DNA of 64,000 nt from Auanema rhodensis. Its lineage: Eukaryota; Animalia; Nematoda. This document shows positions 1 through 64,000 of this stretch, piece after piece. The position numbers and the translations under genes were made by a program. The stretch spans positions 15,004,001 to 15,068,000 of the forward strand of contig OZ059896.1 in the NCBI GenBank assembly GCA_964057225.1, read 5' to 3'. The number at the start of each line of letters is the position of its first letter. The stretch's first letter is position 1. The notes under the pieces are model-generated. The model searched no databases and was not told the DNA's origin. It worked only from the letters and a program-made list of their open reading frames with translations.

Positions 1-29
1 ATTGTCAATAACTATTATAATCAATATTG

Positions 30-50
30 AAAAAAAAAAAAGAAAAGAAA
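30..50 (-). terminator. RNA polymerase III oligo-dT terminator (present after A and B units, absent after C units)
   Basis: Minus strand TTTCTTTTCTTTTT... directly 3' of the discriminator base. Confidence 0.85.
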
Positions 51-51
51 C

Positions 52-134
52 TCCGTCGAGCCGGATTCGAACCAGCGACCTAAGGATATCTACACTTCTA
101 CAGTCCTCCGCTCTACCAACTGAGCTATCGACGG
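52..134 (-). tRNA. trnY-GTA: tRNA-Tyr(GTA) with 10-nt intron; representative of roughly 200 full-length type A copies (estimate)
   Basis: Minus strand CCGTCGA TA GCTC AGTTGGTA GAGC G GAGGA CT GTA G [AAGTGTAGAT] A TCCTT AGGTC GCTGG TTCGAAT CCGGC TCGACGG A: full cloverleaf, C1-G72 and A73 Tyr identity elements, A and B boxes, intron after position 37. Confidence 0.97.
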
Positions 135-156
135 AACGAATCTGTTGTTTTCAGAG

Positions 157-171
157 GTTATTGTCAATAAC
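157..171. promoter_or_regulatory. 15-bp dyad GTTATTG-T-CAATAAC, 23-37 bp upstream of each tRNA (variants GTGATTG/GTGAATG)
   Basis: Perfect 7-bp inverted repeat seen in sequence; it overlaps the expected TFIIIB footprint. Function is inference. Confidence 0.4.
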
Positions 172-172
172 T

Positions 173-222
173 GATATCTACACTTCTACAGTCCTCCGCT
201 CTACCAACTGAGCTATCGACGG
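173..222 (-). pseudogene. Type C monomer: tRNA-Tyr 5' exon + intron + 3 nt; lacks 3' exon, B box and terminator (representative)
   Basis: gatatctacacttctacag...cgacgg fused directly to ...caataact of the neighbouring spacer; 88-bp period. Confidence 0.9.
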
Positions 223-299
223 AACGAATCTGTTGTTTTCCAAAGTGATTGTCAATAACTACTATAATCTATATTGAAAATCGAAAAAAGAAAAGAAAC

Positions 300-353
300 T
301 CCGTCGAGCCTAACTTCTACAATCCTCCGCTCTACCAACTGAGCTATCGACGG
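300..353 (-). pseudogene. Type B monomer: 54-nt internally deleted tRNA-Tyr keeping acceptor stem and D arm (representative)
   Basis: Minus strand CCGTCGA TA GCTCAGTTGGTAGAGC GGAGGATTGTAGAAGTTAGGC TCGACGG A; 29 nt lost including T arm/B box; C32T; 131-bp period with its own downstream spacer. Confidence 0.9.
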
Positions 354-3300
354 AACGAAGCTGTTGTTTTCAGAGGTTATTGTCAATAACTGCTATAATC
401 AATATTTTAAATGGAACAAAAAGAAAATAAACTCAGTCGAGCCAGATTCGAACCAGCGACCTAAGGATATCTACACTTCTACAGTCCTCCGCTCTACCAA
501 ATGAGCTATCGACGGAACGAATCTGTTGTTTTCAGAGGTTATTGTCAATAACTGCTATAATCAATATTTTAAATGGAAGAAAAAGAAAAGAAACTCCGTC
601 GAGCCGGATTCGAACCAGCGACCTAAGGATATCTACACTTCTACAGTCCTCCGCTCTACCAACTGAGCTATCGACGGAACGAATCTGTTGTTTTCCGAAG
701 TGATTGTCAATAACTATTAGAATCAATATTGAAAAAAAAAAAAGAAAAGAAACTCCGTCGAGCCGGATTCGAACCAGCGACCTAAGGATATCTACACTTC
801 TACAGTCCTCCGCTCTACCAACTGAGCTATCGACGGAACGAATCTGTTGTTTTCAGAGGTTATTGTCAATAACTGATATCTACACTTCTACAGTCCTCCG
901 CTCTACCAACTGAGCTATCGACGGAACGAAGCTGTTGTTTTCAGAGGTTATTGTCAATAACTGCTATAATCAATATTTTAAATGGAACAAAAAGAAAAGA
1001 AACTCCGTCGAGCCGGATTCGAACCAGCGACCTAAGGATATCTACACTTCTACAGTCCTCCGCTCTACCAACTGAGCTATCGACGGAAAGAATCTGTTGT
1101 TTTCAGAGGTTATTGTCAATAACTGCTATAATCAATATTTTAAATGGAAGAAAAAGAAAAGAAATTCCGTCGAGCCGGATTCGAACCAGCGACCTAAGGA
1201 TATCTACACTTCTACAGTCCTCCGCTCTACCAACTGAGCTATCGACGGAACGAATCTGTTGTTTTCCGAAGTGATTGTCAATAACTACTATAATCTATAT
1301 TGAAAATCGAAAAAAGAGAAGAAACTCCGTCGAGCCTAACTTCTACAATCCTCCGCTCTACCAACTGAGCTATCGACGGAACGAATCTGTTCTTTTCAGA
1401 GGTTATTGTCAATAACTGCTATAATCAATATTTTAAGTAGAGCAAAAAGAAAAGAAACTCCGTCGAGCCGGATTCGAACCAGCGACCTAAGGATATCTAC
1501 ACTTCTACAGTCCTCCGCTCTACCAACTGAGCTATCGACGGAACGAATCTGTTGTTTTCAGAGGTTATTGTCAATAACTGCTATAATCAATATTTTAAAT
1601 GGAACAAAAAGAAAAGAAACTCCGTCGAGCCGGATTCGAACCAGCGACCTAAGGATATCTACACTTCTACAGTCCTCCGCTCTACCAACTGAGCTATCGA
1701 CGGAACGAATCTGTTGTTTTCCGAAGTGATTGTCAATAACTACTATAATCTATATTGAAAATCGAAAAAAAAGAAGAAACTCCGTCGAGCCTAACTTCTA
1801 CAATCCTCCGCTCTACCAACTGAGCTATCGACGGAACGAATCTGTTGTTTTGCGAAGTGATTGTCAATAACTACTATAATCTATATTGAAAATCGAAAAA
1901 AGAGAAGAAACTCCGTCGAGCCTAACTTCTACAATCCTCCGCTCTACCAACTGAGCTATCGACGGAACGAATCTGTTCTTTTCAGAGGTTATTGTCAATA
2001 ACTGCTATAATCAATATTTTAAATGGAACAAAAAGAAAAGAAACTCCGTCGAGCCGGATTCGAACCAGCGACCTAAGGATATCTACACTTCTACAGTCCT
2101 CCGCTCTACCAACTGAGCTATCGACGGAACGAATCTGTTCTTTTCAGAGGTTATTGTCAATAACTGCTATAATCAATATTTTAAGTAGAGCAAAAAGAAA
2201 AGAAACTCCGTCGAGCCGGATTCGAACCAGCGACCTAAGGATATCTACACTTCTACAGTCCTCCGCTCTACCAACTGAGCTATCGACGGAACGAATCTGT
2301 TGTTTTCAGAGGTTATTGTCAATAACTGCTATAGTCAATATTTTAAATGGAAGAAAAAGAAAAGAAACTCCGTCGAGCCGGATTCGAACCAGCGACCTAA
2401 GGATATCTACACTTCTACAGTCCTCCGCTCTACCAACTGAGCTATCGACGGAACGAATCTGTTGTTTTCCGAAGTGATTGTCAATAACTACTATAATCTA
2501 TATTGAAAATCGAAAAAAGAGAAGAAACTCCGTCGAGCCTAACTTCTACAATCCTCCGCTCTACCAACTGAGCTATCGACGGAACGAATCTGTTCTTTTC
2601 AGAGGTTATTGTCAATAACTGCTATAATCAATATTTTAAGTAGAGCAAAAAGAAAAGAAACTCCGTCGAGCCGGATTCGAACCAGCGACCTAAGGATATC
2701 TACACTTCTACAGTCCTCCGCTCTACCAACTGAGCTATCGACGGAACGAATCTGTTGTTTTCAGAGGTTATTGTCAATAACTGCTATAATCAATATTTTA
2801 AATGGAACAAAAAGAAAAGAAACTCCGTCGAGCCGGATTCGAACCAGCGACCTAAGGATATCTACACTTCTACAGTCCTCCGCTCTACCAACTGAGCTAT
2901 CGACGGAACGAATCTGTTGTTTTCCGAAGTGATTGTCAATAACTACTATAATCTATATTGAAAATCGAAAAAAAAGAAGAAACTCCGTCGAGCCTAACTT
3001 CTACAATCCTCCGCTCTACCAACTGAGCTATCGACGGAACGAATCTGTTCTTTTCAGAGGTTATTGTCAATAACTGCTATAATCAATATTTTAAGTAGAG
3101 CAAAAAGAAAAGAAACTCCGTCGAGCCGGATTCGAACCAGCGACCTAAGGATATCTACACTTCTACAGTCCTCCGCTCTACCAACTGAGCTATCGACGGA
3201 ACGAATCTGTTGTTTTCAGAGGTTATTGTCAATAACTGCTATAGTCAATATTTTAAATGGAAGAAAAAGAAAAGAAACTCCGTCGAGCCGGATTCGAACC

Positions 3301-6300
3301 AGCGACCTAAGGATATCTACACTTCTACAGTCCTCCGCTCTACCAACTGAGCTATCGACGGAACGAATCTGTTGTTTTCAGAGGTTATTGTCAATAACTG
3401 ATATCTACACTTCTACAGTCCTCCGCTCTACCAACTGAGCTATCGACGGAACGAATCTGTTGTTTTCCGAAGTGATTGTCAATAACTACTATAATCTATA
3501 TTGAAAATCGAAAAAAGAGAAGAAACTCCGTCGAGCCTAACTTCTACAATCCTCCGCTCTACCAACTGAGCTATCGACGGAACGAATCTGTTATTTTCAG
3601 AGGTTATTGTCAATAACTGCTATAATCAATATTTTAAATGGGAGAAAAAGAAAAGAAACTCCGTCGATCCGAATTCGAACCAGCGACCTAAGGATATCTA
3701 CACTTCTACAGTCCTCCGCTCTACCAACTGAGCTATCGACGGAACGAATCTGTTGTTTTCAGAGGTTATTGTCAATAACTGATATCTACACTTCTACAGT
3801 CCTCCGCTCTACCAACTGAGCTATCGACGGAACGAATCTGTTGTTTTCCAAAGTGATTGTCAATAACTACTATAATCTATATTGAAAATCGAAAAAAGAA
3901 AAGAAACTCCGTCGAGCCTAACTTCTACAATCCTCCGCTCTACCAACTGAGCTATCGACGGAACGAAGCTGTTGTTTTCAGAGGTTATTGTCAATAACTG
4001 CTATAATCAATATTTTAAATGGAACAAAAAGAAAATAAACTCAGTCGAGCCAGATTCGAACCAGCGACCTAAGGATATCTACACTTCTACAGTCCTCCGC
4101 TCTACCAACTGAGCTATCGACGGAACGAATCTGTTGTTTTCAGAGGTTATTGTCAATAACTGCTATAATCAATATTTTAAATGGAAGAAAAAGAAAAGAA
4201 ACTCCGTCGAGCCGGATTCGAACCAGCGACCTAAGGATATCTACACTTCTACAGTCCTCCGCTCTACCAACTGAGCTATCGACGGAACGAATCTGTTGTT
4301 TTCTGAAGTGATTGTTAATAACTATTATAATCAATATTGAAAAAAAAAAAAGAAAAGAAACTCCGTCGAGCCGGATTCGAACCAGCGACCTAAGGATATC
4401 TACACTTCTACAGTCCTCCGCTGTACCAACTGAGCTATCGACGGAACGAATCTGTTGTTTTCAGAGGTTATTGTCAATAACTGCTATAATCAATATTTTA
4501 AATGGAAGAAAAAGAAAAGAAACTCCGTCGAGCCGGATTCGAACCAGCGACCTAAGGATATCTACACTTCTACAGTCCTCCGCTCTACCAACTGAGCTAT
4601 CGACGGAACGAAGCTGTTGTTTTCAGAGGTTATTGTCAATAACTGCTATAATCAATATTTTAAATGGAACAAAAAGAAAATAAACTCAGTCGAGCCAGAT
4701 TCGAACCAGCGACCTAAGGATATCTACACTTCTACAGTCCTCCGCTCTACCAACTGAGCTATCGACGGAACGAATCTGTTGTTTTCAGAGGTTATTGTCA
4801 ATAACTGCTATAATCAATATTTTAAATGGAAGAAAAAGAAAAGAAACTCCGTCGAGCCGGATTCGAACCAGCGACCTAAGGATATCTACACTTCTACAGT
4901 CCTCCGCTCTACCAACTGAGCTATCGACGGAACGAATCTGTTGTTTTCAGAGGTTATTGTCAATAACTGATATCTACACTTCTACAGTCCTCCGCTCTAC
5001 CAACTGAGCTATCGACGGAACGAATCTGTTGTTTTCCAAAGTGATTGTCAATAACTACTATAATCTATATTGAAAATCGAAAAAAGAAAAGAAACTCCGT
5101 CGAGCCTAACTTCTACAATCCTCCGCTCTACCAACTGAGCTATCGACGGAACGAAGCTGTTGTTTTCAGAGGTTATTGTCAATAACTGCTATAATCAATA
5201 TTTTAAATGGAACAAAAAGAAAAGAAACTCCGTCGAGCCGGATTCGAACCAGCGACCTAAGGATATCTACACTTCTACAGTCCTCCGCTCTACCAACTGA
5301 GCTATCGACGGAACGAATCTGTTGTTTTCAGAGGTTATTGTCAATAACTGCTATAATCAATATTTTAAATGGAAGAAAAAGAAAAGAAATTCCGTCGAGC
5401 CGGATTCGAACCAGCGACCTAAGGATATCTACACTTCTACAGTCTCCGCTCTACCAACTGAGCTATCGACGGAACGAATCTGTTGTTTTCCGAAGTGATT
5501 GTCAATAACTACTATAATCTATATTGAAAATCGAAAAAAGAAAAGAAATTCCGTCGAGCCGGATTCGAACCAGCGACCTAAGGATATCTACACTTCTACA
5601 GTCTCCGCTCTACCAACTGAGCTATCGACGGAACGAATCTGTTCTTTTCAGAGGTTATTGTCAATAACTGCTATAATCAATATTTTAAGTAGAGCAAAAA
5701 GAAAAAAAACTCCGTCGAGCCGGATCCGAACCAGCGACCTAAGGATATCTACACTTCTACAGTCCTCCGCTCTACCAACTGAGCTATCGACGGAACGAAT
5801 CTGTTGTTTTCAGAGGTTATTGTCAATAACTGCTATAATCAATATTTTAAATGGAACAAAAAGAAAAGAAACTCCGTCGAGCCGGATTCGAACCAGCGAC
5901 CTAAGGATATCTCCACTTCTACAGTCCTCCGCTCTACCAACTGAGCTATCGACGGAACGAATCTGTTGTTTTCAGAGGTTATTGTCAATAACTGCTATAA
6001 TCAATATTTTAAATGGAACAAAAAGAAAAGAAACTCCGTCGAGCCGGATTCGAACCAGCGACCTAAGGATATCTCCACTTCTACAGTCCTCCGCTCTACC
6101 AACTGAGCTATCGACGGAACGAAGCTGTTGTTTTCAGAGGTTATTGTCAATAACTGCTATAATCAATATTTTAAATGGAACAAAAAGAAAAGAAACTCCG
6201 TCGAGCCGGATTCGAACCAGCGACCTAAGGATATCTCCACTTCTACAGTCCTCCGCTCTAACAACTGAGCTATCGACGGAACGAATCTGTTGTTTTCAGA

Positions 6301-6684
6301 GGTTATTGTCAATAACTGATATCTACACTTCTACAGTCCTCCGCTCTACCAACTGAGCTATCGACGGAACGAATCTGTTGTTTTCCAAAGTGATTGTCAA
6401 TAACTACTATAATCTATATTGAAAATCGAAAAAAGAGAAGAAACTCCGTCGAGCCTAACTTCTACAATCCTCCGCTCTACCAACTGAGCTATCGACGGAA
6501 CGAATCTGTTATTTTCAGAGGTTATTGTCAATAACTGCTATAGTCAATATTTTAAATGGGAGAAAAAGAAAAGAAACTCCGTCGAGCCGGATTCGAACCA
6601 GCGACCTAAGGATATCTACACTTCTACAGTCCTCCGCTCTACCAACTGAGCTATCGACGGAACGAATCTGTTGTTTTCAGAGGT

Positions 6685-7029
6685 CGTTCCATTCGGACTC
6701 CCCATATATGTAGCTGAAGGGTTAGAGCCAGACCACCAGAGGACCGAGGAATGGCTCCGCCTTCCCTCGTTCCCTTGGTCGGGAGTTCGCCTCTTAGCAA
6801 GCTCATGGACGGCTTGTAGTTTAGTCTTTATACTTATATTTATCTTATTGTATTGTATCTTTATCTTTGTATATTATTGTTGTAGTTTCATGCCAATAAA
6901 TCTTTCTCTCTTTTATCTTATGATTGACCTTATGCTCTTTATTCCTTACCGCTACACCAAGGAATACTATGCGCGTCATAGTATAAACTACAATGGTTTA
7001 TATTATCGACGCAGGAGCATAACGGAACG
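6685..7029 (+). repeat. 5' LTR
   Basis: CGTTCC...GGAACG, inverted termini; AATAAA near 6895. Confidence 0.92.
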
Positions 7030-7042
7030 TGGAGGTTCCACC
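7030..7042 (+). other. Primer binding site complementary to the tRNA-Gln 3' end
   Basis: TGGAGGTTCCACC is the reverse complement of GGTGGAACCT-CCA, the metazoan tRNA-Gln 3' end; abuts the 5' LTR. Confidence 0.85.
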
Positions 7043-9891
7043 TCGAACTCATCTTTTGAAAAAAAAAAAAATTTTTTTATTGTAAAAGTCCATTTTTGCA
7101 TTCTAAATTATAAATTCCTCCACTTGAAACAACAAAATGAAGGCGCCAATTTGTTTTAAGGTACAGATACAAGGGATCTCGCTTAAATGCGAGATAGGAC
7201 CAATAAAAATTTTTGCCCACCGTCCTCAATTTAAAACCGTCTGAATGTCCACCCTTTTCTATATCGTATCTTGTACCGCTTCTCATGCCATTTTGAGGAC
7301 GTTTGGATTGAAATAGAGGACAATTTCGCCAAACGAGAAATTATAATTGTTCACATTTTTTTTTTGGGCATAGAGAAGTTTGATTATTGGAACAAAAAGT
7401 TATAAGACGCGCGCAATTGATTATAGTTTGTATATTTTGTGGTCAGGACTAGAATTTTGAAAAATTATTATATTCAGACGTAAAAGATCATTTTACATAT
7501 TATTTTGCGGGAAACCAAAAACGGTTACATAAATTGAATATAAAAAGAGACCACACTAGTCCGAAAAAGCCTGGTAAATCTGCAATAAGACTTCTCAGCT
7601 CTTATTTGACAGTCAGGTCAAGTTGGCGGAAGCATAACTGCTACGGATTTTATCCCCGTAGATTATGTCACCTTCCTCAAATCATTTCGTTGTTTCAACT
7701 CATAAGATACCCCTTATTTCCTACAGTAATCCTAAGTAAATTGGAAATGTTTAAAAATAGACGTATTTTTCTCATTTTTTAAAAGAAATTCGCTTAGGAA
7801 AACGCACTTTTGCTTATTTTGATCAAGAAAAAGGACAGCCTTTTCAATAACTTTCCTCAAACCTCATTAGCATGCACAATGTCGAAAACATTTTGAGCAA
7901 AACATGCTATTTAAGGGAAAAGGAATGAGGAAAAGATTGCAAACATAAGTCCATTTTCTTGACGAAAACAGAGCAAAGTGCACAAAAATAAAAACACAGA
8001 GTACAAAATTTATTCAGTCAATACCCATATTTGATTTGCAACCGAGTTCGAAACTCAGAGGCAAGAAACATAGGAGTTTCGCTCGCAATTAAATCTTCAC
8101 TATATTCTAAACCTCGCGAAACCCTAAGTTCCAAACCAAATAATGAGTCATCATAAACAATATAGATTTTAAACAATAATCTATATAATAAATAATAATA
8201 AAAATGACTCTTTTCCTGGTACCAGGCCCAAGGACGTGCGGTTAATAAACCGGCCCTACCATTATATACATGAGCGCATAGATCAACTAAGCACCTTCGA
8301 CCAACAAGCTCCACTTCGGGAGCTACATCTACGAAGGTGGCAAAGTTTATATGGCCCTGCCCCAAATAATACATTTGGTGATCTTCGATAAACTAAAGTA
8401 ATCAAATAATCAAACATAAAATGGAGATACACAAACCATTAAAATTATATCAAGATTTGGCCTATAAGCCAAAACTCCTTCTCCATCGTACTGAACGATG
8501 GATTCGTATAATTTCCACAGGACATAAGTCATGCCAGTGGGATTATAACGTTGGAAATCCATTTTTTTTTCTTTCTTTCTTTTCTTTTCTTTTGTTTCTA
8601 ACCTTAAAATAAATGTTCAAAGGCCGCAAAAGTACAAAGGGGATGACATGAATAAAGTTTTTTTTAAAGATTCTAGAGCAGTAAGAAAACAAAATTAGAG
8701 GAAAGTGCAAGAGCGGATAAAAATAGTTTTTGCGAAGAGATAAACATCATTAACTATAATAAGCTTACGGTAGATAGGCGGAGTCAGATTCCTGGCCAGG
8801 ATTTGAAAAACTCCCTCTCATTTACCCTCCGCATCGCCCAGCAAAGCATGACTATCCTATTGCTCCCGAATCTTTCTCTCTCCCAACACACATCTAAAAG
8901 AATCTTACGCACCTTACGTCAACATCCCACACGTAGCTCACCATTCTCGGTTTTTCCAAACCAAGAGTCCTATAAAGGTGGCCAAAAGATTCTCATCGGT
9001 TTTCCGAGCCCTTTACTCGTCCGATACCAACAGTGACGCTACTGTCGCAAGTCGTCGCAGAAGCCGTACCCGACTTCTTAGTGTTCAAATAGAAAAACCG
9101 CACCAACCAGCCGAGAAGCCGAAGCCGCAAGTCGACCAGTTTTATACTCCCCGAGAAGGAACATATTCACCTTCTGACGACACCTACGAAGATCCGGACT
9201 TCATCAAAGCCGACGACAGAAAAAATTTTTATATACATTCTTTTCTTTTCTGTAAATTGTAAAAGGAAAGTAACGGTGAATTAGAAAACTTTTTGATGAG
9301 AGATTAAGTGAGTAAACAACCAAAAATAAGGAATAAGTGAAAATATAATAGAAATAAATGGCTACCGTAATCCTATACGACCGATAGAGATAAAATTTTG
9401 CGCTAAACTGAGCTCCATATGTATCTCCAGGAAGAGACGAACATTGGCAGGCGCCTAAGCCACACCCCATCTGAGTGGTAGCCTCCATTAGTACTCAAGG
9501 ATTCATTCAGAGAGACATATGGAGACGAGTAAATTATTAACTAAAATTATCCCCATCATCATTAGGATACGAGTAACCATGTAACCGAAATATTTAATAA
9601 TTCCTTAGTGTCTCACATAAATCACACATTCATGAAACAAAGAATTTTTTTTTATTACAGTACTACAATGACTAAATTTATTTTCTAATCCTCCGTTACA
9701 AAATAACATAAAACCTATTATTGTATTCAAATTCTATCTTAATACCATAAAGAAACCTATTAAAACTATTTATATATCTTTCTACATGTAGATTTTGAAA
9801 CTTTTAAATTTATTTGTAAACTCCTAGACTCTAAAACTCAGCTACATATACACTAAAAACTCTTTATATCGCGCGGACGCGAAAAATCTTT

Positions 9892-9900
9892 GAAAAAGGG
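9892..9900 (+). other. Polypurine tract
   Basis: GAAAAAGGG ending 2 nt before the TG of the 3' LTR. Confidence 0.7.
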
Positions 9901-9902
9901 CA

Positions 9903-10247
9903 TGTTCCATTCGGACTCCCCATATATGTAGCTGAAGGGTTAGAGCCAGACCACCAGAGGACCGAGGAATGGCTCCGCCTTCCCTCGTTCCCTTGGTCGG
10001 GAGTTCGCCTCTTAGCAAGCTCATGGACGGCTTGTAGTTTAGTCTTTATACTTATATTTATCTTATTGTATTGTATCTTTATCTTTGTATATTATTGTTG
10101 TAGTTTCATGCCAATAAATCTTTCTCTCTTTTATCTTATGATTGACCTTATGCTCTTTATTCCTTACCGCTACACCAAGGAATACTATGCGCGTCATAGT
10201 ATAAACTTCAATGGTTTATATTATCGACGCAGGAGCATAACGGAGCG
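9903..10247 (+). repeat. 3' LTR
   Basis: TGTTCC...GGAGCG, 342/345 identical to the 5' LTR by manual comparison. Confidence 0.92.
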
Positions 10248-13200
10248 CTACCAACTGAGCTATCGACGGAACGAATCTGTTGTTTTCAGAGGTTATTGTC
10301 AATAACTGATATCTACACTTCTACAGTCCTCCGCTCTACCAACTGAGCTATCGACGGAACGAATCTGTTGTTTTCCAAAGTGATTGTCAATAACTACAAT
10401 AATCTATATTGAAAATCGAAAAAAGAAAAGAAACTCCGTCGAGCCTAACTTCTACAATCCTCCGCTCTACCAACTGAGCTATCGACGGAACGAAGCTGTT
10501 GTTTTCAGAGGTTATTGTCAATAACTGCTATAATCAATATTTTAAATGGAACAAAAAGAAAATAAACTCAGTCGAGCCAGATTCGAACCAGCGACCTAAG
10601 GATATCTACACTTCTACAGTCCTCCGCTCTACCAACTGAGCTATCGACGGAACGAATCTGTTGTTTTCAGAGGTTATTGTCAATAACTGCTATAATCAAT
10701 ATTTTAAATGGAAGAAAAAGAAAAGAAACTCCGTCGAGCCGGATTCGAACCAGCGACCTAAGGATATCTACACTTCTACAGTCCTCCAATCTACCAACTG
10801 AGCTATCGACGGAACGAATCTGTTGTTTTCCGAAGTGATTGTCAATAACTATTATAATCAATATTGAAAAAAAAAAAGAAAAGAAACTCCGTCGAGCCGG
10901 ATTCGAACCAGCGACCTAAGGATATCTACACTTCTACAGTCCTCCGCTCTACCAACTGAGCTATCGACGGAAGGAATCTGTTGTTTTCAGAGGTTATTGT
11001 CAATAACTGATATCTACACTTCTACAGTCCTCCGCTCTACCAACTGAGCTATCGACGGAACGAATCTGTTGTTTTCCAAAGTGATTGTCAATAACTACTA
11101 TAATCTATATTGAAAATCGAAAAAAGAAAAGAAACTCCGTCGAGCCTAACTTCTACAATCCTCCGCTCTACCAACTGAGCTATCGACGGAACGAAGCTGT
11201 TGTTTTCAGAGGTTATTGTCAATAACTGCTATAATCAATATTTTAAATGGAACAAAAAGAAAAGAAACTCCGTCGAGCCGGATTCGAACCAGCGACCTAA
11301 GGATATCTACACACTCTACAGTCCTCCGCTCTACCAACTGAGCTATCGACGGAACGAATCTGTTGTTTTCAGAGGTTATTGTCAATAACTGCTATAATCA
11401 ATATTTTAAATGGAAGAAAAAGAAAAGAAATTCCGTCGAGCCGGATTCGAACCAGCGACCTAAGGATATCTACACTTCTACAATCCTCCGCTCTACCAAC
11501 TGAGCTATCGACGGAACGAATCTGTTGTTTTCAGAGGTTATTGTCAATAACTGATATCGACACTTCTACAGTCCTCCGCTCTACCAACTGAACTATCGAC
11601 GGAACGAATCTGTTGTTTTCCAAAGAGATTGTCAATAACTACTATAATCTATATTGAAAATCGAAAAAAGAAAAGAAACTCCGTCGAGCCTAACTTCTAC
11701 AATCCTCCGCTCTACCAACTGAGCTATCGACGGAACGAAGCTGTTGTTTTCAGAGGTTATTGTCAATAACTGCTATAATCAATATTTTAAATGGAACAAA
11801 AAGAAAATAAACTCAGTCGAGCCAGATTCGAACCAGCGACCTAAGGATATCTACACTTCTACAGTCCTCCGCTCTACCAACTGAGCTATCGACGGAACGA
11901 ATCTGTTGTTTTCAGAGGTTATTGTCAATAACTGCTATAATCAATATTTTAAATGGAAGAAAAAGAAAAGAAACTCCGTCGAGCCGGATTCGAACCAGCG
12001 ACCTAAGGATATCTACACTTCTACAGTCCTCCAATCTACCAACTGAGCTATCGACGGAACGAATCTGTTGTTTTCCGAAGTGATTGTCAATAACTATTAT
12101 AATCAATATTGAAAAAAAAAAAAGAAAAGAAACTCCGTCGAGCCGGATTCGAACCAGCGACCTAAGGATATCTACACTTCTACAGTCCTCCGCTCTACCA
12201 ACTGAGCTATCGACGGAACGAATCTGTTGTTTTCCAAAGAGATTGTCAATAACTACTATAATCTATATTGAAAATCGAAAAAAGAAAAGAAACTCCGTCG
12301 AGCCTAACTTCTACAATCCTCCGCTCTACCAACTGAGCTATCGACGGAACGAAGCTGTTGTTTTCAGAGGTTATTGTCAATAACTGCTATAATCAATATT
12401 TTAAATGGAACAAAAAGAAAATAAACTCAGTCGAGCCAGATTCGAACCAGCGACCTAAGGATATCTACACTTCTACAGTCCTCCGCTCTACCAACTGAGC
12501 TATCGACGGAACGAATCTGTTGTTTTCAGAGGTTATTGTCAATAACTGCTATAATCAATATTTTAAATGGAAGAAAAAGAAAAGAAACTCCGTCGAGCCG
12601 GATTCGAACCAGCGACCTAAGGATATCTACACTTCTACAGTCCTCCAATCTACCAACTGAGCTATCGACGGAACGAATCTGTTGTTTTCCGAAGTGATTG
12701 TCAATAACTATTATAATCAATATTGAAAAAAAAAAAAGAAAAGAAACTCCGTCGAGCCTAACTTCTACAATCCTCCGCTCTACCAACTGAGCTATCGACG
12801 GAACGAATCTGTTGTTTTCAGAGGTTATTGTCAATAACTGATATCTACACTTCTACAGTCCTCCGCTCTACCAACTGAACTATCGACGGAACGAATCTGT
12901 TGTTTTCCAAAGAGATTGTCAATAACTACTATAATCTATATTGAAAATCGAAAAAAGAAAAGAAACTCCGTCGAGCCTAACTTCTACAATCCTCCGCTCT
13001 ACCAACTGAGCTATCGACGGAACGAAGCTGTTGTTTTCAGAGGTTATTGTCAATAACTGCTATAATCAATATTTTAAATGGAACAAAAAGAAAATAAACT
13101 CAGTCGAGCCAGATTCGAATCAGCGACCTAAGGATATCTACACTTCTACAGTCCTCCGCTCTACCAACTGAGCTATCGACGGAACGAATCTGTTGTTTTC

Positions 13201-16200
13201 AGAGGTTATTGTCAATAACTGCTATAATCAATATTTTAAATGGAAGAAAAAGAAAAGAAACTCCGTCGAGCCGGATTCGAACCAGCGACCTAAGGATATC
13301 TACACTTCTACAGTCCTCCAATCTACCAACTGAGCTATCGACGGAACGAATCTGTTGTTTTCCGAAGTGATTGTCAATAACTATTATAATCAATATTGAA
13401 AAAAAAAAAAGAAAAGAAACTCCGTCGAGCCTAACTTCTACAATCCTCCGCTCTACCAACTGAGCTATCGACGGAACGAAGCTGTTGTTTTCAGAGGTTA
13501 TTGTCAATAACTGCTATAATCAATATTTTAAATGGAACAAAAAGAAAATAAACTCAGTCGAGCCAGATTCGAACCAGCGACCTAAGGATATCTACACTTC
13601 CACAGTCCTCCGCTCTACCAACTGAGCTATCGACGGAACGAATCTGTTGTTTTCAGAGGTTATTGTCAATAACTGCTATAATCAATATTTTAAATGGAAG
13701 AAAAAGAAAAGAAACTCCGTCGAGCCGGATTCGAACCAGCGACCTAAGGATATCTACACTTCTACAGTCCTCCGCTCTACCAACTGAGCTATCGACGGAA
13801 CGAATCTGTTGTTTTCCGAAGTGATTGTCAATAACTACTATAATCTATATTGAAAATCGAAAAAAAAGAAGAAACTCCGTCGAGCCTAACTTCTACAATC
13901 CTCCGCTCTACCAACTGAGCTATCGACGGAACGAATCTGTTGTTTTGCGAAGTGATTGTCAATAACTACTATAATCTATATTGAAAATCGAAAAAAGAGA
14001 AGAAACTCCGTCGAGCCTAACTTCTACAATCCTCCGCTCTACCAACTGAGCTATCGACGGAACGAATCTGTTCTTTTCAGAGGTTATTGTCAATAACTGC
14101 TATAATCAATATTTTAAATGGAACAAAAAGAAAAGAAACTCCGTCGAGCCGGATTCGAACCAGCGACCTAAGGATATCTACACTTCTACAGTCCTCCGCT
14201 CTACCAACTGAGCTATCGACGGAACGAATCTGTTGTTTTCCGAAGTGATTGTCAATAACTACTATAATCTATATTGAAAATCGAAAAAAAAGAAGAAACT
14301 CCGTCGAGCCTAACTTCTACAATCCTCCGCTCTACCAACTGAGCTATCGACGGAACGAATCTGTTGTTTTGCGAAGTGATTGTCAATAACTACTATAATC
14401 TATATTGAAAATCGAAAAAAGAGAAGAAACTCCGTCGAGCCTAACTTCTACAATCCTCCGCTCTACCAACTGAGCTATCGACGGAACGAATCTGTTCTTT
14501 TCAGAGGTTATTGTCAATAACTGCTATAATCAATATTTTAAATGGAAGAAAAAGAAAAGAAACTCCGTCGAGCCGGATTCGAACCAGCGACCTAAGGATA
14601 TCTACACTTCTACAGTCCTCCGCTCTACCAACTGAGCTATCGACGGAACGAATCTGTTGTTTTCCGAAGTGATTGTCAATAACTACTATAATCTATATTG
14701 AAAATCGAAAAAAAAGAAGAAACTCCGTCGAGCCTAACTTCTACAATCCTCCGCTCTACCAACTGAGCTATCGACGGAACGAATCTGTTGTTTTGCGAAG
14801 TGATTGTCAATAACTACTATAATCTATATTGAAAATCGAAAAAAGAGAAGAAACTCCGTCGAGCCTAACTTCTACAATCCTCCGCTCTACCAACTGAGCT
14901 ATCGACGGAACGAATCTGTTGTTTTCAGAGGTTATTGTCAATAACTGATATCTACACTTCTACAGTCCTCCGCTCTACCAACTGAACTATCGACGGAACG
15001 AATCTGTTGTTTTCCAAAGTGATTGTCAATAACTACTATAATCTATATTGAAAATCGAAAAAAGAAAAGAAACTCCGTCGAGCCTAACTTCTACAATCCT
15101 CCGCTCTACCAACTGAGCTATCGACGGAACGAAGCTGTTGTTTTCAGAGGTTATTGTCAATAACTGCTATAATCAATATTTTAAATGGAACAAAAAGAAA
15201 AGAAACTCCGTCGAGCCGGATTCGAACCAGCGACCTAAGGATATCTACACTTCTACAGTCCTCCGCTCTACCAACTGAGCTATCGACGGAACGAATCTGT
15301 TGTTTTCAGAGGTTATTGTCAATAACTGCTATAATCAATATTTTAAATGGAAGAAAAAGAAAAGAAATTCCGTCGAGCCGGATTCGAACCAGCGACCTAA
15401 GGATATCTACACTTCTACAGTCCTCCGCTCTACCAACTGAGCTATCGACGGAACGAATCTGTTGTTTTCCGAAGTGATTGTCAATAACTACTATAATCTA
15501 TATTGAAAATCGAAAAAAGAGAAGAAACTCCGTCGAGCCTAACTTCTACAATCCTCCGCTCTACCAACTGAGCTATCGACGGAACGAATCTGTTGTTTTC
15601 AGAGGTTATTGTCAATAACTGATATCTACACTTCTACAGTCCTCCGCTCTACCAACTGAACTATCGACGGAACGAATCTGTTGTTTTCCAAAGTGATTGT
15701 CAATAACTACTATAATCTATATTGAAAATCGAAAAAAGAAAAGAAACTCCGTCGAGCCTAACTTCTACAATCCTCCGCTCTACCAACTGAGCTATCGACG
15801 GAACGAAGCTGTTGTTTTCAGAGGTTATTGTCAATAACTGCTATAATCAATATTTTAAATGGAAGAAAAAGAAATGAAACTCCGTCGAGCCGGATTCGAA
15901 CCAGCGACCTAAGGATATCTACACTTCTACAGTCCTCCGCTCTACCAACTGAGCTATCGACGGAACGAATCTGTTGTTTTCAGAGGTTATTGTCAATAAC
16001 TGCTATAATCAATATTTTGAATGGAAGAAAAAGAAAAGAAACTCCGTCGAGCCGGATTCGAACCTGCGACCTAAGGATATCTACACTTCTACAGTCCTCC
16101 GCTCTACCAACTGAGCTATCGACGGAACGAATCTGTTGTTTTCAGAGGTTATTGTCAATAACTGATATCTACACTTCTACAGTCCTCCGCTCTACCAACT

Positions 16201-19200
16201 GAGCTATCGACGAAACGAATCTGTTGTTTTCCAAAGTGATTGTCAATAACTACTATAATCTATATTGAAAATCGAAAAAAGAAAAGAAACTCCGTCGAGC
16301 CTAACTTCTACAATCCTCCGCTCTACCAACTGAGCTATCGACGAAACGAATCTGTTGTTTTCCAAAGTGATTGTCAATAACTACTATAATCTATATTGAA
16401 AATCGAAAAAAGAAATGAAACTCCGTCGAGCCGGATTCGAACCAGCGACCTAAGGATATCTACACTTCTACAGTCCTCCGCTCTACCAACTGAGCTATCG
16501 ACGGAACGAATCTGTTGTTTTCAGAGGTTATTGTCAATAACTGCTATAATCAATATTTTAAATGGAAGAAAAAGAAAAGAAATTCGGTCGAGCCGGATTC
16601 GAACCAGCGACCTAAGGATATCTACACTTCTACAGTCCTCCGCTCTACCAACTGAGCTATCGACGAAACGAATCTGTTGTTTTCCGAAGTGATTGTCAAT
16701 AACTACTATAATCTATATTGAAAATCGAAAAAAGAGAAGAAACTCCGTCGAGCCTAACTTCTACAATCCTCCGCTCTACCAACTGAGCTATCGACGGAAC
16801 GAATCTGTTCTTTTCAGAGGTTATTGTCAATAACTGCTATAATCAATATTTTAAGTAGAGCAAAAAGAAAAGAAACTCCGTCGAGCCGGATTCGAACCAG
16901 CGACCTAAGGATATCTCCACTTCTACAGTCCTCCGCTCTACCAACTGAGCTATCGACGGAACGAATCTGTTGTTTTCAGAGGTTATTGTCAATAACTGCT
17001 ATAATCAATATTTTAAATGGAACAAAAAGAAAAGAAACTCCGTCGAGCCGGATTCGAACCAGCGACATAAGGATATCTCCACTTCTACAGTCCTCCGCTC
17101 TACCAACTGAGCTATCGACGGAACGAATCTGTTGTTTTCAGAGGTTATTGTCAATAACTGCTATAATCAATATTTTAAATGGAACAAAAAGAAAAGAAAC
17201 TCCGTCGAGCCGGATTCGAACCAGCGACCTAAGGATATCTCCACTTCTACAGTCCTCCGCTCTACCAACTGAGCTATCGACGGAACGAATCTGTTGTTTT
17301 CAGAGGTTATTGTCAATAACTGCTATAATCAATATTTTAAATGGAAGAAAAAGAAAAAAAACTCCGTCGAGCCGGATTCGAACCAGCGACCTAAGGATAT
17401 CTCCACTTCTACAGTCCTCCGCTCTACCAACTGAACTATCGACGGAACGAATCTGTTGTTTTCAGAGGTTATTGTCAATAACTGCTATAATCAATATTTT
17501 AAAGGGAAGAAAAAGAAAAGAAACTCCGTCGAGCCGGATTCGAACCAGCGACCTAAGGATATCTACACTTCTACAGTCCTCCGCTCTACCAACTCAGCTA
17601 TCGACGGAACGAATCTGTTGTTTTCCAAAGTGATTGTCAATAACTACTATAATCTATATTGAAAATCGAAAAAAGAAAAGAAACTCCGTCGAGCCTAACT
17701 TCTACAATCCTCCGCTCTACCAACTGAGCTATCGACGGAACGAAGCTGTTGTTTTCAGAGGTTATTGTCAATAACTGCTATAATCAATATTTTAAATGGA
17801 ACAAAAAGAAAAGAAACTCCGTCGAGCCGGATTCGAACCAGCGACCTAAGGATATCTACACTTCTACAGTCCTCCGCTCTACCAACTGAGCTATCGACGG
17901 AACGAATCTGTTGTTTTCCAAAGTGATTGTCAATAACTACTATAATCTATATTGAAAATCGAAAAAAGAAAAGAAACTCCGCCGAGCCTAACTTCTACAA
18001 TCCTCCGCTCTACCAACTGAGCTATCGACGGAACGAAGCTGTTGTTTTCAGAGGTTATTGTCAATAACTGCTATAATCAATATTTTAAATGGAACAAAAA
18101 GAAAAGAAACTCCGTCGAGCCGGATTCGAACCAGCGACCTAAGGATATCTACACTTCTACAGTCCTCCGCTCTACCAACTGAGCTATCGACGGAACGAAG
18201 CTGTTGTTTTCAGAGGTTATTGTCAATAACTATTATAATCAATATTGAAAAAAAAAAAAGAAAAGAAACTCCGTCGAGCCGGATTCGAACCAGCGACCTA
18301 AGGATATCTACACTTCTACAGTCCTCCGCTCTACCAACTGAGCTATCGACGGAACGAATCTGTTGTTTTCCAAAGTGATTGTCAATAACTACTATAATCT
18401 ATATTGAAAATCGAAAAAAGAAAAGAAACTCCGCCGAGCCTAACTTCTACAATCCTCCGCTCTACCAACTGAGCTATCGACGGAACGAATCTGTTGTTTT
18501 CAGAGGTTATTGTCAATAACTGCTATAATCAATATTTTAAATGGAAGAAAAAGAAAAGAAATTCCGTCGAGCCGGATTCGAACCAGCGACCTAAGGATAT
18601 CTACACTTCTACAGTCCTCCGCTCTACCAACTGAGCTATCGACGGAACGAATCTGTTGTTTTCCAAAGTGATTGTCAATAACTACTATAATCTATATTGA
18701 AAATCGAAAAAAGAGAAGAAACTCCGTCGAGCCTAACTTCTACAATCCTCCGCTCTACCAACTGAGCTATCGACGGAACGAATCTGTTCTTTTCAGAGGT
18801 TATTGTCAATAACTGCTATAATCAATATTTTAAGTAGAGCAAAAAGAAAAGAAACTCCGTCGAGCCGGATTCGAACCAGCGACCTAAGGATATCTACACT
18901 TCTACAGTCCTCCGCTCTACCAACTGAGCTATCGACGGAACGAATCTGTTGTTTTCAGAGGTTATTGTCAATAACTGCTATAATCAATATTTTAAATGGA
19001 ACAAAAAGAAAAGAAACTCCGTCGAGCCGGATTCGAACCAGCGACCTAAGGATATCACCACTTCTACAGTCCTCCGCTCTACCAACTGAGCTATCGACGG
19101 AACGAAGCTGTTGTTTTCAGAGGTTATTGTCAATAACTGCTATAATCAATATTTTAAATGGAACAAAAAGAAAAGAAACTCCGTCGAGCCGGATTCGAAC

Positions 19201-22200
19201 CAGCCACCTAAGGATATCTCCACTTCTACAGTCCTCCGCTCTAACAACTGAGCTATCGACGGAACGAATCTGTTGTTTTCAGAGGTTATTGTCAATAACT
19301 GATATCTACACTTCTACAGTCCTCCGCTCTACCAACTGAGCTATCGACGGAACGAATCTGTTGTTTTCCAAAGTGATTGTCAATAACTACTATAATCTAT
19401 ATTGAAAATCGAAAAAAGAAAAGAAACTCCGTCGAGCCTAACTTCTACAATCCTCCGCTCTACCAACTGAGCTATCGACGGAACGAAGCTGTTGTTTTCA
19501 GAGGTTATTGTCAATAACTGCTATAATCAATATTTTAAATGGAACAAAAAGAAAATAAACTCAGTCGAGCCAGATTCGAACCAGCGACCTAAGGATATCT
19601 ACACTTCTACAGTCCTCCGCTCTACCAACTGAGCTATCGACGGAACGAATCTGTTGTTTTCAGAGGTTATTGTCAATAACTGCTATAATCAATATTTTAA
19701 ATGGAAGAAAAAGAAAAGAAACTCCGTCGAGCCGGATTCGAACCAGCGACCTAAGGATATCTCCACTTCTACAGTCCTCCGCTCTACCAACTGAGCTATC
19801 GACGGAACGAATCTGTTGTTTTCAGAGGTTATTGTCAATAACTGCTATAATCAATATTTTAAATGGAACAAAAAGAAAAGAAACTCCGTCGAGCCGGATT
19901 CGAACCAGCGACCTAAGGATATCTCCACTTCTACAGTCCTCCGCTCTACCAACTGAGCTATCGACGGAACGAATCTGTTGTTTTCAGAGGTTATTGTCAA
20001 TAACTGCTATAATCAATATTTTAAATGGAACAAAAAGAAAAGAAACTCCGTCGAGCCGGATTCAAACCAGCGACCTAAGGATATCTCCACTTCTACAGTC
20101 CTCCGCTCTACCAACTGAGCTATCGACGGAACGAATCTGTTGTTTTCAGAGGTTATTGTCAATAACTGCTATAATCAATATTTTAAATGGAAGAAAAAGA
20201 AAAAAAACTCCGTCGAGCCGGATTCGAACCAGCGACCTAAGGATATCTCCACTTCTACAGTCCTCCGCTCTACCAACTGAGCTATCGACGGAACGAATCT
20301 GTTGTTTTCAGAGGTTATTGTCAATAACTGCTATAATCAATATTTTAAATGGAACAAAAAGAAAAGAAACTCCGTCGAGCCGGATTCAAACCAGCGACCT
20401 AAGGATATCTCCACTTCTACAGTCCTCCGCTCTACCAACTGAGCTATCGACGGAACGAATCTGTTGTTTTCAGAGGTTATTGTCAATAACTGCTATAATC
20501 AATATTTTAAATGGAAGAAAAAGAAAAAAAACTCCGTCGAGCCGGATTCGAACCAGCGACCTAAGGATATCTCCACTTCTACAGTCCTCCGCTCTACCAA
20601 CTGAGCTATCGACGGAACGAATCTGTTGTTTTCAGAGGTTATTGTCAATAACTGCTATAATCAATATTTTAAAGGGAAGAAAAAGAAAAGAAACTCCGTC
20701 GAGCCGGATTCGAACCAGCGACCTAAGGATATCTACACTTCTACAGTCCTCCGCTCTACCAACTCAGCTATCGACGGAACGAATCTGTTGTTTTCCAAAG
20801 TGATTGTCAATAACTACTATAATCTATATTGAAAATCGAAAAAAGAAAAGAAACTCCGTCGAGCCTAACTTCTACAATCCTCCGCTCTACCAACTGAGCT
20901 ATCGACGGAACGAAGCTGTTGTTTTCAGAGGTTATTGTCAATAACTGCTATAATCAATATTTTAAATGGAACAAAAAGAAAAGAAACTCCGTCGAGCCGG
21001 ATTCGAACCAGCGACCTAAGGATATCTACACTTCTACAGTCCTCCGCTCTACCAACTGAGCTATCGACGGAACGAATCTGTTGTTTTCAGAGGTTATTGT
21101 CAATAACTGCTATAGTCAATATTTTAAAGGGAAGAAAAAGAAAAGAAACTCCGTCGAGCCGGATTCGAACCAGCGACCTAAGGATATCTACACTTCTACA
21201 GTCCTCCGCTCTACCAACTGAGCTATCGACGGAACGAATCTGTTGTTTTCCAAAGTGATTGTCAATAACTACTATAATCTATATTGAAAATCGAAAAAAG
21301 AAAAGAAACTCCGTCGAGCCTAACTTCTACAATCCTCCGCTCTACCAACTGAGCTATCGACGGAACGAAGCTGTTGTTTTCAGAGGTTATTGTCAATAAC
21401 TGCTATAATCAATATTTTAAATGGAAGAAAAAGAAAAGAAACTCCGTCGAGCCGGATTCGAACCAGCGACCTAAGGATATCTACACTTCTACAGTCCTCC
21501 GCTCTACCAACTGAGCTATCGACGGAACGAATCTGTTGTTTTCCAAAGTGATTGTCAATAACTACTATAATCTATATTGAAAATCGAAAAAAGAAAAGAA
21601 ACTAAGCCGAGCCTAACTTCTACAATCCTCCGCTCTACCAACTGAGCTATCGACGGAACGAAGCTGTTGTTTTCAGAGGTTATTGTCAATAACTGCTATA
21701 ATCAATATTTTAAATGGAACAAAAAGAAAAGAAACTCCGTCGAGCCGGATTCGAACCAGCGACCTAAGGATATCTACACTTCTACAGTCCTCCGCTCTAC
21801 CAACTGAGCTATCGACGGAACGAATCTGTTGTTTTCAGAGGTTATTGTCAATAACTGCTATAATCTATATTGAAAATCGAAAAAAGAAAAGAAACTCCGC
21901 CGAGCCTAACTTCTACAATCCTCCGCTCTACCAACTGAGCTATCGACGGAACGAAGCTGTTGTTTTCAGAGGTTATTGTCAATAACTGCTATAATCAATA
22001 TTTTAAATGGAACAAAAAGAAAAGAAACTCCGTCGAGCCGGATTCGAACCAGCGACCTAAGGATATCTACACTTCTACAGTCCTCCGCTCTACCAACTGA
22101 GCTATCGACGGAACGAATCTGTTGTTTTCCAAAGTGATTGTCAATAACTACTATAATCTATATTGAAAATCGAAAAAAGAAAAGAAACTCCGCCGAGCCT

Positions 22201-25200
22201 AACTTCTACAATCCTCCGCTCTACCAACTGAGCTATCGACGGAACGAAGCTGTTGTTTTCAGAGGTTATTGTCAATAACTGCTATAATCAATATTTTAAA
22301 TGGAACAAAAAGAAAAGAAACTCCGTCGAGCCGGATTCGAACCAGCGACCTAAGGATATCTACACTTCTACAGTCCTCCGCTCTACCAACTGAGCTATCG
22401 ACGGAACGAATCTGTTGTTTTCAGAGGTTATTGTCAATAACTATTATAATCAATATTGAAAAAAAAAAAAGAAAAGAAACTCCGTCGAGCCGGATTCGAA
22501 CCAGCGACCTAAGGATATCTACACTTCTACAGTCCTCCGCTCTACCAACTGAGCTATCGACGGAACGAATCTGTTGTTTTCCAAAGTGATTGTCAATAAC
22601 TACTATAATCTATATTGAAAATCGAAAAAAGAAAAGAAACTCCGCCGAGCCTAACTTCTACAATCCTCCGCTCTACCAACTGAGCTATCGACGGAACGAA
22701 GCTGTTGTTTTCAGAGGTTATTGTCAATAACTGCTATAATCAATATTTTAAATGGAACAAAAAGAAAAGAAACTCCGTCGAGCCGGATTCGAACCAGCGA
22801 CCTAAGGATATCTACACTTCTACAGTCCTCCGCTCTACCAACTGAGCTATCGACGGAACGAATCTGTTGTTTTCAGAGGTTATTGTCAATAACTGCTATA
22901 ATCAATATTTTAAATGGAAGAAAAAGAAAAGAAATTCCGTCGAGCCGGATTCGAACCAGCGACCTAAGGATATCTACACTTCTACAGTCCTCCGCTCTAC
23001 CAACTGAGCTATCGACGGAACGAATCTGTTGTTTTCCAAAGTGATTGTCAATAACTACTATAATCTATATTGAAAATCGAAAAAAGAGAAGAAACTCCGT
23101 CGAGCCTAACTTCTACAATCCTCCGCTCTACCAACTGAGCTATCGACGGAACGAATCTGTTCTTTTCAGAGGTTATTGTCAATAACTGCTATAATCAATA
23201 TTTTAAGTAGAGCAAAAAGAAAAGAAACTCCGTCGAGCCGGATTCGAACCAGCGACCTAAGGATATCTACACTTCTACAGTCCTCCGCTCTACCAACTGA
23301 GCTATCGACGGAACGAATCTGTTGTTTTCAGAGGTTATTGTCAATAACTGCTATAATCAATATTTTAAATGGAACAAAAAGAAAAGAAACTCCGTCGAGC
23401 CGGATTCGAACCAGCGACCTAAGGATATCACCACTTCTACAGTCCTCCGCTCTACCAACTGAGCTATCGACGGAACGAAGCTGTTGTTTTCAGAGGTTAT
23501 TGTCAATAACTGCTATAATCAATATTTTAAATGGAACAAAAAGAAAAGAAACTCCGTCGAGCCGGATTCGAACCAGCGACCTAAGGATATCACCACTTCT
23601 ACAGTCCTCCGCTCTACCAACTGAGCTATCGACGGAACGAAGCTGTTCTTTTCAGAGGTTATTGTCAATAACTGCTATAATCAATATTTTAAGTAGAGCA
23701 AAAAGAAAAGAAACTCCGTCGAGCCGGATTCGAACCAGCGACCTAAGGATATCTACACTTCTACAGTCCTCCGCTCTACCAACTGAGCTATCGACGGAAC
23801 GAATCTGTTGTTTTCAGAGGTTATTGTCAATAACTGCTATAATCAATATTTTAAATGGAACAAAAAGAAAAGAAACTCCGTCGAGCCGGATTCGAACCAG
23901 CGACCTAAGGATATCACCACTTCTACAGTCCTCCGCTCTACCAACTGAGCTATCGACGGAACGAATCTGTTCTTTTCAGAGGTTATTGTCAATAACTGCT
24001 ATAATCAATATTTTAAGTAGAGCAAAAAGAAAAGAAACTCCGTCGAGCCGGATTCGAACCAGCGACCTAAGGATATCTACACTTCTACAGTCCTCCGCTC
24101 TACCAACTGAGCTATCGACGGAACGAATCTGTTGTTTTCAGAGGTTATTGTCAATAACTGCTATAATCAATATTTTAAGTAGAGCAAAAAGAAAAGAAAC
24201 TCCGTCGAGCCGGATTCGAACCAGCGACCTAAGGATATCACCACTTCTACAGTCCTCCGCTCTACCAACTGAGCTATCGACGGAACGAAGCTGTTGTTTT
24301 CAGAGGTTATTGTCAATAACTGCTATAATCAATATTTTAAATGGAACAAAAAGAAAAGAAACTCCGTCGAGCCGGATTCGAACCAGCCACCTAAGGATAT
24401 CTCCACTTCTACAGTCCTCCGCTCTAACAACTGAGCTATCGACGGAACGAATCTGTTGTTTTCAGAGGTTATTGTCAATAACTGATATCTACACTTCTAC
24501 AGTCCTCCGCTCTACCAACTGAGCTATCGACGGAACGAATCTGTTGTTTTCCAAAGTGATTGTCAATAACTACTATAATCTATATTGAAAATCGAAAAAA
24601 GAAAAGAAACTCCGTCGAGCCTAACTTCTACAATCCTCCGCTCTACCAACTGAGCTATCGACGGAACGAAGCTGTTGTTTTCAGAGGTTATTGTCAATAA
24701 CTGCTATAATCAATATTTTAAATGGAACAAAAAGAAAAGAAACTCAGTCGAGCCAGATTCGAACCAGCGACCTAAGGATATCTACACTTCTACAGTCCTC
24801 CGCTCTACCAACTGAGCTATCGACGGAACGAATCTGTTGTTTTCAGAGGTTATTGTCAATAACTGATATCTACACTTCTACAGTCCTCCGCTCTACCAAC
24901 TGAGCTATCGACGGAACGAATCTGTTGTTTTCCAAAGTGATTGTCAATAACTACTATAATCTATATTGAAAATCGAAAAAAGAAAAGAAACTCCGTCGAG
25001 CCGGATTCGAACCAGCGACCTAAGGATATCTACACTTCTACAGTCCTCCGCTCTACCAACTGAGCTATCGACGGAACGAATCTGTTGTTTTCAGAGGTTA
25101 TTGTCAATAACTGCTATAATCAATATTTTAAATGGAACAAAAAGAAAAGAAACTCCGTCGAGCCGGATTCGAACCAGCGACCTAAGGATATCTCCACTTC

Positions 25201-28200
25201 TACAGTCCTCCGCTCTACCAACTGAGCTATCGACGGAACGAAGCTGTTGTTTTCAGAGGTTATTGTCAATAACTGCTATAATCAATATTTCAAATGGAAC
25301 AAAAAGAAAAGAAACTCCGTCGAGCCGGATTCGAACCAGCGACCTGAGGATATCTCCACTTCTACAGTCCTCCGCTCTACCAACTGAGCTATCGACGGAA
25401 CGAATCTGTTGTTTTCAGAGGTTATTGTCAATAACTGCTATAATCAATATTTTAAATGGAAGAAAAAGAAAAGAAACTCCGTCGAGCCGGATTCGAACCA
25501 GCGACCTAAGGATATCTCCACTTCTACAGTCCTCCGCTCTACCAACTGAGCTATCGACGGAACGAATCTGTTGTTTTCAGAGGTTATTGTCAATAACTGC
25601 TATAATCAATATTTTAAATGGAAGAAAAAGAAAAGAAACTCCGTCGAGCCGGATTCGAACCAGCGACCTAAGGATATCTACACTTCTACAGTCCTCCGCT
25701 CTACCAACTGAGCTATCGACGGAACGATTCTGTTGTTTTCAGAGGTTATTGTCAATAACTGATATCTACACTTCTACAGTCCTCCGCTCTACCAACTGAG
25801 CTATCGACGGAACGAATCTGTTGTTTTCCAAAGTGATTGTCAATAACTACTATAATCTATATTGAAAATCGAAAAAAGAAAAGAAACTCCGTCGAGCCTA
25901 ACTTCTACAATCCTCCGCTCTACCAACTGAGCTATCGACGGAACGAAGCTGTTGTTTTCAGAGGTTATTGTCAATAACTGCTATAATCAATATTTTAAAT
26001 GGAACAAAAAGAAAAGAAACTCCGTCGAGCCGGATTCGAACCAGCGACCTAAGGATATCTACACTTCTACAGTCCTCCGCTCTACCAACTGAGCTATCGA
26101 CGGAACGAATCTGTTGTTTTCAGAGGTTATTGTCAATAACTGCTATAGTCAATATTTTAAAGGGAAGAAAAAGAAAAGAAACTCCGTCGAGCCGGATTCG
26201 AACCAGCGACCTAAGGATATCTACACTTCTACAGTCCTCCGCTCTACCAACTGAGCTATCGACGGAACGAATCTGTTGTTTTCCAAAGTGATTGTCAATA
26301 ACTACTATAATCTATATTGAAAATCGAAAAAAGAAAAGAAACTCCGTCGAGCCTAACTTCTACAATCCTCCGCTCTACCAACTGAGCTATCGACGGAACG
26401 AAGCTGTTGTTTTCAGAGGTTATTGTCAATAACTGCTATAGTCAATATTTTAAAGGGAAGAATAAGAAAAGAAACTCCGTCGAGCCGGATTCGAACCAGC
26501 GACCTAAGGATATCTACACTTCTACAGTCCTCCGCTCTACCAACTGAGCTATCGACGGAACGAATCTGTTGTTTTCCAAAGTGATTGTCAATAACTACTA
26601 TAATCTATATTGAAAATCGAAAAAAGAAAAGAAACTCCGTCGAGCCTAACTTCTACAATCCTCCGCTCTACCAACTGAGCTATCGACGGAACGAAGCTGT
26701 TGTTTTCAGAGGTTATTGTCAATAACTGCTATAATCAATATTTTAAATGGAAGAAAAAGAAAAGAAACTCCGTCGAGCCTAACTTCTACAATCCTCCGCT
26801 CTACCAACTGAGCTATCGACGGAACGAATCTGTTGTTTTCCGAAGTGAATGTCAATAACTACTATAATCTATATTGAAAATCGAAAAAAGAAAAGAAACT
26901 CCGTCGAGCCTAACTTCTACAATCCTCCGCTCTACCAACTGAGCTATCGACGGAACGAAGCTGTTGTTTTCAGAGGTTATTGTCAATAACTGCTATAATC
27001 AATATTTTAAATGGAACAAAAAGAAAAGAAACTCCGTCGAGCCGGATTCGAACCAGCGACCTAAGGATATCTACACTTCTACAGTCCTCCGCTCTACCAA
27101 CTGAGCTATCGACGGAACGAATCTGTTGTTTTCAGAGGTTATTGTCAATAACTGCTATAGTCAATATTTTAAAGGGAAGAAAAAGAAAAGAAACTCCGTC
27201 GAGCCGGATTCGAACCAGCGACCTAAGGATATCTACACTTCTACAGTCCTCCGCTCTACCAACTGAGCTATCGACGGAACGAATCTGTTGTTTTCCGAAG
27301 TGAATGTCAATAACTACTATAATCTATATTGAAAATCGAAAAAAGAAAAGAAACTCCGTCGAGCCTAACTTCTACAATCCTCCGCTCTACCAACTGAGCT
27401 ATCGACGGAACGAATCTGTTGTTTTCCGAAGTGAATGTCAATAACTACTATAATCTATATTGAAAATCGAAAAAAGAAAAGAAACTCCGTCGAGCCTAAC
27501 TTCTACAATCCTCCGCTCTACCAACTGAGCTATCGACGGAACGAATCTGTTGTTTTCCGAAGTGAATGTCAATAACTACTATAATCTATATTGAAAATCG
27601 AAAAAAGAAAAGAAACTCCGTCGAGCCTAACTTCTACAATCCTCCGCTCTACCAACTGAGCTATCGACGGAACGAAGCTGTTGTTTTCAGAGGTTATTGT
27701 CAATAACTGCTATAATCAATATTTTAAATGGAACAAAAAGAAAAGAAACTCCGTCGAGCCGGATTCGAACCAGCGACCTAAGGATATCTACACTTCTACA
27801 GTCCTCCGCTCTACCAACTGAGCTATCGACGGAACGAATCTGTTGTTTTCAGAGGTTATTGTCAATAACTGCTATAGTCAATATTTTAAAGGGAAGAAAA
27901 AGAAAAGAAACTCCGTCGAGCCGGATTCGAACCAGCGACCTAAGGATATCTACACTTCTACAGTCCTCCGCTCTACCAACTGAGCTATCGACGGAACGAA
28001 TCTGTTGTTTTCCAAAGTGATTGTCAATAACTACTATAATCTATATTGAAAATCGAAAAAAGAAAAGAAACTCCGTCGAGCCTAACTTCTACAATCCTCC
28101 GCTCTACCAACTGAGCTATCGACGGAACGAAGCTGTTGTTTTCAGAGGTTATTGTCAATAACTGCTATAATCAATATTTTAAATGGAAGAAAAAGAAAAG

Positions 28201-31200
28201 AAACTCCGTTGAGCCGGATTCGAACCAGCGACCTAAGGATATCTACACTTCTACAGTCCTCCGCTCTAACAACTGAGCTATCGACGGAACGAATCTGTTG
28301 TTTTCAGAGGTTATTGTCAATAACTGCTATAATCAATATTTTAAATGGAAGAAAAAGAAAAGAAACTCCGTCGAGCCGGATTCGAACCAGCGACCTAAGG
28401 ATATCTACACTTCTACAGTCCTCCGCTCTACCAACTGAGCTATCGACGGAACGAATCTGTTGTTTTCCAAAGTGATTGTCAATAACTACTATAATCTATA
28501 TTGAAAATCGAAAAAAGAGAAGAAACTCCGTCGAGCCTAACTTCTACAATCCTCCGCTCTACCAACTGAGCTATCGACGGAACGAATCTGTTCTTTTCAG
28601 AGGTTATTGTCAATAACTGCTATAATCAATATTTTAAATGGGAGAAAAAGAAAAGAAACTCCGTCGAGCCGGATTCGAACCAGCGACCTAAGGATATCTA
28701 CACTTCTACAGTCCTCCGCTCTACCAACTGAGCTATCGACGGAACGAATCTGTTGTTTTCAGAGGTTATTGTCAATAACTGATATCTACACTTCTACAGT
28801 CCTCCGCTCTACCAACTGAGCTATCGACGGAACGAATCTGTTGTTTTCCGAAGTGAATGTCAATAACTACTATAATCTATATTGAAAATCGAAAAAAGAA
28901 AAGAAACTCCGTCGAGCCTAACTTCTACAATCCTCCGCTCTACCAACTGAGCTATCGACGGAACGAATCTGTTGTTTTCAGAGGTTATTGTCAATAACTG
29001 ATATCTACACTTCTACAGTCCTCCGCTCTACCAACTGAGCTATCGACGGAACGAATCTGTTGTTTTCCAAAGTGATTGTCAATAACTACTATAATCTATA
29101 TTGAAAATCGAAAAAAGAAAAGAAACTCCGTCGAGCCTAACTTCTACAATCCTCCGCTCTACCAACTGAGCTATCGACGGAACGAATCTGTTGTTTTCAG
29201 AGGTTATTTTCAATAACTGATATCTACACTTCTACAGTCCTCCGCTCTACCAACTGAGCTATCGACGGAACGAATCTGTTGTTTTCCAAAGTGATTGTCA
29301 ATAACTACTATAATCTATATTGAAAATCGAAAAAAGAAAAGAAACTCCGTCGAGCCTAACTTCTACAATCCTCCGCTCTACCAACTGAGCTATCGACGGA
29401 ACGAATCTGTTGTTTTCAGAGGTTATTTTCAATAACTGATATCTACACTTCTACAGTCCTCCGCTCTACCAACTGAGCTATCGACGGAACGAAGCTGTTG
29501 TTTTCAGAGGTTATTGTCAATAACTGCTATAATCAATATTTTAAATGGAAGAAAAAGAAAAGAAACTCCGTTGAGCCGGATTCGAACCAGCGACCTAAGG
29601 ATATCTACACTTCTACAGTCCTCCGCTCTAACAACTGAGCTATCGACGGAACGAATCTGTTGTTTTCAGAGGTTATTGTCAATAACTGCTATAATCAATA
29701 TTTTAAATGGAAGAAAAAGAAAAGAAACTCCGTCGAGCCGGATTCGAACCAGCGACCTAAGGATATCTACACTTCTACAGTCCTCCGCTCTACCAACTGA
29801 GCTATCGACGGAACGAATCTGTTGTTTTCCGAAGTGATTGTCAATAACTACTATAATCTATATTGAAAATCGAAAAAAGAGAAGAAACTCCATCGAGCCT
29901 AACTTCTACAATCCTCCGCTCTACCAACTGAGCTATCGACGGAACGAATCTGTTCTTTTCAGAGGTTATTGTCAATAACTGCTATAATCAATATTTTAAA
30001 TGGGAGAAAAAGAAAAGAAACTCCGTCGAGCCGGATTCGAACCAGCGACCTAAGGATATCTACACTTCTACAGTCCTCCGCTCTACCAACTGAGCTATCG
30101 ACGGAACGAATCTGTTGTTTTCAGAGGTTATTGTCAATAACTGATATCTACACTTCTACAGTCCTCCGCTCTACCAACTGAGCTATCGACGGAACGAAGC
30201 TGTTGTTTTCAGAGGTTATTGTCAATAACTGCTATAATCAATATTTTAAATGGAAGAAAAAGAAAAGAAACTCCGTTGAGCCGGATTCGAACCAGCGACC
30301 TAAGGATATCTACACTTCTACAGTCCTCCGCTCTAACAACTGAGCTATCGACGGAACGAATCTGTTGTTTTCAGAGGTTATTGTCAATAACTGCTATAAT
30401 CAATATTTTAAATGGAAGAAAAAGAAAAGAAACTCCGTCGAGCCGGATTCGAACCAGCGACCTAAGGATATCTACACTTCTACAGTCCTCCGCTCTACCA
30501 ACTGAGCTATCGACGGAACGAATCTGTTGTTTTCCGAAGTGATTGTCAATAACTACTATAATCTATATTGAAAATCGAAAAAAGAGAAGAAACTCCATCG
30601 AGCCTAACTTCTACAATCCTCCGCTCTACCAACTGAGCTATCGACGGAACGAATCTGTTCTTTTCAGAGGTTATTGTCAATAACTGCTATAATCAATATT
30701 TTAAATGGGAGAAAAAGAAAAGAAACTCCGTCGAGCCGGATTCGAACCAGCGACCTAAGGATATCTACACTTCTACAGTCCTCCGCTCTAACAACTGAGC
30801 TATCGACGGAACGAATCTGTTGTTTTCAGAGGTTATTGTCAATAACTGCTATAATCAATATTTTAAATGGGAGAAAAAGAAAAGAAACTCCGTCGAGCCG
30901 GATTCGAACCAGCGACCTAAGGATATCTACACTTCTACAGTCCTCCGCTCTACCAACTGAGCTATCGACGGAACGAATCTGTTCTTTTCAGAGGTTATTG
31001 TCAATAACTGCTATAATCAATATTTTAAATGGGAGAAAAAGAAAAGAAACTCCGTCGAGCCGGATTCGAACCAGCGACCTAAGGATATCTACACTTCTAC
31101 AGTCCTCCGCTCTACCAACTGAGCTATCGACGGAACGAATCTGTTGTTTTCCGAAGTGAATGTCAATAACTACTATAATCTATATTGAAAATCGAAAAAA

Positions 31201-34200
31201 GAAAAGAAACTCCGTCGAGCCTAACTTCTACAATCCTCCGCTCTACCAACTGAGCTATCCACGGAACGAATCTGTTGTTTTCAGAGGTTATTGTCAATAA
31301 CTGATATCTACACTTCTACAGTCCTCCGCTCTACCAACTGAGCTATCGACGGAACGAATCTGTTGTTTTCCGAAGTGAATGTCAATAACTACTATAATCT
31401 ATATTGAAAATCGAAAAAAGAAAAGAAACTCCGTCGAGCCTAACTTCTACAATCCTCCGCTCTACCAACTGAGCTATCGACGGAACGAATCTGTTGTTTT
31501 CCGAAGTGAATGTCAATAACTACTATAATCTATATTGAAAATCGAAAAAAGAAAAGAAACTCCGTCGAGCCTAACTTCTACAATCCTCCGCTCTACCAAC
31601 TGAGCTATCGACGGAACGAAGCTGTTGTTTTCAGAGGTTATTGTCAATAACTGATATCTACACTTCTACAGTCCTCCGCTCTACCAACTGAGCTATCGAC
31701 GGAACGAATCTGTTGTTTTCCGAAGTGAATGTCAATAACTACTATAATCTATATTGAAAATCGAAAAAAGAAAAGAAACTCCGTCGAGCCTAACTTCTAC
31801 AATCCTCCGCTCTACCAACTGAGCTATCGACGGAACGAATCTGTTGTTTTCAGAGGTTATTGTCAATAACTGATATCTACACTTCTACAGTCCTCCGCTC
31901 TACCAACTGAGCTATCGACGGAACGAATCTGTTGTTTTCCAAAGTGATTGTCAATAACTACTATAATCTATATTGAAAATCGAAAAAAGAAAAGAAACTC
32001 CGTCGAGCCTAACTTCTACAATCCTCCGCTCTACCAACTGAGCTATCGACGGAACGAAGCTGTTGTTTTCAGAGGTTATTGTCAATAACTGCTATAATCA
32101 ATATTTTAAATGGAAGAAAAAGAAAAGAAACTCCGTCGAGCCGGATTCGAACCAGCGACCTAAGGATATCTACACTTCTACAGTCCTCCGCTCTACCAAC
32201 TGAGCTATCGAGGGAACGAATCTGTTGTTTTCCGAAGTGAATGTCAATAACTACTATAATCTATATTGAAAATCGAAAAAAGAAAAGAAACTCCGTCGAG
32301 CCTAACTTCTACAATCCTCCGCTCTACCAACTGAGCTATCGACGGAACGAAGCTGTTGTTTTCAGAGGTTATTGTCAATAACTGATATCTACACTTCTAC
32401 AGTCCTCCGCTCTACCAACTGAGCTATCGACGGAACGAATCTGTTGTTTTCCGAAGTGAATGTCAATAACTACTATAATCTATATTGAAAATCGAAAAAA
32501 GAAAAGAAACTCCGTCGAGCCTAACTTCTACAATCCTCCGCTCTACCAACTGAGCTATCGACGGAACGAATCTGTTGTTTTCCAAAGTGATTGTCAATAA
32601 CTGCTATAATCAATATTTTAAATGGAACAAAAAGAAAAGAAACTCCGTCGAGCCGGATTCGAACCACCGACCTAAGGATATCTACACTTCTACAGTCCTC
32701 CGCTCTACCAACTGAGCTATCGACGGAACGAATCTGTTGTTTTCCGAAGTGAATGTCAATAACTACTATAATCTATATTGAAAATCGAAAAAAGAAAAGA
32801 AACTCCGTCGAGCCTAACTTCTACAATCCTCCGCTCTACCAACTGAGCTATCGACGGAACGAATCTGTTGTTTTCAGAGGTTATTGTCAATAACTGATAT
32901 CTACACTTCTACAGTCCTCCGCTCTACCAACTGAGCTATCGACGGAACGAATCTGTTGTTTTCCAAAGTGATTGTCAATAACTACTATAATCTATATTGA
33001 AAATCGAAAAAAGAAAAGAAACTCCGTCGACCCTAACTTCTACAATCCTCCGCTCTACCAACTGAGCTATCGACGGAACGAAGCTGTTGTTTTCAGAGGT
33101 TATTGTCAATAACTGCTATAATCAATATTTTAAATGGAAGAAAAAGAAAAGAAACTCCGTCGAGCCGGATTCGAACCAGCGACCTAAGGATATCTACACT
33201 TCTACAGTCCTCCGCTCTACCAACTGAGCTATCGACGGAACGAATCTGTTGTTTTCCAAAGTGATTGTCAATAACTACTATAATCTATATTGAAAATCGA
33301 AAAAAGAAAAGAAACTCCGTCGAGCCTAACTTCTACAATCCTCCGCTCTACCAACTGAGCTATCGACGGAACGAAGCTGTTGTTTTCAGAGGTTATTGTC
33401 AATAACTGCTATAATCAATATTTTAAATGGAAGAAAAAGAAAAGAAACTCCGTTGAGCCGGATTCGAACCAGCGACCTAAGGATATCTACACTTCTACAG
33501 TCCTCCGCTCTAACAACTGAGCTATCGACGGAACGAATCTGTTGTTTTCAGAGGTTATTGTCAATAACTGCTATAATCAATATTTTAAATGGAAGAAAAA
33601 GAAAAGAAACTCCGTCGAGCCGGATTCGAACCAGCGACCTAAGGATATCTACACTTCTACAGTCCTCCGCTCTACCAACTGAGCTATCGACGGAACGAAT
33701 CTGTTGTTTTCCGAAGTGATTGTCAATAACTACTATAATCTATATTGAAAATCGAAAAAAGAGAAGAAACTCCATCGAGCCTAACTTCTACAATCCTCCG
33801 CTCTACCAACTGAGCTATCGACGGAACGAATCTGTTCTTTTCAGAGGTTATTGTCAATAACTGCTATAATCAATATTTTAAATGGGAGAAAAGGAAAAGA
33901 AACTCCGTCAAGCCGGATTCGAACCAGCGACCTAAGGATATCTACACTTCTACAGTCCTCCGCTCTACCAACTGAGCTATCGACGGAACGAATCTGTTGT
34001 TTTCAGAGGTTATTGTCAATAACTGATATCTACACTTCTACAGTCCTCCGCTCTACCAACTGAGCTATCGACGGAACGAATCTGTTGTTTTCCGAAGTGA
34101 ATGTCAATAACTACTATAATCTATATTGAAAATCGAAAAAAGAAAAGAAACTCCGTCGAGCCTAACTTCTACAATCCTCCGCTCTACCAACTGAGCTATC

Positions 34201-37200
34201 GACGGAACGAATCTGTTGTTTTCAGAGCTTATTGTCAATAACTGATATCTACACTTCTACAGTCCTCCGCTCTACCAACTGAGCTATCGACGGAACGAAT
34301 CTGTTGTTTTCCGAAGTGAATGTCAATAACTACTATAATCTATATTGAAAATCGAAAAAAGAAAAGAAACTCCGTCGAGCCTAACTTCTACAATCCTCCG
34401 CTCTACCAACTGAGCTATCGACGGAACGAATCTGTTGTTTTCCGAAGTGAATGTCAATAACTACTATAATCTATATTGAAAATCGAAAAAAGAAAAGAAA
34501 CTCCGTCGAGCCTAACTTCTACAATCCTCCGCTCTACCAACTGAGCTATCGACGGAACGAATCTGTTGTTTTCCGAAGTGAATGTCAATAACTACTATAA
34601 TCTATATTGAAAATCGAAAAAAGAAAAGAAACTCCGTCGAGCCTAACTTCTACAATCCTCCGCTCTACCAACTGAGCTATCGACGGAACGAAGCTGTTGT
34701 TTTCAGAGGTTATTGTCAATAACTGCTATAATCAATATTTTAAATGGAACAAAAAGAAAAGAAACTCCGTCGAGCCGGATTCGAACCAGCGACCTAAGGA
34801 TATCTACACTTCTACAGTCCTCCGCTCTACCAACTGAGCTATCGACGGAACGAATCTGTTGTTTTCAGAGGTTATTGTCAATAACTGCTATAGTCAATAC
34901 TTTAAAGGGAAGAAAAAGAAAAGAAACTCCGTCGAGCCGGATTCGAACCAGCGACCTAAGGATATCTACACTTCTACAGTCCTCCGCTCTACCAACTGAG
35001 CTATCGACGGAACGAATCTGTTGTTTTCCAAAGTGATTGTCAATAACTACTATAATCTATATTGAAAATCGAAAAAAGAAAAGAAACTCCGTCGAGCCTA
35101 ACTTCTACAATCCTCCGCTCTACCAACTGAGCTATCGACGGAACGAAGCTGTTGTTTTCAGAGGTTATTGTCAATAACTGCTATAATCAATATTTTAAAT
35201 GGAAGAAAAAGAAAAGAAACTCCGTTGAGCCGGATTCGAACCAGCGACCTAAGGATATCTACACTTCTACAGTCCTCCGCTCTAACAACTGAGCTATCGA
35301 CGGAACGAATCTGTTGTTTTCAGAGGTTATTGTCAATAACTGCTATAATCAATATTTTAAATGGAACAATAAGAAAAGAAACTCCGTCGAGCCGGATTCG
35401 AACCAGCGACCTAAGGATATCTACACTTCTACAGTCCTCCGCTCTACCAACTGAGCTATCGACGGAACGAATCTGTTGTTTTCAGAGGTTATTGTCAATA
35501 ACTGCTATAGTCAATATTTTAAAGGGAAGAAAAAGAAAAGAAACTCCGTCGAGCCGGATTCGAACCAGCGACCTAAGGATATCTACACTTCTACAGTCCT
35601 CCGCTCTACCAACTGAGCTATCGACGGAACGAATCTGTTGTTTTCCAAAGTGATTGTCAATAACTACTATAATCTATATTGAAAATCGAAAAAAGAAAAG
35701 AAACTCCGTCGAGCCTAACTTCTACAATCCTCCGCTCTACCAACTGAGCTATCGACGGAACGAAGCTGTTGTTTTCAGAGGTTATTGTCAATAACTGCTA
35801 TAATCAATATTTTAAATGGAAGAAAAAGAAAAGAAACTCCGTCGAGCCTAACTTCTACAATCCTCCGCTCTACCAACTGAGCTATCGACGGAACGAATCT
35901 GTTGTTTTCCGAAGTGAATGTCAATAACTACTATAATCTATATTGAAAATCGAAAAAAGAAAAGAAACTCCGTCGAGCCTAACTTCTACAATCCTCCGCT
36001 CTACCAACTGAGCTATCGACGGAACGAAGCTGTTGTTTTCAGAGGTTATTGTCAATAACTGCTATAATCAATATTTTAAATGGAACAAAAAGAAAAGAAA
36101 CTCCGTCGAGCCGGATTCGAACCAGCGACCTAAGGATATCTACACTTCTACAGTCCTCCGCTCTACCAACTGAGCTATCGACGGAACGAATCTGTTGTTT
36201 TCAGAGGTTATTGTCAATAACTGCTATAGTCAATATTTTAAAGGGAAGAAAAAGAAAAGAAACTCCGTCGAGCCGGATTCGAACCAGCGACCTAAGGATA
36301 TCTACACTTCTACAGTCCTCCGCTCTACCAACTGAGCTATCGACGGAACGAATCTGTTGTTTTCCGAAGTGAATGTCAATAACTACTATAATCTATATTG
36401 AAAATCGAAAAAAGAAAAGAAACTCCGTCGAGCCTAACTTCTACAATCCTCCGCTCTACCAACTGAGCTATCGACGGAACGAATCTGTTGTTTTCCGAAG
36501 TGAATGTCAATAACTACTATAATCTATATTGAAAATCGAAAAAAGAAAAGAAACTCCGTCGAGCCTAACTTCTACAATCCTCCGCTCTACCAACTGAGCT
36601 ATCGACGGAACGAATCTGTTGTTTTCCGAAGTGAATGTCAATAACTACTATAATCTATATTGAAAATCGAAAAAAGAAAAGAAACTCCGTCGAGCCTAAC
36701 TTCTACAATCCTCCGCTCTACCAACTGAGCTATCGACGGAACGAAGCTGTTGTTTTCAGAGGTTATTGTCAATAACTGCTATAATCAATATTTTAAATGG
36801 AACAAAAAGAAAAGAAACTCCGTCGAGCCGGATTCGAACCAGCGACCTAAGGATATCTACACTTCTACAGTCCTCCGCTCTACCAACTGAGCTATCGACG
36901 GAACGAATCTGTTGTTTTCAGAGGTTATTGTCAATAACTGCTATAGTCAATATTTTAAAGGGAAGAAAAAGAAAAGAAACTCCGTCGAGCCGGATTCGAA
37001 CCAGCGACCTAAGGATATCTACACTTCTACAGTCCTCCGCTCTACCAACTGAGCTATCGACGGAACGAATCTGTTGTTTTCCAAAGTGATTGTCAATAAC
37101 TACTATAATCTATATTGAAAATCGAAAAAAGAAAAGAAACTCCGTCGAGCCTAACTTCTACAATCCTCCGCTCTACCAACTGAGCTATCGACGGAACGAA

Positions 37201-40200
37201 GCTGTTGTTTTCAGAGGTTATTGTCAATAACTGCTATAATCAATATTTTAAATGGAAGAAAAAGAAAAGAAACTCCGTTGAGCCGGATTCGAACCAGCGA
37301 CCTAAGGATATCTACACTTCTACAGTCCTCCGCTCTACCAACTGAGCTATCGACGGAACGAATCTGTTGTTTTCAGAGGTTATTGTCAATAACTGCTATA
37401 GTCAATATTTTAAAGGGAAGAAAAAGAAAAGAAACTCCGTCGAGCCGGATTCGAACCAGCGACCTAAGGATATCTACACTTCTACAGTCCTCCGCTCTAC
37501 CAACTGAGCTATCGACGGAACGAATCTGTTGTTTTCCAAAGTGATTGTCAATAACTACTATAATCTATATTGAAAATCGAAAAAAGAAAAGAAACTCCGT
37601 CGAGCCTAACTTCTACAATCCTCCGCTCTAACAACTGAGCTATCGACGGAACGAATCTGTTGTTTTCAGAGGTTATTGTCAATAACTGCTATAATCAATA
37701 TTTTAAATGGAACAATAAGAAAAGAAACTCCGTCGAGCCGGATTCGAACCAGCGACCTAAGGATATCTACACTTCTACAGTCCTCCGCTCTACCAACTGA
37801 GCTATCGACGGAACGAATCTGTTGTTTTCAGAGGTTATTGTCAATAACTGCTATAGTCAATATTTTAAATGGAAGAAAAAGAAAAGAAACTCCGTCGAGA
37901 CGGATTGGAATCAGCGACCTAAGGATATCTACACTTCTACAGTCCTCCGCTCTACCAACTGAGCTATCGACGGAACGAATCTGTTGTTTTCAGAGGTTAT
38001 TGTCAATAACTGCTATAGTCAATATTTTAAAGGGAAGAAAAAGAAAAGAAACTCCGTCGAGCCGGATTCGAACCAGCGACCTAAGGATATCTACACTTCT
38101 ACAGTCCTCCGCTCTAACAACTGAGCTATCGACGGAACGAATCTGTTGTTTTCAGAGGTTATTGTCAATAACTGCTATAGTCAATATTTTAAAGGGAAGA
38201 AAAAGAAAAGAAACTCCGTCGAGCCGGATTCGAACCAGCGACCTAAGGATATCTACACTTCTACAGTCCTCCGCTCTACCAACTGAGCTATCGACGGAAC
38301 GAATCTGTTGTTTTCCAAAGTGATTGTCAATAACTACTATAATCTATATTGAAAATCGAAAAAAGAAAAGAAACTCCGTCGAGCCTAACTTCTACAATCC
38401 TCCGCTCTACCAACTGAGCTATCGACGGAACGAAGCTGTTGTTTTCAGAGGTTATTGTCAATAACTGCTATAATCAATATTTTAAATGGAAGAAAAAGAA
38501 AAGAAACTCCGTTGAGCCGGATTCGAACCAGCGACCTAAGGATATCTACACTTCTACAGTCCTCCGCTCTAACAACTGAGCTATCGACGGAACGAATCTG
38601 TTGTTTTCAGAGGTTATTGTCAATAACTGCTATAATCAATATTTTAAATGGAAGAAAAAGAAAAGAAACTCCGTCGAGCCGGATTCGAACCAGCGACCTA
38701 AGGATATCTACACTTCTACAGTCCTCCGCTCTACCAACTGAGCTATCGACGGAACGAATCTGTTGTTTTCCGAAGTGATTGTCAATAACTACTATAATCT
38801 ATATTGAAAATCGAAAAAAGAGAAGAAACTCCGTCGAGCCTAACTTCTACAATCCTCCGCTCTACCAACTGAGCTATCGACGGAACGAATCTGTTCTTTT
38901 CAGAGGTTATTGTCAATAACTGCTATAATCAATATTTTAAATGGGAGAAAAAGAAAAGAAACTCCGTCGAGCCGGATTCGAACCAGCGACCTAAGGATAT
39001 CTACACTTCTACAGTCCTCCGCTCTACCAACTGAGCTATCGACGGAACGAATCTGTTGTTTTCAGAGGTTATTGTCAATAACTGATATCTACACTTCTAC
39101 AGTCCTCCGCTCTACCAACTGAGCTATCGACGGAACGAATCTGTTGTTTTCCGAAGTGAATGTCAATAACTACTATAATCTATATTGAAAATCGAAAAAA
39201 GAAAAGAAACTCCGTCGAGCCTAACTTCTACAATCCTCCGCTCTACCAACTGAGCTATCGACGGAACGAATCTGTTGTTTTCAGAGGTTATTGTCAATAA
39301 CTGATATCTACACTTCTACAGTGCTCTGCTCTACCAACTGAGCTATCGACGGAACGAATCTGTTGTTTTCCAAAGTGAATGTCAATAACTACTATAATCT
39401 ATATTGAAAATCGAAAAAAGAAAAGAAACTCCGTCGAGCCTAACTTCTACAATCCTCCGCTCTACCAACTGAGCTATCGACGGAACGAATCTGTTGTTTT
39501 CCGAAGTGAATGTCAATAACTACTATAATCTATATTGAAAATCGAAAAAAGAAAAGAAACTCCGTCGAGCCTAACTTCTACAATCCTCCGCTCTACCAAC
39601 TGAGCTATCGACGGAACGAATCTGTTGTTTTCAGAGGTTATTGTCAATAACTGATATCTACACTTCTACAGTCCTCCGCTCTACCAACTGAGCTATCGAC
39701 GGAACGAATCTGTTGTTTTCCGAAGTGAATGTCAATAACTACTATAATCTATATTGAAAATCGAAAAAAGAAAAGAAACTCCGTCGAGCCTAACTTCTAC
39801 AATCCTCCGCTCTACCAACTGAGCTATCCACGGAACGAATCTGTTGTTTTCAGAGGTTATTGTCAATAACTGATATCTACACTTCTACAGTCCTCCGCTC
39901 TACCAACTGAGCTATCGACGGAACGAATCTGTTGTTTTCCGAAGTGAATGTCAATAACTACTATAATCTATATTGAAAATCGAAAAAAGAAAAGAAACTC
40001 CGTCGAGCCTAACTTCTACAATCCTCCGCTCTACCAACTGAGCTATCGACGGAACGAATCTGTTGTTTTCCGAAGTGAATGTCAATAACTACTATAATCT
40101 ATATTGAAAATCGAAAAAAGAAAAGAAACTCCGTCGAGCCTAACTTCTACAATCCTCCGCTCTACCAACTGAGCTATCGACGGAACGAATCTGTTGTTTT

Positions 40201-43200
40201 CCGAAGTGAATGTCAATAACTACTATAATCTATATTGAAAATCGAAAAAAGAAAAGAAACTCCGTCGAGCCTAACTTCTACAATCCTCCGCTCTACCAAC
40301 TGAGCTATCGACGGAACGAAGCTGTTGTTTTCAGAGGTTATTGTCAATAACTGCTATAATCAATATTTTAAATGGAACAAAAAGAAAAGAAACTCCGTCG
40401 AGCCGGATTCGAACCACCGACCTAAGGATATCTACACTTCTACAGTCCTCCGCTCTACCAACTGAGCTATCGACGGAACGAATCTGTTGTTTTCCGAAGT
40501 GAATGTCAATAACTACTATAATCTATATTGAAAATCGAAAAAAGAAAAGAAACTCCGTCGAGCCTAACTTCTACAATCCTCCGCTCTACCAACTGAGCTA
40601 TCGACGGAACGAATCTGTTGTTTTCAGAGGTTATTGTCAATAACTGATATCTACACTTCTACAGTCCTCCGCTCTACCAACTGAGCTATCGACGGAACGA
40701 ATCTGTTGTTTTCCAAAGTGATTGTCAATAACTACTATAATCTATATTGAAAATCGAAAAAAGAAAAGAAACTCCGTCGAGCCTAACTTCTACAATCCTC
40801 CGCTCTACCAACTGAGCTATCGACGGAACGAAGCTGTTGTTTTCAGAGGTTATTGTCAATAACTGCTATAATCAATATTTTAAATGGAAGAAAAAGAAAA
40901 GAAACTCCGTCGAGCCGGATTCGAACCAGCGACCTAAGGATATCTACACTTCTACAGTCCTCCGCTCTACCAACTGAGCTATCGACGGAACGAATCTGTT
41001 GTTTTCCAAAGTGATTGTCAATAACTACTATAATCTATATTGAAAATCGAAAAAAGAAAAGAAACTCCGTCGAGCCTAACTTCTACAATCCTCCGCTCTA
41101 CCAACTGAGCTATCGACGGAACGAAGCTGTTGTTTTCAGAGGTTATTGTCAATAACTGCTATAATCAATATTTTAAATGGAAGAAAAAGAAAAGAAACTC
41201 CGTTGAGCCGGATTCGAACCAGCGACCTAAGGATATCTACACTTCTACAGTCCTCCGCTCTAACAACTGAGCTATCGACGGAACGAATCTGTTGTTTTCA
41301 GAGGTTATTGTCAATAACTGCTATAATCAATATTTTAAATGGAAGAAAAAGAAAAGAAACTCCGTCGAGCCGGATTCGAACCAGCGACCTAAGGATATCT
41401 ACACTTCTACAGTCCTCCGCTCTACCAACTGAGCTATCGACGGAACGAATCTGTTGTTTTCCGAAGTGATTGTCAATAACTACTATAATCTATATTGAAA
41501 ATCGAAAAAAGAGAAGAAACTCCATCGAGCCTAACTTCTACAATCCTCCGCTCTACCAACTGAGCTATCGACGGAACGAATCTGTTCTTTTCAGAGGTTA
41601 TTGTCAATAACTGCTATAATCAATATTTTAAATGGGAGAAAAAGAAAAGAAACTCCGTCGAGCCGGATTCGAACCAGCGACCTAAGGATATCTACACTTC
41701 TACAGTCCTCCGCTCTACCAACTGAGCTATCGACGGAACGAATCTGTTGTTTTCAGAGGTTATTGTCAATAACTGATATCTACACTTCTACAGTCCTCCG
41801 CTCTACCAACTGAGCTATCGACGGAACGAATCTGTTGTTTTCCGAAGTGAATGTCAATAACTACTATAATCTATATTGAAAATCGAAAAAAGAAAAGAAA
41901 CTCCGTCGAGCCTAACTTCTACAATCCTCCGCTCTACCAACTGAGCTATCGACGGAACGAATCTGTTGTTTTCAGAGGTTATTGTCAATAACTGATATCT
42001 ACACTTCTACAGTCCTTCGCTCTACCAACTGAGCTATCGACGGAACGAATCTGTTGTTTTCCGAAGTGAATGTCAATAACTACTATAATCTATATTGAAA
42101 ATCGAAAAAAGAAAAGAAACTCCGTCGAGCCTAACTTCTACAATCCTCCGCTCTACCAACTGAGCTATCGACGGAACGAATCTGTTGTTTTCCGAAGTGA
42201 ATGTCAATAACTACTATAATCTATATTGAAAATCGAAAAAAGAAAAGAAACTCCGTCGAGCCTAACTTCTACAATCCTCCGCTCTACCAACTGAGCTATC
42301 GACGGAACGAATCTGTTGTTTTCCGAAGTGAATGTCAATAACTACTATAATCTATATTGAAAATCGAAAAAAGAAAAGAAACTCCGTCGAGCCTAACTTC
42401 TACAATCCTCCGCTCTACCAACTGAGCTATCGACGGAACGAAGCTGTTGTTTTCAGAGGTTATTGTCAATAACTGCTATAATCAATATTTTAAATGGAAC
42501 AAAAAGAAAAGAAACTCCGTCGAGCCGGATTCGAACCAGCGACCTAAGGATATCTACACTTCTACAGTCCTCCGCTCTACCAACTGAGCTATCGACGGAA
42601 CGAATCTGTTGTTTTCAGAGGTTATTGTCAATAACTGCTATAGTCAATATTTTAAAGGGAAGAAAAAGAAAAGAAACTCCGTCGAGCCGGATTCGAACCA
42701 GCGACCTAAGGATATCTACACTTCTACAGTCCTCCGCTCTACCAACTGAGCTATCGACGGAACGAATCTGTTGTTTTCCAAAGTGATTGTCAATAACTAC
42801 TATAATCTATATTGAAAATCGAAAAAAGAAAAGAAACTCCGTCGAGCCTAACTTCTACAATCCTCCGCTCTACCAACTGAGCTATCGACGGAACGAAGCT
42901 GTTGTTTTCAGAGGTTATTGTCAATAACTGCTATAATCAATATTTTAAATGGAAGAAAAAGAAAAGAAACTCCGTTGAGCCGGATTCGAACCAGCGACCT
43001 AAGGATATCTACACTTCTACAGTCCTCCGCTCTAACAACTGAGCTATCGACGGAACGAATCTGTTGTTTTCAGAGGTTATTGTCAATAACTGCTATAATC
43101 AATATTTTAAATGGAACAATAAGAAAAGAAACTCCGTCGAGCCGGATTCGAACCAGCGACCTAAGGATATCTACACTTCTACAGTCCTCCGCTCTACCAA

Positions 43201-45321
43201 CTGAGCTATCGACGGAACGAATCTGTTGTTTTCAGAGGTTATTGTCAATAACTGCTATAGTCAATATTTTAAAGGGAAGAAAAAGAAAAGAAACTCCGTC
43301 GAGCCGGATTCGAACCAGCGACCTAAGGATATCTACACTTCTACAGTCCTCCGCTCTACCAACTGAGCTATCGACGGAACGAATCTGTTGTTTTCCAAAG
43401 TGATTGTCAATAACTACTATAATCTATATTGAAAATCGAAAAAAGAAAAGAAACTCCGTCGAGCCTAACTTCTACAATCCTCCGCTCTACCAACTGAGCT
43501 ATCGACGGAACGAAGCTGTTGTTTTCAGAGGTTATTGTCAATAACTGCTATAATCAATATTTTAAATGGGAGAAAAAGAAAAGAAACTCCGTCGAGCCGG
43601 ATTCGAACCAGCGACCTAAGGATATCTACACTTCTACAGTCCTCCGCTCTACCAACTGAGCTATCGACGGAACGAATCTGTTGTTTTCAGAGGTTATTGT
43701 CAATAACTGCTATAGTCAATATTTTAAAGGGAAGAAAAAGAAAAGAAACTCCGTCGAGCCGGATTCGAACCAGCGACCTAAGGATATCTACACTTCTACA
43801 GTCCTCCGCTCTACCAACTGAGCTATCGACGGAACGAATCTGTTGTTTTCCAAAGTGATTGTCAATAACTACTATAATCTATATTGAAAATCGAAAAAAG
43901 AAAAGAAACTCCGTCGAGCCTAACTTCTACAATCCTCCGCTCTACCAACTGAGCTATCGACGGAACGAATCTGTTGTTTTCAGAGGTTATTGTCAATAAC
44001 TGCTATAATCAATATTTTAAATGGAACAATAAGAAAAGAAACTCCGTCGAGCCGGATTCGAACCAGCGACCTAAGGATATCTACACTTCTACAGTCCTCC
44101 GCTCTACCAACTGAGCTATCGACGGAACGAAGCTGTTGTTTTCAGAGGTTATTGTCAATAACTGCTATAATCAATATTTTAAATGGAAGAAAAAGAAAAG
44201 AAACTCCGTTGAGCCGGATTCGAACCAGCGACCTAAGGATATCTACACTTCTACAGTCCTCCGCTCTAACAACTGAGCTATCGACGGAACGAATCTGTTG
44301 TTTTCAGAGGTTATTGTCAATAACTGCTATAATCAATATTTTAAATGGAAGAAAAAGAAAAGAAACTCCGTCGAGCCGGATTCGAACCAGCGACCTAAGG
44401 ATATCTACACTTCTACAGTCCTCCGCTCTACCAACTGAGCTATCGACGGAACGAATCTGTTGTTTTCCGAAGTGATTGTCAATAACTACTATAATCTATA
44501 TTGAAAATCGAAAAAAGAGAAGAAACTCCGTCGAGCCTAACTTCTACAATCCTCCGCTCTACCAACTGAGCTATCGACGGAACGAATCTGTTCTTTTCAG
44601 AGGTTATTGTCAATAACTGCTATAATCAATATTTTAAATGGGAGAAAAAGAAAAGAAACTCCGTCGAGCCGGATTCGAACCAGCGACCTAAGGATATCTA
44701 CACTTCTACAGTCCTCCGCTCTACCAACTGAGCTATCGACGGAACGAATCTGTTGTTTTCAGAGGTTATTGTCAATAACTGATATCTACACTTCTACAGT
44801 CCTCCGCTCTACCAACTGAGCTATCGACGGAACGAATCTGTTGTTTTCCGAAGTGAATGTCAATAACTACTATAATCTATATTGAAAATCGAAAAAAGAA
44901 AAGAAACTCCGTCGAGCCTAACTTCTACAATCCTCCGCTCTACCAACTGAGCTATCGACGGAACGAATCTGTTGTTTTCAGAGGTTATTGTCAATAACTG
45001 ATATCTACACTTCTACAGTGCTCTGCTCTACCAACTGAGCTATCGACGGAACGAATCTGTTGTTTTCCAAAGTGAATGTCAATAACTACTATAATCTATA
45101 TTGAAAATCGAAAAAAGAAAAGAAACTCCGTCGAGCCTAACTTCTACAATCCTCCGCTCTACCAACTGAGCTATCGACGGAACGAAGCTGTTGTTTTCAG
45201 AGGTTATTGTCAATAACTGCTATAATCAATATTTTAAATGGAAGAAGAAGAAAAAAAACTCCGTCGAGCCGGATTCGAACCAGCGACCTAAGGATATCTA
45301 CACTTCTACAGTGCTCCGCTC
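10248..45321 (-). repeat. tRNA-Tyr(GTA) tandem array, segment 2 (~35 kb, higher-order repeats)
   Basis: Same three monomers uninterrupted between the LTR element and the Merlin insertion. Confidence 0.97.
13554..13636 (-). tRNA. Variant copy with GTG (His) anticodon on a tRNA-Tyr body; probably a pseudogene
   Basis: cttcCacag at 13601 instead of cttcTacag; also carries G71T and C62T. Confidence 0.7.
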
Positions 45322-45391
45322 GGCGCTTTTTCCGTTTCTATACCCCCCGATTTTAGCCCCGCCCCTTCTGCCGTTGGGCGCATACTTTTCT
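45322..45391 (+). repeat. Merlin left TIR
   Basis: Reverse complement of 46600-46669 with 3 mismatches. Confidence 0.93.
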
Positions 45392-45461
45392 TAAATGTGA
45401 AAACAATATGAAATACGGCGAAACTTTATACAAATTCATTATGAACATTATTAAATACAGA

Positions 45462-46388
45462 TTAACAAGCTTGAATTTCTTCCTGGATAAATTCAACAAT
45501 ATCATTAAAAATACATTCAAAAAGGTCCCTGTTAGCATTTCTTCTACGCCACATAAACTCACAGAGGTAACCATCTAACATATTTTGATGTACCCCATGC
45601 ATGCGATTGAATTTAGCTTTAGCTAAACTCCACAGGCCTTCAATCATATTGGTATTAGCTCCACTCTCGGGATCAGTGAAGTTATATCTATGATTGACTG
45701 TTAAATGCCTATAGTCTTGTAAAAGACTATCAATACCCCCATATGATCTCCAACAATCACTGATTATGGTGCTTTCGCGCTCAATACAGTTAATAATACA
45801 ACTGTTTAGAGTTTCTGCACTTCTATTAGGAACAGCATATAAAAAACAATCCCTGTTTCCTTGCATACCCCTCCGAACACCCATTGCGCTGGCTTAATCC
45901 TACCCACATTAAATTTTCTACGAGAAACTAACGTTTCATCGATTTCAACAGTTAAATTAGGACCTCCAATCTTTAGAGGATGCTTCAAAATATTAAACGC
46001 GCAAACTTCTCTCATGAAGTTATTATAATCGACGACTGTTTTGCATGATCCTATTCTTAACTCATCTTGACAGAACTTGACAGTGGTGTACTCCTTGCTC
46101 CAGCAGTAAACAAAAAGTATGAACTTGGTATATCCACATTTTGAGCCTAAAATATTGGTTTTGATAATATATAGATTTTAACTTTATACCTTGTAGAAAT
46201 GTTCCATTTTTTATTAGAATTTCCCTTCTACAGTCTCTTCTGGTACATCTCCACTTATTTCGAACAGTTGAAAGAGTCATCTGTCTTGAACATCGGTCAC
46301 ATTCTTTAGTTTGAGGGATTACGCCCTTTTCTTGTAGGAATTGAATAGCATCAGCTTCAGTACGAAGTTTTTCTTTTAGAGCGAACAT
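45462..46388 (-). pseudogene. Merlin transposase, one intron (46147-46189), 1-nt frameshift near 45851
   Basis: N-terminal Zn ribbon (CDRC...WRC...C); the spliced frame continues QG|SKCGYTKF...KIGG...VEIDET...QWVFGG; after the frameshift IISDCW, HLTVNH, TNMIEGLW, YLCEFMWR. ACA GGG AT lacks one G relative to ETG-DCF. Confidence 0.9.
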
Positions 46389-46599
46389 TTAGACAACGTA
46401 TGGTTGATAATGTAGATGCAATGACCAATAATGATTCAGTTTTTGTATCATAATATATTCAAATTTTATTATACTTATTACAGCCATTTACAATGTATTT
46501 TACTCTCTCATAATTTATTATTAATCTGTTGAAATATTATAACCCCATTGGGGGGAAACCCCCCCAAACCCCCCGTTTTAGGAAGGGAAGCCTAATGGT

Positions 46600-46669
46600 A
46601 GAAAAGTATGCGCCCAACGGCAAAAGGGGCGGGGCTAAAATCGGGGGGTATAGAAACGGAAAAAGAACC
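46600..46669 (-). repeat. Merlin right TIR
   Basis: Reverse complement of 45322-45391. Confidence 0.93.
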
Positions 46670-49600
46670 CTCCGCTCTACCAACTGAGCTATCGACGGAA
46701 CGAATCTGTTGTTTTCCGAAGTGATTGTCAATAACTATTATAATCAATATTAAAAAAAAAAAGAAAAGAAACTCCGTTGAGCCGGATTCGAACCAGCGAC
46801 CTAAGGATATCTACACTTCTACAGTCCTCCGCTCTACCAACTGAGCTATCGACGGAACGAATCTGTTGTTTTCAGAGGTTATTGTCAATAACTGATATCT
46901 ACACTTCTACAGTCCTCCGCTCTACCAACTGAGCTATCGACGGAACGAATCTGTTGTTTTCCAAAGTGATTGTCAATAACTACTATAATCTATATTGAAA
47001 ATCGAAAAAAGAAAAGAAACTCCGTCGAGCCTAACTTCTACAATCCTCCGCTCTACCAACTGAGCTATCGACGGAACGAAGCTGTTGTTTTCAGAGGTTA
47101 TTGTCAATAACTGCTATAATCAATATTTTAAATGGAACAAAAAGAAAAGAAACTCCGTCGAGCCGGATTCGAACCAGCGACCTAAGGATATCTACACTTC
47201 TACAGTCCTCCGCTCTACCAACTGAGCTATCGACGGAACGAATCTGTTGTTTTCAGAGGTTATTGTCAATAACTGCTATAGTCAATATTTTAAAGGGAAG
47301 AAAAAGAAAAGAAACTCCGTCGAGCCGGATTCGAACCAGCGACCTAAGGATATCTACACTTCTACAGTCCTCCGCTCTACCAACTGAGCTATCGACGGAA
47401 CGAATCTGTTGTTTTCAGAGGTTATTGTCAATAACTGCTATAGTCAATATTTTAAAGGGAAGAAAAAGAAAAGAAACTCCGTCGAGCCGGATTCGAACCA
47501 GCGACCTAAGGATATCTACACTTCTACAGTCCTCCGCTCTACCAACTGAGCTATCGACGGAACGAATCTGTTGTTTTCAGAGGTTATTGTCAATAACTGC
47601 TATAGTCAATATTTTAAAGGGAAGAAAAAGAAAAGAAACTCCGTCGAGCCGGATTCGAACCAGCGACCTAAGGATATCTACACTTCTACAGTCCTCCGCT
47701 CTACCAACTGAGCTATCGACGGAACGAATCTGTTGTTTTCAGAGGTTATTGTCAATAACTGCTATAATCAATATTTTAAATGGAAGAAAAAGAAAAGAAA
47801 CTCCGTCGAGCCGGATTCGAACCAGCGACCTAAGGATATCTACACTTCTACAGTCCTCCGCTCTACCAACTGAGCTATCGACGGAACGAATCTGTTGTTT
47901 TCAGAGGTTATTGTCAATAACTGATATCTACACTTCTACAGTCCTCCGCTCTACCAACTGAGCTATCGACGGAACGAATCTGTTGTTTTCCAAAGTGATT
48001 GTCAATAACTACTATAATCTATATTGAAAATCGAAAAAAGAAAAGAAACTCCGTCGAGCCTAACTTCTACAATCCTCCGCTCTACCAACTGAGCTATCGA
48101 CGGAACGAAGCTGTTGTTTTCAGAGGTTATTGTCAATAACTGCTATAATCAATATTTTAAATGGAACAAAAAGAAAAGAAACTCCGTCGAGCCGGATTCG
48201 AACCAGCGACCTAAGGATATCTACACTTCTACAGTCCTCCGCTCTACCAACTGAGCTATCGACGGAACGAATTTGTTGTTTTCAGAGGTTATTGTCAATA
48301 ACTGCTATAGTCAATATTTTAAAGGGAAGAAAAAAAAAAGAAACTCCGTCGAGCCGGATTCGAACCAGCGACCTAAGGATATCTACACTTCTACAGTCCT
48401 CCGCTCTACCAACTGAGCTATCGACGGAACGAATCTGTTGTTTTCAGAGGTTATTGTCAATAACTGCTATAGTCAATATTTTAAATGGAAGAAAAAGAAA
48501 AGAAACTCCGTCGAGCCGGATTCGAACCAGCGACCTAAGGATATCTACACTTCTACAGTCCTCCGCTCTACCAACTGAGCTATCGACGGAACGAATCTGT
48601 TGTTTTCAGAGGTTATTGTCAATAACTGCTATAGTCAATATTTTAAATGGAAGAAAAAGAAAAGAAACTCCGTCGAGACGGATTGGAATCAGCGACCTAA
48701 GGATATCTACACTTCTACAGTCCTCCGCTCTACCAACTGAGCTATCGACGGAACGAATCTGTTGTTTTCAGAGGTTATTGTCAATAACTGCTATAGTCAA
48801 TATTTTAAAGGGAAGAAAAAGAAAAGAAACTCCGTCGAGCCGGATTCGAACCAGCGACCTAAGGATATCTACACTTCTACAGTCCTCCGCTCTACCAACT
48901 GAGCTATCGACGGAACGAACCTGTTGTTTTCAGAGGTTATTGTCAATAACTGACATCTACACTTCTTCAGTGCTCTGCTCTACCAACTGAGCTATCGACG
49001 GAACGAATCTGTTGTTTTCCAAAGTGAATGTCAATAACTACTATAATCTATATTGAAAATCGAAAAAAGAAAAGAAACTCCGTCGAGCCTAACTTCTACA
49101 ATCCTCCGCTCTACCAACTGAGCTATCGACGGAACGAAGCTGTTGTTTTCAGAGGTTATTGTCAATAACTGCTATAATCAATATTTTAAATGGAACAAAA
49201 AGAAAAGAAACTCCGTCGAGCCGGATTCGAACCAGCGACCTAAGGATATCTCCACTTCTACAGTCCTCCGCTCTACCAACTGAGCTATCGACGGAACGAA
49301 TCTGTTGTTTTCAGAGGTTTTTGTCAATAACTGCTATAATCAATATTTTAAATGGGAGAAAAAGAAAAGAAACTCCGTCGAGCCGGATTCGAACCAGCGA
49401 CCTAAGGATATCTACACTTCTACAGTCCTCCGCTCTACCAACTGAGCTATCGACGGAACGAATCTGTTGTTTTCAGAGGTTATTGTCAATAACTGCTATA
49501 ATCAATATTTTAAATGGAACAAAAAGAAAAGAAACTCCGTCGAGCCGGATTCGAACCAGCGACCTAAGGATATCTCCACTTCTACAGTCCTCCGCTCTAC

Positions 49601-52600
49601 CAACTGAGCTATCGACGGAACGAAGCTGTTGTTTTCAGAGGTTATTGTCAATAACTGCTATAATCAATATTTTAAATGGAACAAAAAGAAAAGAAACTCC
49701 GTCGAGCCGGATTCGAACCAGCGACCTAAGGATATCTACACTTCTACAGTCCTCCGCTCTACCAACTGAGCTATCGACGGAACGAATCTGTTGTTTTCAG
49801 AGGTTATTGTCAATAACTGCTATAGTCAATATTTTAAAGGGAAGAAAAAGAAAAGAAACTCCGTCGAGCCGGATTCGAACCAGCGACCTAAGGATATCTA
49901 CACTTCTACAGTCCTCCGCTCTACCAACTGAGCTATCGACGGAACGAATCTGTTGTTTTCAGAGGTTATTGTCAATAACTGCTATAATCAATATTTTAAA
50001 TGGAAGAAAAAGAAAAGAAACTCCGTCGAGCCGGATTCGAACCAGCGACCTAAGGATATCTACACTTCTACAGTCCTCCGCTCTACCAACTGAGCTATCG
50101 ACGGAACGAATCTGTTGTTTTCAGAGGTTATTGTCAATAACTGATATCTACACTTCTACAGTCCTCCGCTCTACCAACTGAGCTATCGACGGAACGAATC
50201 TGTTGTTTTCCAAAGTGATTGTCAATAACTACTATAATCTATATTGAAAATCGAAAAAAGAAAAGAAACTCCGTCGAGCCTAACTTCTACAATCCTCCGC
50301 TCTACCAACTGAGCTATCGACGGAACGAAGCTGTTGTTTTCAGAGGTTATTGTCAATAACTGCTATAATCAATATTTTAAATGGAAGAAAAAGAAAAGAA
50401 ACTCCGTCGAGCCGGATTCGAACCAGCGACCTAAGGATATCTACACTTCTACAGTCCTCCGCTCTACCAACTGAGCTATCGACGGAACGAATTTGTTGTT
50501 TTCAGAGGTTATTGTCAATAACTGCTATAGTCAATATTTTAAAGGGAAGAAAAAAAAAAGAAACTCCGTCGAGCCGGATTCGAACCAGCGACCTAAGGAT
50601 ATCTACACTTCTACAGTCCTCCGCTCTACCAACTGAGCTATCGACGGAACGAATCTGTTGTTTTCCAAAGTGATTGTCAATAACTACTATAATCTATATT
50701 GAAAATTGAAAAAAGAAAAGAAACTCCGTCGAGCCTAACTTCTACAATCCTCCGCTCTACCAACTGAGCTATCGACGGAACGAAGCTGTTGTTTTCAGAG
50801 GTTATTGTCAATAACTGCTATAATCAATATTTTAAATGGAACAAAAAGAAAAGAAACTCCGTCGAGCCGGATTCGAACCAGCGACCTAAGGATATCTACA
50901 CTTCTACAGTCCTCCGCTCTACCAACTGAGCTATCGACGGAACGAATTTGTTGTTTCCAGAGGTTATTGTCAATAACTGCTATAGTCAATATTTTGAAGG
51001 GAAGAAAAAAAAAAGAAACTCCGTCGAGCAGGATTCGAACCAGCGACCTAAGGATATCTACACTTCTACAGTCCTCCGCTCTACCAACTGAGCTATCGAC
51101 GGAACGAATCTGTTGTTTTCAGAGGTTATTGTCAATAACTGCTATAGTCAATATTTTAAATGGAAGAAAAAGAAAAGAAACTCCGTCGAGACGGATTGGA
51201 ATCAGCGACCTAAGGATATCTACACTTCTACAGTCCTCCGCTCTACCAACTGAGCTATCGACGGAACGAATCTGTTGTTTTCAGAGGTTATTGTCAATAA
51301 CTGCTATAGTCAATATTTTAAAGGGAAGAAAAAGAAAAGAAACTCCGTCGAGCCGGATTCGAACCAGCGACCTAAGGATATCTACACTTCTACAGTCCTC
51401 CGCTCTACCAACTGAGCTATCGACGGAACGAACCTGTTGTTTTCAGAGGTTATTGTCAATAACTGACATCTACACTTCTTCAGTGCTCTGCTCTACCAAC
51501 TGAGCTATCGACGGAACGAATCTGTTGTTTTCAGAGGTTTTTGTCAATAACTGCTATAATCAATATTTTAAATGGGAGAAAAAGAAAAGAAACTCCGTCG
51601 AGCCGGATTCGAACCAGCGACCTAAGGATATCTACACTTCTACAGTCCTCCGCTCTACCAACTGAGCTATCGACGGAACGAATTTGTTGTTTTCAGAGGT
51701 TATTGTCAATAACTGCTATAGTCAATATTTTAAAGGGAAGAAAAAAAAAAGAAACTCCGTCGAGCCGGATTCGAACCAGCGACCTAAGGATATCTACACT
51801 TCTACAGTCCTCCGCTCTACCAACTGAGCTATCGACGGAACGAATCTGTTGTTTTCAGAGGTTATTGTCAATAACTGATATCTACACTTCTACAGTCCTC
51901 CGCTCTACCAACTGAGCTATCGACGGAACGAATCTGTTGTTTTCCAAAGTGATTGTCAATAACTACTATAATCTATATTGAAAATCGAAAAAAGAAAAGA
52001 AACTCCGTCGAGCCTAACTTCTACAATCCTCCGCTCTACCAACTGAGCTATCGACGGAACGAAGCTGTTGTTTTCAGAGGTTATTGTCAATAACTGCTAT
52101 AATCAATATTTTAAATGGAACAAAAAGAAAAGAAACTCCGTCGAGCCGGATTCGAACCAGCGACCTAAGGATATCTACACTTCTACAGTCCTCCGCTCTA
52201 CCAACTGAGCTATCGACGGAACGAATTTGTTGTTTTCAGAGGTTATTGTCAATAACTGCTATAGTCAATATTTTAAAGGGAAGAAAAAAAAAAGAAACTC
52301 CGTCGAGCCGGATTCGAACCAGCGACCTAAGGATATCTACACTTCTACAGTCCTCCGCTCTACCAACTGAGCTATCGACGGAACGAATCTGTTGTTTTCA
52401 GAGGTTATTGTCAATAACTGCTATAGTCAATATTTTAAATGGAAGAAAAAGAAAAGAAACTCCGTCGAGCCGGATTCGAACCAGCGACCTAAGGATATCT
52501 ACACTTCTACAGTCCTCCGCTCTACCAACTGAGCTATCGACGGAACGAATCTGTTGTTTTCAGAGGGTATTGTCAATAACTGCTATAGTCAATATTTTAA

Positions 52601-53695
52601 ATGGAAGAAAAAGAAAAGAAACTCCGTCGAGCCGGATTCGAACCAGCGACCTAAGGATATCTACACTTCTACAGTCCTCCGCTCTACCAACTGAGCTATC
52701 GACGGAACGAATCTGTTGTTTTCAGAGGTTATTGTCAATAACTGCTATAGTCAATATTTTAAATGGAAGAAAAAGAAAAGAAACTCCGTCGAGACGGATT
52801 GGAATCAGCGACCTAAGGATATCTACACTTCTACAGTCCTCCGCTCTACCAACTGAGCTATCGACGGAACGAATCTGTTGTTTTCAGAGGTTATTGTCAA
52901 TAACTGCTATAGTCAATATTTTAAAGGGAAGAAAAAGAAAAGAAACTCCGTCGAGCCGGATTCGAACCAGCGACCTAAGGATATCTACACTTCTACAGTC
53001 CTCCGCTCTACCAACTGAGCTATCGACGGAACGAACCTGTTGTTTTCAGAGGTTATTGTCAATAACTGACATCTACACTTCTTCAGTGCTCTGCTCTACC
53101 AACTGAGCTATCGACGGAACGAATCTGTTGTTTTCCAAAGTGAATGTCAATAACTACTATAATCTATATTGAAAATCGAAAAAAGAAAAGAAACTCCGTC
53201 GAGCCTAACTTCTACAATCCTCCGCTCTACCAACTGAGCTATCGACGGAACGAAGCTGTTGTTTTCAGAGGTTATTGTCAATAACTGCTATAATCAATAT
53301 TTTAAATGGAACAAAAAGAAAAGAAACTCCGTCGAGCCGGATTCGAACCAGCGACCTAAGGATATCTCCACTTCTACAGTCCTCCGCTCTACCAACTGAG
53401 CTATCGACGGAACGAATCTGTTGTTTTCAGAGGTTTTTGTCAATAACTGCTATAATCAATATTTTAAATGGGAGAAAAAGAAAAGAAACTCCGTCGAGCC
53501 GGATTCGAACCAGCGACCTAAGGATATCTACACTTCTACAGTCCTCCGCTCTACCAACTGAGCTATCGACGGAACGAATCTGTTGTTTTCAGAGGTTATT
53601 GTCAATAACTGATATCTACACTTCTACAGTCCTCCGCTCTACCAACTGAGCTATCGACGGAACGAATCTGTTGTTTTCCAAAGTGATTGTCAATA
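46670..53695 (-). repeat. tRNA-Tyr(GTA) tandem array, segment 3 (rich in full-length A units)
   Basis: Same monomers between the Merlin and LINE insertions. Confidence 0.97.
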
Positions 53696-54444
53696 CCTCA
53701 CTAGATTATTCACTAGACGAAAAACGACAGATTTATGTCAATATTTCAAAATAGTTAAGAGCAACTCAAATTTCAGCAAATCATTGTTCAGACTGAAAGA
53801 ACATGCATATTCTTTTCGTCAACACGACTTTTTGATTGTGGCTCCGAGATACCAGTCTAACGCGGCACTGTCTAGTTTCGAATATCGTAGAATCAAAGAT
53901 TGGAACCAGCTTCACTCCATTTTGATTAATATTGAGAAAGTTTCTAATTTTCGTAGTTGTATTATGAACCATAATTCTTCTTCATTGTAACTTTGTTTTT
54001 AACTTGTTTTTATTTTTCTTTTTTTTTTTTTTCTTCAATGAGATTGTTTTGTTAATCGTTTTGTGTTAAGCTGTTGCTCCTTCTTCTTTTGTTCTCTCAG
54101 TTTTCCTAGGCATCTGACCTATAGACATGAGTCGTACGGTCTGAGCACGGTAATCACTTATTTGATAGAACGGGTTTGACCTTACTCTTTGTGTCACCGT
54201 ACCTAGACAAACCAAGAAGTGATTGGCTTCGAATTGCAATTTTCAAGCTGAAAACTCAAGATCATAACTCTTATAATTGAGCACATTCTTAACTAAAAAC
54301 CAATTCAAAGCTAACTCTGGAGTTAAAAGAAAAAAAAAAGCAGCTACCGAAAGGTTAATTTTAATGTTCTTATCTTAATTTAACCTCACACCTTCCTTGT
54401 AACCTGTGGTCAGTTGTGTTGAATAAACTTAAACTTAAACTTAA
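53696..54444 (+). mobile_element. 5'-truncated non-LTR retrotransposon (CR1/L2-like)
   Basis: ORF2 C-terminal fragment, ~450-nt 3' UTR, AATAAA followed by an (AAACTT)n tail; array sequence resumes in register (caata|actact) with no TSD. Confidence 0.85.
53697..53990 (+). pseudogene. C-terminal fragment of CR1-type ORF2 (post-RT region)
   Basis: LTRLFTRRKTTDLCQYFKIV...SSFEYRRIKDWNQL matches the L..RR...DL...(Y/F)KI and F..R.I..WN.L motifs of CR1-clade ORF2 ends. Confidence 0.75.
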
Positions 54445-56747
54445 ACTACTATAATCTATATTGAAAATCGAAAAAAGAAAAGAAACTCCGTCGAGCCTAA
54501 CTTCTACAATCCTCCGCTCTACCAACTGAGCTATCGACGGAACGAAGCTGTTGTTTTCAGAGGTTATTGTCAATAACTGCTATAATCAATATTTTAAATG
54601 GAACAAAAAGAAAAGAAACTCCGTTGAGCCGGATTCGAACCAGCGACCTAAGGATATCTACACTTCTACAGTCCTCCGCTCTACCAACTGAGCTATCGAC
54701 GGAACGAATCTGTTGTTTTCCGAAGTGATTGTCAATAACTATTATAATCAATACTGAAAAAAAAAAAGAAAAGAAACTCCGTCGAGCCGGATTCGAACCA
54801 GCGACCTAAGGATATCTACACTTCTACAGTCCTCCGCTCTACCAACTGAGCTATCGACGGAACGAATCTGTTGTTTTCAGAGGTTATTGTCAATAACTGA
54901 TATCTACACTTCTACAGTCCTCCGCTCTACCAACTGAGCTATCGACGGAACGAATCTGTTGTTTTCCAAAGTGATTGTCAATAACTACTATAATCTATAT
55001 TGAAAATCGAAAAAAGAAAAGAAACTCCGTCGAGCCTAACTTCTACAATCCTCCGCTCTACCAACTGAGCTATCGACGGAACGAAGCTGTTGTTTTCAGA
55101 GGTTATTGTCAATAACTGCTATAATCAATATTTTAAATGGAACAAAAAGAAAAGAAACTCCGTCGAGCCGGATTCGAACCAGCGACCTAAGGATATCTAC
55201 ACTTCTACAGTCCTCCGCTCTACCAACTGAGCTATCGACGGAACGAATCTGTTGTTTTCAGAGGTTATTGTCAATAACTGCTATGATCAATATTTTAAAT
55301 GGAAGAAAAAGAAAAGAAATTCCGTCGAGCCGGATTCGAACCAGCGACCTAAGGATATCTACACTTCTACAGTCCTCCGCTCTACCAACTGAGCTATCGA
55401 CGGAACGAATCTGTTGTTTTCCGAAGTGATTGTCAATAACTACTATAATCTATATTGAAAATCGAAAAAAGAGAAGAAACTCCGTCGAGCCTAACTTCTA
55501 CAATCCTCCGCTCTACCAACTGAGCTATCGACGGAACGAATCTGTTCTTTTCAGAGGTTATTGTCAATAACTGCAATAATCAATATTTTAAGTGGAGCAA
55601 AAAGCAAAAAAAATTCCGTCGAGCCGGATTCGAACCAGCGACCTAAGGATATCTACACTTCTACAGTCCTCCGCTCTACCAACTGAGCTATCGACGGAAC
55701 GAATCTGTTGTTTTCAGAGGTTATTGTCAATAACTGCTATAATCAATATTTTAAATGGAACAAAAAGAAAAGAAACTCCGTCGAGCCGGATTCGAACCAG
55801 CGACCTAAGGATATCTCCACTTCTACAGTCCTCCGCTCTACCAACTGAGCTATCGACGGAACGAAGCTGTTGTTTTCAGAGGTTATTGTCAATAACTGCT
55901 ATAATCAATAATTAAATGGAACAAAACGAAAAGAAACTCCGTCGAGCCGGATTCGAACCAGCGACCTAAGGATATCTCCACTTCTACAGTCCTCCGCTCT
56001 ACCAACTGAGCTATCGACGGAACGAATCTGTTGTTTTCAGAGGTTATTGTCAATAACTGCTATAATCAATATTTTAAATGGGAGAAAAAGAAAAGAAACT
56101 CCGTCGAGCCGGATTCGAACCAGCGACCTAAGGATATCTACACTTCTACAGTCCTCCGCTCTACCAACTGAGCTATCGACGGAACGAATCTGTTGTTTTC
56201 AGAGGTTATTGTCAATAACTGATATCTACACTTCTACAGTTCTCCGCTCTACCAACTGAGCTATCGACGGAACGAATCTGTTGTTTTCAGAGGTTATTGT
56301 CAATAACTGATATCTACACTTCTACAATCCTCCGCTCTACCAACTGAGCTATCGACGGAACGAAGCTGTTGTTTTCAGAGGTTATTGTCAATAACTGCTA
56401 TAATCAATATTTTAAATGGAACAAAAAGAAAAGAAACTCCGTCGAGCCGGATTCGAACCAGCGACCTAAGGATATCTCCACTTCTACAGTCCTCCGCTCT
56501 ACCAACTGAGCTATCGACGGAACGAATCTGTTGTTTTCAGAGGTTTTTGTCAATAACTGCTATAATCAATATTTTAAATGGGAGAAAAAGAAAAGAAACT
56601 CCGTCGAGCCGGATTCGAACCAGCGACCTAAGGATATCTACACTTCTACAGTCCTCCGCTCTACCAACTGAGCTATCGACGGAACGAATCTGTTGTTTTC
56701 AGAGGTTATTGTCAATAACTGATATCTACACTTCTACAGTCCTCCGC
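54445..56747 (-). repeat. tRNA-Tyr(GTA) tandem array, segment 4
   Basis: Same monomers between the LINE and Maverick insertions; ends in the middle of a C unit. Confidence 0.97.
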
Positions 56748-56787
56748 AGTAGAGAGCCGTGCAAAATTTACTAACCACGCCCCCAAA

Positions 56788-56900
56788 CAGCTGTCAAAAA
56801 CATACTTTTGGGGGCGTCAGCTGCTAAAAACATACTTTTGGGGCGCGTCAGCTGTCAAAAACATATTTTTGAGCGTCAGCTGTTAAAATCATATTTTGGG
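56788..56900 (+). repeat. Four ~30-bp subterminal repeats (CAGCTG..AAAAACATACTTTTGGGG.CGT) in the presumed TIR
   Basis: CAGCTG starts at 56788, 56818, 56849 and 56877. Confidence 0.85.
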
Positions 56901-57257
56901 ATCATGGTTCATGGATTTTCCTTTTTTAACTTTAAAAATCATGATTTAAAGCATGATTTTTTTTTTTTTTTTAAATCTAATTTTAAATTTGTTTATTCAA
57001 ATGTATGTATATAGTTTTTAATTATTTTTAAATATATTAAGTGAAAATAAAAATTATAAATTTTAAATATTTAAATATTTAAATATGTAAATTTGTTTTT
57101 TAAATTTTATTTATTTATTAAATTTATTAATAATGTTTGTTTACTTATTTTGTTTATTTTTTATTGTATTGTGTTTGTAATATTTTATTTGTATTTTTAA
57201 AGATCAATAAAATTTTTGCATGTAGATAATTTTGTTCACCGTACTTGTTACGGGTAG

Positions 57258-57410
57258 TTCAATGGAACACATATCGAAGGTTAATTCGATAAGAACGATA
57301 TGAAATACAAAATTCAATGGAACACATATCGAAGGTTAATTCGATAAGAACGATATGAAATACCAAAATTTAATGGAACACATATCGAAAGTTAATTCGA
57401 TAAGAACGAC
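57258..57410 (+). repeat. Three 55-56-bp tandem repeats containing the dyad TATCGAA-N6-TTCGATA
   Basis: aatggaacacatatcgaa starts at 57261, 57316 and 57372; degenerate copies near 57543 and 57598. Confidence 0.85.
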
Positions 57411-57805
57411 ATTAAATTATTAATTTTTGAAATTACAAATTGTTATTAATTATATTTATTCTAACAAGTAAAGGTTTCAAATTATAATAAAAGATTAGTT
57501 TTAAACTTTATTTTACTAATATAACAATACAATAACTAAATAGAGCACACATTGAAGGTAAATACAATAAGATTAACAAACAGTTGCGCTGACCTCAATG
57601 AAACGCATAAAGTTAATTTAATAAGAACTAATAACAAAAATTAATCCGACGGGGACAATAAAAACAGATGTATTCAATAAGCTTATTTATTTTAAAGTTT
57701 ATCGCAACTGCTAGTTTTGACAGCTGTACCCAAATCCATGTTACATAACAAATTACAATGCCAACAGCAATGTGTAGACTGATGTATTCATTATATCAAG
57801 GTACA

Positions 57806-60800
57806 ATGGCTGCTAATAGGTTGTGTCTTTTTGATTATTTGTTTGTAAACTTTTTCTTTTTTCAGTTATAAACGTTTATGTGAAGAGCTAGGATTTGATT
57901 ATGAAGAGATTAATCAGCTCAGGTAATTTCACACAATTTTGAATCTTTATATATATTTTGCTTTTAGTAAACGTATAAAGTTTACCGAGGCTGGTGGGAT
58001 CGAGCTCTGTGAGCCCACATCACCCACTTTTAACAGTGGGCCCTCATCATCAAGGGTTATTGAAGTAATAACCTTGGATGACAGTGATGAGTAAGCGATA
58101 TTAAAAATTATAACATTTAGTTTTTTTTTTTTCTTTTTAAGAGAATGGGATCCCGCTACCCCATCAACCAGTGGAGGGCAAGTCGGATATGGAGCGACAT
58201 TCAACGATGTCTGTAAAATAGAGGTGCGATCTTTTATTTACATATTATTTCATAATATATCTTTTGAAACATGAAATTTTCTCTTGCTCCAGTTGCATAT
58301 TTTGAAAACATTTTGAAATTTATTTCTCTTTTTCAATTGCATTCATAAAACTCTCTCTCTCTCATCTTTACATTTCATCTCAATCTATATCTTTTATCAA
58401 ACAAATTGCAAGTATTTTGAAACTTATATATTCATTCTTTTGAACAGCATATCTTTTATCAAACAAATTGCAAGTATTTTGAAACTTATATATTCATTCT
58501 TTTGAACAGCATTCATTTTAAAATCTTTACATTTCATCTCACTATATATCTTTCTTTCAACCAATTTTGAATTCTTACAAATTATAAATATTTCAAACAT
58601 TTTGAACTAGTAAAATAATAAAACACCATCTTGACCTTTTCATTTATTTTTAAACATTAACAAATGTTTATAAAAGAAAAAACTTTATATTTAAAAATCA
58701 AATGCCATTTATTTTTAATAAAAGAATATAAAAATAATTTAAAGAAAAGTAAATTTATTAAAAGTTATAAACAAACATTATTTATATTTAAACTAAATAT
58801 CTAAACTAAATAACCATTATAAAAAGTGTGTATTATAGTGGTCACACCGACGCATAAAACGCACTGGTCGGTTTACCAACGTGGTCGTTAGATCGCTCAC
58901 GTTCCCACATTTGGAAAACATTAATGAGCCAATGCATGTTGTCATGCCGCGGCTATTTAATGAGTTCCTTGATCGGTGCCTTGCTGAAAGTGGTGTGCCA
59001 GATAAACAAAAAGCACTATTTTGTTTATCAATAGAGCACCCATCCTTTGAAAAGGGATCCATATTTATGGATTTCCGTAGAAGGGAGCATTTGGATGGCG
59101 TTGCCATCATGAATGCCATCAGCAAGGTACAGCAGTCAAAGCGAGAGGCTGTAATTAGCCAGGCAATGAATATTGAAATGTATGTGTTTGATGAGAGACC
59201 AGTGCAGCCAAGCCTGATGCCTGGTGAAGGTAGAGTTGGTTTCTATTTTGATGCCGAACTCAAAATACCTGGCACAATTGAGAACACTGACACTCATTGC
59301 CTGGCTAGAGCAGCAGTTGTGGGAATGTGGAAAGCCGATGAAGAGGCAGCAGAAGATGTTGTTGAAAAGCGGAGGATACAAAATCTTCGTCGCAACTACA
59401 TCTTGTTGCCAAATCAACCACATCATATCAATTTATTAAATAGGTGTGGTATTTCTGTACATTTACCAAATTATAATTTAAATCATTTAAATATTATTGC
59501 AAGTTGTAATACAGACTATAAGTTTGTAGTATACGCAAGGCCACCTGGACAGCGTATGTACGCTATTCAGCGTATCTTTAATGAAACGGCTAGCAAAGTG
59601 GTAACACTAGGCTACCGAAATAATCATTATGACTGTATTACAACTTGTAGTAGATCACAGATTTTTGATGGTATTATATGCCAACACTGTAAATTATCTT
59701 ACAAAACAGTGTTGCATAGATGTAAAGCCAAGTGTAAGAAATGCCACACCTTAAAATGTAATTCGATGGAAAATGTGGTTGAGAGTAGCATAAGATGTGA
59801 TAGTTGTAGAGTTTTGTTTAAAACTCGTCAATGCTTTGACAGGCATATTAGAAAAACATGTCGAATGTTTAAGGTAATTTAAAAAATATATATAAAATTT
59901 TACAAGACTAAATTCAGACATGTGAAAACTGTGATCATTATCACAGGGTGCGTGCTGATAGACCGCACAATTGCAATGAGAAATTTTGCAAAAAGTGTGG
60001 GCAAACAAAGCCTGAAGATCACTCTTGTTGTTGGGTACCACCTAACGACAAGAAGAAGGATCAGTTAAAAAAGAGGCAAGAGAAATACAAGGTTTGTATT
60101 TAACATCTTTACAAGTGTAATACTTACTTGTTTAAGATTATATTCTATGACTTTGAAACGGTTGTGTTAAAAAACGGTACAAATGTTCATGAATATGCAG
60201 ATGAACAATGGCCCAATATGGTTGTGTATAATAAATTTTGTGAAAGTTGTATAGATGCCAACTCATGTGAAAAATGCACAACCAAGGAGGGCCATTTTGG
60301 GTACCAACAAGGTGATAGTGAATGGTCTGTAACAGATCGTTTCCTTGATTGGTTACTCAACTCTGTTGAGAATGATAATGCAATTTTGATTGCGCATAAT
60401 GGTTCACGCTTTGACATACATTTCTTGGTGTCTAGGCTGATAAACCGTGGTATATATCCTGATCCAATTTTAAATGGGACCAAGATTATAAGCATGGTTG
60501 TCAAGCCTTTAAGAGGTCAAAAATTTAATCATTTATATTTTAAAGATAGTTATTTATTAGTGCCTTTACCCTTATCAGCGTTACCCAAGGCATTTGGTGT
60601 ACCTGATATGAGTAAAGGACAGTTTCCTTACCTCTATAATCACCCAATAAATTATGGCAAAGTGTTGCCATCTTTACCACCAAAACAGTACTATTGTACT
60701 GCTAGAATGAAAGCAGAAGACCTAGCTTCATTCGATATTTGGTATGAAGAGCGTAATCAAAGAGCGTTTGATTTTGATGAAGAGCTTTTGGAATATTGTA

Positions 60801-63065
60801 GGACAGATGTCCGTATTTTAACCAACTGTATGAAAGTTTACATGAAGTTGGCAACCGCCACCACTGGCTGGAACCCTGTCATACAATGTATGACATTTGC
60901 CAGTTTCTCTTTATTCCAGGCAAGTTTTTTAAAATACAAGCATTTTCAAAACTATTATATTACAGTTGAAAATGAATCATATTAAAGAGAACCAAGTGGG
61001 TATTCTGCCCGAGACTGGTTATTATGCCGGTCAAAAGCAGAGTATAATAGCCATAAAGTATATAAAATGGCTAGAACAAGGATTGGGGCGCCCATTAATG
61101 CATAAGCTTAATGGTGGCGAATTTGCAGTGAGAGTAGATGGCCATCGCTATCTACTCGATGCTTATGACCCCGTTGCCAATCATGGCTATGAGGTGAGTA
61201 ATTTGTGATAAATGTAAAAAATTCAAATTTTTGTAGATTAATGGTTGCATTTACCATGGTTGCCCCCAGTGCACCAACAAGAGCGCTATAGCACCAGGCA
61301 GAAATGGTGAAACAATGGAAGAGGTAATTGTGACTTTTTTAATCATTTTAAGTTTTAAAATTTAGGTTTATGATAAAACCATGAAAAGGCTTGAAGCAAT
61401 TCAAAGCCAAGGCATTAGTGTTACCACAGTGTGGGAGCACGAAATTAATGCTCAAATTTCGGCCAATGAAGAAATGGCGAAATTTATGCGTGAAACAAAT
61501 GTTGTTACACGCTTGGCACCTAGAGATGCCTTTACCGGTGGCCGCACCCAGACATATAAGCTTTTGGCACAAGCTTCGGATAGATACTCGCTCGAGTATG
61601 TGGACTTTTGTTCACTATATCCATATGTCACCGCTTTTGATGCCTATTACCCTGTAGGTAATCCCAAAGTTATTACTGAGGGTTTCAAAAGCTTTGAGAC
61701 ATGTTGCCCATACAAGGGGCTAGTAAAATGTGACGTGCTTGCACCCACAAATTTGCTGTACCCTGTATTAGGCACACGTATTGGCGGTAAACTAATTTTT
61801 ACAAACTGCCGCACTTGTGCAGTCAAAAGTAAAAATGTAGCATGTGAGCACCAGAATGATGTAAATGCTAGAAAGCTGCATCTAACTGTGACACATGTTG
61901 AGCTCGAGTGTGCCATACAACGTGGCTATAAAGTGCTTCATGTGCATGAGGTGTGGCACTGGGAAGAATGGCAACAAGGCGGCCTGTTTAAAGAATTTGT
62001 ACAAAAGTACATAAAAATTAAACAAGAGGCGTCGGGCTGGCCAAAGCCAAACATGACAGAGGAAGAAAAGGTATGTTTTAATAAAAGTATTACATTAAAT
62101 AGAATTTTACAGGTAATATATCTCCAAGAGCACGAGGAGAACACTGGTGTTGCTCTGGAGAGCAATAAAATTGAGAAGAATGCTGCCATGCGTAGCATTG
62201 CCAAACTGCAGCTAAATAGGTTTGTAAACTTTTTAAAACAATACATTACAAATTTGCTTATAGTGTCTGGGGTAAAATGGGTCAAAGACCAGATAAAGCC
62301 CAAACCAAGATTATTGGTGTTGAGGACCCAGAAATTGGTAGGATCATTACTGATCCTGCAAGGGAACTCACTGGGTTCAAAATTGTGGATAATGTTGCGT
62401 ACTGCACAACAGTACCAGAGGATTCACATTTGGCACCACCGCCTTTTACAAATGTAGCTATTGCGGCCTATACAACCGCTCATGCAAGGCTACTATTGTA
62501 TAAGGCAATGGAGAAAATTGGAAAGAATTTGGTGTATACAGGTAATTTTATACTTTGTATTCAATTTAAACTTACATTATTTAGACACGGATTCTCTAAT
62601 TTATCAAAGGTGCCTGGATGAGCCAGATCCAATTGAGGATATGAAGGGTGAATGGTTAGGTAAACTAACCTCTGAAATACCCGATGGTTGGTCAATGACC
62701 AAGTTTGTGTCACCAGCAGCAAAAGTTTATAGTTATAAACTTGTAAATGCAGCTGGTGATGTGAAATATGTAACAAAGGCAAAGGGAGTGGTAAGTACGA
62801 GCTTTGACTTTTCAAATAATTTTATAATTTTCAGACGTTGGACCACACGGCAGCGTCAGTGGTAAACTTTGAAAGTATGGAGCGACTGGTTCGCGGTCTC
62901 GTTATGGATGGAGAGAAATTGGTTTTAAAAACCAATACAACCTTGTTAAAGAGGCAACTCGGTGCCATATCCACAATGGATATGACAAAAAGTACTAGAG
63001 TCGTAATGGATAAACTTTGTTATCTACAAGATTATAGTACTTTACCCTACGGTTATTGTGAATAA
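57806..63065 (+). CDS. polB: Protein-primed family B DNA polymerase (pPolB), 14 exons, ~1369 aa: 57806-57819, 57866-57922, 57968-58090, 58142-58223, 58839-59873, 59918-60091, 60137-60919, 60966-61193, 61237-61323, 61366-62070, 62113-62219, 62264-62541, 62585-62790, 62835-63065
   Basis: Manual splicing gives one open frame with ExoI YDFET, ExoII AHNGSRFD, ExoIII YCRTDV, motif A DFCSLYP, motif B KLQLNSVWGK, motif C YTDTDS and C-terminal TLPYGY. The first four exons are less certain. Confidence 0.92.
58387..58510 (+). repeat. Perfect 62-bp tandem duplication inside pPolB intron 4
   Basis: atatcttttatcaaac...tgaacagc occurs twice. Confidence 0.85.
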
Positions 63066-63202
63066 TATATTTGAATTTATAAATTTTTATCTTGTATATA
63101 TTTGAATTTATAAAATTTTATCATTGTACATGTATTTATTTTTAAAAATAGTTGTATTAATAAATTTTATTCTTAAATCTTTTAAAGAATTTATTACATA
63201 CA

Positions 63203-64000
63203 TTACAAACTGGTATCAATATATGGAGCACGATTGTTGTCAATTGAAAGAATAGAGTCATACTCTGCATAAACAATTGCATATAAGCCCTCTTGCGGCG
63301 TTTGTTGACCAAATTCCAATTTCAAGGCTACATTACCTTGTCGTATAACATCAAATAACTCTGACGAATGCACAGTAGGAGAAATATCAAATACAAAAAA
63401 TGTGAAACCAGCTTTATACATTGCTGGTGTAATACCATTGGATGAATCTGTACGACCAAGTCCCAAACCTTCCAGCATGTCAATATATGCTGTGGCATAG
63501 GAAGATCGCCATTCTAAATTATAAGGACGGGTAGGTATTACCCTATTGTTGAGCGTCAAGTATATATTTTTCAAATCAAACGGTTTAAAGTTGAATGGCG
63601 AATGTTTAAAAGTACCATTATAAGCGTGTGCGCCAACAAGACCTACTACAACACGTTTTGGTGTGTGAGACGTGAATAATATATTATTAGGTGAATCCAA
63701 GCGGCCTCCTTCTATGAAATAAGAGCGCATTTTCACTGATGTCATGGGGTAGTGTATTCGATCCTTTGCGAGTTTATCTTCTATAGCCATAGCTAATCCA
63801 GCGTTTAGATCAAACTCTTGAATGAGCAAATGTACATCGCTGATATCTACTTTCAAATTTGGAAACTCCTCCTTTAATGTAGTATCCTTGTTTTCATTAT
63901 TCCAGCCTAGAGTGTCAATTAAAAAGTTATCACGGTTTGGATATGCAGTTAGCTCCATTTTTGAATAGTTTACAAACAGTCGCTCTTGATTAAATAGGTC
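63203..64000 (-). CDS. Polinton double jelly-roll major capsid protein, C-terminal part (5' end outside window)
   Basis: Frame is open to the window edge (DLFNQERL...); motifs PKRVVVGLV, YNG...SPFNFKPFDL, FFVFDISP, VYAEYD...ID..R are typical of Polinton/adintovirus MCP; convergent with pPolB. Confidence 0.85.
   Translation of the reverse strand, partial: DLFNQERLFVNYSKMELTAYPNRDNFLIDTLGWNNENKDTTLKEEFPNLKVDISDVHLLIQEFDLNAGLAMAIEDKLAKDRIHYPMTSVKMRSYFIEGGRLDSPNNILFTSHTPKRVVVGLVGAHAYNGTFKHSPFNFKPFDLKNIYLTLNNRVIPTRPYNLEWRSSYATAYIDMLEGLGLGRTDSSNGITPAMYKAGFTFFVFDISPTVHSSELFDVIRQGNVALKLEFGQQTPQEGLYAIVYAEYDSILSIDNNRAPYIDTSL

What the first reader, a model, noticed from the sequence alone, without database searches (positions are those of the whole stretch)
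1..56747. A satellite made of tRNA-Tyr genes: over 50 kb and hundreds of copies of one isoacceptor
Seen: ~51 kb of head-to-tail tRNA-Tyr(GTA), most full copies intact with A box, B box, intron and terminator, and spacers of only ~79 bp. Knowledge: animal genomes normally carry on the order of tens of tRNA-Tyr genes, and large tRNA arrays are best known from Entamoeba. Inference: either a structural chromosome domain built on Pol III/TFIIIC binding (insulator, condensin loading, pairing or centromere-like site, germline-limited DNA) or a dosage amplification for Tyr-rich products.
Basis: partly seen in the sequence, partly recalled or inferred. Interest (0 to 1): 0.8.

Follow-up and report, generated by a model that had tools for sequence, protein, structure and literature searches.

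The report
Satellite DNA built from tRNA-Tyr genes
About 51 kb of this window is one tyrosine tRNA gene plus a 79-base spacer repeated head to tail 360 times, in what looks like a nematode related to Auanema; it evolves like ordinary satellite DNA, so it is striking but of a kind already reported.

Summary
Window 1-56747 is a one-strand (minus) tandem array of a tRNA-Tyr(GTA) gene. The gene is 83 nt, with a 10-nt intron after position 37, consensus A and B boxes, C1-G72/A73, and a T-run terminator. The spacer is 79 nt, giving a 162-bp unit.

There are 360 monomers covering 50.5 kb. Of these, 195 are full length (119 exact gene copies in the window; 139 of the 195 have unchanged exons). Another 112 are an internally deleted form with no T arm or B box (~131 bp), and 49 are 5' halves (88 bp). 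The three forms interleave in higher-order repeats, and multi-kb blocks are duplicated at 99.4-99.6% identity.

Variable sites are as dense in the gene as in the spacer (29/83 vs 28/79). Damaging variants such as G19T have been copied 10-14 times. Three mobile elements interrupt the array and a fourth, carrying a type-B DNA polymerase, cuts it at 56748.

Flank proteins match only Auanema sp. JU1783, at 66-79% identity. A 2026 preprint on A. rhodense reports 19,554 tRNA loci and tRNA arrays in germline-restricted, somatically eliminated DNA.

Best reading: a tRNA-gene-derived satellite spread by unequal exchange, probably in such DNA. Expression, Pol III binding and elimination are untested. 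It is a new member of a known kind; interest is moderate.

The parts
1..56747 (-). Tandem array of tRNA-Tyr(GTA)-derived monomers: 360 units of three forms (162, about 131 and 88 bp), 50.5 kb net of insertions. It runs off the left end of the window.
52..134 (-). Example of an intact gene copy: 83 nt, anticodon GTA, 10-nt intron after position 37, A box TAGCTCAGTTGG, B box GGTTCGAATCC.
   Evidence: Rfam RF00005 at 61 bits; cloverleaf arms in the MFE fold; sequence
516..594 (-). Example 79-nt spacer. T-run terminator directly after the gene, then AT-rich DNA upstream of the next copy.
300..353 (-). Example of the 131-bp form. The gene remnant is 54 nt: 29 nt are lost, including the 3' anticodon stem, variable loop and T arm/B box, and C32 is changed to T. 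It has its own spacer subtype.
173..222 (-). Example of the 88-bp form: the 5' 50 nt of the gene joined directly to the last 38 nt of a spacer. No B box and no terminator.
6685..10244 (+). LTR element inserted in the array. The LTRs (6685-7026 and 9903-10244, 342 nt) differ at 2 positions. A purine tract precedes the 3' LTR. No recognisable coding domain. About 116 nt of array are missing at the junctions.
45322..46669 (-). Merlin/IS1595-type DNA transposon inside one tRNA copy: 66-nt terminal inverted repeats, 8-bp target duplication CTCCGCTC, and a transposase broken into pieces.
   Evidence: (PF12762, E 7e-16)
53696..54444 (.). 749-bp insertion in a spacer, ending in (CTTAAA)n. Unclassified; possibly a truncated retroelement.
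56748..56900 (+). Terminus of a mobile element, with three to four subterminal repeats of about 32 nt. It cuts a tRNA copy and ends the array within the window.
60128..62865 (+). Protein-primed type-B DNA polymerase gene in at least three frame-shifted pieces. Probably belongs to the element that starts at 56748 (Maverick/Polinton-like).
   Evidence: (PF03175, E 9e-23 and 2e-16)
63203..63958 (-). 251-aa ORF of unknown function. Its only relatives are unnamed proteins of Auanema sp. JU1783.

Best explanation
A single nuclear tRNA-Tyr(GUA) gene and its 79-nt spacer became the 162-bp monomer of a satellite DNA, in a rhabditid nematode close to Auanema.

The array grows and is homogenised by unequal exchange and gene conversion, at the scale of single units, higher-order repeats of 2-4 units, and multi-kb blocks. 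Two dead deletion derivatives are carried along in the same process.

By sequence, most full copies are still competent Pol III genes. Individual copies are not under detectable purifying selection, so the array as a whole is better read as repeat accumulation than as a maintained gene family.

[quoted passage not shown] Selection there is weak, and tandem repeats and mobile elements pile up.

Shown: anatomy, copy classes, variation pattern, mobile-element insertions, nematode/Auanema affinity of the flank. Inferred: mechanism of spread, lack of selected function, germline restriction.
For: Tandem, single-strand array of 360 monomers. About 45% of monomers lack the B box yet are interleaved with full copies in recurring patterns with periods of 219, 293, 424 and 455 bp. 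Blocks of 3.46 kb and 2.43 kb are duplicated at 99.6% and 99.4% identity, 7.75 and 9.07 kb away. Variable sites: 29/83 in the gene vs 28/79 in the spacer, Fisher p = 1; the same holds for the 131- and 88-bp forms. Uncompensated changes at conserved or paired positions have been multiplied: G19T in 14 copies, acceptor-stem G78A in 12 and G81T in 10, T-stem C72T in 10 (pre-tRNA numbering). 56 of 195 full-length units carry exon changes. Three mobile elements lie inside the array and one cuts its end. The flank ORF matches only Auanema sp. JU1783 proteins among 5.8 billion, and a Merlin fragment is shared with a JU1783 contig. Short exons at 57.8-58.2 kb have TTTTCAG acceptors and introns of about 46 nt, as in nematodes. 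The A. rhodense preprint reports 61% of the germline genome eliminated, 19,554 tRNA loci, arrays of tRNA, 5S and U2 loci in germline-restricted DNA, and the authors' own view that repeats accumulate there under weak selection. The older, roughly three-fold smaller assembly had about 500 tRNA loci.
Against: The species is not identified. JU1783 DNA is only 66-70% identical to the flank. The four A. rhodense FISH-probe repeats and the telomere repeat are absent from the window. Full tRNA genes cover 22-33% of each 10-kb window here, whereas the preprint says ncRNA loci are always below 20% per 10 kb, so the window may not come from that assembly.

No elimination-boundary motif could be sought properly, because its sequence is not given in the text; only weak GGC..GCC near-palindromes were found.

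Frequency-weighted diversity is 2.4-fold lower in the gene than in the spacer (0.015 vs 0.036). The full and deleted forms differ at 1/54 gene positions against 8/77 spacer positions (p = 0.08). Some constraint on the gene part, or conversion from functional genes, is therefore not excluded. 119 identical, fully equipped genes could well be transcribed.
Confidence: 0.6

Rival explanations
1. Germline dosage amplification. The array is a bank of working tRNA-Tyr genes that supplies the germline or oocyte and is then discarded from the soma, as a tRNA counterpart of oocyte-type 5S rRNA gene arrays.
For: 119 identical gene copies with consensus A and B boxes, correct Tyr identity elements, a canonical intron position and terminators. 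139 of 195 full-length units have unchanged exons. In A. rhodense the germline-restricted arrays include 5S, U2 and tRNA loci, all high-demand small RNAs, and only 215 of 19,554 tRNA loci were called pseudogenes. Diversity weighted by frequency is lower in the gene than in the spacer. CpG is not depleted (9 observed vs 6.7 expected per unit), so there is no sign of methylation-type silencing.
Against: About 45% of monomers are dead derivatives amplified equally. Gene and spacer have the same density of variable sites. Damaging variants have been multiplied. Mobile elements are tolerated inside gene copies. The clustered Ser-Tyr-Tyr tRNA genes of Arabidopsis keep intact promoters yet are transcriptionally silent, so intact sequence does not show expression. 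No reason for a special tyrosine demand is known.
Confidence: 0.2
2. Chromosome-structural domain. Dense B boxes recruit TFIIIC (and through it condensin or cohesin, or nuclear-envelope tethering), or the array serves as a chromosome-specific pairing or segregation block in meiosis.
For: 179 exact B boxes and 337 A boxes in 56 kb, all in one orientation. The A. rhodense authors speculate that chromosome-specific repeat blocks aid homologue pairing or the unusual X segregation. TFIIIC-dependent condensin loading and insulator activity of tRNA genes are established in yeast and mammals (general knowledge).
Against: No direct evidence. B boxes are missing from 45% of units and are irregularly spaced. 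The variation pattern is neutral. Any satellite could fill a pairing role, so the tRNA origin would be incidental.
Confidence: 0.12
3. Assembly artefact: a short cluster inflated, or reads mis-joined, by the assembler.
For: Highly similar 162-bp repeats are hard to assemble, and no reads are available here.
Against: The array is not a uniform stutter. It has 61 distinct full-unit sequences, a non-periodic order of three unit types, unique insertions with clean target duplications, and diverged multi-kb duplications. An independent array of the same kind exists in another assembly.
Confidence: 0.04

Closest known systems
Germline-restricted arrays of small-RNA genes (tRNA, 5S, U2) in Auanema rhodense (bioRxiv 10.64898/2026.08.27.747507)
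   Same: Nematode of the same or a nearby genus, judged by the flank proteins. Tandem blocks of tRNA loci within repeat- and transposon-rich DNA. A tRNA count in the tens of thousands implies arrays of this type.
   Different: The paper's main text does not name tRNA-Tyr or describe units. It states that ncRNA density is below 20% per 10 kb, whereas here it is 22-33%. The window carries none of the four published probe repeats. The species and the elimination status of this window are unproven.
Arabidopsis chromosome 1 Ser-Tyr-Tyr tRNA gene cluster (PMC7544208)
   Same: Tandem amplification of tRNA-Tyr genes far beyond codon demand, all in one orientation, over about 40 kb, with conserved Pol III elements.
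   Different: The Arabidopsis unit holds three genes of two isoacceptors, repeated 27 times. It is silenced through DNA methylation. Here the unit is one gene plus 79 nt, there are 360 units with truncated forms, and CpG is not depleted.
Entamoeba tRNA gene arrays (Clark 2006 and Tawari 2008, as cited in PMC2888827)
   Same: tRNA genes organised as long tandem arrays of uncertain, possibly structural, function.
   Different: From my own knowledge, Entamoeba units carry several different tRNA genes with short-tandem-repeat spacers and hold most of that genome's tRNA genes. Here there is one isoacceptor, no short tandem repeats, and decayed copies.
Oocyte-type 5S rRNA gene arrays and the tandem tRNA repeat of Xenopus (general knowledge)
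   Same: Thousands of Pol III genes in short tandem units; a precedent for germline dosage amplification.
   Different: Those arrays are retained in the soma and regulated by chromatin and TFIIIA. Their expression has been demonstrated; here it has not been tested.
Independent tRNA-Tyr array in ENA assembly ERZ28675667, contig ctg598 (loci L003/L004)
   Same: The whole 24.6-kb contig is head-to-tail intron-containing tRNA-Tyr(GTA) genes, more than 100 copies at 96% identity.
   Different: 207-bp unit, different acceptor stem, intron of about 19 nt, GC-rich spacer. The organism is unknown. It was found with a query made from tRNA-Tyr, so the match to Tyr is biased.

Membership tests
Nuclear eukaryotic tRNA-Tyr(GUA) gene | Cloverleaf matching the tRNA covariance model | tested here: met
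   RF00005 at 61 bits against a gathering score of 29, full model 1-71. The arms also appear in the single-sequence fold.
Nuclear eukaryotic tRNA-Tyr(GUA) gene | Anticodon GTA, C1-G72 pair, A73 discriminator, intron between positions 37 and 38 | tested here: met
   Read directly from 52-134(-). The cmscan alignment shows 13 nt where the model has 3, at the anticodon loop.
Nuclear eukaryotic tRNA-Tyr(GUA) gene | Internal A and B boxes and a downstream T-run terminator | tested here: met
   A box in 337 units and B box in 179. T4 within 20 nt downstream of all 119 exact copies. The 131- and 88-bp forms lack the B box.
Nuclear eukaryotic tRNA-Tyr(GUA) gene | Transcribed, spliced and aminoacylated | not testable with these tools
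   No RNA or ChIP data are available.
Satellite DNA with higher-order repeats | Long head-to-tail array of a short monomer in one orientation | tested here: met
   360 monomers, all on the minus strand.
Satellite DNA with higher-order repeats | Monomer subtypes arranged in recurring multi-unit periods, plus block duplications | tested here: met
   TRF periods of 219, 293, 424 and 455 bp. Unit-type string and transitions. Blocks of 3.5 and 2.4 kb at 99.4-99.6% identity. The full and deleted forms differ by about 12% in the spacer but only 1.5-2.5% within a form.
Satellite DNA with higher-order repeats | No per-copy purifying selection on the former gene | tested here: met
   Variable sites 29/83 vs 28/79, p = 1. 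Caveat: pi is 0.015 in the gene vs 0.036 in the spacer.
Satellite DNA with higher-order repeats | Heterochromatic packaging | not testable with these tools
   Would need H3K9me3 data.
Germline-restricted (somatically eliminated) DNA of Auanema-type nematodes | The source organism undergoes programmed DNA elimination | tested here: inconclusive
   Flank proteins hit only Auanema sp. JU1783, at 66-79% identity, while DNA identity is 66-70%. The species is not determined.
Germline-restricted (somatically eliminated) DNA of Auanema-type nematodes | Lower read depth in soma than in germline; bounded by telomere-addition sites with the 29-nt palindromic motif | not testable with these tools
   No reads are available and the motif sequence is not given in the text. 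A crude GGC..GCC palindrome scan found nothing convincing.
Germline-restricted (somatically eliminated) DNA of Auanema-type nematodes | Contains the named A. rhodense repeat families | tested here: not met
   Probes AT-1, XR-1, XT-1 and XT-2 are absent at up to 5 edits.
Entamoeba-type tRNA arrays | Units holding several different tRNA genes, separated by short tandem repeats | tested here: not met
   Only one isoacceptor is present. The spacers contain no short tandem repeats.

The most novel reading that the evidence does not exclude
The array is germline-restricted and is actually used there. Either it is a Pol III gene bank transcribed only before elimination, so that programmed DNA elimination acts as the off-switch for an oocyte-type tRNA supply (alongside 5S and U2 arrays). 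Or it is a TFIIIC-bound chromosomal block that contributes to meiotic pairing or to the unusual chromosome segregation of Auanema-like nematodes.
Probability: 0.15. Interest if true: 0.8.

Novelty: new member of a known kind. Interest (0 to 1): 0.5.

Why it matters
The array shows how an intact Pol III gene can be captured as a satellite monomer, and which decay forms travel with it. If the array is germline-restricted, its copy-specific variants offer ready-made tags: the intron T43G change in 29 copies and G19T in 14. These would let one ask whether eliminated DNA in nematodes is transcribed by Pol III before it is discarded. That bears on the open question of whether eliminated DNA has a germline function or is simply tolerated junk. 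Practically, such arrays inflate tRNA gene counts, and they produce spurious ORFs of up to 448 aa because 162 bp is exactly 54 codons.

Tried and rejected
- ARAGORN's call of tRNA-Leu(tag) was rejected. It is an artefact of bacterial mode on an intron-containing gene.
- Exact look-ups of two window ORFs in the public gene index found nothing.
- Searching the array's own spurious ORF as a protein found no copy of this array elsewhere. It did find an unrelated tRNA-Tyr array. A second weak hit, P0006, led to short metagenome contigs that do not translate to the query and was dropped.
- The PolB piece gave only one close hit (59% identity), from a Logan run (SRR28678151) whose organism I could not identify.
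- A. rhodense FISH-probe repeats and the TTAGGC telomere repeat are absent from the window.
- Metagenome scans: the anticodon-plus-intron pattern found nothing. The 5' exon found one single-copy gene with a different intron, which is uninformative.
- JU1783 loci L001 and L002 carry no tRNA genes.
- The supplementary tables of the preprint (Table S4 on RNA arrays) are not held.
- A brute-force offset scan timed out and was replaced by megablast.
- One fuzzy-regex count of full copies returned only exact matches and was redone unit by unit.
- Literature searches for tRNA-derived satellites, and for tRNA-Tyr arrays in nematodes, found nothing more specific.
- Pol III-targeted integration by the LTR element (left junction 24 nt upstream of a tRNA start) was considered. 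It rests on one insertion with a deleted junction and no target duplication, so it is not claimed.
Full report
OBSERVATION

Rfam's tRNA model matches the copies end to end at 61 bits (gathering score 29). The matches are 83 nt long, with 13 nt where the model has 3 in the anticodon loop. Read from the sequence, the gene starts CCGTCGA and ends TCGACGG plus A73. It has anticodon GTA, the 10-nt intron AAGTGTAGAT after G37, A box TAGCTCAGTTGG and B box GGTTCGAATCC. It is followed after two bases by T3, T4 and T5 runs. ARAGORN in bacterial mode finds 148 copies but names them Leu(tag), because it reads the intron as a long variable arm. That call is an artefact.

COUNTS

- There are 119 exact copies of the 83-nt gene and none on the plus strand.
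- Anchoring on the tRNA 5' half gives 360 monomers.
- 195 monomers are full length (180 of exactly 162 bp). 112 are of about 131 bp and 49 are of 88 bp.
- Of the 195 full-length units, 118 have the consensus gene, 74 differ at 1-3 positions and 3 carry indels.
- 139 of the 195 have unchanged exons.
- Full genes cover 22-33% of each 10-kb stretch.

ANATOMY OF THE VARIANTS

- The 131-bp form keeps gene positions 1-41 with C32T. It loses 29 nt that include the 3' anticodon stem, variable loop and whole T arm (hence the B box), and keeps the last 11 nt.
- Its spacer differs from the full-unit spacer at 8 positions plus a 2-nt indel.
- The 88-bp form is the first 50 nt of the gene fused to the last 38 nt of a spacer.
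- Within a form, units differ by 1.5-2.5%.

The three forms are interleaved in recurring orders, giving TRF periods of 219, 293, 424 and 455 bp. Blocks of 3.46 kb and 2.43 kb are repeated at 99.6% and 99.4% identity, at offsets of 7.75 and 9.07 kb. This is the architecture of a satellite with higher-order repeats, expanded by unequal exchange at several scales.

SELECTION

Among the 180 units of 162 bp, 29 of 83 gene positions and 28 of 79 spacer positions vary (Fisher p = 1). The two truncated forms show the same parity. There are 30 distinct variants in the gene and 30 in the spacer, with 15 and 12 singletons respectively.

Variants that should damage a tRNA have been copied many times (pre-tRNA numbering):
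- G19T in the D loop, 14 copies
- G78A and G81T in the acceptor stem, 12 and 10 copies
- C72T in the T stem, 10 copies

Individual copies therefore show no purifying selection. Two observations point the other way. Frequency-weighted diversity is lower in the gene (0.015 vs 0.036). The full and deleted forms differ at 1/54 gene positions against 8/77 spacer positions (p = 0.08). Either could reflect descent of the two forms from two paralogous genes with different flanks, conversion from functional genes, or weak constraint.

CpG is not depleted (9 per unit against 6.7 expected), so there is no trace of methylation-driven decay.

INTERRUPTIONS

1. 6685-10244 is an LTR element. Its 342-nt LTRs differ at two positions, and a purine tract precedes the 3' LTR. 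No coding domain was recognised. Its left junction is 24 nt upstream of a tRNA start and its right junction is inside another copy, with about 116 nt of array missing.
2. 45322-46669 is a Merlin/IS1595-type transposon (PF12762, E 7e-16). It has 66-nt inverted ends and an 8-bp duplication of CTCCGCTC inside a tRNA copy.
3. 53696-54444 is a 749-bp insert ending in (CTTAAA)n.
4. At 56747/56748 a tRNA copy is cut by the end of another element with subterminal 32-nt repeats. AT-rich DNA follows, then a type-B DNA polymerase gene in frame-shifted pieces (PF03175) and a 251-aa ORF.

The right 'end' of the array is therefore an insertion, and the window begins inside the array. The true length is unknown. 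I only describe this virus-like element.

ORGANISM

The 251-aa flank ORF has four relatives among 5.8 billion proteins. All are unnamed proteins of Auanema sp. JU1783, at 66-79% identity. The corresponding JU1783 DNA is 66-70% identical, and a Merlin fragment is shared. The best PolB hit (59%) is from an unidentified Logan run.

Short exons at 57.8-58.2 kb have TTTTCAG acceptors and introns of about 46 nt, typical of rhabditid nematodes.

The window is not human. It is most likely from a nematode in or near Auanema, but not from JU1783 itself.

CONTEXT FROM THE LITERATURE

A 2026 preprint on A. rhodense (10.64898/2026.08.27.747507) reports:
[quoted passage not shown] - It contains 'arrays of 5S rRNA, several tRNA loci and U2'.
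- The germline assembly has 19,554 tRNA loci, of which 215 are pseudogenes.

The earlier, roughly three-fold smaller assembly had about 500 tRNA loci. The preprint's authors favour repeat accumulation under weak selection in eliminated regions, and speculate on roles in pairing and X-chromosome segregation.

The preprint does not name tRNA-Tyr. Its Table S4 is not held. Its statement that ncRNA density is always below 20% per 10 kb does not fit this window, and its four probe repeats are absent here. The link is therefore by analogy, not by identity.

ELSEWHERE

Translating the array (162 bp is 54 codons, giving ORFs up to 448 aa) and searching it as a protein found ENA ERZ28675667 contig ctg598. 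That contig is 24.6 kb made entirely of a different tRNA-Tyr(GTA) array: 207-bp unit, more than 100 copies, 96% identity, with a different acceptor stem, intron and spacer.

Other comparisons:
- Arabidopsis has a 27-fold Ser-Tyr-Tyr cluster that keeps its Pol III elements yet is silent.
- A survey notes that tRNA arrays arose independently many times in eukaryotes.

VERDICT

The best explanation (confidence 0.6) is a tRNA-Tyr-gene-derived satellite, spread and homogenised by unequal exchange. It sits in repeat- and transposon-rich DNA that is probably germline-restricted, in an Auanema-like nematode. Many copies are still formally competent Pol III genes but are not individually maintained.

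Rivals:
- Germline dosage bank, 0.2
- TFIIIC, pairing or other structural domain, 0.12
- Assembly artefact, 0.04

Novelty: a new member of a known kind. Interest: 0.5. It is an unusually pure and large single-isoacceptor array with useful internal tags, but arrays of tRNA loci in Auanema germline DNA are already reported, and nothing here shows function.

Noticed in passing
L003 1-15807 and L004 1-21115 (ENA ERZ28675667, ctg598, 24,571 bp): An entire contig from another assembly is an independent tandem array of intron-containing tRNA-Tyr(GTA) genes: 207-bp unit, more than 100 copies, 96% matches, GC-rich spacer, different acceptor stem. The organism is unknown, and gene callers turned the array into dozens of fake proteins.
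   Followed up: partly
window 56748-64000: The array is cut by the terminus of a mobile element with subterminal repeats of about 32 nt. The element carries a frame-shifted protein-primed type-B DNA polymerase (Maverick/Polinton-like) and a 251-aa ORF whose only relatives are in Auanema sp. JU1783. The 333-aa ORF at 58881-59882 is Cys-rich and has no Pfam match.
   Followed up: partly
window 6685-10244: A young LTR element (342-nt LTRs, 2 differences) with no recognisable coding capacity. Its left junction is 24 nt upstream of a tRNA start, and about 116 nt of array are missing at the junctions. Each LTR contains a GGC..GCC near-palindrome (6753, 9971), probably by chance.
   Followed up: partly
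window 45322-46669: A Merlin/IS1595-type DNA transposon with 66-nt inverted ends and a clean 8-bp target duplication inside a tRNA copy. A related fragment is present in an Auanema sp. JU1783 contig (L001 10182-10243, 81% identity).
   Followed up: yes
window 53696-54444: An unclassified 749-bp insertion in a spacer, ending in a (CTTAAA)n tail.
   Followed up: no
window 23176-24522 and ten other plus-strand ORFs: Because the unit is 162 bp (54 codons), runs of full units read as open frames of up to 448 aa on the strand opposite the tRNA. These could be mis-annotated as proteins.
   Followed up: yes
window 57260-57400 and 58400-58500: Short tandem duplications (a unit of about 57 bp repeated three times, and a unit of about 57 bp repeated twice) in the AT-rich stretch between the array and the polymerase gene.
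   Followed up: no
window, intron of the tRNA (for example 88-97, minus strand): The 10-nt intron largely repeats the anticodon-loop sequence (TGTAGA..TGTAGA) rather than pairing with it. It may have arisen by a local duplication. The single-sequence fold shows no anticodon-intron helix.
   Followed up: no
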